Source of the DNA: a virus
Taxonomy: Duplodnaviria; Caudoviricetes
Virus record (IMG/VR): IMGVR_UViG_3300046777_001585
Location: 1 to 56,448 of that record
Strand: one strand, 5' to 3'
DNA length: 56,448 bases
Shown: in pieces, positions 1 to 56,448 of the stretch
How positions within the stretch are numbered: the stretch's first letter is position 1
Layout of the letters: each line of letters starts with the position of its first letter
Notes under the pieces: generated by a model
Databases searched by the model: none
What the model was told of the DNA's origin: nothing
The model's input: the letters and a program-made list of their open reading frames with translations, nothing else
Position numbers and translations under genes: made by a program

Positions 1-2553
1 CCCGTTACTCCGCCTGCAACCCCACCGGCCCCGTCTCCCGCGCCGTCTTCGACTCCCCCCAGCGGCGGCATATATACTCCCGGCCCGACACCGCCCCCCA
101 GCGGCGGCATATATACTCCCGGCCCGGCAACGCCGCCTGTCGCCCCGACTATTCCAAACCCGACGGTTACTCCGCCGGTAACACCGCCGGTAACACCGCC
201 TGTCACCCCGGAGACTCCGGCAACCCCTCCGGTAACACCTCCCGTCACTCCGCCGGTAACACCCCCGGCAACCCCTCCGGTAACACCCCCCGTCACTCCG
301 GAGACTCCGGTAACCCCACCGGTAACCCCACCGGTAACCCCACCGGCTACTCCGCCCGCCACGCCGGCTACTCCAGCGTTCAGGCCCGCGCGCGGGAACA
401 CGTTGATCAATGGGGACATGCAGCGTGACAGCGAGGGCCTCATCCTAGACACGCAGGGAAATCGCGTAGCGGCGGGGACGGTCATCGACCTTGGAGCGGG
501 CGGCAAGTTCTACGTAGGCGCTGACGGCAAGCTGTCCGCTAACGACCCAAATGTCGTTCCCCTTGCACCCTCTGGGCAACTTGTTGCACCCACGGGGGCT
601 TACTTATCCACGGCGGCGCAAAAGCAAGCTTTCACGGCAGGAGCCAATGCCGCGGGGATGAAGGAAGATTCCACGGGAAGGCTGTTTTATGCCAACGGAA
701 CGGTTGTTCCAGAGGGAACAGTCATATCGTCTGCCCCCGGATCTTTTGCGGGATCTACGCTTGGCTACAGGGTAGGGGCAAACGGAAGGGCGTCTTTATT
801 CCTAAACCTACCCGGAGTTCCCGGATTTTCAGGACCTCCGGAAGTAAAGCAATATGTCGGACCCGGCATTGCAAAGGCCTTTGACCTTGGGGGTCGTGAC
901 GTTAACCAAGTCCTGAGCGAAACGCTTCCTCCTCTTTACATAGATGGGAAGAAAAACACGAACGTCACGCTTCAGCAAATCGACGACGAGATATTCAGAA
1001 AAACCCTTCGCACGGGGTATGCCCCAGTCGCCGCTGGGACAAAAAAAGAGGAATACGGAAATCTAGGCTTTGGCCAGGCCTTTGCCGGGGGCAATGTTGC
1101 CATCCCAAATACTAAAGGCGCGGGCCTTTGGGCAGCGGGCCTTGATCCAGACGACCCCTCTGTTGGTCTTCGAATCGAGCGTTGGGCGCGTGAAAACCCT
1201 TGGGGCGCTGAAAATGTCAACGATTTCTATAAGACCTTTGGCATTGACAGGGCCACTCTTACTAACGAGGAGAAAAGAAAATATCAGCTAGAAGCGGTTG
1301 ATTGGTATTTTCGAAATAAAGGCCAAATGGCCCCTGTTCCATACGGAAGCGATGAATATGTTGCTCAAAACATAAACAGAATTCATCGCCGTACCGGCTA
1401 CGTACCAATCCCTCAAGGAACCGTCATCAACGGTGTCACGCTTGGCGGCGGCCTTGGAGCGAGCAACGATAACCCCAATACATTAAACGCGACTTATGGC
1501 GGTTTGATTGGAATTGGGATTGACCCATACGACCCCGCGCTGTGGCAAAGGCTTGACCTGCTTGTTCGAAACGACAACAAGATAGGCGGAGAAATCGGCG
1601 GCAAACTTGCCGAGTATTTCAGCAAGAATCCGAGAACGGGGACTAGCGCCGACCTTATCAACGGAGTGGACTGGTACTACCGCGACCTTGGTCGCCGGAT
1701 GGACAAGGACAACTCATTCTTTGGGTCGCTGGTCGGGAAGATTATTGGCATTGGCCTGACAACCGTTGCGGGCGTTATTAACCCGTGGCTTGGTGCTGCA
1801 GTAGGAGCAGGAATTGGCGTGGCCAGCGGCGGCGGATTCTTGGGCGCACTGATGGGCGGACTTGGTGGGTATGGCTGGGGCAACATCCTTGGCAAGGCCG
1901 GGATTAACCTCAACAACATCGTCAAGATTCCGATTATCCAGAAGCTGGGCATCCTGCCCTCCCCATCTACTGCGTTTGGAGTGGAAGCTCTTCAGGCACT
2001 CCTGTCGAGTCCCGTCGAACTTGGGAAGAAGTTTGCAGGAAGTCTGGCCGGTGTTGCGTGGGACGAGTTGACTGAAGAGGACAAGCGTCAGATGTCTGAC
2101 CTTGCCATCGAGATGAACGTCCCAATCGCCCAGTTCAAGGCAGGCATGAGACAGCCTGGCGCTGCATCCCCTGCGCCTTCCCCGTCTCCTTCCCCGTCTC
2201 CTTCCCCGTCCCCCGCGCCGTCTTCGACTCCCAGTGTCGGCCCAAGAGGGATAGTGGACTTATCAAGCTACGCCTTGGCCAATGGCCTTATCAAAAGGGC
2301 AACGGGAGGCGAGGTCACAAGCCCGTGGGCCTCGGACCTTGAGCAGTTGACCAAGGGATGGGATCAAAAGCAGCAGTCTTTGGAAGATAAGTTTTCTCAG
2401 ATGACGAATGACCAGTTCATCCAACAGGCGGACGCAAGCTCGTCGCAGGCTGCTCCCGGCGAGGCGAAAAAGGATTACACTGACTTAATGTCACCGACGC
2501 CTAACGCCATGGCGTCGGCGGGCATTAACTCGTTCATCAAGAGCTACGGATAA
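1..2553 (+). CDS. 5'-truncated large virion-associated/cargo-like protein with Pro/Thr-rich repeats and a glycine-zipper segment
   Basis: Frame 1 is open from base 1 (PVTPPATPP...), so the 403 TTG is probably not the start. It contains (VTPP)n repeats, a hydrophobic GxxxG stretch and a RATGGEV motif, and ends 4 nt before the portal. Confidence 0.65.
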   Translation, partial: PVTPPATPPAPSPAPSSTPPSGGIYTPGPTPPPSGGIYTPGPATPPVAPTIPNPTVTPPVTPPVTPPVTPETPATPPVTPPVTPPVTPPATPPVTPPVTPETPVTPPVTPPVTPPATPPATPATPAFRPARGNTLINGDMQRDSEGLILDTQGNRVAAGTVIDLGAGGKFYVGADGKLSANDPNVVPLAPSGQLVAPTGAYLSTAAQKQAFTAGANAAGMKEDSTGRLFYANGTVVPEGTVISSAPGSFAGSTLGYRVGANGRASLFLNLPGVPGFSGPPEVKQYVGPGIAKAFDLGGRDVNQVLSETLPPLYIDGKKNTNVTLQQIDDEIFRKTLRTGYAPVAAGTKKEEYGNLGFGQAFAGGNVAIPNTKGAGLWAAGLDPDDPSVGLRIERWARENPWGAENVNDFYKTFGIDRATLTNEEKRKYQLEAVDWYFRNKGQMAPVPYGSDEYVAQNINRIHRRTGYVPIPQGTVINGVTLGGGLGASNDNPNTLNATYGGLIGIGIDPYDPALWQRLDLLVRNDNKIGGEIGGKLAEYFSKNPRTGTSADLINGVDWYYRDLGRRMDKDNSFFGSLVGKIIGIGLTTVAGVINPWLGAAVGAGIGVASGGGFLGALMGGLGGYGWGNILGKAGINLNNIVKIPIIQKLGILPSPSTAFGVEALQALLSSPVELGKKFAGSLAGVAWDELTEEDKRQMSDLAIEMNVPIAQFKAGMRQPGAASPAPSPSPSPSPSPSPAPSSTPSVGPRGIVDLSSYALANGLIKRATGGEVTSPWASDLEQLTKGWDQKQQSLEDKFSQMTNDQFIQQADASSSQAAPGEAKKDYTDLMSPTPNAMASAGINSFIKSYG
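163..378 (+). repeat. Degenerate 12-bp tandem repeat encoding (V/A)TPP
   Basis: Repeated ccggtaacacc/ccggtaacccca units. A 39-bp-period duplication (agcggcggcatatatactcccggcccg) also occurs at 61 and 100. Confidence 0.85.
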
Positions 2554-2557
2554 CCCA

Positions 2558-4942
2558 ATGCCTATAGACAAAGCACTGAATCCTGCGCCTTCACTCGAAA
2601 TTATCGCGGTGACGGACGAGGAACCCGATATTGAGATCGTGATTGACCCTGATGGGGGCGCGACGATTGAGATAGGGTCCTCGGACCAAGGACCAAGGGA
2701 CTTTTACGAGAACCTTGCCGAGGTGGTAGACCCTTCAGTGCTGTCCAGGATTGCGTTGGACTTGCTGGATCTGTACGAATCGGACAAGGCTAGCCGGGGA
2801 GATTGGGAGACCCAGTACACGAAGGGCCTTGAGCTGTTGGGTTTGAAGATGGAAGAGCGCACCAAGCCCTTCCGTGGAGCCTCGGGTGCCGCGCATCCCA
2901 TGCTCACAGAGGCGATTGTGCAGTTCCAAGCGCAGGCATTTAAGGAATTGATGCCCGCTGGAGGCCCTGTCAGGACGCAGATTGTTGGTAAAGAGACCTT
3001 GGACAAGGTCCAGCAGGCCGCTCGCGTTCAAGATTTCATGAACTATCAGATCACAACGGTGATGGCTGAGTACACACCGGAGATGGACCAGGCGCTTTTC
3101 TACCTGGGCTACGGTGGATCTGTGTTCAAGAAGACGTATTTCGACGCCACGCGCGGTCGGATGGTTAGTAAATTGGTCTTGGCGGATGATTTGATCATCC
3201 CGTACAACGGTTCGAGCGTGATAAGTGAGTGCCCACGCATTACTCACCGCATCGCGATGTACGAAAACGACTTCAAGAAGCGCGTTTGGTCTGGGGAATA
3301 TCTGGACTACACATTCTTTCCGTCCCCGTCCCCCGAATCTCCGTCAGAAATCCAGTCTGGGATTAACAGACTGGTGGGCATTGAGCCTTCCAGCCGCACA
3401 GACGAACTGTTTCTGCTGGAATTTCACGTCGATCTCGACATTGAGGGCTTTGAAGACGAGGACGAAGACGGAAATTTGACCGGGATCAAGCGTCCCTACG
3501 TCGTTACCGTCGAAGAAAACAGCGGAAAAATTGTTGGAGTTCGCAGGAACTGGGAAGAAGGCGACGAACTCAAGCAACGAATCGAATATTTCGTTCATTA
3601 CGTGCTGGTCGAGGGCCCTGGAGCATACGGCTTGGGCTTTGTGCACCTGATTGGAGGCCTTTCCAAGGCTGCGACCTCGGCACTTCGTCAGCTTTTGGAT
3701 GCAGGAACGCTCGCAAACCTGCCTGCGGGCTTCAAAGCCAAGGGTGCGCGGATCGCGGACGACGATAATCCCATCCAGCCGGGCGAGTGGAGGGATATTG
3801 ACGCGGGCGGCGCGGAACTTTCGGCCTCTCTGCTGCCGCTTCCGTACAAAGAGCCCAGCCAGACGCTATTCCAGCTGCTCGGATTTACGGTCGAGGCCGG
3901 CCAGCGCCTTGCCAGCATTGCTGACATGCAGGTTGGAGACGGAAATCAGCAGGCGGCGGTAGGAACTACGCTGGCGTTGCTGGAACGCGGCTCGATGGTG
4001 ATGTCCGCCATCCACAAGCGCCTGCACTATTCGCAGAAACTAGAGTTTGAGATGCTCGCGCGCGGGTTCGCGCGGTGTTTGCCAGACTCCTACCCCTATG
4101 ACGTGCCGGGTGCAAGCCGCACCATCAAGCGTTACGACTTCAACAACATGGTCGCGGTGCTTCCAGTATCCGACCCGAACATCTTCTCGAGCGCCCAGCG
4201 TCTTACGCTGGCGCAGATGCAGCTTGAAATGGCGCAGAGCGCGCCGCAGATGCACAACCTGTACGAAGCCTACTATCGCGTCTACTCCGCGATGAACGTG
4301 CGGGACATCGATGGCATTCTGAGGCCTCAGAACACGCAGATGCCCAAGGATCCAGCCTCTGAAAACTCCTCTGTCATGGACTTGATGGAGCTAAAGGCGT
4401 TTGCAGGCCAGCACCATGATGCCCACATCATGGCGCACTTGCTGATGGGGATGTCTCCCCTCATCCAATCCATTCCTCAGGCGGCGATCATCTTGCAGAA
4501 GCATGTGTTTGATCACATTCGCTTGAAGGCGGAAGAGGATGCGGAGGCGGAACTCTTTCGCCAGTACGGGAAAGACCCTGAAAGACTTGTCTCCGACATC
4601 CAGAGAGAAGGCCTGGTCGCGACGCTTATCGCCAAGAACCTGCAAGAAGCCAAGGCCCTGCAGGAACAGTTGGCTGGTATGGGCCAGGCGCAGGCTCCGC
4701 AGCAGGACCCGGTGGTCATGCTGAAGGAAAAGGAGCTGGAACTTCGTGCGCAGCAGGATCAAGCGAAGATGCAGATCGAACAGGCGAAGATGCAGCAGAA
4801 TGCACAGATTCAGCAGCAGCGTATTCAGTCCCAAGAGAAGATTGCGCAGGCTCGCGTGGATGTCTCGCGCGAAAGAGCAGCAATGATGAACGAACAAATT
4901 CAAGGAGCACAACAAAATGCCGCTCAAAAAGGGTCGCAGTAA
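2558..4942 (+). CDS. Portal protein
   Basis: 794 aa with HPMLTEAIVQFQAQA, YGLGFVHLIGG and RQLLDAGTLANLPAGFKA motifs and a Q-rich C-terminal coiled coil, typical of P22/HTVC010P-like portals. It heads the head module. Confidence 0.9.
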   Translation: MPIDKALNPAPSLEIIAVTDEEPDIEIVIDPDGGATIEIGSSDQGPRDFYENLAEVVDPSVLSRIALDLLDLYESDKASRGDWETQYTKGLELLGLKMEERTKPFRGASGAAHPMLTEAIVQFQAQAFKELMPAGGPVRTQIVGKETLDKVQQAARVQDFMNYQITTVMAEYTPEMDQALFYLGYGGSVFKKTYFDATRGRMVSKLVLADDLIIPYNGSSVISECPRITHRIAMYENDFKKRVWSGEYLDYTFFPSPSPESPSEIQSGINRLVGIEPSSRTDELFLLEFHVDLDIEGFEDEDEDGNLTGIKRPYVVTVEENSGKIVGVRRNWEEGDELKQRIEYFVHYVLVEGPGAYGLGFVHLIGGLSKAATSALRQLLDAGTLANLPAGFKAKGARIADDDNPIQPGEWRDIDAGGAELSASLLPLPYKEPSQTLFQLLGFTVEAGQRLASIADMQVGDGNQQAAVGTTLALLERGSMVMSAIHKRLHYSQKLEFEMLARGFARCLPDSYPYDVPGASRTIKRYDFNNMVAVLPVSDPNIFSSAQRLTLAQMQLEMAQSAPQMHNLYEAYYRVYSAMNVRDIDGILRPQNTQMPKDPASENSSVMDLMELKAFAGQHHDAHIMAHLLMGMSPLIQSIPQAAIILQKHVFDHIRLKAEEDAEAELFRQYGKDPERLVSDIQREGLVATLIAKNLQEAKALQEQLAGMGQAQAPQQDPVVMLKEKELELRAQQDQAKMQIEQAKMQQNAQIQQQRIQSQEKIAQARVDVSRERAAMMNEQIQGAQQNAAQKGSQ

Positions 4943-5159
4943 AAAGGTCATTGGCGGCAACATCGGCGAGATGGTGCGGAAGTTCAAAAAGACCGGGAAG
5001 ATTGGAACTAGTAGCCCAGGTGGCCTGAAGTCTGCTGTTTCGCAGGCCGCGGCGATTGCGTATTCAAAAGCGGGCAAAGCCAAGACCAAAAAAAGCATGG
5101 GCGGCGCAGTTAGGTCTGTTGTTCGCAGGGACGGAAGGACCCCGACCAAGATTTATTGA
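4917..5159 (+). CDS. Small basic (Lys-rich) virion protein
   Basis: MPLKKGRSKKVIGGNIGEM...QAAAIAYSKAG is a common small basic phage family. SD aggag; overlaps the portal end by 26 nt; contains KSMGGAV. Confidence 0.75.
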   Translation: MPLKKGRSKKVIGGNIGEMVRKFKKTGKIGTSSPGGLKSAVSQAAAIAYSKAGKAKTKKSMGGAVRSVVRRDGRTPTKIY

Positions 5160-5169
5160 GTGATTTTTC

Positions 5170-5252
5170 TTGCCATGGTGCGGCATTCGCTGCACCATGG
5201 CGACGCCTTCAGACGTGGCCTAATTCGTCTGCTTTACATGGGAACTGCCATG
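5170..5252 (+). promoter_or_regulatory. Putative sigma70 promoter inside a palindrome, followed by an H-type pseudoknot leader
   Basis: TTGCCA-17-CACCAT (5170-5198) lies within the inverted repeat 5172-5184/5189-5201. It is followed by GCC/GGC plus CAGACG/CGTCTG (pseudoknot) and a CATGG/CCATG hairpin over the start codon. Confidence 0.45.
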
Positions 5253-5441
5253 CTTGAATTTGCAGAAAGTCTCCTCAAGGAGATACGAAAGCTACAGGCT
5301 GACACGGAAGCGTTTGTCCTTAACGGCAACATTGCCGACATGGAGCGTTATCGCTTCATGATGGGCCGTCTTGAAGGCTTAAAAATGGTTGATGCGATTA
5401 CCAGAGATCTTCTGGCTAAGCGTAGCGACGATGATTTTTAA
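5250..5441 (+). CDS. Small conserved head-module protein
   Basis: MLEFAESLLKEIRK...MERYRFMMGRLEGL; the usual small gene ahead of phage GroES. Confidence 0.7.
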   Translation: MLEFAESLLKEIRKLQADTEAFVLNGNIADMERYRFMMGRLEGLKMVDAITRDLLAKRSDDDF

Positions 5442-5458
5442 CCGGAAGGAGGGCACTG

Positions 5459-5932
5459 ATGACAACTGCATCTGAAGAAAAGCCGATGACGGCGCTTGAG
5501 CAGAAGTGGAAGGAAGCTGGCGAGGGCAAAAGCCCTGCGTTGGACGACGCTTATGACGCTGAAGGCAAGTTTCAGCCGGAAAAGCTTGGGACCGCGCTGC
5601 GAGATTTAGTTCCAACCCCAGTAGGCTGGCGAATTGCCATTCTTCCCTACCGTGGACCCGAAAAAACCAAAGGCGGAATTGTTCTGGCGGACGAAACGCA
5701 GCGTCGAACGCAGCTTGCTACGACGTGTGGTTACGTTTTGAAGCTAGGGGACCTCGCCTACAAGGATGAGTCCAAGTTTCCTTCCGGCCCGTGGTGCGCG
5801 GAAGGTGATTGGATCATTTTCGGGCGCTATGCGGGTTCTAGGATCAGCATTGACGGCGGAGAAATTCGTATCTTGAACGACGATGAAATCATCGGGCGTA
5901 TTAACGACCCCGAAGATATTCTTCACATGTGA
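5459..5932 (+). CDS. groES: Co-chaperonin GroES (Cpn10)
   Basis: PVGWRIAI, KTKGGIVL, GDWIIFGRYAG and RILNDDEIIG match Cpn10 motifs. SD ggaggg. Confidence 0.92.
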   Translation: MTTASEEKPMTALEQKWKEAGEGKSPALDDAYDAEGKFQPEKLGTALRDLVPTPVGWRIAILPYRGPEKTKGGIVLADETQRRTQLATTCGYVLKLGDLAYKDESKFPSGPWCAEGDWIIFGRYAGSRISIDGGEIRILNDDEIIGRINDPEDILHM

Positions 5933-5943
5933 GGAGCATGCAA

Positions 5944-6813
5944 ATGTCAGACGATGAAATGCAGTTTAACGTAGGGGAAGACGAATCCCCTGCCACGGTC
6001 ACCTTGAACCCCACTGAGGGGAACAAGGTTGAGGCGGTTGTTGAGGAGGGCGAGCTTGACCAGTACAGCGATAAGGTTAAGCGGCGCATTGACAAGCTGA
6101 CGGCTCGGTTGCGGGAGACCGAACGCCGTGAACAGGCGGCCTTGGAGTATGCCAAGGGCGCGCAGCAGCGTGCGCACGAGCTGGAGAGGCAGTATCAGCG
6201 CACGGATTACGCGCGGTTGAATGAGGCGAACACTCGCCTAGAGAGCCAGGCTTTGGCCCTGAAGCAGATTATCCGCAAGGCCCGTGAAGAGGGCGACGTG
6301 GATACTGAAACAGAGGCTCAGCAGCGCCTGACATCGATTATGCTCGAGAAACAGCAGGTAGTTAACGTTGCAGCTCAGCGTGAAGCGTATCTGAACCAGC
6401 CGCAGCAGCAGGTCGCGCCGCAACAGCAGACACCGCGGCCCGCGCAGCGTCAGCCCGACCCCAAGGCGGAGGACTGGGCGGAGCGTAACCAGTGGTTTGG
6501 GCGGGACACGGTCCTGACCCACGCGGCATGGGGCGTTCACAAGGAGATGGTTCAAAAGGAAGGATTTGACCCCCAGTCAGATGACTACTATGATGAACTT
6601 GACAAACGCATGAGAGACCTTTTTCCACAAAAGTTTGAAAGTGCGTCAACTAATTCCAGGAGCTATCGGCCCGTGCAAACGGTAGCTCCTGCGGCCCGAT
6701 CAATGGGCGCAGTACATGCACGCCGCACTGTCCGGTTGACTCCGAGCCAGGTTGCGATTGCCAAAAAGTTGGGTGTTCCGCTAGAGGAATACGCCAAGTA
6801 CGTGAAGGAGTAG
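5944..6813 (+). CDS. Putative scaffolding protein
   Basis: Acidic N-terminus, coiled coil, WAERNQWFG, and C-terminal VRLTPSQVAIAKKLGVPLEEYAKY. Lies between GroES and capsid; SD gaggag is 7 nt before the ATG at 5944. Confidence 0.7.
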   Translation: MSDDEMQFNVGEDESPATVTLNPTEGNKVEAVVEEGELDQYSDKVKRRIDKLTARLRETERREQAALEYAKGAQQRAHELERQYQRTDYARLNEANTRLESQALALKQIIRKAREEGDVDTETEAQQRLTSIMLEKQQVVNVAAQREAYLNQPQQQVAPQQQTPRPAQRQPDPKAEDWAERNQWFGRDTVLTHAAWGVHKEMVQKEGFDPQSDDYYDELDKRMRDLFPQKFESASTNSRSYRPVQTVAPAARSMGAVHARRTVRLTPSQVAIAKKLGVPLEEYAKYVKE

Positions 6814-6816
6814 GAA

Positions 6817-7296
6817 ATGTCCGACGCTTTTGATGTGCCAAAATTGAATCGCACCGCTCGCGAGACTCGCGAAGCGACTGCGCGCCGCAAGCCTTGGGCT
6901 CCCCCTTCCCGTCTTGATGCGCCGCCCGCTCCCGCCGGATACAAACACCGGTGGATTAGAGCAGAAGCCGGTGGTCAGGAAGACCGAATCAACATTGCTG
7001 GTAAGCTTCGAGAAGGCTACGAGCTTGTTCGTTCGGAAGAGTACCCTGACTTCACTGCCCCGTCAGTTGAAGACGGTCGTCACGCTGGGGTTCTCAGCGT
7101 TGGCGGGCTCCTTCTTGCTCGAATCCCTGAAGAATCCGTTGATGAACGCAGGGCATACTATTCTTCCCGCACCCACGACCAGCTTAAGGCTGTCGATAAC
7201 GACCTTTTGAAGTCAAATTCGCATTCATCGATGCGGATTGACCGACCGTCGCGGCAGACCAAAGTATCTTTTGGGGGGCCGAAAGGCTCCAATTAG
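6817..7296 (+). CDS. Conserved head-module protein
   Basis: KPWAPPSRLDAP...YKHRWIR...GGLLLARIPEE; a conserved gene upstream of the capsid in this phage group. Confidence 0.75.
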   Translation: MSDAFDVPKLNRTARETREATARRKPWAPPSRLDAPPAPAGYKHRWIRAEAGGQEDRINIAGKLREGYELVRSEEYPDFTAPSVEDGRHAGVLSVGGLLLARIPEESVDERRAYYSSRTHDQLKAVDNDLLKSNSHSSMRIDRPSRQTKVSFGGPKGSN

Positions 7297-7318
7297 TAAC
7301 ATTTTTGAGGAATAGACA

Positions 7319-7897
7319 ATGGCAAATGTCGATAAAGCATTTGGTCTGCGTCCGCTGGGTAATCTTTCTGCGACTGGCGCTCAGAAGCAGTACGGTTATG
7401 AAATTGCGGACAACCAGTCCGGTGCCATCTACCAGGGTGACCTTGTCACCATTGTTGATGGCTACATCGTGAAGTTCGTGCCCGCCACCCACTCGGCGGC
7501 GCTCGGTGTTTTTAACGGTTGCAACTACATTGACCCGTCGTCGGGCAAGCCGACCTGGAAGAACTACTATCCGGGCAGCGTTAACATTACGTCGGGCAAG
7601 ATTACTGCCGACGTTCTTGACGACCCGAACCAGCTTTTCCTTATTCAGGCGGATGAGGACATCGTTCAGGGCGACATTGGCAAGAATGCGGATGTGGTCG
7701 GCACTGGTGGTAGCACCACCACCGGCGTTTCCACGATGGAGCTTGATTCTTCCACGATTGCCGACACGGCTGCCCTTAATCTTAAGATTGTTGGGCTGTG
7801 GAATACTCCCGGCAATGAGCTGGGTAACTACGCAGTTGTCGTTGTGAAGATCAACGAGCACCTGTACGGTTCCACCGGCGTCAAGGCTGTGACCTAA
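7319..7897 (+). CDS. Probable capsid decoration/minor capsid protein
   Basis: MANVDKAFGLRP..., IYQGDLV, DDPNQLF; beta-rich, directly upstream of the MCP, with highly expressed codon usage. Confidence 0.65.
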   Translation: MANVDKAFGLRPLGNLSATGAQKQYGYEIADNQSGAIYQGDLVTIVDGYIVKFVPATHSAALGVFNGCNYIDPSSGKPTWKNYYPGSVNITSGKITADVLDDPNQLFLIQADEDIVQGDIGKNADVVGTGGSTTTGVSTMELDSSTIADTAALNLKIVGLWNTPGNELGNYAVVVVKINEHLYGSTGVKAVT

Positions 7898-7910
7898 GAG
7901 GTAATTACAA

Positions 7911-8819
7911 ATGGCAATTTCACGCGCACAGCTTGTAAAAGAACTTGAGCCGGGTTTGAACGCCCTGTTCGGTCTTGAGTACAAGAACTACGAGAACGAA
8001 CACACGGAAATCTACGACATCGAGTCGTCTGACCGTGCGTTTGAAGAAGAAGTGATGGAAGCCGGCTTTGGCGAGGCTCCGGTGAAGAACGAAGGCGCTG
8101 GCGTCGCTTACGACCAGGCGCAGGAAGTCTACACCGCCCGCTACACGCACGAGACCATCGCCCTGGCGTTCAGCCTGACCGAAGAAGCGGTTGAGGACAA
8201 CCTCTACGACCGCCTGTCGGCTCGCTACACGAAGGCGCTGGCCCGTTCCATGGCTACCACCAAGCAGATCAAGGCCGCTTCCGTGTTGAACGGTGCCTTC
8301 GACACCTCTCTGGGTGGTGACGGCAAGCCCCTCTGCGCGACGGACCACCCGACCCTGTCGGGACCGGACCTGCGCAACGAGCTTGAGACGGCGGCGGACC
8401 TTTCGGAAACTTCCCTTGAGCAGGCGCTCATTGACATCGCGGCGTTCACTGACGAACGCGGTCTCAAGATTGCCGTTCAGGGCCTGAAGCTGCTTATTCC
8501 GAAGGAACTTCAGTTCACGGCGGATCGTATCCTGAAGTCCACACTCCGTGTCGGCACTGCGGACAACGACATCAACGCTATTCGCAACATGGGCATGATT
8601 CCCCAGGGCTACACGGTCAACCATTACCTGACCGACCCCGATGCGTGGTTTGTTAAGACCGACGCACCGAACGGGATGAAGATGTTCCAGCGTGTTTCGA
8701 TCAAGACTGGCTTCGAAGGCGACTTCGACACCGGCAATGTTCGATACAAGGCTCGTGAGCGCTACAGCTTCGGCTTCAGCGATCCGCGCGGCATCTTTGG
8801 GTCGCCTGGTTCGGCCTAA
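7911..8819 (+). CDS. Major capsid protein (HK97 fold, Mu gpT/HTVC010P-like)
   Basis: MAISRAQLVKELEPGLNALFGLEY, TEEAVEDNLY and KARERYSFG; strong SD gaggt; followed by a terminator. Confidence 0.92.
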   Translation: MAISRAQLVKELEPGLNALFGLEYKNYENEHTEIYDIESSDRAFEEEVMEAGFGEAPVKNEGAGVAYDQAQEVYTARYTHETIALAFSLTEEAVEDNLYDRLSARYTKALARSMATTKQIKAASVLNGAFDTSLGGDGKPLCATDHPTLSGPDLRNELETAADLSETSLEQALIDIAAFTDERGLKIAVQGLKLLIPKELQFTADRILKSTLRVGTADNDINAIRNMGMIPQGYTVNHYLTDPDAWFVKTDAPNGMKMFQRVSIKTGFEGDFDTGNVRYKARERYSFGFSDPRGIFGSPGSA

Positions 8820-8840
8820 CCTGGGAGAAATCCTTGAATT

Positions 8841-8867
8841 AAGGGGGCTGTCAAAGCCCCCTTTTTT
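8841..8867 (+). terminator. Rho-independent terminator after the MCP
   Basis: aagggggct-gtcaa-agccccctt followed by a T-run. Confidence 0.85.
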
Positions 8868-8886
8868 CATCTAGACTCTGACTTAT

Positions 8887-8954
8887 CTAGGGTTTTTTTA
8901 CCTGTGCCGACTGTCCTAGCAGACTTTGTAGAGACGGTACAGGAAGTGCTACAA
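8887..8954 (+). ncRNA. Candidate structured RNA: three-way junction with two pseudoknots
   Basis: P1 8901-09/8935-43, P2 8911-13/8920-22, P3 8924-25/8932-33. Loop UCCUAG pairs with 8887-92 and loop UUGUAG pairs with 8949-54. Confidence 0.65.
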
Positions 8955-8968
8955 CACGAGGATAAAAC

Positions 8969-9469
8969 ATGGCTTCTACTACTTTTTCGGGTCCAGTAAC
9001 GTCGACCAACGGCTTTATTGGAAATGTCACGGGCGCTGTTACTGCTACAACCCCGGTCAATGCCACGGCGTCCACTCTTGCCGTCACTGCGGCCACGCAC
9101 GGCGGACGTGTTGTTACCCTTAATCGTGCAGCGGGCATCGCCGTCACCCTTCCGGCTGCTTCTGGCAGCGGCACCGTTTACCAGTTCGTGATCGGCACGT
9201 CCGTCACGAGCAATTCGACCACCATCAAAGTGGCCAACGCCAGCGACACCATGACCGGTTCCGCTTATGTAATCTCGGACGGAGCGGCGGCGGTCCTCGG
9301 CTACAAGACGGGGGCTTCTGACGACACGGTCACCTTTAACGGCAACACCTTGGGTGGCCTAAAAGGAGATACGGTTCGCCTCGTTGATGTTGCGGCGAAT
9401 CTGTATTCGGTACAGGTGCTGTCGCAGGCGACCGGGACTGAGGCGACTCCTTTTAGCGCTACGGTCTAA
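8969..9469 (+). CDS. Virion structural protein (capsid fibre/decoration-like)
   Basis: MASTTFSGPV N-terminus typical of the post-MCP gene in this group; Thr/Ala-rich; SD gagg. Confidence 0.7.
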   Translation: MASTTFSGPVTSTNGFIGNVTGAVTATTPVNATASTLAVTAATHGGRVVTLNRAAGIAVTLPAASGSGTVYQFVIGTSVTSNSTTIKVANASDTMTGSAYVISDGAAAVLGYKTGASDDTVTFNGNTLGGLKGDTVRLVDVAANLYSVQVLSQATGTEATPFSATV

Positions 9470-9480
9470 GGGGCTCACAC

Positions 9481-9783
9481 ATGAGCTTCGCTAGTGACAT
9501 TCAGGCCGTCCGAAAGACGGCCACCGGGGATGCTGTTTCTGGACGAACTCGCCTCGCTGGGCTGTATTTCACCCACACCGCCACACCCGCAACGATCACG
9601 TTGCGGAGTGGTGGCTCGGGCGGAACCACCAAGTTTGCGATCACCAGCCCTGCTGCCGCGGGATCTCAGGACATGATTATTCCTGACAACGGCATTTTGT
9701 TTGAAAGTGGCATTCACATAACCCTTAGCAGCGCGGAAATCACCACGGTTACCCTGCTGTTTGTGGGCGGCGCTGCGGCGTAG
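9481..9783 (+). CDS. Small beta-rich structural protein
   Basis: IPDNGILFESGIHIT motif; tightly packed in the structural operon. Confidence 0.7.
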   Translation: MSFASDIQAVRKTATGDAVSGRTRLAGLYFTHTATPATITLRSGGSGGTTKFAITSPAAAGSQDMIIPDNGILFESGIHITLSSAEITTVTLLFVGGAAA

Positions 9784-9793
9784 GTTTTGGGCG

Positions 9794-10081
9794 ATGGCTA
9801 CCTCTAGAGGCATGGGCATCAAAACCTCGGTTCGCTCCGGTAATTTTCGCGCCACGAAGTCCGGGGCAGGAATGACCAAGAAAGGGGTTGCCGCTTATCG
9901 AAAAGCCAATCCAGGGAGCAAGCTGCAGACAGCAGTCACGGAAGACAATCCCAAAGGGACAAGAGCAAAGCGCCGTAAGTCTTTCTGTGCGCGCTCTGAA
10001 GGTCAGATGAGGATGTTTCCAAAGGCTGCCAACGACCCTAATAGTCGGCTAAGGCAGGCTCGGAAACGCTGGAAGTGCTGA
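9794..10081 (+). CDS. Basic conserved phage protein (DUF6321-like)
   Basis: GAGMTKKGVAAYRKANPGSKL...RRKSFCARS...DPNSRLRQARKRWKC is a widespread phage family. The ATG at 9794 is preferred. Confidence 0.75.
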   Translation: MATSRGMGIKTSVRSGNFRATKSGAGMTKKGVAAYRKANPGSKLQTAVTEDNPKGTRAKRRKSFCARSEGQMRMFPKAANDPNSRLRQARKRWKC

Positions 10082-10084
10082 ATC

Positions 10085-10327
10085 ATGGAACTCATGATCT
10101 GGAATGTAATCCTCACAGCCCTAGTGACGATGATGGGCTTTTTGTTTAAGGAAAAAGTAACGGAACTCAGCCGTATCGGGGTCCTATTAAACAAGACTCG
10201 TGAAGAAATGGCTAGAGACCACATCACTCGCGCGGAGGTCCGCGCGGACATGGAGCGATTAGTTGAACATGTTGATGTTCGATTTAATCGTCTTGAAAGC
10301 AAAATTGACGAACTAAGAAAAGGGTAG
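10085..10327 (+). CDS. Small membrane-anchored coiled-coil protein
   Basis: N-terminal hydrophobic helix followed by a coiled coil (RFNRLESKIDEL). Confidence 0.7.
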   Translation: MELMIWNVILTALVTMMGFLFKEKVTELSRIGVLLNKTREEMARDHITRAEVRADMERLVEHVDVRFNRLESKIDELRKG

Positions 10328-10331
10328 TCCC

Positions 10332-10604
10332 ATGAAAAAACGAGGAATGGGCGCTGCGACCAAGGGTGGTGGCTGCTGCATGGGCGGCATGGCCGTCAAG
10401 AAGTACGCCGAAGGCAGCCCTAAAGAGGGCGTTACCAAGGACATGCTTCCTTGGATGTCTAAAGAACTGGGCAAGAAGTCGTATGGCTCGGCGGAAGGCG
10501 TTACCAAGGACATGCTTCCTTGGATGTCTAAGATGTCGAAGAAAAAAGCGATGAAAAAGCCTTCTCGTAGGCTTCCGTATGAACCGATGGTTCCAAGGAG
10601 ATAA
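10332..10604 (+). CDS. Small Lys/Met-rich protein with internal duplication
   Basis: MKKRGMGAATKGGG...; EGVTKDMLPWMSK occurs twice. Confidence 0.65.
   Translation: MKKRGMGAATKGGGCCMGGMAVKKYAEGSPKEGVTKDMLPWMSKELGKKSYGSAEGVTKDMLPWMSKMSKKKAMKKPSRRLPYEPMVPRR
10428..10531 (+). repeat. 35-bp perfect direct repeat, 69-nt period
   Basis: ggcgttaccaaggacatgcttccttggatgtctaa at 10428-10462 and 10497-10531. Confidence 0.9.
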
Positions 10605-10606
10605 CT

Positions 10607-10768
10607 ATGCCACGTGGAATGGGATGCGCCGTTCGCGGCGGTAAAAAAGGCAAGACCATCAAGGCCACCAGCAAAAAGACTGGTCCGATCATGATGAACA
10701 AAGGCGGGATGGCCATTAGCCCTCGCAAACGCATGGCTATGGGCATGAAGAACGGCGGAATGTGCTAA
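10607..10768 (+). CDS. 53-aa Lys/Met/Gly-rich basic protein (not in ORF track)
   Basis: SD aaggag; MPRGMGCAVRGGKKGK...MNKGGMA...MKNGGMC; its stop abuts the next ATG. Confidence 0.7.
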   Translation: MPRGMGCAVRGGKKGKTIKATSKKTGPIMMNKGGMAISPRKRMAMGMKNGGMC

Positions 10769-11437
10769 ATGGCAACGTCCGGAACGACCGATTTTACGCT
10801 TCAGATTGACGACATAGTCGAAGAAGCGTTTGAGCGTTGTGGCATGCGGGTAACCAATGGTTACCAGCTGAATTCCGCTCGTCGGTCGCTCAACCTGATG
10901 TTCCTGGACTGGGCAAATCGTGGATTGAACTTGTGGACGATTGAGCAGGCAACAGCTCCTTTGAGCGTTGGAACGAACCAACTGACGCTTGCCAGCGACA
11001 CCGTCAATGTTCTTTCCGCCATTATCCGCGACTCTTCTACCTCTCCGTCTACCGACATCACGATTGATCGGATTGGAAGAGAGGAATACCTCAACATTCC
11101 GGACAAAACCACCCAGGCGCGGCCCGCTCAATACTACGTACAGCGCGCGAATACCTTCCAGGTGTTCCTGTACCCCGCCTCGGATACCTCCACGTACACC
11201 TTCGTGTACTATCGAATTCGGCGTATTCAAGACGCTGGGGGATACACGAACACAGCAGATGTAAACTTTAGGTTCCTCCCCTGCCTTGTTTCGGGCCTCG
11301 CTTACCATCTTTCCCTGAAGTATGCGCCTGAAAGAACGGAAGCATTGAAGGGTTTCTATGAGGAAGACTTCAAGCGTGCAGCTGACGAGGATAGAGACAC
11401 CGCAAGTCTGCATCTGGTGCCTGACTTGGGGGTCTAA
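10769..11437 (+). CDS. Head-tail adaptor/neck protein
   Basis: MATSGTTDF...IVEEAFERCG...ARRSLNLMFLDWANRGLNLWTIEQ family; position after the head genes. Confidence 0.65.
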   Translation: MATSGTTDFTLQIDDIVEEAFERCGMRVTNGYQLNSARRSLNLMFLDWANRGLNLWTIEQATAPLSVGTNQLTLASDTVNVLSAIIRDSSTSPSTDITIDRIGREEYLNIPDKTTQARPAQYYVQRANTFQVFLYPASDTSTYTFVYYRIRRIQDAGGYTNTADVNFRFLPCLVSGLAYHLSLKYAPERTEALKGFYEEDFKRAADEDRDTASLHLVPDLGV

Positions 11438-11787
11438 TGGCCTACGCGACAGGGAAATTCTCTTACGGACTCTGTGACTACTGCGGTCAACGGTATCCGT
11501 ATACCGTTTTACGCAAAAATTGGCGTGGCTTTAAGGTTTGTCCGGAAGATTACGAGCCAAAAGAGCCCCAACTTGAGCCCCTCAAGTATAGGGGAGACGC
11601 GATTGCGCTCTACCAGCCTCGACCAGACCGCGTTGAGCCGGTAACTGTCTACGTGGGAGCACCTGGGGACTCTCTTTTCCAGAGTGTTGGAAGCGCCTAC
11701 AACGGAAATAACATGCAACCTCTTCAGGAGGCCCAACCGATTGCTGGTCGTGGGTCTGTTGGAGTCGTCACGGTGACCACGACATGA
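11437..11787 (+). CDS. Zn-ribbon-like neck-region protein
   Basis: CDYCG...VCPEDYEPKEPQL; TAATG coupling. Confidence 0.7.
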   Translation: MAYATGKFSYGLCDYCGQRYPYTVLRKNWRGFKVCPEDYEPKEPQLEPLKYRGDAIALYQPRPDRVEPVTVYVGAPGDSLFQSVGSAYNGNNMQPLQEAQPIAGRGSVGVVTVTTT

Positions 11788-12440
11788 CTTATGACGAGCT
11801 GGTAACCAACATTCGGAACTACACCGAGGTCGATGCCAACGTATTCACCAATGCGGTGATCAATACGTTCATCACTTTTGCCGAAAATCGCATCCTTAGG
11901 GACATCGATTTGGATGTTTTTAAGGTGGAAGTCGCTGGAAACCTGACATCTGGGAATAAATTCCTGTCTACGCCGTCAGATATCTTGACCCATCGCTACC
12001 TGATGGTCACTAACGGCAACGATCAAGTATTCCTTGACTACCGTGACACGTCTTTCATGAAGGAATACTGGCCAAACGGAGCCTCCACGGGCACTCCGAA
12101 GTACTACAGCACGTGGGATCAAAACACCTTTTATGTTGCTCCGACTCCAAACGCTAGTTTTACGGTAGAATTGGGGTATATCGCACGTCCCGCGCAGCTT
12201 TCTTCGGCTAATCCAACCACGTGGATTAGCACCAATTCCCCAGAAGCCCTTTTTTACGCCTGTTTGATACAAGCGTACAGCTACACGAAGGGCCCGAGGG
12301 AGATGCTGGAGTATTTTGAGAAGAGTTACACCCAGGCGTTGCAAGGCCTTGGCCTTGAACAGCAGGGCCGTCGCCGTAGAGACGAGTATCGAGACGGAAT
12401 GACTCGCTTGTACCTGAAGAGTGATAGTCCAGGCCCGTAA
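11784..12440 (+). CDS. Head-tail adaptor/tail tubular A-like protein
   Basis: MTYDELVTNIRNYTE...FAENRILR...PEALFYACL...RRRRDEYRDG; ATGA overlap. Confidence 0.65.
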   Translation: MTYDELVTNIRNYTEVDANVFTNAVINTFITFAENRILRDIDLDVFKVEVAGNLTSGNKFLSTPSDILTHRYLMVTNGNDQVFLDYRDTSFMKEYWPNGASTGTPKYYSTWDQNTFYVAPTPNASFTVELGYIARPAQLSSANPTTWISTNSPEALFYACLIQAYSYTKGPREMLEYFEKSYTQALQGLGLEQQGRRRRDEYRDGMTRLYLKSDSPGP

Positions 12441-12455
12441 GAGAGGGGAAAACAC

Positions 12456-12749
12456 ATGTTTGGAGAGGCATCTACCGTTTCCGTTGGGGTTGCAACTGTC
12501 GTAACCACCAACAACCGTGACCTAAACCCAGAAGAACTGGCCGACCTGGCGCTGAGAAAGATTATTAGCATCTCGGCAGACACGCCAATGCCTTTGCGAG
12601 AGCAGGCACTCGCGTTCCAAGACAAACTGCGGGCCATTCTGGTCTTTTACATGAAGCGTTCAGCTAGATCCGAACGTCTTTCCATTGCCGACCTTCTTAA
12701 GAAGGAAGGACTTGCACAGATTGCCGACAAAATAGTCGATATCGACTAG
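12456..12749 (+). CDS. Conserved hypothetical protein
   Basis: SD gagggg; KIISISADTPMPLREQALAF motif. Confidence 0.65.
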   Translation: MFGEASTVSVGVATVVTTNNRDLNPEELADLALRKIISISADTPMPLREQALAFQDKLRAILVFYMKRSARSERLSIADLLKKEGLAQIADKIVDID

Positions 12750-12760
12750 GAGAAAATGCC

Positions 12761-13213
12761 ATGGGTTCCGTTACCAATGCAATGTGCACGTCGTTCAAGG
12801 TCGAATTGATGACCGCGACGCACAATTTCACTGCTTCTACTGGTAATGCCTTTAAGATTGCGCTCATCAAGGCTTCTCCGACGGGGGACTATGGGGCAGC
12901 GACCACAAACTATTCGAATTTGACCGGCGCTTCAGACGAAACGTCTGGGACGGGGTATACCGCAGGGGGTGTTGCGCTTACAAATGTCACCCCAACGTCA
13001 TCGAGTACCACTGCCTTCACGGATTTTAGCAATGATCCTACGTGGACATCCGCTACCTTCAGTGCAGATGGGGCTTTGATCTACAACACAACCTCTTCTA
13101 ACAGAGCGGTGTGCGTGTTGACGTTCAGCGGAACGAAATCGGTTACTTCTGGCAGTTTTGTTATCCAATTCCCAGCGCCAAACGCAACCGACGCTATTAT
13201 TCGTATTGCATAA
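12761..13213 (+). CDS. Tail structural protein
   Basis: AMCTSFKVELM...GTGYTAGG...GALIYN...AIIRIA; common tail-associated beta protein. Confidence 0.7.
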   Translation: MGSVTNAMCTSFKVELMTATHNFTASTGNAFKIALIKASPTGDYGAATTNYSNLTGASDETSGTGYTAGGVALTNVTPTSSSTTAFTDFSNDPTWTSATFSADGALIYNTTSSNRAVCVLTFSGTKSVTSGSFVIQFPAPNATDAIIRIA

Positions 13214-13269
13214 GCCTCCGCCTCGGGGTTGATAGGGTAGCGTTGATCACGTAATAGAGGGTAACCGTA

Positions 13270-15744
13270 ATGGCGACGATTGTAACAAGGGCTGGAAAGG
13301 GTTCCCCTCTTACCCACAATGAGGTTGACAGTAACTTTATCAACCTCAACACGGACAAAGTAGAGCTTACAGGCACGTCCCCTGTATCCATCAGCGTTAG
13401 CACCGCTGGAAACGCATTGAGCGTTACCCAGTCTGGCGCTGGCAATGCTTTGCTTGTTGAGGACAGCGCCTCACCAGACAGCACCCCATTCATCGTCACT
13501 GCTGACGGCAGGGTCGGCATGGGCGTGCCGAACGCAAGCTATTTTCCAGGGAACATTGGGCTTTACATTACCGCTAATGATGGTAACTACAGGGTTTTGT
13601 TCCAGAGGATGTCGGACGATAGTAGTGGGCCACAATTCTTTTTTCGAAAGGGGCGCGGCACAGTTGAGGTGCGCACGGGGGTCCAGAGCGGCGATAGACT
13701 CGGGACGCTTTCGTATTCTGGTCATGTAGACACATCAAACAATTACGAAGCTGCGTCAATTTTCGCCGAAGTTGACGGCACTCCCGGCATTAACGACATG
13801 CCCGGACGGCTTGTATTCAGTACGACGGCGGATGGAGCCAGCTCTCCGACAGAAAGAATGCGAATTGACAACGCCGGGAACGTTGGGATTGGGGGAACCC
13901 CAACCGTTGACCTGTTGCGACTTACAGGAACCGCTGCGGGTGGCACGACGATCAACGGACTTATTATTGACGAAACGGTGGGGAGCGGGGTTACAGCAAA
14001 TTATCGCAGCGTTCTAAGCCGTCCAATTTTGCAGAACGCAACGTTCACTCTAACCAATCTTTATCATTTTTATGCGAATCCGCAAACAAAACCCGCCGCC
14101 GCAACTCTAAGCAATCAGTACGGATTCCACGCGGAAGCAACCCTAGCTGACGCAACCGCGAACTATGGGTTTTATGGAAACATTGCCTCCGCTGCTGGGC
14201 GTTTTAATTTTTACGCAGGGGGAACGGCTCCGAATTACTTTGCCGGGAATACAACCTGCAACACCGGCCTTACGGTAAATGGAACCACGAATCTTTCCGC
14301 GCTTACTGCAAGCACTGCGCTTGCGCTTGATTCAAGCAAAAACATAGTCAGTGTCACGAATACGGGAAGCGGCGATAATGTGCTAGCCACGAGCCCGACG
14401 TTAATAACCCCTAACTTGGGGACTCCTTCTGCCATAACACTTACCAACGCGACTGGCACCGCTTCAATTAACATCAACGGAACTGTTGGAGCGACGACGC
14501 GGAACACGGGAGATTTCACTACCCTCAGCGCTTCGTCCTTGGGCCTGAATGGATCATCTTCTGGCACAGTCACGGTCAACACCGCAGCCGCTGCGGGGAC
14601 TTGGACGCTTACTCTGCCGACCTCTGCGGGCACTAATGGATATGTTTTGTCTACGGACGGGGCAGGGGTTACTTCTTGGGTCGCTCAGTCTGGCGGCGGC
14701 GGGGGCGTTACTTCTTTTAGCGCCGGAACAACGGGCCTCACCCCAAATACAGCTACCACAGGCGCTGTTACGTTGGCGGGAACTCTAGCTGTTGCGAATG
14801 GCGGGACGGGAGTCACGACTTCAACGGGGACTGGATCGGTCGTGCTATCAACTTCCCCCACGCTGGGAAATATCGGCGTAGGAGGCGGTTCTGCTAGCGA
14901 CTCTAGAGTCAATATCGGAGGGACGTTAACAGGTCTGACTTCGTATAACGGGGTATACGCCGGGCCTACCATTGGTAGCACCGCTACCGGCGGGTATACC
15001 GGCTTTATGAGCAGGCCAGTTCTGCAAGACGCTGTTTTTACCGCCGCGAATATAGTTCATTTTTATGTAATCCCTCAGGCAAAACCAGCCTCTCCGACTA
15101 TCACCGCCCAATACGGATTTCTAGTAGACACAGGCCTTACAGGTGCTTCGACTGTCAATTACGCTTTCTATACCGGGCTAGCCGCTTCGGGAACTACTAG
15201 GTGGGCTTTTTATAGTGCTGGGTCTGCGCCAAATTACTTTAATGGGGTTGTAAGAGTCGGCACTTCATCATCAGCCGGAGACCAAGCCCTTAACGTAGGC
15301 GGCGCGGTGCGGGTAGCAGGCACCACCAGTGCTAACCAAACCTCCGCCGGCACGATGGATTTTAATACTGCGAGCAGCCAATTACGTTTCTTGTCATGGG
15401 GGCCGAGCGGAACCCAAGGCAGCATTACTTGGTGGACAGGAGCTGGCGCAGCGTCTACTACACAGCGCATGACCTTAACTGGTTCCAACAATCTCGGGCT
15501 AGCAACTTCGACATTTGGCACCAGCGCAACCAATACCTTCTCCGTTTTTACTGGAACAGCCCCTACGACCGGCGTGGCCGACACGGTTCAGTTCTATAGT
15601 TCGGACTTGTCCGCTGGTAACACGATCCCGAGCTTTTACACAGAAGGAACCAACGTAGGAACTGGGACACCGACCGCCAACCGAACCATCGCGGTCAGGT
15701 TTAATGGCACTGTATACTACTTACTTGCATCAACCATTCCTTAA
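13270..15744 (+). CDS. Tail fibre/spike protein 1
   Basis: TRAGKGSPLTHNEVDSNFINLN anchor and ERMRIDNAGNVGIG fibre motif; G/T/S/A-rich. Confidence 0.8.
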   Translation: MATIVTRAGKGSPLTHNEVDSNFINLNTDKVELTGTSPVSISVSTAGNALSVTQSGAGNALLVEDSASPDSTPFIVTADGRVGMGVPNASYFPGNIGLYITANDGNYRVLFQRMSDDSSGPQFFFRKGRGTVEVRTGVQSGDRLGTLSYSGHVDTSNNYEAASIFAEVDGTPGINDMPGRLVFSTTADGASSPTERMRIDNAGNVGIGGTPTVDLLRLTGTAAGGTTINGLIIDETVGSGVTANYRSVLSRPILQNATFTLTNLYHFYANPQTKPAAATLSNQYGFHAEATLADATANYGFYGNIASAAGRFNFYAGGTAPNYFAGNTTCNTGLTVNGTTNLSALTASTALALDSSKNIVSVTNTGSGDNVLATSPTLITPNLGTPSAITLTNATGTASININGTVGATTRNTGDFTTLSASSLGLNGSSSGTVTVNTAAAAGTWTLTLPTSAGTNGYVLSTDGAGVTSWVAQSGGGGGVTSFSAGTTGLTPNTATTGAVTLAGTLAVANGGTGVTTSTGTGSVVLSTSPTLGNIGVGGGSASDSRVNIGGTLTGLTSYNGVYAGPTIGSTATGGYTGFMSRPVLQDAVFTAANIVHFYVIPQAKPASPTITAQYGFLVDTGLTGASTVNYAFYTGLAASGTTRWAFYSAGSAPNYFNGVVRVGTSSSAGDQALNVGGAVRVAGTTSANQTSAGTMDFNTASSQLRFLSWGPSGTQGSITWWTGAGAASTTQRMTLTGSNNLGLATSTFGTSATNTFSVFTGTAPTTGVADTVQFYSSDLSAGNTIPSFYTEGTNVGTGTPTANRTIAVRFNGTVYYLLASTIP

Positions 15745-15753
15745 GGAGGGGAC

Positions 15754-15912
15754 ATGGACATTAAACTCACACTTTCCGTAGAAGAAGTAAACGCTGTTTT
15801 GCAGACCCTTGGGCAGTTGCCCACGTCTTCTGGTGCGTGGCCCCTGGTAGTCAAGATCAAATCGCAGGCCGAAAGCCAGATCCCAAAGGCCCCTGAAGGA
15901 GACAACCAATGA
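15754..15912 (+). CDS. 52-aa fibre-associated protein (not in ORF track)
   Basis: SD aaggagg; MDIKLTLSVEEVNAVLQTLGQLP...; ATGA overlap with the next gene. Confidence 0.7.
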   Translation: MDIKLTLSVEEVNAVLQTLGQLPTSSGAWPLVVKIKSQAESQIPKAPEGDNQ

Positions 15913-16241
15913 TCACGTACACGTGGACGGTTACTGCAATGGAAGCGGTTACTGAAGGTAGTTTGGATAACGTAATTGTTATCAGCTACTTTACCTGTTC
16001 AGGAGAAGAAAACGGGCTTAAGGGCGCTGCCTCCAGCGACTGCACGCTCCTTCCCCCGGACCCTGCTAATTTCATTCCGCTTGATCAAATCACGGAACAA
16101 GAAGCGGTAACCTGGACGTTGCAGGCCCTTGGTTCTTCCGGCGTCCAGAAGTACGAAGAGATGGTTGCCGCTCAGATTGAAGGACAGAAAACGCCGTCTC
16201 CGCAGTTCGTAGACTTGCCGTGGCTGCCGCCGCCAAACTGA
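15909..16241 (+). CDS. Tail-fibre-associated (assembly chaperone-like) protein
   Basis: YTWTV...FIPLDQITEQEAVTW...LPW pattern, typical downstream of fibres. Confidence 0.65.
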   Translation: MITYTWTVTAMEAVTEGSLDNVIVISYFTCSGEENGLKGAASSDCTLLPPDPANFIPLDQITEQEAVTWTLQALGSSGVQKYEEMVAAQIEGQKTPSPQFVDLPWLPPPN

Positions 16242-16252
16242 TGGGCGATTAG

Positions 16253-17008
16253 GTGAGCGCCTATTCTGACCAATATGTTGAATACGGATACTGGGTATCA
16301 GGGTATGCGGTAGGAGACATCACCTACGGGGATGTCTCCGGAGCTGAAGGGACTGGCAACTCCGGTACGGTATCGGTTGTCACTGGAAACATTGTTGATG
16401 TTTCTGGGACCTTTGGCACAGGTCAGGTAGGAACAGTTCAAGTAATTGGAAGCGTGACCTATGAGGTCACGGGTGTAGTTGGTTCCGGCCAGGTAGGGAC
16501 GGTCTCCACTGCGCAGAACTTTTCTTTTCTGGCAACCGGAGTCCAAGGGACCACGGCCCTTGGGTCTGTTTCCACCGCCGCCAGCACGTTTGCATCGGTT
16601 ACCGGCACAGAAGCAGCGGGTACGGCGGGGCAGGTTCAGACCTCCCAAAGCGTTGTTTACGAAACAACGGGGGTTTCCGGGACAAGCCAGGTTGGTACTG
16701 CGTCCGCGCTCCCGACAACCCTGGCATCCGTATCTGGGGTAAGTTGCTCTGGAGCGGTGGGAACCGCCTCTGCGTCCACTCTTTCTGGCGTCGTGGGCCT
16801 TGGTCAGTTGGGCTATGTTGTTGTTTGGGCGTCAATAAACGACAATCAAACTCCCGGCTGGGCCGTGGTCAATGACGCCCAAACAGCCAACTGGCTGACT
16901 GTTTCAGACTCACAGACACCCGCATGGGCTGCCGTAGAGGGAACTTCTTCCCCAGGGTGGTCTGTTGTAGACGATTCTCAGACCGCGACATGGTCACGAG
17001 TAGCATAG
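16253..17008 (+). CDS. Gly/Val/Thr-rich repetitive tail protein
   Basis: GxVGTV repeats; C-terminal Trp repeat (DxQTxxW) with 11-aa period. Confidence 0.65.
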   Translation: MSAYSDQYVEYGYWVSGYAVGDITYGDVSGAEGTGNSGTVSVVTGNIVDVSGTFGTGQVGTVQVIGSVTYEVTGVVGSGQVGTVSTAQNFSFLATGVQGTTALGSVSTAASTFASVTGTEAAGTAGQVQTSQSVVYETTGVSGTSQVGTASALPTTLASVSGVSCSGAVGTASASTLSGVVGLGQLGYVVVWASINDNQTPGWAVVNDAQTANWLTVSDSQTPAWAAVEGTSSPGWSVVDDSQTATWSRVA

Positions 17009-17018
17009 GAGCGAGCGA

Positions 17019-19265
17019 ATGGCTACATACACGAATCTTGGCATTAAGCAGATCACCACGGGCGACGAATCCGGCACGTGGGGAGATTCGACCAACACCA
17101 ACTTTGATTACTTTGACACAGCCATTGTCGGCTATGTCAGCGTTACGCTTGCTTCTGCGGGTAGTTCCGGTTCCCCGAACACGCTCAATGTTGCGGATTT
17201 TGCGGCGTCCAATGGGCGGAACAGGATTGTTGAGTTCGTGGACGCGGGTGATCTCGGGGGCACGGCCTACGTCCAAATTACTCCAAACGATTTTGAAGGG
17301 TACTACTTCATCCGGAACGGGCTTTCGGGGAGCCGTAGTATTTTGCTGTTCCAGGGGACGTATGACGCTGCTCGTGACTACGAGATCCCGAACGGGAAAG
17401 ACATCGTCGTACGTTGTTCTGGGGGCGGTAGCACGTCTTACATCTACAATGTGCTAGAAAACCTGCAGGTAGGAAATCTTTCGGCATCTTCGCTGACGGC
17501 CAGTACGGCGCTTGCGCTTGATTCTAGTAAGAACGTAATCAGCGTTACCAATACAGGCACTGGCAACAACGTTTTGGCCACCAGCCCAACGCTTGTTACC
17601 CCTGTCCTTGGAACTCCTACTTCTGGAACGCTGACGAACTGCACGGGACTGCCTGTTTCCACCGGCATTTCTGGACTGGGAGCGAATGTTGCGACGTTTT
17701 TGGCAACTCCTTCCTCCGCAAACCTTATCGCGGCTGTCTCTGACGAGACGGGTACTGGATCGCTTGTTTTTGCAACGAGTCCGACTCTTGTCACGCCCGT
17801 TCTTGGAACTCCTACTTCTGGAACGCTGACGAACTGCACGGGACTGCCTGTTTCTACGGGGATCTCCGGTTTTGGAACAGGCGTTGCAACTGCTTTGGCG
17901 GTAAACGTCGGGTCTTCTGGAGCTTTTGTGACTAATGGAGGCGCGCTTGGTACGCCTTCGTCGGGCACGGTGACGAATCTTACTGGCACCGCTTCAATCA
18001 ACATCAATGGAACTGTTGGAGCGACGACGCGGAACACGGGAAGTTTTATTAGTGTTACTACAAATTATGCAGATCGTGCATATAACGGAGCTTTTCTAGA
18101 AAACTCTCAGTTAGCCTCCGTTAACATCCCAAAAGACCACAGGTCTTTTGGAACAGCTGTTAGCCTGACCGATGCTTCAACTTTAACAAGCTATACGGGA
18201 CTTATTGTAGAAGGGGTTAACATACTGGCGGGGGGAACTGTTACTACTCAATACGGGGTTCAAGTACTTTCTTCTCTTAGCTCCGCCACAACAAACTACG
18301 GCGTTTACTCAAACATCGCCGTATCCGGCACAAGCCGCTATAACTTTTACGCGGCGGGTACTGCCCCGAACTACTTCGGCGGCAGCACAGTAATCAGCGT
18401 CACCGACAACACTAACGCTGCCCTGCGCGTCACGCAGCTTGGCACGGGTAACGCGCTGGAGATCGAGGACACTACTAATCCAGACTCCTCTCCTTTTGTG
18501 GTGGATGCAAACGGGGTTTTGATCAAGGGCCGTTCAACCACGGTATCCACCAAGGTTTTGGCCACTGCAGGGACGCTTGATGTTCAGGTCCATGGGACAG
18601 GTGCCGCCACCTCATCAATGGGCTTGTTCAACTATGCAAACAATGCCACTTTCCCGTCTTTCCTTGTTTTCAATAAAAGTAAGTCGGGAACCAGCGGCAC
18701 ACTAAGCGCGGTCACAGACGGCGACAATCTTGGTCTTATCCAGTTTAATGGCGCAGACAGCGACGCGACCTCGACGTTCAACCCCGGCGCATATATTTCT
18801 GCGCAAGTAGCAGGAGCAGTCGCCGCATCTTCAATTCCAGCCAGACTAAACTTTTCGACTACAGCGGTCGGAGCAACAACTCCAGTCACTACTGTGCAAA
18901 TAGCGTCCACCGGTCTTACCGTCACACGTGACGCAGCCGGCCTCGGGTACGGCACGGGTTCTGGCGGGGCTGTCACGCAGGCCACAAACCGCACAACCGG
19001 CGTCACGCTGAACAAGGCCAATGGCGCTATTACCCTGGTCTCTGCGGCAGGGACGGCAACTTGGCAGAGCTTCACTGTGACCAATAGCACGGTGGCTGCG
19101 ACTGACGTAGTAATCCTCAGCCAGAAGAGTGGGACGGACCTGTACATGCTTGAAGTCACGGCGGTAGCTGCGGGCTCGTTCCGTATCTCATTTGCTACAA
19201 CCGGAGGCACGACGACAGAGCAGCCGGTGTTCAACTTTGCGGTCATCAAGGCGGTGGCGGCTTAA
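17019..19265 (+). CDS. Tail fibre protein 2
   Basis: TGDESGTWGDSTNTNF anchor; ATSPTLVTPVLGTPTSGTLTNCTGLP repeat; C-terminal VTQATNRTTGVTLN domain. Confidence 0.8.
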   Translation: MATYTNLGIKQITTGDESGTWGDSTNTNFDYFDTAIVGYVSVTLASAGSSGSPNTLNVADFAASNGRNRIVEFVDAGDLGGTAYVQITPNDFEGYYFIRNGLSGSRSILLFQGTYDAARDYEIPNGKDIVVRCSGGGSTSYIYNVLENLQVGNLSASSLTASTALALDSSKNVISVTNTGTGNNVLATSPTLVTPVLGTPTSGTLTNCTGLPVSTGISGLGANVATFLATPSSANLIAAVSDETGTGSLVFATSPTLVTPVLGTPTSGTLTNCTGLPVSTGISGFGTGVATALAVNVGSSGAFVTNGGALGTPSSGTVTNLTGTASININGTVGATTRNTGSFISVTTNYADRAYNGAFLENSQLASVNIPKDHRSFGTAVSLTDASTLTSYTGLIVEGVNILAGGTVTTQYGVQVLSSLSSATTNYGVYSNIAVSGTSRYNFYAAGTAPNYFGGSTVISVTDNTNAALRVTQLGTGNALEIEDTTNPDSSPFVVDANGVLIKGRSTTVSTKVLATAGTLDVQVHGTGAATSSMGLFNYANNATFPSFLVFNKSKSGTSGTLSAVTDGDNLGLIQFNGADSDATSTFNPGAYISAQVAGAVAASSIPARLNFSTTAVGATTPVTTVQIASTGLTVTRDAAGLGYGTGSGGAVTQATNRTTGVTLNKANGAITLVSAAGTATWQSFTVTNSTVAATDVVILSQKSGTDLYMLEVTAVAAGSFRISFATTGGTTTEQPVFNFAVIKAVAA

Positions 19266-19276
19266 GGAGTGCGGTC

Positions 19277-21136
19277 ATGGCTCTTCTCCGTTTGGCATTA
19301 AAGCCGGGCATAGACAAACAGAATACAGAGTACGGAGCGGAGGGCGGCTGGACCGACTGCGACTACGTGCGCTTTCGCTATGGCCTTCCTGAAAAAGTAG
19401 GCGGCTGGACGTGGTTCGAGCAGCTTGAAACCTATCTCGTTGGCGTCGTATGTCACTCGAGATCTTGGACTTCCTTGGCGGGTGTCCCTTACATGGTAGT
19501 GGGGACAACAAAGAAGCTGTACGTCTATTCCGGCGGTCTTTGGGACGACATCACGCCGCTGCGGGCAACGACCGCCGCTGGAGACGTTACTTTTGCGGCG
19601 ACCAACGGGTCTCCGACCCTTACGGTTACTGACACCGCTCACGGCGCGTTGGCCGGGGATTTTGTTACGTTTAGCGGGGCCAGTTCTCTCGGGGGAAACA
19701 TCACCTCGGCTATCTTAAACGCCGAATATGAAGTTACCTCAGTTCTGACCGCGAACACCTACACCATAACGGCTCCCGTTAATGCCAATGCTTCTGACAG
19801 TGGTAACGGAGGAGCCTCTGTTGTAGGGGCGTACCAGATTTCGATTGGCTTAGACATCAACTACTTCGACTTTGGGTGGGGCGTTGGAGTGTGGGGTGGC
19901 GGGACATGGGGAACCCCTCGTGCTGCCGGCCTAGGCCTGTTTGCTCGAATTTGGCAGTTTGATAACTACGGCGAAGACATGGTCTGCCAGGTCGTGAACG
20001 GCGGAACATACTACTGGGACACCAGCGCAGGCCCTAGCACGCGCGCTTCTCAGATCTCGGGAGCCCCTACCAAAAGTACGTTCGCCCTTGTCTCTACCCC
20101 TGATCGACACCTAGTGTGTTTTGGGACCGAAACAACGATTGGAACTGCGGCTACTCAAGACCCCATGTTTGTGAGGTTCTCCTCCCAGGAGGACATTGGG
20201 AACTTTGCCGAGACTGCCACCAACACCGCGGGAGGTCAGCGGCTCACGGACGGCAATCAGATTGTCACTGCGCTCCGGTCACGCGGCCAGATACTTATCC
20301 TGACGGACACGTCATTGCACGGCATGCAGTACATCGGGCCGCCATACACTTTCGGTTTCCAGCAGCTGGGCGCAAATTGCGGATGCATCGGGGCCCATGC
20401 AGCGGTAGACATCAACGGCCTGGCGTTCTGGATGAGCCAGGAGGCGTTCTACGTATTCGACGGAACGACCAAAAAGCTTCCCTGCACTGTTCAGGACTAC
20501 GTGTTCGACGACATCAACTCCGTGCAAGGAACCCGCGTTTTTGTGGGCCTGAACTCCGATTTCAACGAGGTCACATGGTTTTACTGTTCGCAGAATTCGG
20601 ACTACATCGACCGCTGCGTGACGTTTAACTACCTTGAGCAGGTCTGGAGCATTGGAACCATGTCTCGGACGTGGTGGGAGGATGCCTCGGTGTTTAAGTA
20701 CCCGACAGCGTTTTCCTACCTGCCAAGCAGCACTGAAAGCACTATTTCGACGGTTTACGGCCTGTCGGCGGGAAGGTCTCCCGCGTACGCGCAGGAGTAC
20801 GGAAAGAATGCGGTTGACGAGGCCATCACGGCCTACATTCGTTCGGGCTATTTTGACATTGGCGACGGAGACAACATGCTCCTCATGAGCAGGTTCTTGC
20901 CTGACTTCAAGGAGCAGGAGGGAGACCTTACGGTCCACTTGTTGCTGCGGGCATACCCGCAGGGCACTGCCTCCCCCAGTTCCCTGGACCCATACACGGT
21001 AACGCCTACGACGACCAAGATCGACACCAGGGCGCGGGGCAGACAAATCTCGCTTCGGATCGAGAGTGACGAGATTGACACCAAGTGGCGGTATGGAACC
21101 CTGCGGGTAGACTTGCAGCCGGACGGCCTTAGATGA
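19277..21136 (+). CDS. Tail nozzle/tubular protein B-like (P22 gp10-like stabilisation protein)
   Basis: LKPGIDKQNT...VRFRYGLPEKVGGW...DPMFVRFS...RARGRQ...DLQPDGLR; 619 aa, directly upstream of the ejection genes. Confidence 0.7.
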   Translation: MALLRLALKPGIDKQNTEYGAEGGWTDCDYVRFRYGLPEKVGGWTWFEQLETYLVGVVCHSRSWTSLAGVPYMVVGTTKKLYVYSGGLWDDITPLRATTAAGDVTFAATNGSPTLTVTDTAHGALAGDFVTFSGASSLGGNITSAILNAEYEVTSVLTANTYTITAPVNANASDSGNGGASVVGAYQISIGLDINYFDFGWGVGVWGGGTWGTPRAAGLGLFARIWQFDNYGEDMVCQVVNGGTYYWDTSAGPSTRASQISGAPTKSTFALVSTPDRHLVCFGTETTIGTAATQDPMFVRFSSQEDIGNFAETATNTAGGQRLTDGNQIVTALRSRGQILILTDTSLHGMQYIGPPYTFGFQQLGANCGCIGAHAAVDINGLAFWMSQEAFYVFDGTTKKLPCTVQDYVFDDINSVQGTRVFVGLNSDFNEVTWFYCSQNSDYIDRCVTFNYLEQVWSIGTMSRTWWEDASVFKYPTAFSYLPSSTESTISTVYGLSAGRSPAYAQEYGKNAVDEAITAYIRSGYFDIGDGDNMLLMSRFLPDFKEQEGDLTVHLLLRAYPQGTASPSSLDPYTVTPTTTKIDTRARGRQISLRIESDEIDTKWRYGTLRVDLQPDGLR

Positions 21137-21825
21137 GCAAGATCCTCAACGTCCGTCTGCCCAACGCTATTCCCCGGGAGTACAGCCCGGAGCAGTTCAA
21201 CCAGCTTGTGCGGTCGCTTGAGCAGGTCATTTTCCAGCTCAACACAAGCTACACCCCGACCACGACCGAGAACACGGACGGGGCAGGGCGTTGGTTTGGG
21301 GGCACGGCGGGCCCCTCCGGCATTTCTGGGCCGCAAGGTGCCCAGCAACTCCTTCTTCCTCATGGGGCTTTCAGGAGTGACCAAGACCAGACGGCGGCAT
21401 CTACGACTGTTGGCTATGCAATCACGTACAACGTGACAGACCTGTCAGAGGGCGTGTATGTCACCAACTCCTCGCGGGTGAACGTGGACTACGCAGGGGT
21501 CTACAACGCCCAGTTTAGCCTTCAGTTGATCAATACGGACAGCCAAATACATGACGTTGATATCTGGTTCTCAAAGAACGGCACTAACATTGCGGACAGT
21601 AACAGCCGGTACAGCGTTACCTCCTCTCACGGAGGCGTGGACGGAGGTCTAATTGCCGCCCTTAACTTCTATCTGGACCTTAATCCGGGGGATTACTTCG
21701 AAATCTACTGGAGCACGACAAATACGGCGATTTCTCTCCAGCAGTTGCCCACGGCGACTTCCCCGACCCGTCCAGCAACGCCTTCTGTCATCCTGACGGT
21801 GGGTTATATCTCATCTTTGAGCTAA
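21133..21825 (+). CDS. Tail-associated structural protein
   Basis: EYSPEQFNQLVRSLE N-terminus plus a C1q-like beta domain; ATGA overlap. Confidence 0.6.
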   Translation: MSKILNVRLPNAIPREYSPEQFNQLVRSLEQVIFQLNTSYTPTTTENTDGAGRWFGGTAGPSGISGPQGAQQLLLPHGAFRSDQDQTAASTTVGYAITYNVTDLSEGVYVTNSSRVNVDYAGVYNAQFSLQLINTDSQIHDVDIWFSKNGTNIADSNSRYSVTSSHGGVDGGLIAALNFYLDLNPGDYFEIYWSTTNTAISLQQLPTATSPTRPATPSVILTVGYISSLS

Positions 21826-21829
21826 AAAA

Positions 21830-22162
21830 ATGGCAAATAAGTACTTCCGGCAGCGGCTTTCCCCCAGTGCTACGACGGAAACCGACCTTTACACGGTTCC
21901 GCCTGCCAATACGGCCATTTTAAACTCGTTGAGGGTGACTAACGCCAATGCCTCTAGGGCCGCGATCACCGTTTCTCAGTACGTTAGCGGGTCGGCCACC
22001 GAATACTACCTACTAAGGTCCTATAACCTTGCCCCTAACAGCACGATGGACGTTTTTAACGGCGTTCCCTGTGTCCTGGAGGCGGGGGACAAGATTTCAG
22101 TGGAAGCCTCAGTTTCGACGGTTTATTTTCACCTGTCCTATCTGGAAGTGGACAGAAACTAG
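21830..22162 (+). CDS. Small tail-associated beta protein
   Basis: MANKY...LYTVP...VLEAGD...SYLE family. Confidence 0.65.
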   Translation: MANKYFRQRLSPSATTETDLYTVPPANTAILNSLRVTNANASRAAITVSQYVSGSATEYYLLRSYNLAPNSTMDVFNGVPCVLEAGDKISVEASVSTVYFHLSYLEVDRN

Positions 22163-22242
22163 GCTTTTGGAGCATTATTAGTGCCATCTTCGCGTCCTTT
22201 CTTGGCGCGCGGCCCACGGGCCATGGCACATTACAGGAAAGG
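22149..22242 (+). promoter_or_regulatory. Putative promoter and pseudoknotted leader that sequesters the SD
   Basis: TGGACA-18-CATTAT. P1 22181-87/22223-29, P2 22191-96/22204-09, P3 22211-14/22219-22; loop CUUUCUU is complementary to AGGAAAG at 22235-41. Confidence 0.55.
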
Positions 22243-22250
22243 TATGAAAC

Positions 22251-24131
22251 ATGGCTGAAGGTATCATGTCCCTGCCCGATTCTCCCGAAATGACGGGGGA
22301 ATTCGATGTCACTAATGGCCCGGAAGTTTCTCCCGAGGACCGTAAGAAGTTCGAGGACGCGGTTCGTGAGTATGCCAACGCCGACCCGGTTCGGTTTGGC
22401 AATGACCTCATGGGCGCGGTTGAAGAGGCCGATCCAGAGACGGTACGCGAATTTCGAGACGTTTTGTCTTCCGTAGACATGCCCGATGAGCTGGTTGATG
22501 CCATGGGGCAGATGGTTGACGCTTTGCTGAGCGAACCAGAGAACTATGAAGAAAACCGTCAGGGATTTATTGCGGAAGGGGTTCCGGAAGAACTCCTGCC
22601 GGTGACGTTTGATGCCGCCTATTTCACCGCTCTAAACATCGCGCTTGACCAAATTTCCGAGCAGAAAAACAGCCGCCCGGAAATGCCTGACAACATGGAA
22701 TTTGCCGAAGGGGGCCTCGCCACCTTGGCTGATATGGGCCGTGGTCCTGACACCATGCTGGCGCACATCACGCCTTCCGAGGCACGATTGCTGCGCCGCA
22801 GGGGCGGAAGTGGAACCATAAACCCTGATACAGGACTGCCAGAGTTTTTCTTCAAAAAAATATTCAAGGCCATTGGGAAGGTCTTCAAAGCCGCGGTAAA
22901 CGTCGTTACAGCCGTCGTCAAACCAATCGTTAACGTCGTCAAGAAAGTAGCTGAAAATCCTATCGGAAGGGTCCTCCTCACTGTCGGGGCAACGATGCTC
23001 CTTGGTCCGGGAAGCGCGCTTTTTGGTGGAGCTGGCTTGGCGGGATCGCTTGGCATGGCGGCCATGCCCAACTTGGCGCTGGCCTTCAATACTGCGGCTG
23101 CAAGCACTTTGGTGAACTGGGCGGGCGGCCAGAAATTTGGCGATGCGCTTAAGGGCGGATTGTTGACTGGCGCTACAGTGGGCATTGGCTCCAAGGTGCT
23201 TAACCTGACCCCGGAGGCATACACCAAGGCGGCAGAGGCCGCGAAAAGTTCTGCCGCAGTAAAGACAGCCGGGCTGGGGGAAAGTTACGCGGGAGAGATG
23301 CCGGAAGCTACTGCACTGCCCGAAGGGGGCGCCAATCAGGCTATCACCTCCGCAAAGGCGTCGGTTCCCGACGCTGCCACCAGTGCGGCGGATATCGCGG
23401 CGAAAGCAGGTTCTCCCACCACAGCGACCAAGGCCGTCGAACAATCGTGGCTTGGCAAGACCTTTGGAAAGCCCGGTGAATGGGTCAACGACAACATTCT
23501 ACCTGGCGGGATTAAGCAGAAGGGCGAGGTTGCGGCCAACGAAGCGTTTGACAGCGCCTACAAAGACGCCATTGCCGGGGGCTTAAGCGACAAGGCCGCT
23601 ACTACTCTTGCCCAAAATGCGTATGACGCAGCTGTCCCCGGACTTCTTCGGACCTACGGCCCGCTTGCTGCCGTCGGGATAGGGGGCGCGTATCTGGCGG
23701 GGGCTTTTGACCCCGCCACGGGAGAAGAAGCAGCGCCCCCGCCAGGCTACGAGGGGATGATCGACGAACGCTACGCTGGAAAGACCGGCTATCAATTGAT
23801 CGAAGAAGACCCCGAGAAATGGGCCTTCAAAAGAGGAGATTATTCCACTGGGTATCACGGGTTTGACCCCTACTCCTCGAACTACCTCTCGGGGTCCGCG
23901 CCTCAGTACGCTGCCAAAGGCGGGGAAATGACGCTTGATGATTTTCCCCGTAAGACTGGCAAGATCGACGGCCCTGGAACCGGGACTTCGGACTCAATTC
24001 CAGCGATGCTTTCCGACGGAGAGTTTGTATTCACCGCAAAGGCGGTCAGGGGCGCGGGCAACGGCTCTCGGCGTGCGGGCGCTGCTCGCATGTATGCCTT
24101 GATGAAGTCGCTGGAGAAGTCCAATGCCTGA
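22251..24131 (+). CDS. Internal virion/ejection protein with membrane-active segments
   Basis: GRGPDTMLAHITPSEA...TINPDTGLPEF and GPGTGTSDSIPAMLSDGEFV motifs; amphipathic and glycine-zipper helices. Confidence 0.65.
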   Translation: MAEGIMSLPDSPEMTGEFDVTNGPEVSPEDRKKFEDAVREYANADPVRFGNDLMGAVEEADPETVREFRDVLSSVDMPDELVDAMGQMVDALLSEPENYEENRQGFIAEGVPEELLPVTFDAAYFTALNIALDQISEQKNSRPEMPDNMEFAEGGLATLADMGRGPDTMLAHITPSEARLLRRRGGSGTINPDTGLPEFFFKKIFKAIGKVFKAAVNVVTAVVKPIVNVVKKVAENPIGRVLLTVGATMLLGPGSALFGGAGLAGSLGMAAMPNLALAFNTAAASTLVNWAGGQKFGDALKGGLLTGATVGIGSKVLNLTPEAYTKAAEAAKSSAAVKTAGLGESYAGEMPEATALPEGGANQAITSAKASVPDAATSAADIAAKAGSPTTATKAVEQSWLGKTFGKPGEWVNDNILPGGIKQKGEVAANEAFDSAYKDAIAGGLSDKAATTLAQNAYDAAVPGLLRTYGPLAAVGIGGAYLAGAFDPATGEEAAPPPGYEGMIDERYAGKTGYQLIEEDPEKWAFKRGDYSTGYHGFDPYSSNYLSGSAPQYAAKGGEMTLDDFPRKTGKIDGPGTGTSDSIPAMLSDGEFVFTAKAVRGAGNGSRRAGAARMYALMKSLEKSNA

Positions 24132-27102
24132 AACTACTTATACCGGCCAAATCGTCAGAGAGGCCCCGGAGGTTGAGGCCCAAAAAGCTGCGGTTATTAA
24201 ACTAGCGCAGGACGAACTTAAAAAAGATTTTCAGCTTCCCGCATACGTCGCAGCAGGACTTTCGCCTACCCAGCTTCAGGCCATGGACCTTGCTCAGCAA
24301 GGTATCGGCCTCTACGAACCCTACCTCGATGCTGCCTCAGATGCCATTACCCAGGGCCAAGACCTGGCGATGCTGGGTGCGCAGGACATCTACGGCATCA
24401 ACATGGACCCGCAGTTCCAAGCTGCGCGAGAAGCCTACCAGCAGGGGATAATCTCGGCTGACCAGCTGGGCCAGTACCAGCAGGACATTGCGGAGGGAAG
24501 CCAGTACATCAAACGTGGTGCCAACGTCGTGGGCCGCGCTGCTGGGATGGCGGACGACTACCTGCAGGCCGACCTTGGGCGTGCCCAAGGCCTGATGGGC
24601 CAAGGGGCGGCAGCCGTTCGCGGCGCGGAACCTGACTTTGGGGCAGCGGAACGTGTAACTAACCGCCTCGGCACCTATGCCCAACAGGCTGGGCAGGGCG
24701 CGGGCAGCGTTACCGGTGGGATTGCCGGAATTAACGAAGCGCAGCGGATGCTTCGCGGCGAAACCAGCGCCGACCTTGGCGCAAGCCAAGCTGCTATCCG
24801 GCAGGGCTTGGCCGCTACGCGAGGCGCGGACACTGATTTTAGTGCAGCAGAACGTGCTGCACAGGGCATTGGTCAGTTTATCAATGCGGCGGACGAGGGA
24901 ATGGGGACCGTGGCCCAAGGCACACGGGGCATGGCCCAAGCAGCACGGTCAGCGGATGAGTACGCGCAGGCGGACACTGCGGCCAGTGAGGCCGCTCTTC
25001 GTCAGGGGCTTACCGCTGCCAGGGCAGTCGACCCGAATTTCGCTGCTTCAGAGCGTATTGCAAGGGGAATGGGGCAGTTTACTAATGCCGCAGACCTTGG
25101 CATGGGAGCTATTGGCCAAGGGATGCAGGGAATGCGTCGCGCCGCACAAGGTGCGGAGGAATACGCGCAGGCGGACCTTGGTCGTTCTCAGGCGTTGATT
25201 AACCAAGCAGCACGTACCTCGCAGCAGGCGGACGTTGACATGGGCTTGGCGAACCGAGCGGTTCGGTCCGGGATCCAAACGGCGGGCAATATTTCAGAAG
25301 CGGCAATGCCCGCGCAGCGTCAGGCGGCCCGAACGATCAACCTCGGCATTGAAGGCCTGCTCCAAGGCGCGGAAGGATATTCTCCTGACGCCGCCCAAGA
25401 ATTCATGAACCCCTATCAGCGTGCGGTCACACGTCAGGCGATGCAGGAGATGCGTCGCCAGGCTGACATTGCGCGTCAGGAAATGGCTTCCCAAGCGGTG
25501 CGTGCGGGGGCTTTTGGTGGTACTCGCGAAGGGGTTCAGCGCGCTGAGTTTGAACGCAACGTTCAAGACCAGATGCAGCAGAAGATCATGCAGGACTACG
25601 CGCAAAATTATTCGCAGGCGCAGCAGGCTGCGATGCAGGGCTTTGAACAGCAGCAGCAGCGTCAACTTGGGCAAGGCACTGCGCTTGGCCAGTTGGGGCT
25701 TTCGCAAAGCGAAATCGGCCAGCGCAGCGCGGCCACTCTTGCGCAGGAGGCCGCGCTTCAGGGCACCCTTGGAACTCAAGCGGGGGCTCTGCAGAGTGCA
25801 GAATCACAGGCGGAACTCGCGCAGGCGGCTCAGTTGGCGCAGGCAGGGCAGGCACTTGGCCAGCAGGAGCTTCAGCAGGCCCAGCTGGGCCAAGCGGCCA
25901 CTGGGCTCGAAGCGAACATCTACCAGAACTTGGTTCAGGCTGGATATGCTCCGGCACAGATCGCTCAGGTTCAGAGCCAGATTGAAGCGCAGCGTGCGGG
26001 TATTCTTAGCGACGCTGAGTCCAGGTCGCTACAGGCTGAGCTTTCGAGGGCGCAGCAGATTGCCCAGACGGGCCAGGCAATGGGCCAACAGGCTATTCAG
26101 CAGGCTCAGCTGGGCCAAGCCGCTACCGGGCTCGAAGCGAACATCTACCAGAACCTCGTCCAAGCGGGGTATATGCCGGCGCAGATTGCACAAATTCAGG
26201 GGCAGATGGCCGCGCAGCGCGCAGGCCTGCTTACCGACGTGCAGTCGCGAGAACTCCAAGGAGAACTTGCGAGGGCGCAGCAGCTTGTACAAGCTGGGCA
26301 GACGCTTGGTCAGCAGGAAATCCAGCAGACCCAGCTGGGGCAGTCCGCTGCGCAGGCGATGGGCGCGTTGTCCGCCCAGGAAGCGCAGGCAGGGACGATG
26401 TATGGCCAGATTGCTGGCCAGCAGGCGAACATCACAAACCAGCAAGCGCAGAACCTAGCCAATATGCAGACCCAAGAGGCTCAGTTGGGTCTTCAGCAGG
26501 GTCAGCAACTGGCGAACATTGGCCAAACCATGGGCGCACAGGAAATCCAGCAGGCCCAGTTGGGGCAGCAGGGCGTGCAGAACATGGCTGCCGCTGGCCA
26601 GGCCCTTGGTCAGATGGGCCTGCAGCAGGGTCAGTTGGGCACGGCCCAAGGAAACCTTGCCACGCAGGAAGCGCAGTTGTACGGACAGCTTGGCCAAGGC
26701 ATTGGCAGTCTTGCCGCCCAGCAGGCGGGAACGACGCTGTCTCAGGGGCAGGCGCTGGCGCAGACTGGTCAGCAAATCGCTTCCATGGGCATCCAGCAGG
26801 GCGCTATTGGCCAACAGGCGCAGGCCGGCGCACAGGCCGACGTGGGTCAGTTGTTCAACCTTGGCGTGGCCGAGCAGCAGAACGCGCAGATGCAGGAAGA
26901 CGCTATCCGGGCAACGGCAGTACAGGAGGCGATGCAGGGGCGTCAGGACGTGGGGTTCATGAGCGACATTGTGAGAGGAGCGCCGACGACCCAGATGTCG
27001 ATGTCCACGCAGGCTGCGCCAAGCGCAAGCACTCTGCAGCAGATCGCTGGAATTGGAACGGGTCTTATGGCCGGAGCAGGCGCCGTAAAAGGGCTTATGT
27101 AA
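24124..27102 (+). CDS. Gln/Ala/Gly-rich ejection (DNA pilot/tube-like) protein
   Basis: Central FMNPY...AGAFGGTR core, helical repeats on both sides, and a hydrophobic C-terminus. Confidence 0.65.
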   Translation: MPETTYTGQIVREAPEVEAQKAAVIKLAQDELKKDFQLPAYVAAGLSPTQLQAMDLAQQGIGLYEPYLDAASDAITQGQDLAMLGAQDIYGINMDPQFQAAREAYQQGIISADQLGQYQQDIAEGSQYIKRGANVVGRAAGMADDYLQADLGRAQGLMGQGAAAVRGAEPDFGAAERVTNRLGTYAQQAGQGAGSVTGGIAGINEAQRMLRGETSADLGASQAAIRQGLAATRGADTDFSAAERAAQGIGQFINAADEGMGTVAQGTRGMAQAARSADEYAQADTAASEAALRQGLTAARAVDPNFAASERIARGMGQFTNAADLGMGAIGQGMQGMRRAAQGAEEYAQADLGRSQALINQAARTSQQADVDMGLANRAVRSGIQTAGNISEAAMPAQRQAARTINLGIEGLLQGAEGYSPDAAQEFMNPYQRAVTRQAMQEMRRQADIARQEMASQAVRAGAFGGTREGVQRAEFERNVQDQMQQKIMQDYAQNYSQAQQAAMQGFEQQQQRQLGQGTALGQLGLSQSEIGQRSAATLAQEAALQGTLGTQAGALQSAESQAELAQAAQLAQAGQALGQQELQQAQLGQAATGLEANIYQNLVQAGYAPAQIAQVQSQIEAQRAGILSDAESRSLQAELSRAQQIAQTGQAMGQQAIQQAQLGQAATGLEANIYQNLVQAGYMPAQIAQIQGQMAAQRAGLLTDVQSRELQGELARAQQLVQAGQTLGQQEIQQTQLGQSAAQAMGALSAQEAQAGTMYGQIAGQQANITNQQAQNLANMQTQEAQLGLQQGQQLANIGQTMGAQEIQQAQLGQQGVQNMAAAGQALGQMGLQQGQLGTAQGNLATQEAQLYGQLGQGIGSLAAQQAGTTLSQGQALAQTGQQIASMGIQQGAIGQQAQAGAQADVGQLFNLGVAEQQNAQMQEDAIRATAVQEAMQGRQDVGFMSDIVRGAPTTQMSMSTQAAPSASTLQQIAGIGTGLMAGAGAVKGLM

Positions 27103-27111
27103 GGAATTCCT

Positions 27112-29160
27112 ATGAAGTCAAAAGTGCTTAATCGTCCGATGTTTCAGAAGGCCATGGACCCCGAAAACGTGGGGATCATGCATGGCTTCAAGGATTCCCT
27201 TGAGGACAACCTCAAGAAGGTCATGTCGATGTCCGAAGAGGACGACGACGAGAACGAGGCCCCGGAGTACGAAAACGAGGATGAGGAGGGCGAATCCGGG
27301 AGGATGATCGGCAGAACGCCCCGCTCTCCGGAAATCCTGATGAACACCTTGCGCGGGGACATGCGGTCCCCTTCCGCGCGCAGGAAGGAGCTGGCTGACC
27401 TGGTGGGCGAAGAGGCCGCCATGGAAACACCTGAGGAGGTGTTGACGCTGCTCCAAAGCAAGCTTGGCCAGGGCATTGCCAGTGTCCCCGGCTCACAGAA
27501 CGCGGGCCCAGCGCCCGGTGGGGCCCCTCCTCCTCCCCTCCCGCCACCGGGCGCTGGTGCACCGCCCTCAGGTCCGATGGGCCTTGAGGCACTTGGGTCG
27601 CAACTTCAGGCGGCGGGGCTTACGCCTCCCGCAGGCGGCGCGCCTGCCCCAGAGGCACCGGCATCTGGACCAGGGCCCGCGGCCCCCGGACCACTGAACA
27701 TGGCCGACGGCGGTGAGGTTAGCTATGAGCGGTACTACGCCGGCGGCGGAGACGTTCAAAAAAAAAGTAATCTGGAAGATGTAGTTTCCCGTTTTGGAAG
27801 CCCCAATACGGAGGATATTAAAAAGCGTATGGGGGAATATACCTCCCTGTACGGCGATATCCTCGGGGATTCTAAGAAACAGAAAGACCTAGACAAGGCG
27901 CTTATGCTGGCGCAGATCGCCCAGCGTGGGTTCAACTTTGCGGCAAACGTTAGCCCTACCGGAACTCCTTTGACGGGCTCGTTCGCGGCCCGCGCTGCAG
28001 GGGCTTTTGGGGATGTTCCGGGGATTCTTGTCGAAGGGACCAAGAATCAGCGCGAGCGAGATCAAAAAATCAAACTCGCGGCACTTGAAGCCGCTCGCGG
28101 AGACGAATCGGAATCTCGCAAGCTCCTGAGTCAGCTATACATTGCAGACATGAAGGGTAAAGGGTCGTCTAAAACCCTTGTTAAAGAGTTTGTGGACGAA
28201 AACGGCCGGTACGTACAAAGAAACGTTGTTTACGATAAAGATGGAACCTACAAAACGACTTTCACCGACGTTTCTGGGAATGAGATCGTTCCAGGAAAGC
28301 TGTATGAACTTGGGGGGAAAGAAGACGGTGCGGGGGGCGCTGGAATATCCGGCCTCTCTTCAAAAGCAAACGAAGGAACTGCTTTTCTGGCTCAAAATGC
28401 AGAAGCCTACTTAAATGGCACCCTTGCTCCTGAGATGAGAAATGTATTTAGATCTCTTATAGCGGAAGAATTCAGGCCCGCAACAGACTCTGAGGGCAAC
28501 GTTTCCTATATTCCGAGTCCTCTTGCAAAGGATTTGATTGCGAGAGACCCCTCGTTGGCTCTCGTGGTTCCGTCTAGTGTTTCTCCTACAGGAAAACCCG
28601 TGTCTGGCGGGCTTTCTGAAGGAGTTCCCGGAGGAGTTCCCTTGGAAACCCAAGACCAGCGAGAGCCGACTCTTTACGAAAACAGTAGAGGCGTAGGGGG
28701 GCTCGGGGCTCTTGAGGCAGGGTTAGCAAGGGTTCCTTTGGTGACAGAATATGCTGGATCACCGGAACTTCTTGCGAGGAAAAATTCGTTTGCGCTTCAG
28801 ACTAGGCAGCTCCTGAACGAACTTAATGCGAATAAGGCTAAGTCCTTTAGTTCCTCCCAAGACCTGAGGGATGCGCTTGGAAATGTCCAAGACCCCAGCG
28901 TAATTACTACGCAAGCATCCCTTGACGCAGCTGTCCGTACCCTAGACGAAGCATATGCTCGGTTAATACAAGAAACCCAGACCATAATGGAAAATCCAAC
29001 GACCAGTAAGAATAGAAGGGAAGCAGCGGAAGAGGCCTTTATTCTTGCAAACGAGCATAGATCCCAAATTGGCTACCAAGCTGGAATAGAAGAAGAAAAG
29101 GCCATCAGGGACAGGGCTGAACTTTCTCGTTTGAGGAAGCAGATGGGAGGAGGACTGTAA
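27112..29160 (+). CDS. Internal virion/ejection protein
   Basis: VLNRPMF N-terminus, acidic and Pro-rich linkers, MADGGEV motif; lies in the ejection-gene block. Confidence 0.6.
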   Translation: MKSKVLNRPMFQKAMDPENVGIMHGFKDSLEDNLKKVMSMSEEDDDENEAPEYENEDEEGESGRMIGRTPRSPEILMNTLRGDMRSPSARRKELADLVGEEAAMETPEEVLTLLQSKLGQGIASVPGSQNAGPAPGGAPPPPLPPPGAGAPPSGPMGLEALGSQLQAAGLTPPAGGAPAPEAPASGPGPAAPGPLNMADGGEVSYERYYAGGGDVQKKSNLEDVVSRFGSPNTEDIKKRMGEYTSLYGDILGDSKKQKDLDKALMLAQIAQRGFNFAANVSPTGTPLTGSFAARAAGAFGDVPGILVEGTKNQRERDQKIKLAALEAARGDESESRKLLSQLYIADMKGKGSSKTLVKEFVDENGRYVQRNVVYDKDGTYKTTFTDVSGNEIVPGKLYELGGKEDGAGGAGISGLSSKANEGTAFLAQNAEAYLNGTLAPEMRNVFRSLIAEEFRPATDSEGNVSYIPSPLAKDLIARDPSLALVVPSSVSPTGKPVSGGLSEGVPGGVPLETQDQREPTLYENSRGVGGLGALEAGLARVPLVTEYAGSPELLARKNSFALQTRQLLNELNANKAKSFSSSQDLRDALGNVQDPSVITTQASLDAAVRTLDEAYARLIQETQTIMENPTTSKNRREAAEEAFILANEHRSQIGYQAGIEEEKAIRDRAELSRLRKQMGGGL

Positions 29161-32100
29161 TGGCCGCCATTCCTTTGAACGAAGAAGAAAAAAAAGAACT
29201 TGAGTACCTGAGAAAACTTGAAGAACTCAAGATACGCGAAGCCTCAACTCTTGATCGTGCGAAAGCTTCAGGAACGGGGGCGTTGGCGGGACTCGGCTCA
29301 GGATCCGCGGTTCTTTCTGGTGCTCTCGCGGGCGGAAGACTTGGGGCCGCAATAGGCGCTCCTTTTGGGGCAGCGGGGGCGGTTCCAGGGGCACTTATTG
29401 GGACAGGCCTTGGCATGGCTGCGGGATACAGTGCCGGGGAAGGCTTTGAATCTCTTTTGCCGGAAGTTCCTCCTGAGCTGCGTTCGTGGTATGAGGGAGG
29501 TAAGACGACTGGCGAAGCGCTTGGAGGGGCTGGCGCGCTTAGGGCTGCAGCGAAAATACCGACGGCACTTCCAAAATTTCTTCAGGGAATGGGCCTTGAA
29601 AAAGGGAGTTCCTCCGCATTCTTTGGAAAAGAAGCTGTTCCCGCTGTAACTTCTGGAGTGGCGGGAGGGGCTGCTTATGACAAAAATCCAGAAGCCCATT
29701 TGAATAGGTTTATTGCCGAAACGGCGGCTGGATTGGCCTCCCCTTCGTCGATCACAGCCAGTGTTGCCCCGCGCATGAAGGACATGGCGCTCAAAGTTTC
29801 TTCTGCCGTGGGATTTGGCGGCCCTGCTGCAGATCAACGGGCAGTAAATATTTTGTCTGAGGTTCTGTACCAGAACGAACAGATTCCGCTGGACGCTGCT
29901 GATATAGAAATGCTTATCAAAAGGCTTGAAGCAGGTACAGCGCTTCCGCCTGGGGTTTCGCCTACCGCCGCTCAAAAAGTATCCAAGTCCACGTTAAAAG
30001 GTGGATCTCGGGCCTCTGACGTTCTAGTAGCTTTGGAGAAAACCCTCGCTAGGGATAATTCCGAATATGCAACCGACGTAAAGGCTCAAGCCGAAAAATC
30101 TGCAAATGCTTACCAAGCGCTTATAAATGCCCTCAAGGACAGCGGCGATCCGGCGGTCCTTGAGGCTGTCGCAAGCGCTCGAAAGTACAGGTTTGAGGCT
30201 CTCTTAGACGCCCAGAGAATGCGTGCGGAAGATCGCGCAGCGCGGGCTGTTTCTAGGATTGGAACAGTAGGCTCCGCTGATGAGGCCCGAAAGATCGCTG
30301 GCACCGTGGTACAGCAGAATATTGAGTCTTCTTTGGCGAATGCTCGTGAATACGAAAGGATGCTTTGGACTCGCGCAGAAAGGGGAAGCCCGAGAACTGG
30401 GATGGTTCAGCGGGAACCGGGCCTTGGTACGGGCATCGTGCCTGCCAAGCCTCAAAAAGGCTCCGGAGGAGTGCAAAGGACCTTTGTGTCTGTTCCCAAT
30501 CTTCGGAGAAAAGCCCTTGAGATAGCGTCCTCTGTTGGCCCTCTTCGTAAAGGAACGGATCTTTCCGCTGGAGGGAAGGTTATGTCTATTCTTGGCATAT
30601 CGCCCAAGGATCTTGACCTTTACAACCAGGGAAAACTCACCGATGAGTATCTCAGCACCGGAGTTGTTCCCAGTGATTACATCAGGGGCGGCAAAGAATT
30701 TTCTGTCAATGACTTGGTACTGATTCGGTCAGATCTTCTTGCCCTTGGCAGGGATGCGGCCTCTCCCAATGACGCTAGAATGTTTGGGTCTTTGTCCAAT
30801 GCAGCATTGGATGATCTCTCAAAGATCAATCTTCCAGGGTATGACGAAGCTCGCGCCTTTTCAAAGGCGCTAAATGATTCCTACACCAGAACCTACGCCA
30901 ATGAAATAGTGGAGGACGCAGTACCCGAGTACCTGGTACAGAAATCGTTTGCAACGGCAAATGACAGAACCGCATCCCGTCTTTCTGAGGTCGAGGACGC
31001 GGTGGGACTCATGTCCCGTATGTATGATGACGCAGTCAAGAACAATCTTCCTTCTGCTGAAGAACTTGCCCCGTATGCTCAAATGTCCCGAGAGGGCGTT
31101 GACTCCATACAGGAAGCCGAAAGAAACATCTACAGACTTGCGGCAAACAAGGCTCTAGGGCCCGATGGGAGGGTCAATCCCGCAAAACTGTCTGAGTTTG
31201 TAAACCAGAACAAGATGATCCTGGATAAGCTTGGGCTTACTGCGGACATGGAAAACGCAGTTTCCGCTGAAAATGCATTGAGGGCAGCAGTAGACCAACA
31301 GAGTGCGATTAACAAGCAGATTGCCTCTCAGTCCTACCTGTCTCCCCTTCTCGGAGGGAAAAGCCCCGTAAAGGTTCTCTCCGAAGCGGTCGCAAAAGGA
31401 TCTACAAAAAGGGTTAGCGATCTATTGAAGGTCGCCAAAAGGGGCGGTGCGGATCGACAGCAGGCAATAGATGGACTTCGGTCAGCTGTTTACGAATATG
31501 CCTACACGAATGCAGGTGGAGATAAAAGCTTCAGTCCAGAAGCGTTTGAAAAAGCCCTTTTTTCGCCCATTGGAAGAGGGCAGCCTTCTCTTGCAAAACT
31601 TCTAAGGAACGAAGGAGTATTCCAGCCTTCTGACATCAAAAATGTCCTTTCACTGACGAGATCAATGCGCCGAATTGAGAATTCGGTTAACAACAACATT
31701 CGCCTTGACCAACTTGATCCGCAGAACTTGATGGAAGAGCTTCTCGTCAGTCAGTACGCCCTGAAACTTGCCTCGGCAACGAGTCCGGGAGGCGCGGGGT
31801 CCTTGAGCTGGGCTTCTAAGTTCAAGGATGTTGCATCCAGATACCTGGACAAAATGCCCGCTAGAAAGATGAGGATTATCCTTGAAGAGGCCAATAGCAA
31901 TCCCCGTCTGATGGCTAATCTTTTGCGTCGAACAGCTCCTATGTCTCCCAAGCAGAAAATGCAGAACCTGCGGGCGCTGAACTCGTACATGTACGCTGCT
32001 GGATTGAACTATTTTCCGGAGGAGCTTGAGTCCCAGCTTCAGGGTATCGAGCCGACGGAACAGGATGAGGTTGAGGCTAACCTTCCAAAAGACGGAACTG

Positions 32101-32369
32101 CTCGTGGGTTTCTTGAAAGACTCTTTCAGGGATCTCCTGCTGTTCCATCCTCCAGAGGGGTCCCTGGCCAAGAAGCAGCACCTGCTGCCCCTGCGCCGGG
32201 GCCCGCGGCCCAAGGAGCACCTGCCCCCGGCCCTGCAAATACGCAAAGCCGAGCGATGCTGGAGTCCTTGTTCCCCGAAGACAGGCTCTTAAAAGGCCTT
32301 ACCCCTCCCCCGCAGCCTCCCGCTCCGGAGGTTCCGCCGGAGGTTCCGCCGGAGGAAGAGGCCGCATAG
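29160..32369 (+). CDS. Large internal virion/ejection protein
   Basis: 1069 aa, N-terminal glycine zipper, mostly helical; last gene of the structural operon. Confidence 0.6.
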   Translation: MAAIPLNEEEKKELEYLRKLEELKIREASTLDRAKASGTGALAGLGSGSAVLSGALAGGRLGAAIGAPFGAAGAVPGALIGTGLGMAAGYSAGEGFESLLPEVPPELRSWYEGGKTTGEALGGAGALRAAAKIPTALPKFLQGMGLEKGSSSAFFGKEAVPAVTSGVAGGAAYDKNPEAHLNRFIAETAAGLASPSSITASVAPRMKDMALKVSSAVGFGGPAADQRAVNILSEVLYQNEQIPLDAADIEMLIKRLEAGTALPPGVSPTAAQKVSKSTLKGGSRASDVLVALEKTLARDNSEYATDVKAQAEKSANAYQALINALKDSGDPAVLEAVASARKYRFEALLDAQRMRAEDRAARAVSRIGTVGSADEARKIAGTVVQQNIESSLANAREYERMLWTRAERGSPRTGMVQREPGLGTGIVPAKPQKGSGGVQRTFVSVPNLRRKALEIASSVGPLRKGTDLSAGGKVMSILGISPKDLDLYNQGKLTDEYLSTGVVPSDYIRGGKEFSVNDLVLIRSDLLALGRDAASPNDARMFGSLSNAALDDLSKINLPGYDEARAFSKALNDSYTRTYANEIVEDAVPEYLVQKSFATANDRTASRLSEVEDAVGLMSRMYDDAVKNNLPSAEELAPYAQMSREGVDSIQEAERNIYRLAANKALGPDGRVNPAKLSEFVNQNKMILDKLGLTADMENAVSAENALRAAVDQQSAINKQIASQSYLSPLLGGKSPVKVLSEAVAKGSTKRVSDLLKVAKRGGADRQQAIDGLRSAVYEYAYTNAGGDKSFSPEAFEKALFSPIGRGQPSLAKLLRNEGVFQPSDIKNVLSLTRSMRRIENSVNNNIRLDQLDPQNLMEELLVSQYALKLASATSPGGAGSLSWASKFKDVASRYLDKMPARKMRIILEEANSNPRLMANLLRRTAPMSPKQKMQNLRALNSYMYAAGLNYFPEELESQLQGIEPTEQDEVEANLPKDGTARGFLERLFQGSPAVPSSRGVPGQEAAPAAPAPGPAAQGAPAPGPANTQSRAMLESLFPEDRLLKGLTPPPQPPAPEVPPEVPPEEEAA

Positions 32370-33048
32370 CGTCATGGTACTGGCTGACTCTTCTCAGCCA
32401 GTTCTCCCTATGCTGATTAAAATCCCTGCCGGTGGTCGTAAACTCAAGCATGGTCTGCTGCTCGTCGCGGCAGGCCATCAACACTACTCCCATCTCGATC
32501 CGCGTTCCGTGGACCATGTCGTGCGCTAAGGCATACGCGGCAAGCTGCTGGAAGTAATTGTCGATCCACCCTCGTTTCTTGGGCTTGTTTGACTGCTTGA
32601 AGTCGATAATGGCCAACTGCCCACGGTACACGGCTACCATGTCGCAGGTTCCCGCATACTTCTCCGGATAGTAGAGCGGCACTTCTGAGCCGTAGATGGC
32701 GTCAATGTTTTTGAAGAACGTGTTGACCAGGCGGTAGCCCATTTCATAGCCTTGGATCATCATCCAGTTAGTAGGCCGCGGTAAGTCCCGCATGGCCACC
32801 ATCCGCTCGATGACCGAGTGCATGTGCGTCCCTACGGTGGCGGCTTCCGTCTTAATCCTATCTGCCTCCTCGTCCCCCACTCGCTTTTGCCAGTCCAGCA
32901 GGGCCGTTTTGTCGCCCGTTGACGACAGGATGTGGGTTACGCTGGGCAGACGTTGGTCCCCGTAGACATACCGACGCCCCTGGGGGCCGTCTTCCCGCCG
33001 AAGTTCTTCGTATTTGAAATCCTTCCTGATAGGTATCAAATCAACCAT
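32299..33048 (-). CDS. PD-(D/E)XK exonuclease (MGME1/Cas4-like)
   Basis: LPSVTHIL, GTHMH, YAGTCD, IIDFKQS and QLAAYA motifs. Confidence 0.85.
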   Translation of the reverse strand: MVDLIPIRKDFKYEELRREDGPQGRRYVYGDQRLPSVTHILSSTGDKTALLDWQKRVGDEEADRIKTEAATVGTHMHSVIERMVAMRDLPRPTNWMMIQGYEMGYRLVNTFFKNIDAIYGSEVPLYYPEKYAGTCDMVAVYRGQLAIIDFKQSNKPKKRGWIDNYFQQLAAYALAHDMVHGTRIEMGVVLMACRDEQQTMLEFTTTGRDFNQHRENWLRRVSQYHDAMRPLPPAEPPAEPPEREAAGEG

Positions 33049-34487
33049 GCTCGAATGTCCTCCCCGAGTACTTGATTAGCGATGTCGATCTTGCTGCGAA
33101 GCGCTTTGACAATCTTCTCGTCCACCGTCCGAGGAGACATTAGGTCCACATAGGTAACGTGGTGCTTCTGGCCGATGCGGTGGGCGCGATCTTCTGACTG
33201 GAGTCGTACCTCCAAGTCAAAGCTGTTGCTGTAGTAGACGACCAGGGCAGCCGCAGTCAGGGTGAGCCCATACCCCCCTGTTCTAGGGTTCCCAACGAAG
33301 AACCTCAGGGGACTGTCCGGGTCTTGGAATTCACGGACCACGCGCCTCCGCTCCTCGTCGTCAGTGTCTCCGTAGTAGGTTCCGACGGCCTCCATCCCGT
33401 ACACCCGCTGGAGTTCCAACTTGATGGACTGAATGTCGTGTCGGTAGGTGGCCCAGATAATCACCTTGCCGTCCGACTCCTCCAGGACATTCAAAAGTTC
33501 ATTCACGCGGTTGTTGGGCAGGCTCACTACCTCACCAGAGTCTAGCTTCAAGTGGCCGCACACAATCTGGTGAAGACGCATTAACTGGGTCAGGGCGTTG
33601 ACGGTACTGGCCGTGTCCTGCTCCATGCTAGCCATCGCCAGGTGTTTCATTTCCATGTAGACCCTACCCTGCTCGTCCGTCAGGTCCACCTCCCGCTTGA
33701 CGTACAGTTTCTCGGGGAGGTCCAAGCATTCCTCCTTGGTGACCCGGAAGCTGAACTTGTCTAGTTTTTCCTGCAACTCATCGAGTTTGCGGTAAGCGAC
33801 CACTTTCTTGAACGAATGGCTGCCAAGGGACTTCTCTACGGTGACCGCGTACCGAGATTGGAAGGCGTAGTAGCTGCTGAACCCGAGGCAGTCATCATCC
33901 AAAAAGGCGCACTGCTGGTATAGGTCCATGGGGGACTTGGTCACTGGGGAGCCGGTCATCACCCGTCGGAACCGGGCTAGTTTGCCCAGTTTTGCCGCGT
34001 TTTTTGACCTGGTTGCCGTGTGGCTTTTGATGGTGGTGCTTTCATCAATCGCCATGAACACCTTGTACATGTTTAAGAAGAACTTCGCGAACGAAGTCCC
34101 TTTGCTCGTGGACAACGCCTCGATGTTCATCACCAGAATCCGCAAATCATCCGTGGAATCCAGCAAATGGTCCATGGCCCGCTGCTGAGCCTTCCGTGGA
34201 GACGGGGACCACAGGGCAACACGATGCAGAACGTGTTCGGGGAGATGCCGAGGCAGCTCGGTGTCCACCCAGTTCCTGTACACCCCTTTCGGGGCGATGA
34301 TCAAAGCCGCATTGATGCGTCCTTGGTCGTACAGCATCGCGATGTTGTTGATCACCATGTACGACTTCCCTGTTCCCATCTCGGCAAACAGAGCGGCGAC
34401 ATGTTTGTTCCAGAACCTGGCCAAATAGGCCTCTTGATGCAGGAACGGTTTATTTTTGTAGGGATAGTTCGCTAAAAATTGTTCCAT
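33036..34487 (-). CDS. SNF2-family helicase
   Basis: EMGTGKS (Walker A), IDEST, MTGSP, GYGLTL and QSEDRAHRIGQ. Confidence 0.9.
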   Translation of the reverse strand: MEQFLANYPYKNKPFLHQEAYLARFWNKHVAALFAEMGTGKSYMVINNIAMLYDQGRINAALIIAPKGVYRNWVDTELPRHLPEHVLHRVALWSPSPRKAQQRAMDHLLDSTDDLRILVMNIEALSTSKGTSFAKFFLNMYKVFMAIDESTTIKSHTATRSKNAAKLGKLARFRRVMTGSPVTKSPMDLYQQCAFLDDDCLGFSSYYAFQSRYAVTVEKSLGSHSFKKVVAYRKLDELQEKLDKFSFRVTKEECLDLPEKLYVKREVDLTDEQGRVYMEMKHLAMASMEQDTASTVNALTQLMRLHQIVCGHLKLDSGEVVSLPNNRVNELLNVLEESDGKVIIWATYRHDIQSIKLELQRVYGMEAVGTYYGDTDDEERRRVVREFQDPDSPLRFFVGNPRTGGYGLTLTAAALVVYYSNSFDLEVRLQSEDRAHRIGQKHHVTYVDLMSPRTVDEKIVKALRSKIDIANQVLGEDIRAWLI

Positions 34488-34504
34488 GAGTATCTCTCTT
34501 TCTG

Positions 34505-34544
34505 ACGAGGCTTGTTTTCCTCGTTGGGAGGAGAGTACACTCTC
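34505..34544. promoter_or_regulatory. Divergent promoter region with inverted repeats
   Basis: TTGTTT-18-TACACT on the + strand; palindromes acgagg/cctcgt and gagagt/actctc. Confidence 0.4.
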
Positions 34545-34570
34545 GACCGTCTTAAAGAAAGGAGAAAGAC

Positions 34571-34897
34571 ATGCCTACGGTATATGTCGTATCAGAGACG
34601 GAACAGCATAACATCACGTCTGCCCTCAACTGGGGGGATGTGAAACCTATTCTTCCGCCGAATGCACAGATTGTGTTTAGCACGGGGCCTACGGTCTCCC
34701 GTGTAAAGCGCATGCTTGCCAAATTTACTGACGACGATTATCTTTTGTTCATCGGTGACCCGACTGCCATCGGCATTGTGAGTGCTGTTGCAGCGCACCG
34801 TAACAAAGGTCGCTTCAAGTGTCTCAAGTGGGACAAACGAGAGCGCCGCTATATTCCAATACAGATAGACTTGTTCCCGAGGTTTGACGATGAATAA
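34571..34897 (+). CDS. Conserved hypothetical phage protein
   Basis: SD aggag; DYLLFIGDP...LKWDK...Y motif. Confidence 0.7.
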   Translation: MPTVYVVSETEQHNITSALNWGDVKPILPPNAQIVFSTGPTVSRVKRMLAKFTDDDYLLFIGDPTAIGIVSAVAAHRNKGRFKCLKWDKRERRYIPIQIDLFPRFDDE

Positions 34898-35435
34898 CTT
34901 GTTTGAGAAAGACGCAGAAGCCTTCCAAATCCAGGATGACGCGCTACAGAGCGTTGGTCTTCTTGCCCACCGGGCCAAGGAGCTGGAGAAGGAACTAGAA
35001 GACCTTGAAGCTTCGATCAAGGAGCGCAAGGACCAGTACCGTAAACTCACTGAAGAATCCATCCCCGAGGCCTTGGCCACGCTTGGGATGAAGTCCTTTA
35101 GGATGAAGGACGGTTCGAGCATTGAAATCAAGCCGTTTTATGGGGCATCAATCCCCGAGGGCCGTCGCGCAGAGGCCTACGAATGGCTCCGTGGTCGGGG
35201 ATTCGACGACATCATCAAGAACGTCGTTTCGGTGCGCTTCGGGCGTGGCGAAGACGAACTATGTGCTCGCCTGGTGCGATTGTTGCGGGAGGAAGGCTAT
35301 CCTCTCGACCAGTCGGAGAAGGTAGAGCCTATGACCTTGAAGGCGTGGGTTCGCGAGCAGATCGAGCGTGGCAACGAGTTCCCCCAGGAACTGTTCGGCG
35401 CATACATTGGCCAGAAGGCCGTTATCAAGTCCTAA
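34890..35435 (+). CDS. Conserved replication-module protein (coiled coil)
   Basis: AYEWLR..G.DDIIKN...VEPMTLKAWVRE family found before the SSB in such phages; SD gagg. Confidence 0.7.
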   Translation: MNNLFEKDAEAFQIQDDALQSVGLLAHRAKELEKELEDLEASIKERKDQYRKLTEESIPEALATLGMKSFRMKDGSSIEIKPFYGASIPEGRRAEAYEWLRGRGFDDIIKNVVSVRFGRGEDELCARLVRLLREEGYPLDQSEKVEPMTLKAWVREQIERGNEFPQELFGAYIGQKAVIKS

Positions 35436-35455
35436 AGAAACACGAGGAAAGACAT

Positions 35456-36223
35456 ATGAGCAAGAATCTTGCAGAAAAGACTGAAACCGCACTAACCACC
35501 GTGACGAGCTTCGAGGAGGATGCTCAGTCCGGCTTTGACGGGATGAACCAAGACGACTTGGCGCTCCCCTTCCTGCGCCTGCTCACGGCCACCAGCCCTG
35601 AAGTCGGCGAAGTGGACGGCGCAATGCCTGGAATGGTGTACAACACCGTGACCGGGCAGCTGTATGACGGCAAGAAGGGGCTTCTTGTTATTCCATGCGC
35701 CTACGTCCGCCAGTACATTGAGTGGGCCCCTCGCGGGAGCGGTAGCGGCGCTCCGGTGACGATTTACCCGGCGACATCGGACGTGCTTAGCCGTACGCAC
35801 CGCGAACCGGGGGACAATCGTGACTACCTGGACAACGGCAACTACATCGAGAACACCGCGAATCACTATGTGATGGTGATTGACGAGAAGGGCTCGCCTG
35901 CGCCTGCTCTGATTGTGATGAAGAGCACGCAGCTGAAGAAATCTCGTAAGTGGAACTCGATGCAGATGAGCGTGAAGCTGCAGTCGTCGCAAGGCGGCCT
36001 GTACACGCCCCCGATGTTCAGCCAAGTGTACCGGCTGACCACGCAGCAGGAGTCGAATGACAAGGGTAAGTGGTACGGCTGGGAAATCGAGCGCGTCGGT
36101 TCTGTGGAGGATATGAGTGTTTATCGTCTGGCGAAGGAATTTGCCAATTCCGTGAAGTCCGGAGATGTGCAAATCAAGCATCAGGACGAGGCCGGAGCCC
36201 CGGTACAGAACGCTCCATTCTGA
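35456..36223 (+). CDS. Putative single-stranded DNA-binding protein
   Basis: DLALPFLRLL...MKSTQLKKSRKWNS...NDKGKWYGW, ending in PF; located before the primase; SD gagg. Confidence 0.6.
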   Translation: MSKNLAEKTETALTTVTSFEEDAQSGFDGMNQDDLALPFLRLLTATSPEVGEVDGAMPGMVYNTVTGQLYDGKKGLLVIPCAYVRQYIEWAPRGSGSGAPVTIYPATSDVLSRTHREPGDNRDYLDNGNYIENTANHYVMVIDEKGSPAPALIVMKSTQLKKSRKWNSMQMSVKLQSSQGGLYTPPMFSQVYRLTTQQESNDKGKWYGWEIERVGSVEDMSVYRLAKEFANSVKSGDVQIKHQDEAGAPVQNAPF

Positions 36224-36229
36224 CCCCCA

Positions 36230-36259
36230 GGGGGAAGACAAGTCTTCCCCCGTTTTTTT
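36230..36259 (+). terminator. Rho-independent terminator
   Basis: gggggaaga-caag-tcttccccc followed by gT7. Confidence 0.8.
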
Positions 36260-36270
36260 GAGAAAGCAGA

Positions 36271-37800
36271 ATGAACGACGCACTCTCGCAATTCATGGCG
36301 ATATTCGAGGGTCTCAATATCGCTTACGGCACCTATCGTATTGAGGGGTCAAAAAGCAATGGAAAACAGGCCGGGAAGGCTGTGGTGGTTCGTCAACCAC
36401 CTGTTCGAGATCTTTGGGAACGTCACCTCAAGGGTGTCGATCCTTCTTTGGGGATTATTCCAATTCGGGCTGATAATTCTTGCACTTGGGGTTGCATTGA
36501 TATTGACCAGTATCCTTTGGATCTCGGCGCTCTTGTTAACCGCGTTCGGTCCTTAAATCTCCCGCTGGTCATCTGCCGCAGCAAGTCCGGCGGCGCTCAT
36601 GTGTTCTGTTTTGTTGCGCAGGCCATCCCAGCTTCTGATATGCAGGAGTATTTGCGTACCTGCGCTGCGCTCTTAGGCGAGTCGGGTCGGGAAATCTTCC
36701 CGAAGCAGGCGGAGATACTGGTAGAGCGTGGAGACACTGGAAACTTCCTGAACCTGCCGTACTTCAATGCCAACGAGACGTTGCGCTATGCCATAAAGGA
36801 CGACGGCGAAGCCGCGACGCTCGAGGAGTTCTTTGCGCTCCACGCTCAGTACGTGCAGACCCCTCCTCTCGCGGTTCCAGAGGCACCTAAGACCTCTTCA
36901 AAGTTCATGGCCGACGGACCACCGTGCCTGCAGGCGTTATGCTTGCAGGGGTTTCCGGAGGGAACCCGTAACAACGGATTGTTCAGCCTCGGGGTGTACC
37001 TCAAGAAGGCTTTCCCCGAGGTATGGGAGAACAAGCTCATGGAATACAACATGAGCTATTTCTCGCCTCCGCTCGGCATTTCCGAACTCCAGATTGTGGT
37101 TAAGCAGCTGGCGAAGAAGTCCTATCACTACAAGTGCAAGGATCAGCCCCTGCTGGCCTTTTGCAACAGCGGGCTGTGTCGCACTCGAAAGTACGGCATC
37201 GGAGCAGAGGGACCGGATAGCCCTCGCCTGTCATCGCTCAGCAAGTACGCCAGTGAGCCGCCGCTGTGGTTCGTGGACGTGAACGGCAAACGATTGGAAC
37301 TGGAGACGGAGAGCCTGTTTAACCAGATGGCTTTCCAGAAGGCCTGCATGGAACGCATCAACATGCTTCCGCCGACGCTAAAAAAGACTGACTGGGAAGG
37401 GGTTCTCAACGGCCTGCTGCACGAGATGGTGGAACTGGAACGAATCCAGGAGGCCAGTGAGGACACGAAAACGACCGGACGCTTCAACGAACTGCTCGAG
37501 GAGTACTGCACGCACCTACATCAAGCTATGGACCGCGATGAGATTCTCATGGGCAGGCCGTGGACTGATGAGGCGCAGCAGTTGGTGTACTTCCGAATGA
37601 AGGATCTGGAAGCCCATCTGAAGCGCAACGCTTTGATCTTGTCTTCACCCAAAGTCGCGCAGCGGCTCCGTGACCTTGGAGGGCAGTCTCATGTCGTGTG
37701 GCTCAAGGGCCGCGCAACACGGGTCTGGCGCATTCCGGCCTTTGCGAAGCAGGAGGCTCCATTCGAGGCTCCGGAAGAGAACCGCGGGGCTCCGTTCTGA
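36271..37800 (+). CDS. Archaeo-eukaryotic-type primase (AEP) with PriCT-like domain
   Basis: WGCIDID, RSKSGGAHVF, EIFPKQ, GNFLNLPY, PPCL, EGTRNNGLF and a Cys cluster. Confidence 0.8.
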   Translation: MNDALSQFMAIFEGLNIAYGTYRIEGSKSNGKQAGKAVVVRQPPVRDLWERHLKGVDPSLGIIPIRADNSCTWGCIDIDQYPLDLGALVNRVRSLNLPLVICRSKSGGAHVFCFVAQAIPASDMQEYLRTCAALLGESGREIFPKQAEILVERGDTGNFLNLPYFNANETLRYAIKDDGEAATLEEFFALHAQYVQTPPLAVPEAPKTSSKFMADGPPCLQALCLQGFPEGTRNNGLFSLGVYLKKAFPEVWENKLMEYNMSYFSPPLGISELQIVVKQLAKKSYHYKCKDQPLLAFCNSGLCRTRKYGIGAEGPDSPRLSSLSKYASEPPLWFVDVNGKRLELETESLFNQMAFQKACMERINMLPPTLKKTDWEGVLNGLLHEMVELERIQEASEDTKTTGRFNELLEEYCTHLHQAMDRDEILMGRPWTDEAQQLVYFRMKDLEAHLKRNALILSSPKVAQRLRDLGGQSHVVWLKGRATRVWRIPAFAKQEAPFEAPEENRGAPF

Positions 37801-39299
37801 TGTCAGTCAACAAGATATTCGGTCCGCCTGGCACCGGCAAGACAACCTACCTGCTCAACGTTGTTGAGCAGGAGTTGGACCAAGGCACGCGGCCCATGGA
37901 CATTGGGTACTTCTCTTTTACCCGCAAGGCGTCTATCGAGGCGCGTGAGCGCTCGATCCAACGCTTCCAGACGCTCAACCCGGAGACCGACTTCCCGTGG
38001 TTCAGGACGCTGCATAGCTTGGCGTACCGATGCCTTGGCCTGTCGTCCAAGGACATGATGAAGCCGGAGCACTTTGCGGAGTTTGCTGCTCAGACAGGGA
38101 TTGAAATCGTCACGGAGGTGATGGACGACGAGTTCGCTGTCCGGGGCAACAATACCATCCTGAACGAGGTGGCGCTTGCCCGGATACGCGGCGATGACCT
38201 ACGCGCCCACTACAACCGCAGCCGACTCGACATCGAGTGGTTTCACTTCGAGTACGTCGCGCGCTCCTATAAGTACTACAAAAACAGCCGCCAGCTGTTG
38301 GACTTTACCGACATCCTGGAGCAGCTTGTGGAGCAGCCTTACAGGCTCCCTGAGTTGGACGTTTTGATCGTTGATGAGGCCCAGGACCTTTCCAAACTGC
38401 AGTGGCGCTTGGTCCGCGAACTGTCCGCCAGGGCCAAACGAACTTACTTGGCAGGAGACGATGACCAGGCGGTCTACAACTGGGCTGGTGCTGACGTGTC
38501 AGAGTTTCTGCGATTCGAAGGCGACGTAGTGGTTTTGGATAAGTCCTACCGGGTGCCTGCAGAGATCCACGAACTGGCCAACAGGGTGGTGAAGCGCATC
38601 CGGAACCGCCAGAACAAGACTTGGGAGCCTCGAGAGGAGAAGGGGCGCATCTACCTGCACAACGACTTCCGGCACGTTGACCTGACATCCGGGGAGTGGC
38701 TTGTTCTCGCCTCCACGAACCACCTGCTGAACGAAACACACTCGTGGCTAAAGAGCGAAGGCATCCTGTTCGAGCGCCACGGACAACGGAGCATTCCAGA
38801 AGCAGTGCTGCTTGCGGTACTAGGGTGGGAGACGTTGCGTCGCGGAGAGCGCGTCACCTCGCAACTTGTAAGAAACATTTACAAGTTCCTCGATTCACGG
38901 TTCGTGGCCCGCGGGCACAAGACCTTGTCGAGCCTGTCAGACGAAGGGCTGTATTCCCTCGCGGACCTGCAGCAGGACCACGGGCTTTTGACGGACGCTA
39001 TATGGCATGAGGCACTGGCTAAGATCGACGCGGCCAAGCGTGAGTACATCATCGCGCTATTACGCAGGAAGACTAAATTGACAGGGAATGTTCGTGTTCG
39101 ACTGTCTACGATCCACGGGGCAAAGGGGGGCGAGGCGGATAATGTCCTGATGATGATGGAACTGTCCACGAAGTTCGCGGACGAGTACCAACGTAATCCG
39201 GATGATGTTAATCGATTACTGTACGTCGGGCTCACCCGTGCCAAGCAATCCTTGCACCTGGTGCAGCCTCGTAACGCACGAAAGGCTTTTTTCCTGTGA
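37800..39299 (+). CDS. UvrD/Rep superfamily 1 helicase
   Basis: GPPGTGKT, DEAQD, GDDDQAVY, TIHGAKGGEAD and YVGLTRA; TGATG coupling at 37800. Confidence 0.9.
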   Translation: MSVNKIFGPPGTGKTTYLLNVVEQELDQGTRPMDIGYFSFTRKASIEARERSIQRFQTLNPETDFPWFRTLHSLAYRCLGLSSKDMMKPEHFAEFAAQTGIEIVTEVMDDEFAVRGNNTILNEVALARIRGDDLRAHYNRSRLDIEWFHFEYVARSYKYYKNSRQLLDFTDILEQLVEQPYRLPELDVLIVDEAQDLSKLQWRLVRELSARAKRTYLAGDDDQAVYNWAGADVSEFLRFEGDVVVLDKSYRVPAEIHELANRVVKRIRNRQNKTWEPREEKGRIYLHNDFRHVDLTSGEWLVLASTNHLLNETHSWLKSEGILFERHGQRSIPEAVLLAVLGWETLRRGERVTSQLVRNIYKFLDSRFVARGHKTLSSLSDEGLYSLADLQQDHGLLTDAIWHEALAKIDAAKREYIIALLRRKTKLTGNVRVRLSTIHGAKGGEADNVLMMMELSTKFADEYQRNPDDVNRLLYVGLTRAKQSLHLVQPRNARKAFFL

Positions 39300-41161
39300 A
39301 GACACTTCCCATGTTCGCGCCCAAGTCCGAGTGGGTTCCTCCTGCTGCATTCCCTGACCTAAGCGAAGCGACTGAGATTGCCATCGACCTCGAGACGTGT
39401 GACCCACACATGGAGACACACGGCCCAGGGTGGCCACGTAAGGACGGCTACATCGTCGGCTATGCCGTCGCCGTCGAGGGGTGGAAGGGCTACTTCCCTG
39501 TCGCGCACGCGGGGGGCGGGAATCTCGACAAGCGCGTGGTCGAGCGCTGGATGAAGAAGGTCTTGGAACTCCCTTGTCCAAAGGTCATGCACAACGCGGC
39601 CTATGACCTGGGCTGGCTGCTTGCCTCAGGGTTCACGGTCAACGGCACGATATTCGATACGATGGTTGCCGCGGGGGTCATCGACGAGAACCGATACTCG
39701 TATGCGCTGAACAGCCTCGGCTTCGACTTCCTGAAAGAAACCAAGTCGGAGATTGGGCTCAAGGAAGCGGCTGCGGACTTTGGGGTGCATCCGAAGAAGG
39801 AGTTGTGGAAGCTCCCCGCGATGTTCGTGGGCGACTACGCGGAGCAGGACGCCGCACTGACACTCAAGCTCTGGCAGTACTTCAAGACCGCACTGAAGCG
39901 CGAAGAGGTTGAGTCGATCTTCGAGCTGGAGACAAGCCTGCTGCCGGTGCTCGTGAATGTCACCCTGAAGGGGATCCGCTTCAACGTGGATCGCGCTGGG
40001 GAACTCATCACGAAGATGGCGGGCGAAGAGCAGAAGATGATTCAGCAGGTATCCGACATCGCGGGGCATAGAGTAGACATCTGGGCGGCTGCCAGCATCG
40101 CGACGGCATTCGACAAGCTTAAAATCAAATACCCGAGGACGGCCACCGGGCTGCCTAGCTTCACCCGTTCCTTTCTTGAGTCCTGCGAAGCGCCCGTGGC
40201 GGGGATGATTGTCTCGGCGCGCGAGTTGAACAAGACCTACGGGACGTTCCTGCGGCCTTACTTGGACTTCGCCAAAAAAGACGGTCGGATTCATCCACAC
40301 GTGAACCAGTTGCGCTCTGACGACGGCGGCACGGTTACCGGGCGGCTGTCCATGGCCAATCCCAACCTGCAACAGGTCCCCGCCAGGCATGAGATTATCG
40401 GCCCTACTGTGCGAAGCCTGTTCCTGCCAGAGGAAGGCGAGCAGTGGGCCGCGATGGACTTTTCCTCCCAGGAGCCCAGGTTGTTGGTGCACTACGCCAC
40501 CCTGCTGGGGCTACCGGGTTCGGAGAACATGGCCAAGGCGTATCGCGAAAACCCGGATACCGATTTCCACCAAATGGTCGCCGATATGGCGGGCATCAAG
40601 CGCAAGGCCGCCAAGACTATCGGGCTTGGCCTCATGTACGGGATGGGCAAGGCCAAGCTTGCTGGGCAGCTGGACCTGCCTATTGAGGAGGCCTCGGAAC
40701 TCATGTCGGTATTCCACCAGAAGGTCCCGTTCCTGCGGGGCACCGTGGACGCTGTCATGAAGCGCATCGAGAGCCCTGCGTCAGACGGATCAATCCGCAC
40801 CCTGCTGGGCCGCAAGTGCCGGTTCCCGCTGTGGGAGCCTATCGAATACGGCATCAACAAGGCACTTCCCAGGGAAGAGGCGGCGGCCAAGTACGGCCCC
40901 CGCATCCGCCGGGCGATGACCTACAAGGGCCTGAACAGGCTCATCCAGGGCTCTGCTGCCGACCAGACCAAGTCTGCCATGGTCAATCTCTCGAAGGCGG
41001 GATTCAACGTCCTGCTGCAGGTCCACGATGAGATTGCCATCAGCGTCAAGACCCGTGAGGAGGCCATGGAGGCGGTCAACATCATGTTGAGCGCTGTACG
41101 CCTCGAGGTTCCCAGCAAGGTGGACCTTGAAATCGGCCCGAGCTGGGGCGAAGCCTGTTGA
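39296..41161 (+). CDS. polA: DNA polymerase family A with 3'-5' exonuclease
   Basis: IDLET, HNAAYD, TGRLS..NPNLQQ, DFSSQEPR, KTIGLGLMYG and QVHDE. Confidence 0.95.
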   Translation: MKTLPMFAPKSEWVPPAAFPDLSEATEIAIDLETCDPHMETHGPGWPRKDGYIVGYAVAVEGWKGYFPVAHAGGGNLDKRVVERWMKKVLELPCPKVMHNAAYDLGWLLASGFTVNGTIFDTMVAAGVIDENRYSYALNSLGFDFLKETKSEIGLKEAAADFGVHPKKELWKLPAMFVGDYAEQDAALTLKLWQYFKTALKREEVESIFELETSLLPVLVNVTLKGIRFNVDRAGELITKMAGEEQKMIQQVSDIAGHRVDIWAAASIATAFDKLKIKYPRTATGLPSFTRSFLESCEAPVAGMIVSARELNKTYGTFLRPYLDFAKKDGRIHPHVNQLRSDDGGTVTGRLSMANPNLQQVPARHEIIGPTVRSLFLPEEGEQWAAMDFSSQEPRLLVHYATLLGLPGSENMAKAYRENPDTDFHQMVADMAGIKRKAAKTIGLGLMYGMGKAKLAGQLDLPIEEASELMSVFHQKVPFLRGTVDAVMKRIESPASDGSIRTLLGRKCRFPLWEPIEYGINKALPREEAAAKYGPRIRRAMTYKGLNRLIQGSAADQTKSAMVNLSKAGFNVLLQVHDEIAISVKTREEAMEAVNIMLSAVRLEVPSKVDLEIGPSWGEAC

Positions 41162-41187
41162 CCGTATCGTATTAGATACGATACATT
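41158..41187 (+). promoter_or_regulatory. sigma70-like promoter with overlapping operator palindrome
   Basis: TTGACC-18-TACATT; perfect inverted repeat gtatcgtat-tag-atacgatac at 41164-41184. Confidence 0.6.
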
Positions 41188-41213
41188 CGCGGCTCAATCA
41201 GGAGGGACCACCC

Positions 41214-41507
41214 ATGCCAAGAAAGAAAGTTCAAAAGTTCGGTAAGACCTACGGTCGGAGACGCAAGCCTCGCCAGCCTGGGGACCCCGTGGTACACGTA
41301 TCGCCAGCCAGGCGTCGCGAACCATGGACCACTATCACCGTTCGTAGCACGCACTACGCGATGATGCGGGAACTTGCGGAGGCATGGAAATGCTCCGTCG
41401 GAATGGTCTGCATGAAGCTTGTGGAAAAGGAATTCCAGAAGACGCTCTGGGAACAGCAGCAAGCGGAGCGACTTAAGCAGGTGGGCGCTCATGCCTCGCG
41501 TGCATAA
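41214..41507 (+). CDS. Putative ribbon-helix-helix DNA-binding protein
   Basis: SD ggagg; TTITVRSTHYAMMRELAEAWKCSVGMVCMKLV fits a strand-helix-helix pattern. Confidence 0.55.
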   Translation: MPRKKVQKFGKTYGRRRKPRQPGDPVVHVSPARRREPWTTITVRSTHYAMMRELAEAWKCSVGMVCMKLVEKEFQKTLWEQQQAERLKQVGAHASRA

Positions 41508-41715
41508 AACTATCCTGCCCTTTGAGGTCGAGGTGGAGTACCAAGAGATGCCTGCCGACGAGGAGTTTGACCTGCCCCCGCAGGTCGAAATCACGGGCGT
41601 TTTTGCCCGTGCTTCGGAGGAATGCACCCATCGGACCAGGCGCGCGAATATCCTTTACGCGCTGAGTGAAGCGGAGATCATCAATCTTGAAGACGAAATA
41701 CTGGGGGATTTATGA
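41491..41715 (+). CDS. Hypothetical acidic protein
   Basis: Packed in the operon; ATG at 41491. Confidence 0.55.
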   Translation: MPRVHKTILPFEVEVEYQEMPADEEFDLPPQVEITGVFARASEECTHRTRRANILYALSEAEIINLEDEILGDL

Positions 41716-41798
41716 CTGGAGACCAGTTCGCCGAGTGGTTCATCATTGTCGTCGGCTCTTTCACGCTCTACTGCTGCTTATGGCTAGATATCTTATAA
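41712..41798 (+). CDS. 28-aa hydrophobic peptide
   Basis: ATGA overlap; single TM-like stretch MTGDQFAEWFIIVVGSFTLYCCLWLDIL. Confidence 0.4.
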   Translation: MTGDQFAEWFIIVVGSFTLYCCLWLDIL

Positions 41799-41941
41799 GC
41801 CTCCTTCGAGGCTCAAAGGAGCGGCTGACACGGGCTGACCGTGAGGAGATTGCGGATGAGATCGAAAGTCTGCTGCTTCGCCTGGATCTCGAGAAACAGT
41901 TAAGGGATGAAAAACCGAGGACCAAGGACCATGGAAGCTGA
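41780..41941 (+). CDS. Hypothetical protein
   Basis: Helical EEIADEIESL; start uncertain. Confidence 0.45.
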   Translation: MARYLISLLRGSKERLTRADREEIADEIESLLLRLDLEKQLRDEKPRTKDHGS

Positions 41942-42131
41942 ACATCCGACACGGTTCTTTTACCAGGGGGCCCAGGTTCCGCAGGTGCCTTTCAGGGTAG
42001 CGGAATTCAGGGGATTTTTTCCTAATGAGAAAGCGTTCCGGCGGGCCATGGAGTGGGCCGCCGAACTTGAGCGACGGAATTGCCCGCGGCGCGCATGGAG
42101 AGTACGATTAGGCCTTGATGGCATATCCTGA
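41931..42131 (+). CDS. Hypothetical protein
   Basis: ATG at 41931 after aagga; fills the operon gap. Confidence 0.45.
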   Translation: MEAEHPTRFFYQGAQVPQVPFRVAEFRGFFPNEKAFRRAMEWAAELERRNCPRRAWRVRLGLDGIS

Positions 42132-42142
42132 GGGCTCAGTCA

Positions 42143-42640
42143 ATGAGGAAAATGCGTCGGCCTCGCCGGTACGCTGATGGCGGTCCAGCTACTTCTGCCC
42201 CTCCGGGCGGAAAAAGCAACGAGGACAAGGAAAAACTCCTGCAGTCCTACTTCAGCAAGAGCCCTGGCATCTCCAAGGAGGAACAGGACAGCTTCCGGCG
42301 TGCGCTCGGGCTTCCCATTCCAACAAGCACGACAAGAAAGCCCCCCTCTCGTTCCCCGAACGCCCAGGCTGCCGGAGAACGCAGGAAAAGGCCGCTAACC
42401 ACTCGCCCCAAAGCGAGGACCGCGGTTCCTGCTCCACGGACTCGAACAGCTCCCCCTCCGCCTCCTCCAGCCCCCGTTCAAGCTCCTGCTCCTGCCCCCT
42501 CACAGGGCGGAATGTTGGGCGGTGCCATGAATGCCATTGAAGAGCGAAATAAAATGCTTCAGGGCCTTCGGGGTGGCGGTCTTGTGAAGAAGAAAAAGCC
42601 AGTGGGCCGCATGCCGCGTCCTCGGCGTACCAAACGATGA
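42143..42640 (+). CDS. Basic Pro-rich disordered protein with two GG motifs
   Basis: RRYADGGPA near the N-terminus and LRGGGLVKKK near the C-terminus. Confidence 0.65.
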   Translation: MRKMRRPRRYADGGPATSAPPGGKSNEDKEKLLQSYFSKSPGISKEEQDSFRRALGLPIPTSTTRKPPSRSPNAQAAGERRKRPLTTRPKARTAVPAPRTRTAPPPPPPAPVQAPAPAPSQGGMLGGAMNAIEERNKMLQGLRGGGLVKKKKPVGRMPRPRRTKR

Positions 42641-42653
42641 AAGGAAATCAGAC

Positions 42654-43916
42654 ATGATCAAGAAGCCGATGATGGCGAAGCGCACCACCAAGGCCGCGCC
42701 CGCTAAGAAGAAGACCGTAGCGGCTAAGAAGAAGACCGTAGCGGCTAAGAAGCCGATGACCGTTGCCGGGAAGACGGTGAAGAAGTACCAGGTTGGCGGC
42801 CCCGCAATGGGCAGCCCTCGTGCCAATCCCACGGCGACCGTTGGAATGCAGCGGCCCACGATAACGCCGGGAATGACTGCCCCACAAATGAGGCAAGCCT
42901 ACGGCCAGAGCGCGGGCATGAATAGGGCGGAGGCCCAGCGGCGAAACGCCAGCATGGCTACCCCTGCAGCGCGTTCCGCCTCCGGCGGTTTCTTGGGTGG
43001 AATGCTGGCGCGCCAAGGCATGACGCCTCGTCCGGGCATGGGCGGCTCAATGATCGCCAACAACGGCGGCGGGCTGATTCCCAACAATGCCGGTGGCATG
43101 GGCCGTGGAATGCCTGTAACTCCCGCTCAGTTTGAACAGTCTCTCGGAGCAGATCGAAATAACTACGTCAGGAACGAGCGAGGAGACTTTTTCCTGCGTC
43201 CGCCTCCGGGCACAACTCCCGCGCAGGCAGAACAGATGTATAGGGCGCAAACGGCCCGACTTCAGGCGATGCAGCAGGGAGCGGGCGGCTCAATGATCGC
43301 CAACAACGGCGGTGGGCTGATTCCTCCCCCGAACTCGCGGCCTAACGTTCCGGGGATTACCCCTCCAATGAATCGCCCCGTTCGCACTCCTCCGCCGCGA
43401 CAGGGGATGCCGCAGGGAATGGACCCCGCAATGCAGCAGTACGCTCAGATGATGCAGCGGCGACAGGGTATGCCGCAGCAAGGGCAGATGCCTTCCATGA
43501 TGCAGGGTATGCAGGGATTGGGCGCGGCGCAGGGTATGCAGCAAGGGCGGGGAGTTCCTTCCCAGATCTCCGACCTGTACGGCGGGCAGCAGAGGCCTCC
43601 CATGATGCAGGGGATGCAGGCGCAGGGGATGCCGGCAATGCCTCCTATGAGGCAACTGGGCGCGGGGCAGCCGCTTAATCGAGCGCCTGCGCAGGGAATG
43701 GACCCATCAATGCAGCAGGAGGCTAACAGGCAGCTGGAGCAGGCTGCGCAGCTGGGTATGCAGGGATTGCAAGCGCCTGCGCGCTTCAGGAAAGGCGGCG
43801 AGGCCAAGAAAAAGGCCGCAGCGCAAGGTCGCATGGCCAAGCCCGCAGGGCGGGGACGCACGACTAAACCTGCAGTGCGTGGCCGCATGGCCAAGCCGAC
43901 ACGAGGGAAGAAGTAA
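42654..43916 (+). CDS. Disordered Gln/Met/Gly/Pro-rich protein with histone-H1-like basic ends
   Basis: SD aagga; (KKKTVAA)n N-terminus, KKYQVGG, GGSMIANNGGGLIP twice, FRKGGEA, and a basic C-terminus. Confidence 0.7.
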   Translation: MIKKPMMAKRTTKAAPAKKKTVAAKKKTVAAKKPMTVAGKTVKKYQVGGPAMGSPRANPTATVGMQRPTITPGMTAPQMRQAYGQSAGMNRAEAQRRNASMATPAARSASGGFLGGMLARQGMTPRPGMGGSMIANNGGGLIPNNAGGMGRGMPVTPAQFEQSLGADRNNYVRNERGDFFLRPPPGTTPAQAEQMYRAQTARLQAMQQGAGGSMIANNGGGLIPPPNSRPNVPGITPPMNRPVRTPPPRQGMPQGMDPAMQQYAQMMQRRQGMPQQGQMPSMMQGMQGLGAAQGMQQGRGVPSQISDLYGGQQRPPMMQGMQAQGMPAMPPMRQLGAGQPLNRAPAQGMDPSMQQEANRQLEQAAQLGMQGLQAPARFRKGGEAKKKAAAQGRMAKPAGRGRTTKPAVRGRMAKPTRGKK

Positions 43917-44101
43917 TGCCAGAGCAGCGAGAACCACGGCCCATGGGCCGTGGTCAGTCGGACGACAGCGTTACAATGAACGAGTACATCTCGTTGCTTC
44001 GATCCCTTCGTGAACGTGGCGCAGACCTTCCGGACTTTCAAAGTCCGGAAGATGTCATCGCGTTCGCCAGGGAGAAAGGCCTTCTGGAGTCACGCGAGTG
44101 A
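43916..44101 (+). CDS. Hypothetical protein
   Basis: TAATG coupling upstream and GTGA overlap downstream. Confidence 0.55.
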   Translation: MPEQREPRPMGRGQSDDSVTMNEYISLLRSLRERGADLPDFQSPEDVIAFAREKGLLESRE

Positions 44102-45180
44102 GTAGAGGGGCTGGTGCCAAGAAGAGTGCTTCGCCGCGCCAGCAGTCCACCAGGGACTTTATCAAATCCGCGCTCGGAAGCACTGAGCGCGAACCTGGCT
44201 GGGAGTACGGTCAGATTCTTCCCGTTCGTGCAAGGAAAAACGAAGAAGGGGGGATGGAGCGGGAGTGGGGGCTAGGCTATAGCAACACTGCGAAGGGCAT
44301 GCTCGATGCGTTTACCCTCCCTCGCCGTGCGATGGAAGGAGAGGAAGTAACGCCAGAACAGGCCATGGAAATGGCCATGAACGTCACCGCGCCTGGCGTT
44401 GCCACCGCGCGGTATGCTCCGGGCGTTCTCAACATGCCCACGGTGTACCACGGCACCCCGCATAGGTTTGAGCCTACTCCTGATAATCCACTTGGGGAGT
44501 TCAGGGCCGCACAGATTGGGACTGGGGAGGGTGCTCAGATGTATGGGCATGGGATTTATCTTGCGGAGAATCCGGCTGTGGCGAAGGAATATGCGCGAAC
44601 ATTATCTGCGGATAGGGAGCAGGCAATTCGTCGCGCGTTGGCCGGATTTGATATGGAAGTGCGAGATTTGGAAATGCTGAAAAAAATTAAGTTGGGAGAA
44701 GCGCCATGGCCTAATAATCAACGCGGGCAACCGGTTTCTCCTGAGTTTATTGATAAACAGATAGCCGAACGGTCAGACAGCGTTAATGTGCTGCAATCAC
44801 TCAAAGAAAAGCTAGATGGGCTTAATAGCGTCTACACCGCTGACCTCCCAGACGAAATGGTCGACCGGATGCTGGACTGGGATAAGCCGCTTACAGAACA
44901 ATCTTTGGACGTTCAGAGAAAAATACAACAGTTAGTTGACAAAGAACTAGGAAAAGGAACGTGGTCGGTTTGGTCTAAAAACAACCCAGATTACCGTGAC
45001 CTTCGCGACAGTTTATTTGAAAACAAAACAGAACCAGAAATATCAGAACTGTTTAGGCAGGCTGGAATCCCCGGCATCAAATACCTAGACGCTGGCAGCC
45101 GCGACAAAGGCAAAGGAACCCGCAACTTTGTGGTTTTTCCTGGGGAAGAAAAGAAGGCAAAAATCCTAAAGAGGGACTGA
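44098..45180 (+). CDS. Putative ADP-ribosyltransferase-fold protein (ART-PolyVal-like)
   Basis: VYHGT...GTGEGAQMYGHGIYLAE...GIPGIKY...NFVVF pattern. Confidence 0.6.
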   Translation: MSRGAGAKKSASPRQQSTRDFIKSALGSTEREPGWEYGQILPVRARKNEEGGMEREWGLGYSNTAKGMLDAFTLPRRAMEGEEVTPEQAMEMAMNVTAPGVATARYAPGVLNMPTVYHGTPHRFEPTPDNPLGEFRAAQIGTGEGAQMYGHGIYLAENPAVAKEYARTLSADREQAIRRALAGFDMEVRDLEMLKKIKLGEAPWPNNQRGQPVSPEFIDKQIAERSDSVNVLQSLKEKLDGLNSVYTADLPDEMVDRMLDWDKPLTEQSLDVQRKIQQLVDKELGKGTWSVWSKNNPDYRDLRDSLFENKTEPEISELFRQAGIPGIKYLDAGSRDKGKGTRNFVVFPGEEKKAKILKRD

Positions 45181-45181
45181 A

Positions 45182-45331
45182 ATGAGCAAAGGTCTGTACG
45201 CCAACATCCACGCCAAACGAGCCCGCATCGCCGCGGGCTCCGGCGAAAAGATGCGCGCTCCAGGGAGTAAAGGCTCCCCGACGGACAAGGCGTTCCGTCA
45301 GTCCAAAAAGACAGCGAAGAAGCGCAAGTGA
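45182..45331 (+). CDS. 49-aa basic conserved phage protein (not in ORF track)
   Basis: MSKGLYANIHAKRARIAAGSGEKMRAPGSKGSPT, a widespread aquatic phage peptide. Confidence 0.75.
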   Translation: MSKGLYANIHAKRARIAAGSGEKMRAPGSKGSPTDKAFRQSKKTAKKRK

Positions 45332-45678
45332 TCGAGACCCTCGGACAGCGGCAGCGGCGCTTCACGCTCTATGTCGGCAAGCTCATCATCTGGGCATACG
45401 ACAACGGGTTTGAGTTGACCGTGGGCGACGCCTACCGCTCTCCAGAGACGGCGAAGATATACGCGGAGCGTGGAATCGGATCGGCCACCAGCTTACACTG
45501 CGAACGTCTGGCCATCGACCTGAACCTGTTCATCAAAGAGAAGTACCAAACCGACACTGCGGCCTATGCGCCGCTCGGCAAGTACTGGAAGTCTCTTCAC
45601 CCTGACTGTGCGTGGGGCGGAGACTTCCGCCGTCAGGACGGCAATCACTTCAGCCTGCGCTACGGGAACATGGCATGA
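45328..45678 (+). CDS. Endolysin, M15-family peptidase
   Basis: SLH...AID Zn motif and WGGDF...DGNHFS. Confidence 0.85.
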   Translation: MIETLGQRQRRFTLYVGKLIIWAYDNGFELTVGDAYRSPETAKIYAERGIGSATSLHCERLAIDLNLFIKEKYQTDTAAYAPLGKYWKSLHPDCAWGGDFRRQDGNHFSLRYGNMA

Positions 45679-46091
45679 TCGCAGACGCAATCGCGGGCGT
45701 CGTCGGAAAAATCATCGACCGTGCATGGCCAGACCCTGCACAGAAAGCCGCTGCGCTTCTCGAGCTGGAGAAGATGAAGCAGGCCGGAGAGTTCAAACAA
45801 CTTGATACAGACATCCAGGCCATGCAGATGCAGGCCGATGTCAACAAAGTCGAAGCGGCAAGCTCAGATCCCTTCACCTCGCGTTGGCGACCTTTCGTCG
45901 GCTGGGTGTGTGGATGTGCGCTGGCCTGGCACTACATCGGGCGTCCGTTGGCGGGATGGGCGCTCCTGCTGGCGGGCAATGAAACGCCCATTCCAGCAGT
46001 TGACCTGGGGGACCTCATCGTAATTTTGCTGGGGCTCTTGGGCCTCGGAGGCCTCCGCTCCTATGACAAACTCCACGGAACGTCCAAATAA
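45675..46091 (+). CDS. Holin (GTA-type 3TM family)
   Basis: VNKVEA...WRPFVGWVCG...LLGLGGLRSYDK; ATGA overlap with the endolysin. Confidence 0.85.
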   Translation: MIADAIAGVVGKIIDRAWPDPAQKAAALLELEKMKQAGEFKQLDTDIQAMQMQADVNKVEAASSDPFTSRWRPFVGWVCGCALAWHYIGRPLAGWALLLAGNETPIPAVDLGDLIVILLGLLGLGGLRSYDKLHGTSK

Positions 46092-46485
46092 AAAGCGCTG
46101 TTCATCCTGCTGCGAAGTCAAGCCCCTCGACCAATTCTACCGACGAAAAGAGCGTCACCAGGCTGTCTGTAAGATTTGCCAAAACCTCTACCGACAAAAG
46201 TATCCGCGCCCCTCTGTGTCCGTGGAGAAGCGCAGAGAAACTCGTCTGCGGAAGTTCGGCATGTCCCTTGATGCGTTCTTCGAACTTCAGGAAGCGCTCG
46301 GCAGACGCTGCCAGATTTGCGGAACGCGGCCCGAGGGCCATCTGAGCGCGGACCACTGCCACTCCACAAACCGCTTTCGAGGCCTGCTCTGCTCGGCCTG
46401 CAACCTGGGCCTCGGACACTTCAAGGATGACATCAAGTCCCTGCGAAATGCTATCTTGTATTTGTTGAAATCAAAGGAGGAGTGA
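46063..46485 (+). CDS. Endonuclease VII-family nuclease
   Basis: CQICG...DHCH...RGLLC..CN.GLG.FKD plus N-terminal CxxC pairs. Confidence 0.85.
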   Translation: MTNSTERPNKKRCSSCCEVKPLDQFYRRKERHQAVCKICQNLYRQKYPRPSVSVEKRRETRLRKFGMSLDAFFELQEALGRRCQICGTRPEGHLSADHCHSTNRFRGLLCSACNLGLGHFKDDIKSLRNAILYLLKSKEE

Positions 46486-46748
46486 CCGTGGTAAAGCATC
46501 AGGGGAGCCCATTTCATGATTCCGTAAACCGCCCCAGCCACTACCAGAGTTCGAGCGGCATCGAATGCATCGACGCTATCCAAGCCGTGGTCGAGCGGCT
46601 GGATGGATTCGAGGCGGTGTGCACCGCCAACGTCGTGAAGTACGTCTGGCGGTGGAAGGACAAGAATGGTGTCGAGGACCTCCGCAAGGCGCAGTGGTAT
46701 CTATCCCGACTTATCAAAACTCTGACTGAGTGTCCCCCTGCCGGGTAG
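46482..46748 (+). CDS. DUF3310/T7 gp1.7-like nucleotide kinase
   Basis: VNRPSHY...IECIDAI...NVVKYVWR..K.GVEDLRKAQWY. Confidence 0.85.
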   Translation: MTVVKHQGSPFHDSVNRPSHYQSSSGIECIDAIQAVVERLDGFEAVCTANVVKYVWRWKDKNGVEDLRKAQWYLSRLIKTLTECPPAG

Positions 46749-46757
46749 CCCGGCCCT

Positions 46758-46781
46758 CGCCCCCTTACGGGGGCGTTTTTT
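46758..46781 (+). terminator. Rho-independent terminator
   Basis: cgccccc-ttac-gggggcg followed by T6. Confidence 0.85.
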
Positions 46782-46784
46782 GTG

Positions 46785-46846
46785 TTGACAGAGGCCTGCG
46801 ACCGGTCGCACAATTCGCTCCACGCCATCCCGGCGTGATACAGGAG
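46785..46846 (+). promoter_or_regulatory. sigma70 promoter with palindrome and 5' hairpin leader
   Basis: TTGACA-18-CACAAT; palindrome tgcgaccggtcgca at 46797-46810; hairpin cacgcc/ggcgtg followed by atacaggag. Confidence 0.65.
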
Positions 46847-46853
46847 ACTGCAC

Positions 46854-47021
46854 GTGGAAGACAGACACTACCCATCACTGTTCGTGGAGGCCTGGGGATT
46901 TCTTCCCTCTGAAGCAAACGTTCGATGGTTCAAGGGCCTCAGCCCTTGGCGCAAACGAGACCATGTCGAAGAAATGCTCGATATGGTTTACGCAAAGAAA
47001 GACAGAAAGGAAAACGCATGA
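46854..47021 (+). CDS. 55-aa hypothetical protein (not in ORF track)
   Basis: SD aggag, GTG start, ATGA overlap with the next gene. Confidence 0.55.
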   Translation: MEDRHYPSLFVEAWGFLPSEANVRWFKGLSPWRKRDHVEEMLDMVYAKKDRKENA

Positions 47022-47326
47022 ACTGGGAAACTGTTGCGCGCGGCGCACTGGCCGAGGGCCGCGGCTCATGGGACAAGCTCCACCGTCAGGAGCAGGCCTA
47101 CATCATCTCCGACTGGACCGAACGCGAGGGCAGGATCGAGATGCTCAACACATCTCCCGTAGACCTCGTCAACATGGTCGCGGACCTGTACGACCCTGAA
47201 CTCAACATGGACAAGAAATCAGGGCTCATGGAGCTTGGGAAAACCATTTGCGCCGGGTTTGCCGTGCATGCACGGCGCTCTGCTGAGAGCCTGTGGAAGC
47301 GTGAGGAGGTGCGTCATGGAGTTTGA
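47018..47326 (+). CDS. Hypothetical protein
   Basis: SD aagga; starts MNWETVARG. Confidence 0.6.
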   Translation: MNWETVARGALAEGRGSWDKLHRQEQAYIISDWTEREGRIEMLNTSPVDLVNMVADLYDPELNMDKKSGLMELGKTICAGFAVHARRSAESLWKREEVRHGV

Positions 47327-47588
47327 CATCACACTGCGCGGCGAGCCCGCCACCGTTGTCGTCACTGCCTACTGCCCGGATCGTCCCGGGCAGTTCTCGG
47401 GCCACCCGGACACGTGGTATCCCGAGGAGCAGGGCTTCCTCGACTTCGAAGTATTTATTGACGGGGAGATGGTTTGCGATTTGACGGACACGGAGATCGA
47501 AGCGATTGAACGAGACGCGCTCGATCTTCTGGAATACGAGGCGGATCGTATGGCGGGGTACTACGAACAGGAGGAGCTGTGGGCATGA
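47316..47588 (+). CDS. Acidic hypothetical protein
   Basis: SD ggagg; GHPDTWYP motif. Confidence 0.6.
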   Translation: MEFDITLRGEPATVVVTAYCPDRPGQFSGHPDTWYPEEQGFLDFEVFIDGEMVCDLTDTEIEAIERDALDLLEYEADRMAGYYEQEELWA

Positions 47589-47863
47589 ACGACATGATTG
47601 AGAAGATTGCGGATTGTTTGCTGCAAAATCATATGGAATTGATGGCGGAGGTAAGTCATCTACGTGAGGAGGTTTCACGTTTGATGTCCTGCAAAGGAGG
47701 GGGCTTGGGTTTAACGCATAAAGAAGTGACTGAAATTATCCGTGGAAATATGAAAATTACCGACCCTTTATTACTTGACGCCGTGCATGCAGTAGCGGTG
47801 GATATAGAGATCGCGGTGCTGGATAAAAATGGACTGCTAGAAAAAGAAGGGGAAGAGGAGTAG
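47585..47863 (+). CDS. Hypothetical protein
   Basis: SD ggag; ATGA overlap. Confidence 0.55.
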   Translation: MNDMIEKIADCLLQNHMELMAEVSHLREEVSRLMSCKGGGLGLTHKEVTEIIRGNMKITDPLLLDAVHAVAVDIEIAVLDKNGLLEKEGEEE

Positions 47864-47868
47864 CAGAT

Positions 47869-48525
47869 ATGCACGCACGACTGATTTCATATACCACCAC
47901 TCCGCTTGGAATTATGGCCCCGGAGCAGCTGATTGCTTACTGCGCGCGGGTGAGTAACCCGCAAAACCAGAACAGCCATGAGACAGCGGACAAGCTGCTG
48001 AGATACCTAATCGATCACAAGCATTGGTCACCCTTTGAAATGGTGAACGTGTGCATGGAAATCAAAACCACGCGCGACATCGCCCGGCAGATGTTGCGGC
48101 ACCGTAGTTTTTCTTTTCAGGAATTCTCGCAACGCTACGCCGACCCGACAGAGCTGGGATACGTATTCCGCGAAGCGCGATTGCACGACCCGAAGAACCG
48201 TCAGAATTCTATCGAGGGCGTCGGCCCGGAGTTGCAGCAGAAGTGGGATGCCTACCAGAACGAAATCATCAAAGCAGCACTCGACGGCTACAAGTGGGCG
48301 CGCGAGCACGGCATTGCAAAAGAAGTCGCACGGGCTTTGCTGCCCGAAGGGATGATGGAGAGCGTGTTGTACATGAACGGGAGCGTCCGTTCGTGGATTC
48401 ACTACTTAGATGTTCGCACCGACTCTTCTACCCAGAAAGAGCACCGGCAGGTGGCATTAGAGTGCGCGAAGATTATTATAGAGTTGATGCCGAGTCTAGT
48501 TAAGAAAGAAATCGAGGAGAAATGA
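47869..48525 (+). CDS. thyX: FAD-dependent thymidylate synthase
   Basis: ThyX motif RHRSFSFQEFSQRY, plus HWSPFE and EVARALLP. Confidence 0.95.
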   Translation: MHARLISYTTTPLGIMAPEQLIAYCARVSNPQNQNSHETADKLLRYLIDHKHWSPFEMVNVCMEIKTTRDIARQMLRHRSFSFQEFSQRYADPTELGYVFREARLHDPKNRQNSIEGVGPELQQKWDAYQNEIIKAALDGYKWAREHGIAKEVARALLPEGMMESVLYMNGSVRSWIHYLDVRTDSSTQKEHRQVALECAKIIIELMPSLVKKEIEEK

Positions 48526-48827
48526 AAATGGCTAACGTGATTATTGATGGTATTGAGTATGCGCCGGTTGTTCGTGCTGCGGGCACGCGCGCGGTTGTCG
48601 TTGTGGATCGCGGTTGGATCTTTGCAGGCGATGTGACGCGCGAAGGTAATAGAATCTTTCTGGACAACGCGGTGTGGGTTTTCAGGTGGGAGTCGATTGG
48701 CTTTGACGGTGTGATCGCAAATCCAAAAGACGACAACGTAACTCTTCGGAAGATGAAGAACCGGGTCGAGATTCCGGCTCAGTCTGAAATTTTCTCAGTG
48801 CCCGTGTCGGACGACTGGGGAGTGTGA
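48522..48827 (+). CDS. Small beta-barrel (Sm-like/DUF6948-like) protein
   Basis: VVVVDRGWIFAG...LDNAVWVFRW pattern; coupled to the Gly/Tyr-rich ORFs. Confidence 0.55.
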   Translation: MKMANVIIDGIEYAPVVRAAGTRAVVVVDRGWIFAGDVTREGNRIFLDNAVWVFRWESIGFDGVIANPKDDNVTLRKMKNRVEIPAQSEIFSVPVSDDWGV

Positions 48828-49093
48828 TGAACTTCCTTCCGGCAGGGAACGGCTCCAACTCCGGCTCCAACTCCGGCTACGGCGATGGCTACGGCTCCGG
48901 ATACGGCGATGGCTACGGCTACGGCTACGGCTACGGCTACGGCTCCTGCTCCGGCTACGGCTACGGCTCCTGCGATGGCTACGGCGATGGCTACGGCGAT
49001 GGCCACGGCTCCGGATACGGCGATGGCTACGATTCCGGCTCCGGATACGGATACGGCTACGGAACGCCGGAGATTTTGAGGAGAAGAGAATGA
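48824..49093 (+). CDS. Gly/Tyr/Asp/Ser low-complexity peptide, copy 1
   Basis: MMNFLPAG-(GxGY)n-GTPEILRRRE; overlaps neighbours at both ends. Confidence 0.6.
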   Translation: MMNFLPAGNGSNSGSNSGYGDGYGSGYGDGYGYGYGYGYGSCSGYGYGSCDGYGDGYGDGHGSGYGDGYDSGSGYGYGYGTPEILRRRE

Positions 49094-49323
49094 GGCCTGA
49101 AGAAAGCGTGATGAACTTCCTACCGGCAGGAAAAGGCTCCGGTGACGGCTCCGGCCACGGCTACGGCTTCGGCTTCGGTGATGGCTATGGCTACGGTGAC
49201 AGCTACGGCTCCGGCCACGGCTACGGCTTCGTCTACGGCGACGGCTATGGATACGGCGATGGCGATGGCTACGGCTACGGCTCCGGATACGGAACGCCGG
49301 AGATTTTGAGGAGGAGAGAATGA
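49090..49323 (+). CDS. Gly/Tyr low-complexity peptide, copy 2
   Basis: Same MNFLPAG leader and GTPEILRRRE tail as copy 1. Confidence 0.6.
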   Translation: MRPEESVMNFLPAGKGSGDGSGHGYGFGFGDGYGYGDSYGSGHGYGFVYGDGYGYGDGDGYGYGSGYGTPEILRRRE

Positions 49324-49421
49324 CCCAAGACGATATTGTCCGCATGGCACAGGAGGCTGGCTATGGCCTGTCACTGGCCGAGCTGCACGGACCAGCGCTG
49401 GAACTGTGTCAGCAGAATTAA
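49320..49421 (+). pseudogene. Truncated MTxDDIxRMAxEAG-family gene
   Basis: MTQDDIVRMAQEAG... stops after 33 aa, without the EREACA part seen in the next gene. Confidence 0.4.
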
Positions 49422-49447
49422 ATTTTTATTGAAGGTGGCAGAAAAAT

Positions 49448-49639
49448 ATGAACGAACGACTACATGACCTGTACAAACAGGCTTTTGGATATTTCCCCTC
49501 GCCCATCGGCGAACCTGAATTAGAAAAGTTCGCCGAGCTTGTCGCCGCTGGTGAACGCGAAGCGTGTGCGAAGATTGCCGAGACAGCGATCTACCGGCAC
49601 GACATTGCCGACGCTATACGTGCGAGAAATGACCAATGA
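49448..49639 (+). CDS. Small EREACA-motif phage protein
   Basis: LEKFAELVAAGEREACAKIAE...ADAIRAR. Confidence 0.7.
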   Translation: MNERLHDLYKQAFGYFPSPIGEPELEKFAELVAAGEREACAKIAETAIYRHDIADAIRARNDQ

Positions 49640-49938
49640 ACAAAATGTCACCGCAAGCTGAACTCACTCTCTGGGTCGGTGCGACACGGTACTACATGGG
49701 GCGCATGACTTATGCTGTGTCCGACTTTTGCAATCTTTTGATTGGCTCGTGGAATGAACTCGGCGAAAACACCAAGGCCATCATCCAGCGCGATGTTGAG
49801 GAAGAGGTTGTGCGGGACGATGAGTCTCGCAAACGGGGAGATTCTTTTCATCCGTTGGGTCACGACTGTGACCGGAAGTCTTGGGAACACGTGATAAAAC
49901 TGTGGACTAAAGTAACCAACGAAGGAGAACAGACATGA
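49636..49938 (+). CDS. Conserved hypothetical phage protein
   Basis: ATRYYMGRMTYAV...LGHDCD...W pattern. Confidence 0.7.
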   Translation: MNKMSPQAELTLWVGATRYYMGRMTYAVSDFCNLLIGSWNELGENTKAIIQRDVEEEVVRDDESRKRGDSFHPLGHDCDRKSWEHVIKLWTKVTNEGEQT

Positions 49939-50354
49939 TCGCATTGACCCCTTTTCAGAAGGACGTGAAGTACTTTTTTGACACCATCTACCGTCCGATG
50001 CTGGCCAGGGTGACAGGAGGCACCGCCGCGCAGGGGTATCGCTTTCCGACCCGAAAGGAGGCCGACGCCGAAGCACGCGAATGTGCGCGCCTGCACGCAG
50101 GCCTGCTGCCCCGGAACGCGGTGTTCAAAGTAGTGGACAGCGCCGAGACTGACCCGTGGCGCGAGTGGCGCGGAAACCCGAACTCGCCGAACCCCAACGA
50201 TCGCAAGAAGGCGGCGGTGCACACTTTCGTAGTCCGCGCGACAACGAACGAGGTCTACGATCATCGCAATCGCTACTTCATCCCAGAGCCCTGGGCCACG
50301 CAGCTGGGGTTCACCAACGCCCGCTTCGCGGCCAACCTGTCTCCAGACTGGTAA
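49935..50354 (+). CDS. Hypothetical protein
   Basis: SD aaggag; ATGA overlap. Confidence 0.6.
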   Translation: MIALTPFQKDVKYFFDTIYRPMLARVTGGTAAQGYRFPTRKEADAEARECARLHAGLLPRNAVFKVVDSAETDPWREWRGNPNSPNPNDRKKAAVHTFVVRATTNEVYDHRNRYFIPEPWATQLGFTNARFAANLSPDW

Positions 50355-50356
50355 AG

Positions 50357-50656
50357 ATGTCGGTGAACGAAAAAATTAAAGAACTATACCTTCTAAGCCA
50401 TATTGAAAGCCGCCGCGCTTCTCGAACTGGAGAAGATGAAGATGGATACTTTGGCAAAATGTTTGATCTTGAGACATTTTTTAACTTAATCAAACAAGAA
50501 ATATACGATGAAATAAAAGAAGAGCTAATTCCAGATGAGTTAGTTGACATAGAACCCGATAGCTTCAGTAGGCAATACCTTAAAGGCTGTAATGGCGGTA
50601 TTACTGATGCATTATATATTGTCAAGAATTTTGGAGTAGATATTGATGAACTATGA
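50357..50656 (+). CDS. AT-rich hypothetical protein
   Basis: ATG at 50357; visibly lower GC than its flanks. Confidence 0.55.
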   Translation: MSVNEKIKELYLLSHIESRRASRTGEDEDGYFGKMFDLETFFNLIKQEIYDEIKEELIPDELVDIEPDSFSRQYLKGCNGGITDALYIVKNFGVDIDEL

Positions 50657-50733
50657 TGATCTTTTGTCGAAGTGCCAAGGTTTTCTATCTCCAATCCTAG
50701 GGTGCGCAAGCAGGCTTCTGTCAGACTGGTGAC

Positions 50734-51009
50734 ATGACGACCTTCATGGCCATCTGCCGGACCTTGAACATCAACCCCTACGCCGTCGACGACGACGGCG
50801 GAAAGGCGTTGGTGCGGTTCGGCCACGACGGCGGACGGGTGACCGGGGCCACGATCTACCGCGGCCCAGACGGGAAACTTTTCTGCATGTCGAAGCGGCA
50901 GCCTGAAGTGGTCGAGGGCCACGGACCGTGGACCATGGCCCGCGAACAACGGTTCTTCAAACTCAAGACAGGCTCTTTGTGGGAGTGTGCGCACGATGAT
51001 GAAGCTTGA
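50734..51009 (+). CDS. Hypothetical protein
   Basis: ORF in the operon with phage-like codon usage. Confidence 0.5.
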   Translation: MTTFMAICRTLNINPYAVDDDGGKALVRFGHDGGRVTGATIYRGPDGKLFCMSKRQPEVVEGHGPWTMAREQRFFKLKTGSLWECAHDDEA

Positions 51010-51256
51010 CGGTTTGGATGAGGCACTCGTAGGCGAGTGCCAGACCTGGGACGGCGGCTCACGGGTCGAGCGACTGGTGTACAGCGGAGAGGCCATCCTG
51101 GACATCCTGATGGAGAGGGACGGGATGTCTGAGGAGGACGCTTGGGAATGGGTGGACTTCAACATCGAGCAGGCGTGGGTCGGACTCTCGACTCCGATCA
51201 TCGTCTGGGAAATCTCCTGGGAGGACCTGGATGAGCAGGAGCCTGACGATGGATGA
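50996..51256 (+). CDS. Conserved acidic phage protein
   Basis: DGLDEALVG...LVY...MSEEDAWEWVDFNI..AWVG..TP, a widespread family. Confidence 0.75.
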   Translation: MMKLDGLDEALVGECQTWDGGSRVERLVYSGEAILDILMERDGMSEEDAWEWVDFNIEQAWVGLSTPIIVWEISWEDLDEQEPDDG

Positions 51257-51398
51257 GTCGCGGCGGGAGCGGCGGCGAGCCCAGAAGCAGGCCGAGAGAG
51301 AACGACGGGCTCAGGAGGGACTCGTCCGGGTCGAGTTCTGGGTGGACAGGGAACACCTGGCCGCAGTGAGGGCGTTCATCGAAAGCCTGAAAGACTGA
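51249..51398 (+). CDS. 49-aa putative DNA-binding peptide (not in ORF track)
   Basis: SD aggag; RERRAQEGLVRVEFWV pattern (RHH-like). Confidence 0.55.
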   Translation: MDESRRERRRAQKQAERERRAQEGLVRVEFWVDREHLAAVRAFIESLKD

Positions 51399-51421
51399 TC
51401 GAATGATACAAGGGAGGACGG

Positions 51422-51955
51422 ATGTTCAAAGCGGAAAAAAGAAAGTGCGACGGGTGCACGCGCTGTTGCGAAGGCTGGCTGCACGCCACGATCACCGGGC
51501 CCACTGGTGAGGCATATCCGATGTACCCTGGCAGGAAGTGCCAGTTCCACAGAAAGGGCAGCTGCAGCATCTATGATAGGAGGCCTGCCGACCCGTGCCG
51601 GGGCTACACCTGCGCCTGGCTGACTGAGGAAATCATCCCGGAGTGGATGAAACCCTCCGAGTCGAACGTTATCTTGACGTGGCACAAGGTGAAGGAGATC
51701 GACCAGATGTACCTGGAGGTGGTCGAGTGCGGGACGCCCCTGACAGCCGAGGTGCTCAACTGGTTAATCCACCTGTACCTGCGCAACAAGGTGAACGTCG
51801 TCTACCGCCTGAGCGGCGGCACAAATCACATCGGCACAAGGGAGTTCATGCAGTGGGCAGAGCGCGTGAGGGTGACCCTTCCGATCTTCCCGTTTTGGAA
51901 GCACGAAGAGCCCGCGGCTCCGGCTCCAGTTCCAGCAGAAGGAGCACAGGCATGA
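51422..51955 (+). CDS. CxxCxxCC (YkgJ-like) Cys-rich metal-binding protein
   Basis: CDGCTRCC...C...CSIYDRRP..C..Y.CAW; SD ggagg. Confidence 0.75.
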   Translation: MFKAEKRKCDGCTRCCEGWLHATITGPTGEAYPMYPGRKCQFHRKGSCSIYDRRPADPCRGYTCAWLTEEIIPEWMKPSESNVILTWHKVKEIDQMYLEVVECGTPLTAEVLNWLIHLYLRNKVNVVYRLSGGTNHIGTREFMQWAERVRVTLPIFPFWKHEEPAAPAPVPAEGAQA

Positions 51956-52170
51956 AGACCTTTGTAGTGGCACTGAGCAAGGTCATCAGGGTCAGGGTGA
52001 CGGCAGGGACCTCGTCAGAGGCTCTCAGAGACGCTCTGGGCGCGGATGACAGGGGAGAACACCTTGTGCAGTGGGTAGACATGTCGGCGCTTGGAGAGGT
52101 CCTGGGGGAGGAAAGCAGGAAGTTGACAGCGGAGGATTGGGGGATGGAGGTGCCGAGGGGGAGGGATTGA
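51952..52170 (+). CDS. Hypothetical protein
   Basis: SD aaggag; ATGA overlap. Confidence 0.55.
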   Translation: MKTFVVALSKVIRVRVTAGTSSEALRDALGADDRGEHLVQWVDMSALGEVLGEESRKLTAEDWGMEVPRGRD

Positions 52171-52228
52171 GGGACAAGGGGGATGGACCATGGGCCACGG
52201 ACCACGGGCCTGGGAGGGCAAAACGCGA

Positions 52229-52460
52229 CTTTCATATAGAGGCTTCCCAAAAAACGAAAAAAAAATAATTTTTTTTTGAAATTAGGCGTAAACCGTGTAA
52301 AGGCGTAATAGTAGAGTGATATCAGGGACTTAGTACATCACAGGGAGAAAAACAGGGGAAGTTAGGCGTAATTGTGGCAAATTATATAGGGGGTACCGCG
52401 CGAAACTTTTTTTTTTCGTTTTTTTTTTTTCGTTTTTCAGAAAGCCTCGTATATGGAAAG
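52229..52460. other. AT-rich non-coding element with long inverted repeats (candidate origin or packaging site)
   Basis: Arms at 52229-52265 and about 52419-52460 are imperfect reverse complements. Internal AGGCGTAA occurs three times, alongside A/T tracts. Confidence 0.55.
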
Positions 52461-52482
52461 GCTGCAAGTGGGAGGTGTGGAC

Positions 52483-53205
52483 ATGTCGAAGAAACCCCTG
52501 GTGCCGGCGGTGCCAAAAAGGAAGGCGAGGGGAAGTGGAAAGCTCGAGGCTCGCCTCGCTGCTCCGGTCAAGCGGGAGGGACTCCGCCCGTTGACCGCTA
52601 AGGAGCAGAAGTTTGTCTATGAGCTGGTGTCGGCGGACGGCGAGATCTCGATGACCGAGGCTGCCATCCGGGCAGGGTACTCCCAGATATCGGCCCGGCA
52701 GACCTCGCAGGACCTGACCAACCCTGCGAAATACCCTCAGGTTGTTGCGGCAATTCAGGACTACCGCGCGGAACTAAACGCTAAATATGGCACGACTTTT
52801 GAAAAGCACCTTCGGGATCTAAAGCGCATCCGAGATGCAGCGCTAGATGCTGGAGCCTTCGGCGCAGCAGTGCAGGCGGAGTACCGGCGCGGCCAAGCCC
52901 TGGGCACGATCTATGTGGATCGAAAGGAGGTCAGGATCGGCACCATCGACAGCATGTCGAAAGACGAGGTCGCGCAGAAGCTTCGCGAGATCAAAGCCAT
53001 GTTCGTGGGCGCGTCGCGCGACATCGTGGACGTGGACCCAGTGGTCCTGGAGCAATCCGTCGAGCGGGAGGCGTCGGCTGAACCGGAGTTTGACGAGGAG
53101 GAGGTACTACGTGAAAGAGGCCCAGCTATACCAGAGACTGAAGATGAACCTGGAGGGGTGCCAGATGACGAGACTGGAGAGTCGGGCGAGCCTTGGGACA
53201 CCTGA
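52483..53205 (+). CDS. terS: Terminase small subunit
   Basis: LTAKEQKFV...TEAAIRAGYS HTH plus AAVQAEYRRG; SD ggaggt. Confidence 0.8.
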   Translation: MSKKPLVPAVPKRKARGSGKLEARLAAPVKREGLRPLTAKEQKFVYELVSADGEISMTEAAIRAGYSQISARQTSQDLTNPAKYPQVVAAIQDYRAELNAKYGTTFEKHLRDLKRIRDAALDAGAFGAAVQAEYRRGQALGTIYVDRKEVRIGTIDSMSKDEVAQKLREIKAMFVGASRDIVDVDPVVLEQSVEREASAEPEFDEEEVLRERGPAIPETEDEPGGVPDDETGESGEPWDT

Positions 53206-53509
53206 TATTCTGGTCGCTTGGCGCGAGGGCATTTTTTCGACCATCGAGACCAAGGTGGTAAAGTCTGGCCTGAAGGTGGCCCTGAGCGCGCATCAGGTCA
53301 GTTGGCACATGCGGACGGCGGAGGTGGGTTGCCCAGCACACCTCATCGTAGCCGCCCTGGAGGCCGCCAAGCGCCCCGCAACGCTCAAGGTGTACCGTGC
53401 AGGGCAGGCACGTGAATTGGCGCTCCACGGGCTCCGTGTGGAGCCCGCGGCAGCCTTCCCCTTATCGCACGTGCCTTGGCACGTGCTCAGGGACTGCCTG
53501 CTGTCGTGA
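53111..53509 (+). CDS. VRR-NUC/Holliday-junction-resolvase-like nuclease
   Basis: MKEAQLYQ...RLE...GTPD...IETK...LSAHQVSWH; GTG after a strong SD gaggaggt. Confidence 0.75.
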   Translation: MKEAQLYQRLKMNLEGCQMTRLESRASLGTPDILVAWREGIFSTIETKVVKSGLKVALSAHQVSWHMRTAEVGCPAHLIVAALEAAKRPATLKVYRAGQARELALHGLRVEPAAAFPLSHVPWHVLRDCLLS

Positions 53510-53741
53510 TCGTGCTGGGGAGGGACACCTCGACCTCGTCGTGGATCATCAGGATGCGGTCCCTGACCGCCCCGAAAACCTGCAGAGGAGAATCCAGCAC
53601 GATAGTGTGCTGGACCTTCCCGCCGTGTTTGACCCTGGATGACTCGATCTTCCCTTTGAACGGGAACCGGTCGAGATAGCGCCCCTCGGCTCGCCATCCT
53701 GTGTGATCCCAGCCATTCGATCCATTGTGTAAGTCGATCAT
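53487..53741 (-). CDS. Hypothetical protein
   Basis: SD ggagg; G.IESSRVKHGG.VQHTI.LD pattern. Confidence 0.6.
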   Translation of the reverse strand: MIDLHNGSNGWDHTGWRAEGRYLDRFPFKGKIESSRVKHGGKVQHTIVLDSPLQVFGAVRDRILMIHDEVEVSLPSTITTAGSP

Positions 53742-53842
53742 CAGTTATCCCTCCGCAGTGCCGCGAGTATCAGGAAAAAGGCGAGCTTGCCGATGATGGC
53801 CAGAACGCCAGGGGACGCTGGCGGCTTGATGTTCAGTCTCAC
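53741..53842 (-). CDS. 33-aa membrane peptide
   Basis: GTG overlaps the MTase stop; hydrophobic VLAIIGKLAFFLILAAL; TGATG coupling. Confidence 0.4.
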   Translation of the reverse strand: MRLNIKPPASPGVLAIIGKLAFFLILAALRRDN

Positions 53843-54567
53843 GTCGTCCCCCTTAAAAGTTGAAATGCATATGCTGCCACTGCCGGAACTTGTCCGTTGC
53901 CAAGGGCTTTGAGTCTGTCCACCCGAGCGGCCACCCCATTAGCCACTCTACCCACGTCGGGTTCAAGGTCCCACGCGCCCACTCCTCCGGGGTGGTCCCG
54001 CGAATCCTTGGGTCGTTCCCAAGCATTCGTTGCATCTTTCCCTTCGGGGTCCCGGCTGCATCCTCGTTCGCCTGCGGAGTGAGCCACAATCCAGATCCTG
54101 TCCCTTTTGTGCGGGGCACCAACGTCGGCTGCTCCCAGCACTCCCCATCTCGCATCAAACCCCAACGAGGCCAGGTCACCAAGGACTGTCTCGAGCCCTC
54201 GCCGAGTAAGCATGGGGCTGTTTTCCACGAACACGAATCGGGGTCGTACTTCGCTAACCACCCGCGCCATTTCTCTCCACATTCCGCTGCGCTTTCCTCT
54301 AATCCCATATTTTTGGCCTGACGTTGATATGTCTTGGCATGGAAACCCTCCAGATACAACGTCAACAACTCCTCGCCACGGCCTGCCGTCAAAGGTTTGA
54401 ACGTCATCCCAAATCGGGAAAGGCGGGAGAATTCCGTCATTTTGTCTGGCGACAAGTACGCTTGCGGCGTAGGGCTCCCACTCGACAGCGCATACGGTTC
54501 GCCATCCGAGCAAGTGTCCGCCGAGTATTCCTCCACCAGCGCCTGCGAAAAGAGCCAGTTCATTCAT
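53839..54567 (-). CDS. dcm: C5 cytosine DNA methyltransferase, alpha chain (motifs I-VIII and X)
   Basis: LFAGAGG, GGFPCQDIS, VENS, PHKRDRIW and LGNGQV; lacks motif IX; ATG at 54567 after GGAGGGAGGG. Confidence 0.9.
   Translation of the reverse strand: MNELALFAGAGGGILGGHLLGWRTVCAVEWEPYAASVLVARQNDGILPPFPIWDDVQTFDGRPWRGVVDVVSGGFPCQDISTSGQKYGIRGKRSGMWREMARVVSEVRPRFVFVENSPMLTRRGLETVLGDLASLGFDARWGVLGAADVGAPHKRDRIWIVAHSAGERGCSRDPEGKDATNAWERPKDSRDHPGGVGAWDLEPDVGRVANGVAARVDRLKALGNGQVPAVAAYAFQLLRGTT
53853..54563 (-). CDS. Overlapping-frame MTase beta chain (TRD plus motif IX)
   Basis: 236-aa ORF nested in an alternative frame; LWLTP...LNPTWVEWLMGWPLGWT supplies motif IX. Confidence 0.75.
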   Translation of the reverse strand: MNWLFSQALVEEYSADTCSDGEPYALSSGSPTPQAYLSPDKMTEFSRLSRFGMTFKPLTAGRGEELLTLYLEGFHAKTYQRQAKNMGLEESAAECGEKWRGWLAKYDPDSCSWKTAPCLLGEGSRQSLVTWPRWGLMRDGECWEQPTLVPRTKGTGSGLWLTPQANEDAAGTPKGKMQRMLGNDPRIRGTTPEEWARGTLNPTWVEWLMGWPLGWTDSKPLATDKFRQWQHMHFNF

Positions 54568-55069
54568 GCCCTCCCTCCAGTATTTCGAATTCGAATGACA
54601 GACAATCGCACGCCAGCCCGCCCGCGTCGTGGTCCGTGCAGAATTCCGGGTCATCATCGCAGCCGATGCACTCGCCTAATTCCGGGTGTGATTCCAGCCA
54701 GCCCGCGATCTCCGTGGACTCCTCATCAGTCAGACCGGACTCATCGCCATATACTAGTGCGCTCACCCAGTGCGCGGGCAACGTGAAGAAAGCCCGCCCA
54801 TCTACCAGCACGCATAGATCCGGATCAGTAGTCGGGATTTCCGTGATGAAATAGCCGACGCGGTTGATGTGAGAATAACCGGAGGACACATACAGACTGC
54901 CGTCGCAGTCTATTAGGGTCCACACTTTGCCCGCGTCGATATCAAGCGCCGTGCGTACGTGCACGATTTCATCGCCGAATGTCTCGAACAAATGACCATT
55001 GAAACCAGCATGATCATCGAGGTGATTCTGCATCGGCTTGAATTTTTCCAGCCAGTCTGAATAGTTCAT
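54560..55069 (-). CDS. Two-domain acidic hypothetical protein
   Basis: FETFG...VWTL...GY..INR.GYFITE and LPAHWVSALVYGDESGLTDEE; SD ggagg. Confidence 0.7.
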   Translation of the reverse strand: MNYSDWLEKFKPMQNHLDDHAGFNGHLFETFGDEIVHVRTALDIDAGKVWTLIDCDGSLYVSSGYSHINRVGYFITEIPTTDPDLCVLVDGRAFFTLPAHWVSALVYGDESGLTDEESTEIAGWLESHPELGECIGCDDDPEFCTDHDAGGLACDCLSFEFEILEGGHE

Positions 55070-55479
55070 GCTGCACCTCCTTCGACAAGATATGCGCGAC
55101 GCACATTAGCAATTGCTAAATCATCTTGCGCGGTAGTCAACATCAGTTTTCTGCCCGGCGTCGAGTTTAGATGCCGCTTAGCTGTTCTCACGTCTGTGAG
55201 ATACCAGCCGTTAGATTTGCGTGACAGCTGCACGATGGTCACGATAACGCTGTATTTGTAAGATGTTGGAAGCCGTGAGCCCGATTGCGCAAAAAAAGCC
55301 GCGCCCGCGCGGTCCTTTTTCGGGATGCCCAGGTCTTCGAGCAGTGCTTCTGCTTCTTCTGCGATTTTCGCTAGTTGAGCAGCGTCCGTAAAAGTGTGCG
55401 AAGCAGCTCGACAGTTTATTGCAGCGAGAGCAGCGTCAATTTTAATATCGTCTGTGATCTTGATGGGTTTCATTCTCAT
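55066..55479 (-). CDS. Conserved hypothetical phage protein
   Basis: IDAALAAIN.RA..HT...LGIPKKDRAGA...YKY; ATGA overlap. Confidence 0.65.
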   Translation of the reverse strand: MRMKPIKITDDIKIDAALAAINCRAASHTFTDAAQLAKIAEEAEALLEDLGIPKKDRAGAAFFAQSGSRLPTSYKYSVIVTIVQLSRKSNGWYLTDVRTAKRHLNSTPGRKLMLTTAQDDLAIANVRRAYLVEGGAA

Positions 55480-55483
55480 GTCT

Positions 55484-55638
55484 TTCTGTATGCGTCGGCC
55501 GACTGCCGACAGCCGCCACTATGTCATCGCGCACAGCGGGCGTCAATCTGTATCGCACGAAAAAACACATGCGCAGCGCTTGCAATCGCACGCGCACGCG
55601 TGCAAGATCCGTCCTGCCCGATTCGGGCGCATACAGAA
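55484..55638. promoter_or_regulatory. Back-to-back sigma70 promoters, each followed by a hairpin and GCATACAGAA
   Basis: Minus strand: TTGACG-17-CATAGT (55546-55518). Plus strand: TTGCAA-17-CAAGAT (55580-55608). An identical 10-mer follows each hairpin. Confidence 0.65.
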
Positions 55639-55652
55639 GAAAGGCTTTAACT

Positions 55653-56417
55653 ATGATCCTCTATTCCGGACCTTCCCTGATCGACGGATCCCCCATTGTC
55701 GCTATCGCCACGGGCGGCAGTAAGAACCCGAAGACAGGCGATATGCTGCAAGTGTGGATCCTTCGCGCGGATCTCTCTCCCGTGGAAGCCGCGCGCACGG
55801 GTGCCGATGCCGCAATCTGCGGTACTTGTCAGCTGCGCCCGCTCGCAGTAGCGGCCCGTCGTGCTGCCGGCGAGCCCGAGGGCGCCCGTTGCTACGTAAC
55901 TTTGATTCACGGGCCGCGGTCGGTTTTCGATAAGTACTCGCGCGGAGGATATGAAACCGCGATTACACCCGACGCGCGCCGACGCGTCGGAGCCGGCCGC
56001 ATGGTTCGGTTGGGGGCATATGGGGATCCGTCAGCCGTTCCCGCTATCGTCTGGCGGCAGCTGCTCGCCGACGCCGTCGGCCACACTGGGTATACCCACC
56101 AGTGGTCGACGCGCGGCAACGCTGCTTTGACGCGCAACTTGCGCGCTATGCGACCGCTTGTAATGGCCAGCGTGGAGACCATCGCCGATGCCGAGCGAGC
56201 GCAGCAAGCTGGCTGGCGTACCTTTCGTGTCCGTCCTGCTCCGGCTCCCGGCGACAGGATGCCCGGCGAGCGCATATGTCCTGCAAGTGCCGAAGCGGGA
56301 CATAAAGTGCAATGCATCGACTGCCGTGCTTGTGCCGGCACAGATGGTCGCGCCTCCCCGGGGATCGCCATTATCGACCATGGTCCCGGCTCCCGAGCTA
56401 CCCGCCGAGCCGCCTAG
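55653..56417 (+). CDS. Cys-rich putative Fe-S enzyme (gp88-like)
   Basis: SKNPKTG, CGTC...CYV, RLGAYGDP, GYTHQW, CPA...C..C..C and a terminal HG; ATG at 55653 after aagg. Confidence 0.6.
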   Translation: MILYSGPSLIDGSPIVAIATGGSKNPKTGDMLQVWILRADLSPVEAARTGADAAICGTCQLRPLAVAARRAAGEPEGARCYVTLIHGPRSVFDKYSRGGYETAITPDARRRVGAGRMVRLGAYGDPSAVPAIVWRQLLADAVGHTGYTHQWSTRGNAALTRNLRAMRPLVMASVETIADAERAQQAGWRTFRVRPAPAPGDRMPGERICPASAEAGHKVQCIDCRACAGTDGRASPGIAIIDHGPGSRATRRAA

Positions 56418-56448
56418 CCGGTATCGTCCCGCCCGCGCCCGCTATGGG

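Follow-up and report, generated by a model that had tools for sequence, protein, structure and literature searches.

In low-complexity proteins encoded by the DNA stretch analyzed here (56,448 nucleotides; hereafter the window), a short peptide built around a glycine pair recurs, which raises the question of whether it is a genuine motif and what it might do. The window is a 56-kb podovirus record whose nearest isolate is Phage DSL-LC04, and the phage is of the DSL-LC04/HTVC023P type. The first-pass annotation described the pattern [AVILMFYW]..GG.[VA] in 13 copies within eight unrelated proteins, and proposed that it marks cargo for packaging into the capsid or for proteolytic release.

Distribution of the motif in the window

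All 13 quoted heptapeptides were re-translated exactly, each in the frame of a long open reading frame on the + strand. These copies, an overlooked near-copy, and two conserved modules are located as follows.

2296..2316, + strand: RATGGEV in the pre-portal protein (ORF 1-2553, 5' end open); degenerate, with R at the hydrophobic position
5091..5111, + strand: KSMGGAV near the C-terminus of an 80-aa basic protein (4917-5159; phrog_2423)
10374..10394, + strand: CCMGGMA in a 90-aa protein (10332-10604); a doubtful copy
10404..10424, + strand: YAEGSPK (context VKKYAEGSPK), the overlooked near-copy, in which GS replaces GG
10694..10714, + strand: MNKGGMA in a 53-aa protein (10607-10768)
10745..10765, + strand: MKNGGMC, the final seven residues of the 53-aa protein
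22701..22721, + strand: FAEGGLA in a 626-aa tape-measure-like ejection protein (22251-24131)
22749..22850, + strand: DTMLAHITPSEARLLRRRGGSGTINPDTGLPEFF, a second conserved module in the 626-aa protein, after its first motif
23910..23930, + strand: AAKGGEM (preceded by QY), a degenerate motif ahead of the C-terminal module of the 626-aa protein
23970..24047, + strand: GPGTGTSDSIPAMLSDGEFVFTAKAV, the core of a widespread tape-measure/ejection-protein module, in the 626-aa protein
27700..27720, + strand: MADGGEV in a 682-aa ejection protein (27112-29160), past a Pro/Gly/Ala-rich linker
27736..27756, + strand: YAGGGDV, the second copy in the 682-aa protein, 12 residues downstream of MADGGEV
42170..42190, + strand: YADGGPA, residues 10-16 of a 165-aa basic protein (42143-42640)
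42566..42586, + strand: LRGGGLV near the C-terminus of the 165-aa protein
42786..42806, + strand: YQVGGPA near the N-terminus of a 420-aa Q/M/G/P-rich protein (42654-43916)
43785..43805, + strand: FRKGGEA near the C-terminus of the 420-aa protein

The carriers comprise two or three small basic head-module proteins, a large pre-portal protein, two large ejection proteins, and two low-complexity lysis-adjacent proteins. Judged by gene position and family, they look like virion-internal or ejected proteins. Carrier genes lie on both sides of the portal gene, and that of the 80-aa protein overlaps its end. The carriers are not all unrelated, because the 90- and 53-aa proteins have an N-terminal box in common.

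The literal pattern shows only weak enrichment within the window. It was found 20 times in the 69 window proteins (17,929 aa), compared with 11.5 ± 3.3 in whole-protein shuffles (20 was reached in 3 of 200) and 13.0-14.2 in local shuffles, which preserve low complexity (7-15 of 150 reached 20). GG dipeptides were not enriched in the window proteins (161 observed, 181 expected). A tighter pattern, [FYM]..GG.[VAM], picked post hoc after inspection of the data, occurred 10 times against 3.3-3.6 expected, and none of 150 shuffles reached 10. The same pattern occurred 12 times in DSL-LC04 against 3.9 expected, a count reached by none of 200 shuffles. Some copies had been called degenerate, and only 7 of the 13 quoted peptides fit the tighter pattern. 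KSMGGAV, MKNGGMC, AAKGGEM, and LRGGGLV are degenerate, and a GG motif stands at the equivalent positions of their orthologues.

The motif lies in flexible, basic or Pro/Gly-rich stretches. A pattern scan of the window proteins found it in neither the major capsid protein, the scaffold, nor the replication enzymes, as first described for the capsid and the replication enzymes. On the other hand, the portal, also described as having no convincing copies, matches the literal pattern twice (MPAGGPV and LGYGGSV), and the core residues of these matches (P133, G136, P137, V138, and G184-S188) do not vary among 49 portals. The literal pattern also occurs in tail fibres and further structural proteins.

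Conservation in related genomes

The strongest support for the motif is its conservation across genomes rather than its counts in the window. Orthologous copies stay while their flanks diverge in the families of the 165-, 420-, 682-, and 626-aa proteins, the last two including DSL-LC04. In the 420-aa family, KYQVGG is retained in all seven members holding the N-terminus (the window protein and six homologues), and RFRKGGEAKKK is identical in all eight aligned sequences (the window protein and seven homologues), with a hypervariable middle containing many insertions and deletions. The middle of the 165-aa family is poorly conserved, and in homologues with 34.5% identity the YADGGPA and LRGGGLV sites read RRYSGGG and FWRGGSV, respectively. 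The description of two copies bracketing a variable middle applies to these two proteins but not to the 626-aa protein, much of whose middle is conserved. The FAEGGLA site of the latter is F[AS][ED]GG[LI]A in three relatives (L084, L085, and L087) and FAMGGIA in DSL-LC04. A motif in the N-terminal region was present in 39 of 40 members of 550-900 aa among those listed for this family, and Phi..GG lies within 45 aa upstream of 43 of 44 LAHxxPxE modules. In the 682-aa protein, PLNMADGGEV is invariant in the same three relatives and reads PLNMANGGIV in DSL-LC04; the YAGGGDV site reads YADGGAV, YAEGGDV, or YAAGGEA in relatives.

Homologues of the 80-aa protein have the pattern at the KSMGGAV site in 39 of 67 cases (KMAKGGDV, KMKKGGDA, and similar) and lack it in 28. 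In the family of the 53-aa protein, all 17 homologues contain copies (42 matches in total), with C-terminal ends such as KGYKKGGAAC and MRYGGSCG. CCMGGMA has no conserved counterpart, the homologues having RGMGAATRGGGAV at that position. The only counterpart of RATGGEV is in the 82%-identical homologue L004, and its conservation carries little information because this sole comparison is with a near-identical protein. Pre-portal proteins (ORFs labelled 1_2553 by blastp, pooled with those labelled 22251 at portal-flanking loci) are 23-61% identical to the window proteins, yet each contains 1-7 canonical, near-identical copies (e.g., RRFAEGGEV, KRFNEGGEV).

The motif was enriched by gene class across relatives: carrier families had an [FYM]..GG density of 4.05 per 1000 aa, 12.6 times the 0.32 of all other families. 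Among 165 copies in relatives, positions not used in the selection were also biased: 77 have Ala at −2, 123 have Ala or Val at +2, and 77 have a basic residue (Lys or Arg) at −5; at +1, Glu is the most frequent (42). Neighbouring copies are no more than 15 residues apart in 26 of 91 cases, 18 of 184 copies occupy the very C-terminus, and disorder-promoting and basic residues abound in the flanks. These results demonstrate a real conserved short linear motif, [KR]0-2-[FYM]-[A/K/N]-x-G-G-x-[V/A], and bear out the claim of a short modular peptide common to flexible, basic or ejection-type proteins.

In HTVC023P the pattern matches 4 times over 19,058 aa, once within the terminase, and in Caulobacter RW it matches twice. 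Because these relatives share the portal and capsid genes yet hold few copies, the head machinery does not need many. The T7 internal proteins gp13-gp15 showed no match, and gp16 showed one match to the broad pattern that fails the strict form.

A widespread tape-measure and ejection-protein module

The motif is not private to the window phage. It forms the portable N-terminal portion of a module that is older and very widely distributed in tape-measure and ejection proteins and has the layout PhiAxGGxPhi - GxGTGTSDSIPAxLSxGEFV - approximately 45 residues - PhiAxGGxV. The module was found in 10,379 protein cluster representatives, mostly tape-measure or ejection proteins, and in 250 phage records, where the annotation is mostly tape-measure protein. 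In the best 150 of the 10,379 representatives, the motif occurred 188 times compared with 28.4 ± 5.3 in shuffles (6.6 times). The core is 60-93% identical across otherwise unrelated phages, and giant proteins repeat the motif-core-motif unit. The window module core has sequence matches to the tape-measure proteins of Douge and JBD30, and motif copies occur in Kvothe and Vibrio tape-measure proteins, HTVC115P gp72/gp73, and Caulobacter RW gp66c. An AF2 model of the C-terminal 116 aa gave pLDDT values of ~50-55 across motif and module, and thus predicts no independently folding unit. A literature and structure search found no paper and no structure covering the motif or module. The motif belongs to an element that is widespread in phage tape-measure proteins but unstudied.

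Phage lambda gpH apparently carries the module at residues 733-784. FATGGFT (733-739), GEFVFT (754-759), and YATGGYV (778-784) form the motif-core-motif layout, and residues 729-781 matched the profile of the window C-terminal family with weak scores (hhalign E 2.3e-4, probability 44%; BLASTP E 0.003). In the excerpted text of PMC12617516, this region is described as not resolved by cryo-EM and without an assigned function; gpH* spans approximately residues 1-710 after a maturation cleavage whose site and catalyst were not identified, and is proposed to be a trans-envelope channel. On this partial account, the unmapped cleavage falls in a Gly-rich stretch just upstream of the module copy, and the module lies within the N-terminal part of gpHC, the fragment staying with the tail tip.

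Possible function of the motif

With confidence somewhat short of even, we infer that the motif may serve as a multivalent docking peptide of proteins leaving the virion through the tail. A tight GG turn would put the aromatic residue or Met and the Val or Ala side by side as a small knob, which would tether proteins that exit through the tail channel inside the particle, either to a common putative partner or to one another. Several copies per protein would provide avidity, the motif itself would not be the bond that is cut, and the half-module would have spread to many disordered proteins in the clade of the window. This reading is supported by orthologous copies that persist amid diverging flanks, by the density and positional bias of the motif in relatives, by its replication in DSL-LC04, and by the occurrence of the module in proteins that exit via the tail. 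Disordered basic flanks, a lack of predicted fold, close-spaced and C-terminal copies, and portal-flanking genes, as judged from sequence and model, would be expected of such a peptide. Counting against it are the location of the 165- and 420-aa protein genes outside the structural block, the few copies in HTVC023P and Caulobacter RW, the 28 homologues of the 80-aa protein without the motif, the absence of strict matches in the T7 internal proteins, and the weak scores of the lambda comparison. Since the motif occurs in tape-measure proteins, any partner cannot be capsid-specific, and the presence of the module in siphophage tape-measure proteins, which belong to tails and not capsids, makes a capsid-specific address unlikely. 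The tag proposed in the first-pass annotation is real, its capsid-specific role fits poorly with the tape-measure occurrence, and its function is putative.

A role after ejection is conceivable but doubtful; ejected proteins could join into an envelope-spanning conduit or touch a common envelope component such as peptidoglycan or the membrane. Leaving the virion and meeting the cell envelope is the sole property common to all carrier types, namely tape-measure proteins of siphophages infecting Gram-positive or Gram-negative bacteria and ejection proteins of podoviruses. The high identity of the core between unrelated phages suggests a hardly varying partner, and long hydrophobic Gly-rich stretches in both the 626-aa carrier and the pre-portal protein recall those of membrane-inserting tape-measure proteins. 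The channel proposed for lambda gpH* points the same way; however, the lambda module is in gpHC and not in the channel-forming fragment. In addition, membrane or cell-wall features are lacking in the small basic proteins and in the Q/M-rich protein of 420 aa, and no match to a known peptidoglycan-binding or enzyme family was obtained.

It is unlikely that the motif marks or adjoins maturation cut sites used by a phage protease, a host protease, or self-cleavage, the proteolytic alternative of the first-pass annotation. Viral cysteine proteases use GG-X sites, and several window copies follow flexible Pro/Gly/Ala linkers. Lambda gpH* ends at roughly residue 710 (PMC12617516, excerpted text) and the lambda module copy begins at residue 733, and the T5 tape-measure protein is cleaved too; however, the mapped T5 cut, in the part of PMC10038345 that describes it, is after R1127 and not at GG. 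No protease family was detected in the window by Pfam, PHROGs, or NCBIfam, in agreement with the earlier statement that none was visible, and the 'ATP-dependent protease' of DSL-LC04 has neither a Pfam match nor a window homologue. In the head module, a coiled-coil scaffold-like protein is separate from the capsid protein of 302 aa, a layout that probably often goes without a maturation protease. Furthermore, the hydrophobic residue is at P5 and not P4, and pre-portal proteins with up to seven copies would end in many pieces. Processing is also disfavoured because a GG cut at the extreme C-terminus would remove almost nothing. It keeps some weight, given the cleavage of lambda gpH just upstream of the module.

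Still less probable is the absence of any specific function, the motif being a turn-forming feature that arises from the composition of disordered, basic, Gly-rich proteins and was inherited by descent. The weak excess of the literal pattern, its matches in folded proteins (portal and tail fibres), the non-independence of orthologous copies, and the wide variation in copy number among relatives are consistent with this. In contrast, the strong bias at −2, +2, and −5, the survival of the motif in the 420-aa family despite its indel-scrambled middle, the near-identical copies in otherwise divergent pre-portal proteins, and the excess over shuffles in the best 150 module-bearing proteins argue against it. 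Mimicry of the GroES mobile loop, by which the copies would bind host GroEL, is highly improbable: a Cpn10-family protein of the phage (Pfam E 2.8e-8) has the loop EKTKGGIVLAD, and some DSL-LC04 copies read GGIV or GGIA, but the GG of the motif is not followed by the hydrophobic tripeptide that is the GroEL-binding part of the loop, its commonest +1 residue being Glu, and the GroES loop lacks the defining aromatic residue or Met at −3 and the Ala at −2.

Comparison with known systems

GG-X protease sites (adenain, ASFV pS273R) and double-glycine leaders resemble the putative docking peptide in having a hydrophobic residue before the GG pair. Compared with the adenain site (M/I/L)xGG, the hydrophobic residue of the motif is one position further from GG, and Ala commonly stands where adenain needs M/I/L. 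Some window copies are at the extreme C-terminus, and neither a matching protease gene nor a C39 transporter gene was detected in the window (Pfam, PHROGs, NCBIfam).

The T4 capsid targeting sequence is likewise a short peptide that addresses otherwise unrelated proteins to the head for later injection. It is N-terminal and removed by the prohead protease, whereas the window copies are internal or C-terminal, have no sequence likeness to it, and are accompanied by no detectable prohead protease; a packaging role in the window is putative. Encapsulin cargo-loading peptides, short Gly-containing sequences at disordered cargo termini, dock inside an HK97-fold shell. They share with the motif a place in disordered parts of unrelated proteins, but their consensus is different, many window copies are internal, and the motif is also present in tail-located tape-measure proteins.

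T7 gp6.7 and gp7.3 are small, basic virion proteins encoded next to the portal gene. They contain GG pairs, one of them C-terminal (AFGGKK), but fail the motif because the aromatic residue directly adjoins GG. No homology was found. The 80-, 90-, and 53-aa window proteins are their likely functional counterparts. The record of gp6.7 is annotated 'is injected from virion into host cell'.

Lambda gpH resembles the carriers as a protein leaving the virion through the tail; it differs in being a siphophage tail protein, not podovirus head-internal, and in lacking the GTSDSIPA core. The core GPGTGTSDS...GEF is shared by the actinophage and vibriophage tape-measure proteins (e.g., Kvothe gp26, Douge gp16, JBD30 gp46). 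In gp26 of Gordonia phage Kvothe, the motif directly abuts the core (KFREGGPVWGPGTGTSDSI), and a free AFRNGGAV follows approximately 60 residues downstream. Kvothe, mycobacteriophage Douge, and Pseudomonas phage JBD30 differ in being long-tailed phages, and solved structures leave the module region unmodelled (JBD30, only the last 33 residues built; Douge, only residues 1658-1699). In this analysis, free-standing copies in many separate small proteins were seen only in the clade of the window and HTVC115P.

Genome organization of the window and its relatives

The window (56,448 bases) is an entire IMG/VR virus record; it is linear, is estimated to be 91% complete, and carries genes almost all of which lie on the + strand.

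Features of the window
2558-4942, + strand: portal protein (PHROGs/Pfam)
5459-5932, + strand: Cpn10/GroES-like protein, between the portal gene and a scaffold-like gene (PHROGs/Pfam)
7911-8819: HK97-type capsid protein, 302 aa (PHROGs/Pfam)
22251-32369: large proteins of 626, 992, 682 and 1069 aa, at the place where podoviruses keep ejection proteins
Also encoded: two SU10-type adaptor proteins and tail fibres (PHROGs/Pfam)
Also encoded: primase, helicases, family A polymerase, ThyX, holin, M15 peptidase and small terminase subunit (PHROGs/Pfam)

The 294-aa protein encoded at 5929-6813 has a long, charged sequence that looks helical and ends in a basic C-terminus; it is probably the scaffold. 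The closest isolate was Phage DSL-LC04 (portal identity, 69%), followed by the Pelagibacter phages HTVC023P and HTVC027P, the Roseobacter phages CRP-901 and CRP-902, and Caulobacter phages. DSL-LC04, HTVC023P and Caulobacter phage RW each have an annotated homologue of the Cpn10-like protein in the corresponding position. The large terminase gene of DSL-LC04 is located upstream of the big pre-portal gene; the window therefore begins within its own pre-portal gene (ORF 1-2553) and is without the large terminase. The start of this ORF (1-390, + strand) contains long Pro/Thr-rich tandem repeats with PVTPP units, and an 82%-identical homologue in a relative contains approximately 300 residues of TP and PVTPP repeats.

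Several further genes were noted. The 992-aa protein (24124-27102, + strand) had the top coding score and the top G+C content (about 0.62) in the window; it gave no match in Pfam, PHROGs, NCBIfam or PDB and contained no copy of the motif described below. A small basic protein with a DUF6321 domain (Pfam E 4.5e-12) is encoded at 9761-10081 (+ strand), and in PHROGs families this domain forms the C-terminal end of far longer proteins. A C-5 cytosine DNA methyltransferase gene is present at 53839-54657 (- strand) in a short opposite-strand gene block near the small terminase gene.

Occurrence of the motif in the window and in DSL-LC04

The first-pass annotation had proposed that a Phi-x-x-GG-x-[VA] peptide (Phi, hydrophobic residue) is shared by eight proteins and may serve as a capsid-loading or processing signal. 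The 13 peptides listed in support were all found as quoted. The literal pattern, [AVILMFYW]..GG.[VA], occurred 20 times in the window compared with 11.5 ± 3.3 times in whole-protein shuffles, 3 of 200 of which reached 20. When residues were shuffled within blocks of 12-40 residues, a fairer control for low-complexity proteins, 13.0-14.2 matches were expected, and 7-15 of 150 shuffles reached 20. The literal-pattern statistics inside the window are thus weak, and GG pairs were not in excess (161 observed, 181 expected). On the other hand, a stricter form, [FYM]..GG.[VAM], gave 10 matches against about 3.4 expected, a number reached by none of 150 shuffles. Since this form was picked post hoc, it was tried on DSL-LC04, in which it occurred 12 times compared with 3.9 expected (0 of 200 shuffles) and the literal pattern 24 times compared with 15.8 (6 of 200). 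DSL-LC04 is kin by descent, so this result counts as replication, not as a second, independent origin.

No convincing copy had been noted in the portal, yet the literal pattern matches it twice.

Literal-pattern matches in the portal protein
2951-2971, + strand: MPAGGPV; P133, G136, P137 and V138 invariant in 49 portals
3104-3124, + strand: LGYGGSV; G184-S188 invariant in 49 portals

As their core residues are invariant in the alignment, both look like parts of the portal fold. MPAGGPV is similar to free copies such as FAMGGPV of DSL-LC04. Two tail-fibre proteins, a cement-like protein and others also matched the literal pattern. Among the 13 quoted copies, seven fit the strict form and four are degenerate yet lie at conserved motif sites, whereas RATGGEV and CCMGGMA were unsupported. 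In sum, the first-pass observation was borne out in part and sharpened.

Conservation of the motif in relatives

Judged by sequence comparison, the decisive evidence for the motif is its conservation across relatives. A portal scan of viral contigs yielded 580 relatives, and 80 loci were kept; the 682-aa protein as query gave 5 loci and the 420-aa protein 7. The middle of the 420-aa family is riddled with insertions, deletions and repeats. (V/Q)KYQVGG was retained in the window and the six homologues holding the N-terminus, and RFRKGGEAKKK in all eight aligned sequences. Homologues of the 165-aa protein (34.5% identity) have RRYSGGG for RRYADGG and FWRGGSV for LRGGGLV. The 682-aa family retains PLNMADGGEV (PLNMANGGIV in DSL-LC04) and a second copy 12 residues further on, and the 626-aa family retains MEFAEGGLATL. 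Copies were found in every one of the 17 homologues of the 53-aa protein (42 matches in total). Of 67 homologues of the 80-aa post-portal protein, 39 have a copy at the corresponding site and 28 do not.

The pre-portal proteins of the relatives, a set pooling ORFs labelled by blastp as 1_2553 and, among portal-flank loci, as 22251, are 495-1826 aa in length and 23-61% identical to the window proteins. They contain one to seven uniform copies, three to seven in most, e.g., RRFAEGGEA, RRFADGGEV, KRFNEGGEV, FMAEGGEV and GYKKGGPV; the DSL-LC04 protein has three in its first 60 residues.

Unique carrier-family sequences from the relatives were pooled, and selection on [FYM]..GG alone gave 165 contexts. 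The density of [FYM]..GG was 4.05 per 1000 aa in carrier families and 0.32 in other families, figures in which the carrier families were defined from the first-pass list and orthologous copies are not independent. Unselected positions were biased: Ala occupied -2 in 77 of 165 contexts, Lys, Glu or Asp occupied -1 in 106, and Ala or Val occupied +2 in 123, with Lys/Arg at -5 in 77 and at -4 in 64. The refined consensus is [KR]0-2-[FYM]-[A/K/N]-x-G-G-x-[V/A].

The flanks of 12 of the 13 quoted copies had a disorder-promoting fraction of 0.53-0.87 (RATGGEV, 0.47; whole proteome, 0.53), and basic residues made up as much as 0.38 of the flanks compared with 0.10 of the proteome. The regular-expression matches in the portal and tail fibres were without disorder-rich, basic flanks, except for the first portal match (0.57). 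Across 123 unique carrier proteins, five or fewer residues followed the copy in 18 of 184 cases, and the majority of copies were internal. C-terminal examples include the 53-aa family, with KKGGAAC or MRYGGSCG at the end, and pre-portal proteins that terminate in GYKRGGSVRKKRK. Neighbouring copies were separated by 15 residues or fewer in 26 of 91 gaps. Among the carriers, the protein starting at 42143 is alone in having a copy within its first 16 residues.

The adjacent small basic genes at 10332-10604 and 10607-10768 (+ strand) have an N-terminal box in common, RGMGAAT.GGG / RGMGCAVRGG, and resemble tandem paralogues. Many relatives have, in place of this pair, one longer gene starting with MAGRGMGAATRGGGAV, and a Cys near the C-terminus is recurrent in proteins of this type. 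A 360-aa protein (44098-45180, + strand) is encoded just downstream of the two motif-bracketed low-complexity proteins and has no motif copy. It gave weak, sub-threshold matches to the ADP-ribosyltransferase families ART-PolyVal (E 0.009) and PARP catalytic domain (E 0.012), and might be an injected effector.

Free copies were also seen in other phages. The tape-measure protein of Gordonia phage Kvothe contains KFREGGPVWGPGTGTSDSI followed by AFRNGGAV, and that of a Vibrio phage also has free copies. In the unrelated pelagiphage HTVC115P, copies are present in two proteins encoded directly after the portal gene, and gp66c of Caulobacter phage RW carries copies including RYMDGGRV at its extreme C-terminus. 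HTVC023P matched the pattern four times, once in the terminase. No match was obtained in T7 gp6.7, gp7.3 or gp13-gp15, and gp16 had one match to a broad pattern, not to the strict form; gp6.7 and gp7.3 were rejected as bearers of the motif, their register being different. Given the few or absent copies in HTVC023P and T7, the abundance of free copies is a trait of the window's clade.

A motif-bearing module in tape-measure and ejection proteins

In the 626-aa protein (22251-24131), the degenerate copy QYAAKGGEM (23910) precedes GPGTGTSDSIPAMLSDGEFVFTAKAV at the C-terminus. It lies 13 residues upstream of a core, G-x-G-(T/S)-G-T-S-D-S-I-P-A-x-L-S-x-G-E-F-V, present at 23970-24047, and PHROGs tape-measure families match precisely this core stretch. 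The last 96 residues of the protein matched 250 phage records, mostly annotated as tape-measure proteins of Mycobacterium, Gordonia, Arthrobacter, Vibrio or Burkholderia phages. Sequence matches extended to the tape-measure proteins of Douge (8zdo) and JBD30 (8rk3); only the last 33-42 residues were built in these structures and the module is not seen (PMC11445458, PMC13033339).

In an exhaustive search without profiles, 10,379 cluster representatives scored E <= 1e-3, and 1,494 of them reached 1e-10. The best 150 of the 10,379 (91,113 aa) contained 188 strict motifs compared with 28.4 ± 5.3 over 100 shuffles, none of which exceeded 42; at least one motif was present in 113 of these proteins. 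In these 150 proteins, a strict motif lay within 45 aa upstream of 63 of 175 cores, most commonly at a spacing of 22 or 8 residues. Proteins of 1,800-4,700 aa repeat a unit consisting of PhiAxGGxPhi, one residue and GxGTGTSDSIPAMLSNGEFV, with a second copy (FAEGGxV) 43-55 residues after most cores. The 54 proteins of 550-900 aa have the same layout as the 626-aa protein, with the C-terminal module at the end and the first motif near residue 118-165, followed by an LAHxxPxE... module. The latter was found in 44 of the 54, and Phi..GG occurred within 45 aa upstream in 43 of these 44.

LAH module of the 626-aa protein
22749-22850, + strand: DTMLAHITPSEARLLRRRGGSGTINPDTGLPEFF, after the first motif

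Four phage isolate records matched the LAH module, and a PDB sequence search matched it to no solved structure. No function-assigned Pfam, NCBIfam or PHROGs family covers the motif. When the C-terminal 116 aa of the 626-aa protein were modelled with AF2, pLDDT was about 50-55 over the motif and module and the terminal helices alone were confident; the model gave no compact or autonomous fold for the motif plus module. Within the searchable literature, none of the matches listed for motif and module strings was phage-related as judged by title and opening of abstract, no description of the motif or module was found, and in an ejection-protein review the word 'motif' occurred in the reference list only.

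The same motif-core-motif layout was seen by eye in lambda gpH, in which residues 733-784 read ...AAAAKFH-FATGGFT-GTGGKYEPAGIVHR-GEFVFT-KEATSRIGVGNLYRLMRG-YATGGYV..., although the similarity scores were weak: hhalign E 2.3e-4 with a probability of 44% for the window C-terminal family profile against gpH 729-781, and BLASTP E 0.003 against gpH 750-776. GpH* comprises about residues 1-710 of gpH, and residues about 690-817 are described as not resolved (PMC12617516). The module would thus be at the start of the retained C-terminal fragment, approximately 20-40 residues past the estimated cut. The T5 tape-measure protein is cut after R1127 (PMC10038345).

Possible functions of the motif

We tentatively favor the reading that the motif is a docking peptide. 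Docking would be in keeping with copies that are short, conserved, multivalent, often terminal and within flexible segments, and with carrier genes that lie on either side of the portal gene or within the ejection block. It would also suit the presence of the motif in tape-measure proteins, which, like the carriers, would be stored in the particle and leave it by way of the tail. The occurrence of the motif in tail-located proteins argues against a capsid-specific address. The first-pass interpretation as a whole received partial support.

The portal (49-row alignment) was co-folded with residues 178-232 of the 682-aa protein, which contain two copies; the result was neither for nor against binding (score 0.00, mark 0.32). 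The protein encoded at 6817-7296, a candidate partner in the first-pass annotation, was modelled by AF2 with a mean pLDDT of 65.6; the model had no Foldseek match in PDB at E <= 0.001 and nothing pointing to a protease. A pattern match in this protein in relatives (ISVGGLLLAR, 35 of 50) was rejected as a coincidence, being located in a predicted strand. The 1069-aa, 992-aa and 80-aa proteins and the portal, when searched by sequence against PDB, gave nothing meaningful.

If the motif instead acted once ejection had taken place, by helping to assemble the conduit or by contacting the envelope, the extreme conservation of the core across hosts would be accounted for, but this reading fits lambda poorly, in which the apparent module remains in the tail-tip fragment, and we consider it rather doubtful. 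That the motif is a processing signal is unlikely: cleavage has precedents in lambda and T5, but no protease gene was found in the window, the hydrophobic residue is in a different register, copies lie at the extreme C-terminus, and most pre-portal proteins have three to seven of them. No protease family was detected among 68 ORF products of the 91%-complete record with Pfam and PHROGs, nor among 14 ORF products scanned with NCBIfam and Pfam at looser cut-offs. DSL-LC04 has a gene annotated as an 'ATP-dependent protease' (21530-21982), but this gene matched nothing in Pfam and has no counterpart in the window; its product (MTTIAA..., GTGSAYA) resembles an HslV/proteasome-type N-terminal-threonine hydrolase. 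Chance or composition, with the literal counts on its side and the conserved sites in relatives against it, is quite improbable. Mimicry of the GroES mobile loop is scarcely credible and was set aside, as Glu and not a hydrophobic tripeptide is commonest after GG.

Beyond docking, a broader and speculative proposal, which we hold to be improbable as a whole, is that PhiAxGGx[VA] is a portable 'exit ticket' across tailed phages, recruiting its carriers to the molecules that the particle stores and that pass through the tail together with the DNA. In the window's clade, it would have been copied onto disordered proteins with fast-evolving middles (e.g., 420-aa, Q/M/G/P-rich; 165-aa, basic, encoded beside an ADP-ribosyltransferase-like gene). 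These proteins would then be injected host-takeover or anti-defence cargo, and the same element would account for where and why lambda gpH is processed.

The motif bears on how short-tailed phages choose the proteins that are stored in the head and injected, and on what the conserved non-helical parts of tape-measure proteins do. A seven-residue element at conserved sites in at least eight proteins of one phage, lying within a module found in more than ten thousand protein clusters and apparently in lambda gpH, is a concrete mutable handle on both, and lambda gives a direct experimental route for which ordinary genetics suffices. Should the motif prove to be an address tag, foreign proteins could be loaded into phage particles with it; should it be a structural turn only, its use would be limited to helping annotators recognize ejected proteins.

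Comparison with known systems

Adenain/ASFV-type sites, cut by a cysteine protease of the virus itself, have M/I/L two residues before GG, (M/I/L)xGG|x. The hydrophobic residue of the present motif is instead three residues before GG, with Ala at the adenain position in 77 of 165 copies, and LRGGGLV alone among the 13 quoted copies fits LxGG. The capsid targeting sequence of T4 is an N-terminal tag that packaging requires and that suffices for it, and it is removed by the prohead protease, whereas the window copies are internal or C-terminal, except in the protein starting at 42143, and no prohead protease was found with Pfam and PHROGs. Encapsulin cargo peptides are terminal, on a disordered tail, and dock to the HK97-fold shell protein from inside; most copies of the motif are internal (18 of 184 C-terminal), and their flanks are disorder-promoting. 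In the GroES mobile loop, a hydrophobic tripeptide directly follows GG, and the Cpn10-like protein of the window accordingly has EKTKGGIVLAD, thus GGIVL, in its mobile-loop-like stretch. In the motif, on the other hand, Glu is commonest after GG (42 of 165), with V or A at the second position only.

By alignment, the nearest known relative is the tape-measure module, apparently including that of lambda gpH; the nearest by concept are the T4 capsid targeting sequence and encapsulin cargo peptides. Short peptides common to packaged or ejected viral proteins are a known kind of element, to which the motif described here would belong.

Follow-up and report, generated by a model that had tools for sequence, protein, structure and literature searches.

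Comparison of related loci indicates that the window (by which we mean the whole 56,448-nt stretch of viral DNA analysed here) encodes, at 8887–8954 on the + strand, a double-pseudoknotted three-way-junction RNA that is real, conserved and covarying in all of its proposed long-range pairings. What the sequences establish directly is the fold, the strand on which it lies, its presence as a single copy and its constant association with the downstream gene. From its position and strand we favour a cis-acting mRNA leader, and our reading of its job, which we hold tentatively and at a little less than even confidence, is that it forms the structured 5′ leader of the gene starting at 8969 and of the late-gene mRNA, with a start of its own, where it would both protect the 5′ end and tune translation. 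The element is widespread and its fold is well supported, yet no current family model detects it.

The fold and its comparative support

Reading from the 5′ side, the strand CUAGGG (8887–8892), whose partner in pseudoknot PK1 is loop L2, is followed by a U-rich spacer (8893–8900; mostly 5–12 nt and variable among relatives) and then by the 5′ strand of P1 (8901–8909), which pairs with 8935–8943 in a 9-bp helix containing one G-U (8906/8938). Within P1 lie the 3-bp P2 hairpin (8911–8922; CUG at 8911–8913 with CAG at 8920–8922), whose 6-nt loop L2, UCCUAG, occupies 8914–8919, and the P3 closure (8924–8933), in which C8924-G8933 and U8925-A8932 enclose the 6-nt loop L3, UUGUAG (8926–8931). Single A residues separate the helices at 8910 (J1/2), 8923 (J2/3) and 8934 (J3/1), giving the junction steps G8909-A-C8911, G8922-A-C8924 and G8933-A-C8935. 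PK1 (8914–8919 with 8887–8892) consists of five Watson–Crick pairs and a terminal G-U, and PK2, formed by L3 and CUACAA at 8949–8954, is complementary at all six positions; its 3′ strand ends 3 nt before the Shine–Dalgarno sequence GAGGA (8958–8962, +), of which AGGA is nearly invariant in the alignment, and P1 ends 14 nt before it. A sequence-only reading of this DNA had drawn the 9-bp P1, P2, the single-A junctions, both loop–flank complementarities and the 3-nt gap, and had set them after the terminator of the capsid gene and before the ribosome-binding site that follows; all of these are where it put them, with the small refinement of the terminal G-U in PK1.

Thermodynamics alone gives no support for this fold, because the nested fold of 8880–8968, at −21.3 kcal/mol where the shuffles average −18.6 (z −0.94), is equalled by 39 of 200 shuffles. 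Nested thermodynamic folding of 162 sequences recovers P1 in 112 of them and P2 in only 15, and the palindromic CTAG and CCGG cores permit extra chance pairings, such as an alternative hairpin at 8870–8891. It could be argued from the shuffles and the palindromes that there is no functional RNA here at all, and that the complementarity is due to chance or to a DNA-level site such as an operator. To this idea we give almost no credence, in view of the compensatory changes in all helices, the strand-specific excess of G-U over A-C and the breadth of the matches, to which we now turn.

Our covariance model, whose match in the window spans 8873–8979, gave 202 matches from 255 loci, the window and four named phages; six of these were unparsed and left out (L176, L179, L183, L193, L194 and L218), and the elements of L176 and L183 are cut by the contig end. 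Counts were made on alignment A3 (56 distinct rows), which was fitted to P1, P2 and P3 only and not to the pseudoknots, and on alignment A7, an independent metagenome set of 60 distinct rows, likewise not fitted to the pseudoknots. In A3, 93.8% of 1394 cells pair (PK1 91.1%, PK2 90.3%), compared with 75.5% in shuffles, and none of 500 shuffles reaches the observed value; the overall figure for A7 is 91.3% (PK1 89.9%, PK2 84.0%), and controls with slid partners pair in 27–49% of cells, against 91–94% for the true partners. The covariation score, 0.51–0.54 compared with 0.17–0.18 in shuffles, was again reached by none of 500 shuffles in either alignment, and the expectation of the sequence-only reading that the pairings would be conserved and covary in homologues is borne out. 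All five core pairs of PK1 are standard in 158 of 162 unique sequences, spread over 17 haplotypes, and those of PK2 in 152 of 162, over 15 haplotypes. P1 shows both-side changes at all 10 model pairs in A3 and A7, its 5′ strand existing in 95 distinct versions among relatives, and P2 is 99–100% paired in the two alignments while its middle pair alternates between A-U, U-A, G-C and C-G. Indeed, compensatory changes are present in every helix in both independent sets. Among the P1 pairs, G-U outnumbers A-C by 98 to 5, beside 1450 Watson–Crick pairs, and it is from this imbalance that we take the element to be a + strand RNA.

Some comparisons were kept out of these figures. A MAFFT alignment of 106 trimmed leaders was left out of the pseudoknot counts, since it splits the PK1 strand by a long gap, and the pseudoknot-fitted alignment (model R2) was not used for counts either; there PK1 is in register, PK2 of the window's subtype is three columns out of register and P1 is broken in some marine rows. 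A register-free cross-control was set aside as weak (cross PK1 reaches 5 bp in 48%, shuffled flanks in 39%), since loops that are nearly identical and flanks rich in A+U will pair by chance.

The junction is, to judge from the alignments, a set of three near-invariant G-A-C steps. Among 168 distinct aligned sequences, the C-G that closes P2 on the junction side is present in every one, the A of J1/2 in 166, the A of J2/3 and that of J3/1 in 167 each, and the C and the G of the P3 closure in 166 each. The second P3 pair is U-A in the window's subtype only and G.A in other subtypes, so P3 is essentially one conserved C-G pair, and the CU/AG helix of the sequence-only reading survives across the family in its first pair alone. 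P1 ranges from 8 to 11 bp in relatives, P2 has 3 bp and the loop–flank pseudoknots 5–7 bp, and the three arms are similar in length (commonly 8–10, 8–9 and 6–8 pairs); of 162 sequences, 6 have a short PK2 or none. Such a near-invariant junction exceeds the needs of a plain stabiliser, and we read it as a hint of specific recognition, be it by a protein, a ligand or the ribosome.

A small double-pseudoknot fold with conserved junction bases also brings to mind a self-cleaving ribozyme, a class in which such folds are typical and which is common in phage genomes, and one can imagine cleavage here processing the late transcript to leave a message with a 5′-OH. We nevertheless find this very improbable. 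When Rfam models were run against the window at E up to 10, there was no xrRNA, riboswitch, ribozyme or pRNA match, and the hammerhead, twister, twister-sister, pistol, hatchet and HDV-like covariance models gave none in the window at the same limit; in addition, a conserved candidate cleavage dinucleotide was not identified, and processing would be unnecessary given the −10-like box directly upstream.

Genomic setting and kinship with Mu-gpT-DE

Upstream of the element lies a Mu gpT-like major capsid protein gene (7911–8819, +), recognised by Pfam and PHROG matches of its product: PF25209 Phage_capsid_4 (E 3.6e-13), PF10124 Mu-like_gpT (E 1.8e-6) and PHROG 371 major head protein. It is followed by an intrinsic terminator (8841–8869, +), found by a terminator scan, in which a 9-bp G+C-rich stem (8841–8863) precedes a T run. 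Downstream, an ATG at 8969 opens a gene for a protein of 166 aa (8969–9469, +), whose homologue in phage DSL-LC04 is annotated 'cement protein'. Structurally, the AlphaFold model of this protein (pLDDT 89.7) best matches the trimeric Pa223 capsid spike, at its C-terminal knob (Z 10.8, rmsd 2.3 Å, 100 residues), and as modelled the product resembles a capsid-surface protein of the decoration, cement or spike-knob type.

The covariance-model search finds one copy of the element in the 56,448-nt virus record, and the model matches 198 of 240 related viral and metagenome loci, with two capsid lineages sampled; in bacterial genome assemblies the element is present in 11 of 15 loci. In the 198 viral and metagenome loci the match always lies directly 5′ of the same downstream gene. 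Where an ORF has been inserted after the capsid gene (L020, L021, L058, L069, L072 and L075, the insert in L058 being a GIY-YIG/NUMOD3 endonuclease), the element is still found immediately before the decoration-gene homologue, and in marine relatives it sits ~550 nt past the capsid stop codon, again directly before that homologue. Because the element follows the decoration gene past insertions, we regard it as a leader of the downstream gene and not as a 3′ tail of the capsid gene.

Carriers are found in freshwater and in the sea, and include the cultured pelagiphages (SAR11 phages) HTVC023P and HTVC027P, whose group is described in PMC12753301 as the most abundant known pelagiphage type. Locus L091 is identical to HTVC027P; four public RNA runs compared with this locus consist of contigs assembled from mixed communities, which display no ends of RNA molecules and whose breaks do not mark where transcription begins. 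Neither model R1 nor any Rfam family matched Planktothrix phage Pag-Yong1 (L002) or the podovirus record MW202785 (L086), and phage 023Pt_psg01 (L083) was not reached by model R1, although in this last phage a divergent version of the element is visible by eye. Searching deposited phage genomes by blastn, we obtained no match with the leader of the commonest freshwater subtype, and HTVC027P only with that of the marine subtype. Our literature searches found no paper linking pelagiphages with a pseudoknot, and none on an RNA motif tied to the gpT major head subunit.

Of particular interest is a motif already in Rfam, Mu-gpT-DE (RF03012), which is 53 nt long, catalogued without known function and typed 'Gene; sRNA'. 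It occupies the same slot as the element, after the terminator of a gpT-like capsid gene and up to the start codon of a homologous gene, and the head-gene matches given above place the window's element, too, downstream of a gpT-like gene; the capsid protein of two Mu-gpT-DE carriers (L046 and L047) is ~91% identical to that of the window, and Mu-gpT-DE loci have a −10-like box shortly upstream, as the element does. The Mu-gpT-DE consensus and the element also have a junction plan in common, which runs P1, A, C..G hairpin, A, C-N(8–9)-G, A, P1′. The differences lie in the arms. P1 of Mu-gpT-DE has 4 bp, with a 3′ strand that overlaps the Shine–Dalgarno sequence, where that of the element is twice as long or more; its P2 has 5 bp and a 9-nt loop, compared with 3 bp and 6 nt in the window; and its annotation gives the third segment as a 13-nt internal loop without pairing and contains no pseudoknots, whereas both loops of the element form pseudoknots with the flanks. 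Loci L247 and L237 combine traits of the two, since they keep the long P1 and PK1 of the element, lack PK2 and have an AGCC-containing third loop like that of Mu-gpT-DE.

The Mu-gpT-DE model scores 59–72 bits on L046, L047, L085, L088, L170, L173 and L174 (gathering score 49), with no match in the window at E up to 10 (8000–10000 and 8870–8980) and none in six relatives carrying the element at E up to 1; conversely, model R1 has no match in L046, L047, L085 or L088. Because sister phages use the same slot and share the A-C..G-A-C..G-A junction, we consider that the element is, as far as sequence comparison can tell, an elaborated relative of the catalogued Mu-gpT-DE that the Rfam model of the latter misses, and the two appear to be alternative forms of one leader heading the post-capsid late operon. 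The sequence-only reading had not recognised the RNA as a known family, which is right inasmuch as Rfam has no match in the window, and needs amending inasmuch as Mu-gpT-DE shares its slot and junction. A literature search for Mu-gpT-DE found it named in the CaCoFold paper only, and the main text of Weinberg et al. 2017 makes no mention of it. An orphan motif thereby gains context and becomes a testable system, for which nature supplies variants that have or lack each pseudoknot and whose ribosome-binding site is free, abutted or paired.

The Rfam typing of Mu-gpT-DE might suggest that the element is a free small RNA, perhaps one that oligomerises through loop–flank pairing between molecules, in the manner of phi29 pRNA, and acts as a multimer in assembly; covariation, after all, looks the same for cis and trans pairing. 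However, no terminator separates the fold from the Shine–Dalgarno sequence and start codon into which it runs, the position of PK2 follows that of the ribosome-binding site, the lengths of the spacers allow the strands to pair in cis and no Rfam pRNA match is seen, so that we rate a free RNA as highly improbable.

Putative transcript start, ribosome-binding site and proposed role

On the 5′ side of the leader, a TA-rich −10-like hexamer (taken as the best match within a search interval, without a control) precedes PK1 in 110 of 110 unique sequences, its end lying 5–12 nt and most often 7 or 9 nt away, and in marine relatives TTGC[AG]C occurs 15–19 nt upstream of this hexamer in 55 of 56 sequences. 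Under a strict sigma-70 scan, only 5 of 54 unique sequences of the freshwater type, and 0 of 56 marine ones, have a promoter-like site where one would be expected. The corresponding site in the window is a putative weak promoter (8848–8877, +), with CTGTCA at 8848–8853, an 18-nt spacer and TAGACT at 8872–8877, the last ending 9 nt before the PK1 strand. This had been put forward in the sequence-only reading; it matches only 8 of 12 consensus positions, which is below the scan threshold, and the promoter scan of the window reported none at 8848–8877. An RNA starting at or near the PK1 strand would be consistent with the conserved −10-like box a short way ahead of that strand.

Towards the gene, all 156 unique sequences whose PK2 has 5 bp or more keep the end of the PK2 strand within −3 to +5 nt of their best Shine–Dalgarno match, in contrast to the spacer from P1 to PK2, which varies from 0 to 13 nt. 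PK2 overlaps the Shine–Dalgarno match by 2–3 nt in 54 of 56 marine sequences, and one lineage has in its loop a CUCC that pairs with GGAG.

The mechanism that we tentatively prefer for the leader would run as follows. Transcription would start at its own promoter, a few nucleotides from the PK1 strand, and yield an RNA whose fold has three arms, namely P1, P2 together with its 5–7-bp pseudoknot to the leader's first nucleotides, and the C-G-closed loop paired just 5′ of or over the Shine–Dalgarno sequence. By burying the 5′ end, the fold may hinder 5′-end-dependent decay by RppH, RNase E or RNase J, and it may at the same time fix the exposure of the ribosome-binding site, and the two effects together would set how much of the capsid-surface protein is made in proportion to the capsid protein encoded ahead of the terminator. 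Burial of the 5′ end cannot be the whole function of the wider group, because Mu-gpT-DE has no annotated pseudoknots and probably leaves a few 5′ nucleotides unpaired.

That PK2 always abuts or overlaps the Shine–Dalgarno sequence is also what a protein-binding translational operator might look like, in which a phage protein (capsid-surface, capsid or other late) or a host protein would lock PK2 and repress or trap initiation, thereby coupling synthesis to capsid assembly. The near-invariant junction nucleotides, which go beyond the needs of base-pairing, the similar lengths of the three arms and the likeness of the modelled protein to the knob of a homotrimeric capsid spike all speak for it, and precedents exist in T4 gene 32, rpsO/S15 and P22 scaffold autoregulation. 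We think it unlikely on balance, given that, by eye, the body of the encoded protein divides into different subfamilies whose distribution does not follow that of the RNA subtypes. One can go further and imagine that the leader, being pseudo-threefold in its three G-A-C steps and similar arms, is recognised by its own homotrimeric capsid-surface protein, such that free trimers not yet built into capsids would bind at the junction, hold the pseudoknot in place by the ribosome-binding site and stop their own translation, with synthesis metered against the threefold sites still open on capsids. This is a long shot, and, if true, an RNA symmetry-matched to a trimeric capsid protein would be unprecedented.

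Finally, a compact pseudoknotted fold with conserved unpaired nucleotides beside the Shine–Dalgarno sequence has the look of pseudoknot riboswitches such as preQ1-II and SAM-II, and the three-A junction with its adjacent bases might bind a small molecule or ion, stabilise PK2 and so alter access to the ribosome-binding site. A sensor of this type strikes us as improbable, since no covarying, mutually exclusive alternative pairing was seen, the Shine–Dalgarno sequence in the window's subtype lies outside the fold across the 3-nt gap, no Rfam riboswitch model matches and it is hard to see why a capsid-surface gene should be preceded by a metabolite switch. Should the fold prove to protect the 5′ end, as in the leader that we prefer, or to sense an assembly protein, it would represent a new mechanism for setting the ratios of phage structural proteins, and would also offer a compact module for RNA engineering.

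Comparison with known RNAs

The flavivirus xrRNAs are three-way junctions with a knot-like topology, in which the 5′-most nucleotides and a segment downstream of P1 are tied by pseudoknots. The element resembles them in that its 5′ strand and its post-P1 segment are both tied back, which gives it a knot-like 5′ side. However, the 5′ strand of an xrRNA pairs with junction nucleotides and that of the element with a hairpin loop, the two are unrelated in sequence, and xrRNAs sit in a 3′ UTR, whereas the element lies at a probable transcript start by a ribosome-binding site.

In function, an analogy can be drawn with the E. coli ompA 5′ hairpin and the B. subtilis aprE leader, in which a 5′-terminal structure and a nearby ribosome-binding site stabilise the mRNA; in both, as proposed here, a structure at or near +1 is followed by the ribosome-binding site of a highly expressed message. 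Both are plain hairpins that lack pseudoknots and conserved junction bases, and for the element the matching 5′ end is a predicted one. In T4 gene 32, rpsO/S15, preQ1-II and SAM-II, as in the element, the Shine–Dalgarno sequence borders a pseudoknot helix or is partly contained in it, but a three-way junction with two loop–flank pseudoknots is unlike any of them, and the Rfam scan of the window at E up to 10 gave no match to this group either. Lastly, phi29 pRNA is, like the element, a phage three-way junction in which two loops make short Watson–Crick contacts outside their own helices. It is a free RNA from the genome end whose loops pair between molecules, whereas the element lies inside the late gene block as a probable mRNA leader, finds its partners in its own flanks and runs into the start codon of the gene that it precedes.

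The element and its setting in the window

Between the window's major capsid gene (302 aa, Mu gpT-like; 7911-8819, + strand), which a terminator scan finds to be followed by a strong intrinsic terminator (8841-8863 plus a T run, + strand), and a 166-aa ORF on the same strand (8969-9469) lies a double-pseudoknot three-way-junction RNA at 8887-8954, all of whose parts are present in a read of 8700-9100. On the + strand, P1 (8901-8909/8935-8943; 9 bp, one G-U) closes a junction with P2 (8911-8913/8920-8922) and P3 (C8924-G8933 and U8925-A8932), with single A residues at 8910, 8923 and 8934; the P2 loop (8914-8919) pairs with the 5' flank (8887-8892) as PK1 and the P3 loop (8926-8931) with the 3' flank (8949-8954) as PK2, ahead of a Shine-Dalgarno GAGGA (8958-8962) and the start codon (8969). 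The pairings, coordinates and single-A spacing proposed in the sequence-only reading are therefore borne out, both here and in the comparative data, with two refinements. Full complementarity of loop to flank holds for PK2, PK1 having five Watson-Crick pairs and a terminal G-U, and of the CU/AG proposed for P3, the C-G closing pair is kept widely, a U-A second pair being confined to the window's subtype. The whole IMG/VR virus record of 56,448 nt (estimated completeness 91%) holds one copy.

Thermodynamic support is absent, the nested fold of 8880-8968 having z = -0.94 with 39 of 200 shuffles equally stable, and the case for the element rests on comparison instead. Two minor features of the window may be mentioned here. 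A weak alternative hairpin (8870-8875/8886-8891), followed by seven U (all within 8870-8899), overlaps a -10-like box and the PK1 strand and could compete with PK1 in read-through transcripts, but is probably a by-product of CTAG palindromes since relatives lack it. A sub-threshold Rfam match to RpsF_leader inside the coding region (9168-9220; 19.9 bits, gathering score 37, E 0.44) is taken as chance.

Relatives, junction and covariation

Relatives were gathered via the capsid protein in four sets, namely 80 IMG/VR loci near the window, 80 near pelagiphage HTVC027P, 80 metagenome loci and 15 loci from bacterial genome assemblies, and were searched with a covariance model (R1) built from P1, P2 and the P3 closing pair only, the pseudoknots being left out. 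R1 matched 68/80 loci of the first set together with the window, DSL-LC04 and HTVC023P, 64/80 of the marine set plus HTVC027P (E up to 0.48; a further 23 rows at E 0.79-9.8 were located elsewhere and treated as noise), 66/80 metagenome loci and 11 of the 15 from assemblies. The 12 non-matching loci of the first set comprise sequences truncated by the contig end (L005, inside the element, and L016, L051, L056 and L062), two with the Rfam motif Mu-gpT-DE in place of the element (L046, L047), and others with an extra ORF after the capsid gene whose sequence stops before the target gene (L060, L061, L064, L074, L078). The element is abundant, structurally unusual and open to experiment, with three cultured carriers (DSL-LC04, HTVC023P and HTVC027P).

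Very weak R1 matches (11-16 bits, E 0.8-9.4) recur just 5' of the capsid gene start in L161 (2409-2511), L103 (2426-2511), L089 (2396-2511) and other marine loci, and probably arise only from the portion of R1 that covers the ribosome-binding site and start codon. In Planktothrix phage Pag-Yong1 (L002:2403-2510) the equivalent intergenic region is G+C-rich and without the element; an 8-bp stem seen by eye, its 3' strand including the ribosome-binding site, would represent an alternative solution at this site.

Among 168 distinct model-aligned sequences the three junction A residues are near-invariant (166, 167 and 167), the P2 closing C-G is present in all 168, and the P3 closing C and G are each kept in 166, so that the junction reads G-A-C three times. 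This near-invariance is the main reason to keep two rivals to the working proposed below, namely that the leader is a protein-binding site, or operator, or that it senses a ligand.

The loop-flank pairings, for which the sequence-only reading had suggested a covariation check, do covary in relatives. In alignment A3 (56 distinct rows), which was fitted to P1, P2 and P3 and not to the pseudoknots, 93.8% of cells over all 25 pairs are standard vs 75.5% in shuffles (0/500 reach the observed value) and 27-49% when partners are slid by 1-3 columns, with a covariation score of 0.511 vs 0.170 shuffled; pairing reaches 91.1% of cells in PK1, with both-side changes at 4/6 pairs, and 90.3% in PK2, with such changes at 5/6. 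Alignment A7, from the metagenome set (60 distinct rows), gives 91.3% of cells paired vs 69.8% shuffled and a score of 0.541 vs 0.179, with pairing at 89.9% of cells for PK1 and 84.0% for PK2, the last figure erring on the low side since the window's subtype is misaligned there by 3 columns. DSL-LC04, the named phage closest to the window, shares the element, and the alignment directly shows compensation at four pairs of P1 and one of PK2. Set beside these figures, a chance arrangement of complementary stretches is unlikely.

A register-free parse (202 model matches, 196 parsed, 162 unique sequences) serves for description only since the best register is chosen, A3 and A7 being the test. In it the five core pairs are all standard in 158/162 sequences for PK1 (17 haplotypes, among them CCGGG, CUAGG, CUAUA, CUGUA, CCGAG and CCAAG) and in 152/162 for PK2 (15 haplotypes). 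P1 has 95 distinct 5' strands, with 1450 Watson-Crick, 98 G-U, 5 A-C and 29 other pairs, and this ratio of G-U to A-C (98 to 5) makes + strand RNA the selected molecule. In relatives of the commonest freshwater subtype, type B (e.g. L014:2478-2500), the PK1 strand CCGGGG could also pair as a 4-bp hairpin with a CCGG overlapping the first two P1 bases, which is probably not selected, as L027 and the window's subtype lack it.

The downstream gene and a proposed working

The element travels with the downstream gene. Where an ORF has entered behind the capsid gene, as in six loci (L020, L021, L058, L069, L072, L075), it still directly precedes the 166-aa gene's homologue; the L058 insert (2527-3450), between capsid gene and leader, is a 307-aa GIY-YIG + NUMOD3 homing endonuclease. 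In marine phages two small ORFs follow the capsid gene, with the element once more immediately before the homologue. The inserts of L020 and L021 both lie at 2452-2979, that of L020 having no Pfam match, and further loci with ORFs inserted at the same spot are L060, L061, L064, L074, L078, L196 and L220. A TA-rich -10-like hexamer, picked as the best match in its window with no control, ends 5-12 nt 5' of PK1 in 110/110 unique sequences (7 nt, n=53; 9 nt, n=37), and TTGC[AG]C lies 15-19 nt upstream of it in 55/56 marine sequences; a strict sigma-70 scan is positive in 5/110 unique sequences only. The putative promoter of the sequence-only reading has a -10-like hexamer, as relatives do; the strict scan finds no promoter in the window, and we infer from sequence that transcription would start at the element.

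On the 3' side, the PK2 strand ends -3 to +5 nt from the best Shine-Dalgarno match in 156/156 sequences with PK2 of at least 5 bp. It abuts the match in the commonest freshwater subtype (77/79 within -3 to +1), lies -1 to +5 nt from it in the window's subtype and overlaps it by 2-3 nt in 54/56 marine sequences. Since the spacer between P1 and PK2 ranges from 0 to 13 nt, PK2 tracks the ribosome-binding site, not P1. In L241 (2199-2300) and near-identical relatives, the third loop is an anti-Shine-Dalgarno-like CUCC that pairs with GGAG of the ribosome-binding site; L249 (2191-2293) has another variant leader. What we have, then, is a conserved fold of + strand RNA that is present once and stays 5' of a single gene, and whose last helix lies at the ribosome-binding site. 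As an interpretation the sequence-only reading is supported in part: its compact knotted RNA stands by covariation, whereas a ribozyme is unlikely, and so is a free or oligomerising RNA.

No Pfam or PHROG family matches the 166-aa protein, and its 2937 homologues at E up to 0.001 yield no functional name among the 120 matches listed, depositors having called homologues 'cement protein' (DSL-LC04) and 'minor capsid protein' (Pag-Yong1). In an AlphaFold model (mean pLDDT 89.7), residues 24-154 are closest in structure to the C-terminal knob on the capsid spike of Pseudomonas phage Pa223 (Z 10.8; 100 residues at rmsd 2.3 A), followed by domains of trimeric T4 gp10/gp9 and CBA120 TSP4 (Z 8-10.5). 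That spike is described in a preprint as a homotrimer at icosahedral threefold axes with the N-terminal 40 residues as anchor (10.1101/2025.06.11.659172), and because of this match the 166-aa protein is probably a knob or decoration protein of the capsid surface, anchored through its N terminus. Its N-terminal arm of about 30 residues, which precedes the knob-like beta-sandwich, is less confidently modelled (67-70) yet conserved, beginning MA.TTFSGP in relatives; synonymous codons vary there, which places the conservation at the protein level.

We propose that the element begins the transcript, where PK1 would tie up the first nucleotides and leave no single-stranded 5' end for RppH, RNase E or RNase J, and PK2 would set Shine-Dalgarno accessibility. 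Together they would determine how much capsid-surface protein, and perhaps how stable a late operon RNA, there is in proportion to the capsid protein, which is made 5' of the terminator. Both pseudoknots, at 5-7 bp with no linker nucleotides, fit the geometry of fully paired kissing loops of 6-7 nt, as in TAR-TAR* and ColE1 RNA I/II.

Relation to Mu-gpT-DE

The sequence-only reading recognised no known family, and Rfam 15 indeed has no match on the element; in relatives, a motif with the same junction holds the same slot. This is Mu-gpT-DE (RF03012), found 5' of the homologous gene at 59-72 bits in seven loci: L046 (2472-2525) and L047 (2470-2523), whose capsid protein is ~91% identical to the window's, Roseobacter phages CRP-901 (L085:2891-2943) and CRP-902 (L088:2870-2922), L170 (2168-2221), L173 (2175-2228) and L174 (2173-2227). 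A -10-like box lies about 10-11 nt upstream of it. Mu-gpT-DE is a phage-associated motif of unknown function, and the main text of its source paper (Weinberg et al. 2017) does not mention it.

The Rfam consensus runs as a 4-bp P1, an A, a CAG..CUG hairpin, an A, C-N-G, an A and the P1 3' strand, and so has the same junction of three G-A-C steps; unlike in the element, the 3' strand of P1 falls within the Shine-Dalgarno sequence, and the annotation includes no pseudoknots. L247 (2184-2289) and L237 (2195-2299) combine a long P1 and PK1 with an AGCC-containing third loop as in Mu-gpT-DE and no PK2, and look like intermediate forms. Neither R1 nor the Rfam Mu-gpT-DE model detects the other's members. 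We conclude that the element is a distinct and more elaborate variant, outside RF03012 as now defined, of a Mu-gpT-DE kind of leader: the kind is already known, and the form appears to be new.

Follow-up and report, generated by a model that had tools for sequence, protein, structure and literature searches.

The DNA analyzed here, hereafter the window, is a 56,448-nt stretch from a virus of the class Caudoviricetes. It raises the question of what a conserved leader does in the middle of a structural gene block. On the + strand, an 88-nt gap between a 110-aa gene and a 626-aa gene is filled by a promoter and a leader with the potential to fold. A preliminary description of this locus had seen in it a translational OFF switch in which a three-way junction, formed by a helix (P1) around two hairpins (P2 and P3), occludes the Shine-Dalgarno (SD) sequence of the first gene. 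We put at about even the chance that an internal sigma-70 promoter here precedes a structured leader of four putative internal-virion genes, and that the loop of P2 masks the SD.

An internal promoter and its leader

The upstream gene (21830..22162, + strand) encodes a 110-aa protein of the virion module that matches phrog_1276 in PHROGs, and its homologues were used to fetch loci without bias toward the leader. Its final codons (GTG GAC AGA AAC TAG) overlap the -35 hexamer of the promoter. The downstream gene (22251..24131, + strand) encodes a putative internal-virion or ejection protein of 626 aa whose C-terminus matches tape-measure PHROGs. It heads four large genes (626, 992, 682 and 1069 aa) in a block that ends at 32369, and approximately 10 kb of genes follow the leader with no other gap. 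An apparent gap at 15745-15908 is a 51-codon open reading frame. A membrane-active ejection role is plausible for the putative products of the downstream genes, and neither the 626-aa nor the 1069-aa protein found a match in sequence searches of the PDB. Among the 49 proteins scanned against PHROGs, none matched an RNA polymerase family. The start codon of the 626-aa gene is placed at 22251 because the alternative ATG at 22244 opens a frame of just four codons and is missing from the close relatives L004 and L011; the N-terminal motif M..EGIM.LP is kept in relatives. A leader peptide was rejected, as the frame running from ATG 22223 to a TGA is missing in the lake phage DSL-LC04 and ATG 22244 is not conserved.

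The promoter consists of a -35 hexamer, TGGACA (22149..22154, + strand), and a -10 hexamer, CATTAT (22173..22178, + strand), separated by an 18-nt spacer. With a score of 9/12 it is the sole promoter-like site on the + strand between 15000 and 33000, and the promoter scan as a whole returned fewer sites than shuffled sequence (2 vs 6.6). Relatives keep T[AG]GACA or TTGATA at the -35 position and CATAAT or GATAAT at the -10 position (general form nATAAT), with a spacing of 17-18 nt. When the relatives are aligned, the -10 hexamer carries 1.68 bits per position vs 0.66 for the spacer, and in L036, L038, L047 and L449 a separate copy of the -35 hexamer lies 3' of the stop codon of the upstream gene. 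From these sequence comparisons, the hexamers are conserved independently of the coding sequence while the spacer drifts, and the host-type, sigma-70-type promoter upstream of the leader is judged to be real and conserved. The promoter candidate named in the preliminary description was correctly located, and its conservation across relatives lies in the hexamers and not in the spacer. Sigma-54 promoters have a consensus of TGGCAC with a -12 element; a promoter of this kind was rejected, as TGGCAC occurs here without the -12 element.

Transcription from this promoter would begin at about A22186 (+ strand), predicted from rules as the eighth nucleotide after the -10 hexamer, which would leave the 5' end of the RNA 5 nt ahead of the P2-P3 pair. 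Across leaders, the distance from the -10 hexamer to P2 is 11-12 nt in 73 of 77, and positions -6/-5 relative to P2 are a pyrimidine followed by A in 72 of 83 leaders of one set and 33 of 46 leaders of another. Contigs of RNA run X20 gave four short matches from a relative, all inside the 626-aa gene (22278 to 23233); neither the leader nor the sequence before it was covered, and run X23 gave no contig matching the region. These contigs bear neither on the start site nor on an absence of transcription.

The 5' strand of P1, GUGCCAU (22181..22187), begins shortly after the -10 hexamer and reaches the predicted start, and its 3' strand, AUGGCAC (22223..22229), was located by direct reading, folding and alignment. 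P2 (22191..22209) pairs CGCGUC (22191-96) with GGCGCG (22204-09), including one U.G pair, around the loop CUUUCUU (22197-22203). A single C at 22210 joins it to P3 (22211..22222), in which GGCC (22211-14) and GGCC (22219-22) enclose CACG; all of these elements are on the + strand. The two hairpins together span 32 nt in the window (stems of 6 bp and 4 bp) and approximately 32-36 nt across the family. The P1 helix around two hairpins was present at every coordinate that had been proposed for it, and in folding, the 49-nt unit made of P1, P2 and P3 adopts the proposed structure (-23.8 kcal/mol, z -2.93, 1/200 shuffles as good). The whole 98-nt leader is unexceptional (z -1.41, 18/200 shuffles as good), and its minimum free energy structure is a different nested fold in which the 5' strand and loop of P2 pair with the SD. 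The case against chance therefore rests on conservation and not on the energy of folding. A helix between GCCAU (22183-87) and AUGGC at the start codon, which also appears in the 98-nt structure, was dismissed after inspection of L131 and L031, where it is not kept. An intrinsic terminator was likewise dismissed, as the window has no U-tract behind either P3 or P1.

The SD of the 626-aa gene, AGGAAAGG (22235..22242, + strand), is complementary to CCUUUCUU at 22196-22203. Complementarity between the P2 loop CUUUCUU and AGGAAAG (22235-41), which is part of this SD, had been reported for the ATG at 22251; it was confirmed at those positions as 7 bp including one U.G pair, and it extends to 8 bp between CCUUUCUU and AGGAAAGG (duplex -11.4 kcal/mol). 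Other genes of the same phage have ordinary GGAG-type SDs.

Conservation of the hairpins and of the loop-SD complementarity

The order of elements in the module is a sigma-70-type promoter, 11-12 nt, P2, one C, P3, approximately 13 nt, the SD and AUG. The core pattern was found in at least 119 IMG/VR contigs upstream of the same gene, and DSL-LC04 carries the module in the same context. Independently, 90 of 111 segments retrieved via the upstream protein contained it, and a covariance model matched the window once (55.9 bits) and likewise matched four of five near-complete relatives once each. The relatives L013 and L396 have the same downstream gene with a different promoter and no hairpins. 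Two sets of leaders were compared: 46 unbiased leaders drawn from the protein-found segments, and 83 unique leaders drawn by sequence pattern, in which the invariance of the P2 sequence is imposed by the search pattern itself.

The covariation across homologous leaders that the preliminary description looked to as a check is present in P2 and P3. In the 46 unbiased leaders, 95.2% of the cells of P2 and P3 are paired and 6/10 pairs have double-sided changes; none of 500 shuffles was as high on four of five measures, and slid controls reached 19.7-61.4%. P2 contributes 99.1% paired cells and double changes in 3/6 pairs, and P3 contributes double changes in 3/4 pairs (GGCC, GACC/GGUC, GGUCC/GGACC, GGGC/GCCC). 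The P2 stem is narrow in sequence even in this set, with pair 13-32 being CG in 46/46 and pair 14-31 being GC in 42/46, and the C between the hairpins is invariant in 46/46. The functional strand is taken to be the + strand because U.G and G.U pairs occur, and these pairs speak against both a minus-strand RNA and a DNA cruciform. P1 is present in most of the subfamily to which the window belongs, and 5/7 of its pairs have double changes. Its duplex reaches -6 kcal/mol or lower in 59/77 leaders and is missing or weak in 18/77, and the cognate mean of -6.44 compares with -5.74 for shuffled partners (0/1000 permutations as low). RNAalifold on the 83-sequence alignment predicted P2 alone; it misses P1 and P3 because register shifts defeat a column-wise method.

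Comparison with Rfam, the other computational check that had been proposed, was also run. Rfam 15 gave no match at the gathering threshold over the whole window, and on 22100-22300 the best scores (16.5, 12.2 and 12.1 bits) stayed below their respective thresholds (84, 43 and 88). Further members were sought with two loose loop-variant patterns, which matched at least 117 and at least 120 stretches. None of these has a -10 hexamer at the right distance, and we therefore regard the matches as chance in GC-rich phage DNA. A scan of genome contigs gave two matches, one being a true copy on an 8.4-kb MAG contig and the other falling by chance within coding sequence of Corallococcus. The scan found the leader in no isolate genome and in no prophage. 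In the cultured-phage collection compared, homologues of the upstream gene occur only in Pelagibacter phage HTVC106P (35.5% identity) and in phages more distant than it. The gap after the homologue measures 35 nt in HTVC106P, where the downstream genes are different, and no phage of the collection carries the leader. The leader is absent from the available part of the DSL-LC04 paper, and the motif was not found in the accessible portions of the literature on phage leaders (anti-SD, pseudoknot, three-way junction), which is no proof of its being unpublished.

The loop-SD complementarity is distributed differently from the hairpins. In the subfamily of the window (group A, 22/46 unbiased leaders) it is invariant at 7-9 nt, with duplexes of -8.2 to -12.4 kcal/mol in 22/22. 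The remaining 24/46 keep the promoter, P2 and P3, but have loops of 3-5 nt or unrelated loops, with duplexes of +0.3 to -4.0 kcal/mol. The expectation that this complementarity would be conserved therefore holds within the subfamily and fails across the family. In the 83 unique leaders, the SD GGAAAGG is invariant in 83/83 although it lies outside the search pattern, and 6/6 loop-SD pairs are paired in 83/83, both sides being invariant except for a change of CG to UG in 5; in the clade of the window, the loop change from C to U keeps the pair as U.G. Leaders with other loops carry other SDs. L438 and L447 (SD GAAAGG) and L454 (SD AAAGG) keep P1, but their loops no longer complement the SD and the SD itself has lost its 5' GG. 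As both partners are invariant where present, covariation neither proves nor disproves the pairing. The function shared by all members must be something other than masking, because 24/46 leaders are without complementarity, and the comparison of leaders indicates that the complementarity is an add-on to the promoter-P2-P3 module.

Possible functions of the leader

For the subfamily of the window, we propose that CCUUUCUU, made up of the P2 loop together with the bases closing it, acts as a mimic of the anti-Shine-Dalgarno sequence in the 3' tail of 16S rRNA; the UCCUUUC in P2 presumably resembles that tail. The mimic would base-pair with AGGAAAGG, the SD; this could give a loop-to-tail pseudoknot, or strand displacement could yield a nested helix of greater length. 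The ribosome-binding site would then be hidden, and translation of the first gene would be lowered or delayed. We infer the start site, the masking in vivo and its effect on translation. The OFF-switch proposal keeps its conserved, structured + strand leader behind a promoter, and it loses generality since the loop-SD pairing is missing in 24/46 leaders.

The role of P1 is a separate matter. Across leaders, its 5' strand takes up nucleotides 1-10 downstream of the -10 hexamer, with transcription predicted to start at nucleotides 7-8. RNA initiated at the promoter would be without the three-way junction because A22186 is inside the P1 5' strand, and the promoter candidate named in the preliminary description would not supply it. 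RNA reading through from the upstream tail genes would carry the P1 5' strand and could close the junction. The two forms of mRNA are thus expected to fold differently, the P1 5' strand being found only in the read-through RNA. In nested folding of 89 leaders the SD is mostly paired in both forms (mean unpaired probability 0.131 in the long vs 0.105 in the short RNA); it is more open in the short form in 9/89 and in the long form in 14/89, with no consistent difference. Predicted SD accessibility thus offers no explanation for P1.

Several other readings were weighed against masking. P2 and P3 may mainly shield the mRNA of the 10-kb operon from decay by RppH and RNase E, with the loop-SD match being secondary, and we consider this unlikely and still to be taken seriously. 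The 5'-terminal stem-loop of ompA mRNA protects it from 5'-end-dependent decay. Protection of this kind would suit the fixed distance from the -10 hexamer to P2, the pyrimidine-A step 5 nt before P2 and the presence of the hairpins in 46/46 unbiased leaders whatever the loop or SD. In some group-B leaders, bases before P2 can pair with bases before the SD (UAAUU/AAUUA, UUAUU/AAUAA), which would leave almost no free 5' end. A stabilizer requires no particular sequence, however, and neither two hairpins with an invariant C nor a 7-nt SD complement. The five unpaired 5' nucleotides, themselves counted from a predicted start, may also exceed the protective length; B. subtilis RppH is described, in the part of the source available, as needing at least two unpaired 5' nucleotides and preferring three or more. 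The narrowly conserved P2 stem, the pyrimidine-rich loops of most leaders and the invariant C could instead form, together with P3, an operator for a phage or host protein that represses or times translation, for which RegA-type translational repression, described for T4 in the available text of PMC3014915, provides a precedent; a coat-protein operator would be another model. No candidate protein was identified, the stems covary freely, and the loops differ so widely among clades (CUUUCCC, CUCU, UCCC, AUAUG, UGU, GGUUGCU) that one specific binder is hard to reconcile with them; an operator is accordingly a distinctly improbable explanation.

Two stem-loops directly 3' of a sigma-70 promoter, at a fixed distance and ahead of approximately 10 kb of genes without another gap, could also bind the polymerase as nascent RNA and confer resistance to pausing or termination, as HK022 put does. 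The small size of P2 and P3 (stems of 4-6 bp, without the long bulged stems of put), their lack of sequence or model similarity to any Rfam family, and the lack of predicted strong + strand terminators downstream make this very unlikely. A ligand riboswitch or thermometer, in which the SD is freed once the three-way junction takes up a small molecule or is melted by temperature, is suggested by architecture only, namely the junction and a possible loop-tail pseudoknot beside the SD. The junction strands J12 and J31 differ among leaders in length as well as sequence, leaving no conserved unpaired core; P1 could not form in promoter-initiated RNA with the predicted start, and many members do not have it; none of the riboswitch models of Rfam gave a match; and the downstream genes encode virion proteins, not metabolic ones. 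We give this reading little credence, and the riboswitch-like sensing once suggested for the leader finds no support in a junction whose only fixed element is the C between P2 and P3. That the locus has no function, being chance complementarity or a palindrome acting at the DNA level, is least credible of all. The unexceptional folding energy of the whole leader and the deficit of promoter sites relative to shuffles would fit it, but the module is conserved and covaries across hundreds of contigs, its U.G pairs would count as mismatches in DNA and likewise on the opposite strand, and the spacing of the P1 arms varies, unlike that of a protein-bound DNA palindrome.

A broader reading, which we hold to be rather unlikely, treats the promoter, the fixed 11-12 nt, P2, C and P3 as an unrecognized promoter-coupled nascent-RNA module of uncultured aquatic phages that acts on the polymerase or at the 5' end, to which the subfamily of the window adds an SD mask and a hidden P1. 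The core would serve the whole 10-kb internal-virion operon in a put-like manner with no protein needed, and the mimic of the 16S tail would mask the SD in the subfamily. The P1 strand under the promoter would cause read-through and promoter-initiated mRNAs to be translated differently, which would amount to temporal gating as in T4 gene e, achieved by a different construction.

Comparison with known systems and significance

The masking reading relates the leader to SD-sequestering leaders, with which it shares a pyrimidine stretch complementary to 7-9 nt of the SD and predicted to be paired with it. It differs in that the anti-SD lies in a conserved hairpin loop, so that the pairing would be a pseudoknot, and in being part of a promoter and two-hairpin module that also exists without the anti-SD. 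In T4 gene e (lysozyme) and I-TevI, a late promoter is located within the region encoding the 5' strand of an inhibitory hairpin, as described in the available text of PMC3014915. Here too, with the predicted start, the promoter overlaps DNA for the 5' strand of a conserved helix, and read-through and promoter-initiated RNAs must for that reason fold differently. In contrast to the T4 genes, P1 does not contain the SD and ends 5-7 nt before it, the promoter is of the sigma-70 type and not a T4 late promoter, and predicted SD accessibility does not differ between the two forms of RNA.

HK022 put is approximately 70 nt with two stem-loops, putL lying just after PL, and acts over at least 10 kb; its RNA stems are long and bulged and put sites are similar to each other in sequence (PMC9378689, from the part available). 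The leader likewise opens a long operon with two adjacent stem-loops directly behind a sigma-70 promoter, but P2-P3 is about half the size of put, without long bulged stems or similarity to put. A lambda-type nut site, which has a conserved single-stranded boxA next to a hairpin boxB, was rejected, since the resemblance of CGCGUCYUUU is lost in the covarying P2 variants CGUGCAUAUGGCACG and CACGUCUCCCGACGUG; the conserved feature at P2 is the hairpin and not a linear boxA-like sequence. The mRNAs of ompA and papA are stabilized by 5'-terminal stem-loops. The leader resembles them in having a hairpin close to the predicted 5' end, at a distance of a few nucleotides that is conserved, and differs in its two hairpins, invariant linker and conserved loop.

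The module points to an internal promoter, judged to be real, within a block of structural genes in phages without a detected RNA polymerase gene, which aids the reading of their transcription program. The covariance model could be used to annotate the motif in viromes, and the universal P2-P3 pair is a concrete target for work on promoter-proximal RNA structure. The family offers a clean comparative series of a kind rare for phage leaders, in which P1 is present in some members and missing in others, as is the loop complement. If the leader masks the SD as proposed, it would be a widespread element, defined by its sequence, that controls the translation of virion genes in phages that are abundant and uncultured in lakes and other aquatic environments.

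Genomic setting and distribution of the leader

The window record (IMG/VR; 56,448 bases; rated 91% complete) carries a tightly packed, plus-strand virion module from ~11437 to 32369, in which the largest non-coding gap is the 88 nt at 22163-22250. A putative 164-nt gap at 15745-15908 was rejected, as it is filled by a 51-codon ORF (15755-15911) with a strong AAGGAGG Shine-Dalgarno (SD) sequence and a stop codon overlapping the ATG of the next gene. The 88-nt gap lies between a 110-aa gene (phrog_1276) and four large genes (626, 992, 682 and 1069 aa), and specifies a leader RNA of hairpin P2, a single C, hairpin P3 and the SD. The 626-aa protein matches tape-measure PHROGs over a C-terminal stretch, and the syntenic genes of the nearest GenBank relative are labeled tape measure protein, hypothetical, hypothetical and DNA transfer protein, so that "first ejection gene" is a reasonable, putative designation for its gene. 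The middle of the protein is hydrophobic and Gly/Ala-rich, with no 19-mers at a Kyte-Doolittle cut-off of 1.6. Its start codon is at 22251; an ATG at 22244 was rejected as unconserved, since the close relatives L004 and L011 lack it. The latter ATG is out of frame and opens a 4-codon mini-ORF (ATG AAA CAT GGC TGA; 22244-22258) overlapping the true start. In the head module, a 157-aa protein (5459-5932) matches the PHROG "co-chaperonin GroES" (E 6.7e-17).

A blastn search of phage records returned a single match, lake phage DSL-LC04, exactly spanning the 88-nt gap. DSL-LC04 has been grouped with uncultured viruses in the accessible part of its paper, which does not mention the leader region (PMC10611076). 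A 24-position core pattern matched at least 119 IMG/VR stretches and, among the matches listed, 98 unique 184-nt contexts had an identical layout throughout. A contig scan added one true copy on a metagenome-assembled genome (MAG) contig; its second match, inside a GC-rich bacterial gene, was dismissed as chance. This MAG contig (L153; 8.4 kb, labeled uncultured Bifidobacterium) has the module in full (promoter, P2, P3, GGAAAGG and an M..EGIM start) and probably derives from a phage but was binned into a bacterial MAG.

Because pattern matches were preselected for P2, unbiased loci were fetched through the upstream protein (110 loci, some contigs twice; 111 segments with the window). Promoter, P2 and P3 were present in 90 and missing from 21 (L013-17, L020, L021, L023, L396 and the distant L459-470). 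In L013 and L396, from the same contig, the same downstream gene (M..EEGIMAL) follows another promoter (TTGACT, 17 nt, TATACT) and a short, hairpin-free leader; the module looks to have been lost or replaced there naturally. Among cultured phages, the only noteworthy upstream-gene homologue was that of HTVC106P (35.5% identity), where the arrangement is missing. An alignment of 46 unique leaders (A3; L403 omitted though the element is present, L455 truncated) yielded a covariance model that found one window copy at 55.9 bits, and one copy each in four of five near-complete relatives, the fifth being without the element. The next best window match, 7208-7321 (18.2 bits, E 0.09), takes in the final part of gene 6817-7296 and the brief gap ahead of 7319; it is probably noise. 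The preliminary description had proposed a search of Rfam with cmscan; the leader matched no family there. Conservation settles that the leader is more than chance.

DNA near-identical to 21500-23500 was present in 19 DNA-type sequencing runs from 15 coded studies, labeled freshwater, lake-water or drinking-water metagenomes (two possibly the source of the window). In run X5, summed contig depth was 159.7 in bin 22170-22236 versus ~5-11 in adjacent bins, which would fit an exact P2-P3 core common to numerous phage genotypes coexisting in a single sample. No contigs from RNA runs covered the leader.

Promoter and predicted transcription start

The promoter candidate (TGGACA at 22149-22154, 18 nt, CATTAT at 22173-22178) held up, with a conserved -35 (T[AG]GACA or TTGATA) and -10 (nATAAT), 17-18 nt spacing and a drifting spacer (1.68 bits per position in the -10 versus 0.66). 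At most loci the -35 shares sequence with the final codons of the gene upstream. At L036, L038, L047, L449 and others, where the gene end differs, TGGACA or ATGACA occurs as an independent copy, correctly spaced and outside coding sequence; hexamer conservation is thus not a coding artefact. RNA polymerase families were absent among 49 proteins scanned against PHROGs, which fits reliance on host polymerase throughout, an absent match being no proof. A relaxed promoter pattern matched the window at one other site, 39139-39168 on the minus strand (TGGACA, 18 nt, CATTAT), within coding sequence.

P2 begins 11-12 nt from the -10 in 73 of 77 unique leaders, and a Y-A dinucleotide occurs at -6/-5 from P2 in 72/83 and 33/46 leaders. 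Transcription usually starts 7-8 nt past the -10, at a purine following a pyrimidine, and by this rule the window start is predicted at A22186. No terminator-like sites were found between the upstream tail genes and the leader.

Covariation of the hairpins and the position of P1

All coordinates in the preliminary description were correct on direct reading. The 49-nt junction folds with z -2.93 (1/200 shuffles equally good) and the full leader with z -1.41 (18/200), the minimum free energy (MFE) structure of the latter being a nested alternative in which the SD pairs with the P2 5' strand and loop; folding energy by itself is weak evidence for a real element. GCCAU at 22183-22187 has two possible partners, AUGGC of P1 or AUGGC at the start codon (22251-22255). 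The MFE structure of the 98-nt leader uses the start codon, a pairing that on inspection is not preserved in L131 and L031.

Covariation bore out P2 and P3. On A3, 95.2% of cells were paired, with both-sided changes in 6/10 pairs; no shuffle of 500 scored as high on four of five measures ("further pair types", 152/500), and slid controls gave 19.7-61.4% paired. P2 occurs as CGCGUC/GRCGCG, CGCAUC/GAUGCG, CGUGC/GCACG, CACGUC/GACGUG, CACGC/GCGUG and CGCGUU/AACGCG, P3 as GGCC, GACC/GGUC, GGUCC/GGACC and GGGC/GCCC, and the joining C is invariant in A3. The many U.G and G.U pairs assign the structure to plus-strand RNA. Between the window and DSL-LC04, pairing is kept through U.G to U-A in P2, G-C to G.U in P3, and an inserted A and inserted U on opposite strands of P1.

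The three-way junction was upheld in part. P1 (22181-22187 with 22223-22229) looks real within the window's subfamily: duplexes of -6 kcal/mol or lower form in 59/77 leaders, cognate strands average -6.44 versus -5.74 for shuffled partners (0/1000 permutations as low), and solutions vary (GUGCCAU/AUGGCAC, GCCAAU/AUUGGC, UAGCC/GGCUA, UGGGCC/GGCCCA, GGGC/GCCU), with double changes in 5/7 pairs but only 61.1% of cells paired in a fixed-column count. However, the P1 5' strand occupies nt 1-10 past the -10 and precedes the predicted start, so RNA made from this promoter would lack most of the strand and could not form the junction. These two findings are most simply reconciled if P1 forms in read-through RNA from the upstream tail genes. 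Similarly, in the accessible part of one report (PMC3014915), T4 gene e and I-TevI carry a late promoter within the DNA for the 5' arm of an inhibitory hairpin, although P1, unlike that hairpin, does not include the SD. Nested folding predicted no difference between read-through and promoter-initiated forms in how accessible the SD is.

Loop-SD pairing and possible roles of the module

The SD GGAAAGG, not part of the search pattern, is invariant in the 83 pattern-found leaders, which is unusual; other genes of the phage have assorted GGAG-type SDs. In the window, the loop-SD pairing (22197-22203 with 22235-22241) includes one U.G and can be extended to 8 bp (CCUUUCUU:AGGAAAGG). Its conservation was confirmed for one group of loci only. 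Group A (22/46 unbiased leaders, window included) combines a 7-8-nt loop bearing CCUUUC with GGAAAGG (-8.2 to -12.4 kcal/mol), whereas group B (24/46) has loops of 3-5 nt or unrelated loops, SDs of AAGGA, AGGUG, GAAAGG or AAAGG, and lacks complementarity between the two (+0.3 to -4.0 kcal/mol). Both partners are invariant in group A save for a loop C to U in the window clade, kept as U.G, and covariation therefore speaks neither for nor against the pairing. P1 of the group-A type persists in L438/L447 and L454, where the loop complement and the SD's 5' GG are both gone, a hint of loop-SD co-evolution in about two events. With 7 nt in the loop and 6 bp in the stem, ~5-6 bp of H-type pseudoknot should be sterically possible; thermodynamic folding favors the longer, nested helix with P2 opened.

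At group-B loci such as L408, L410, L411 and L419, the 4-6 nt before P2 (UAAUU(U), UUAUU) complement pre-SD bases (AAUUA, AAAUUA, AAUAA), and a compensatory A/U swap is seen. This A-U-only helix would be a different P1, falling inside promoter-initiated RNA.

Ligand sensing, as first suggested, is unlikely, given the variable junction strands and the lack of P1 in the promoter's own RNA. The P2-C-P3 pair common to both groups could instead protect the 5' end, serve as a protein operator or act on polymerase in a put-like manner, as in the accessible part of PMC9378689. These three rivals are compatible with SD masking. Taken together, the module amounts to a conserved, promoter-proximal leader; in the window's subfamily, the P2 loop would imitate the tail of 16S rRNA and cover the SD, the mechanism that we favor, at about even odds.
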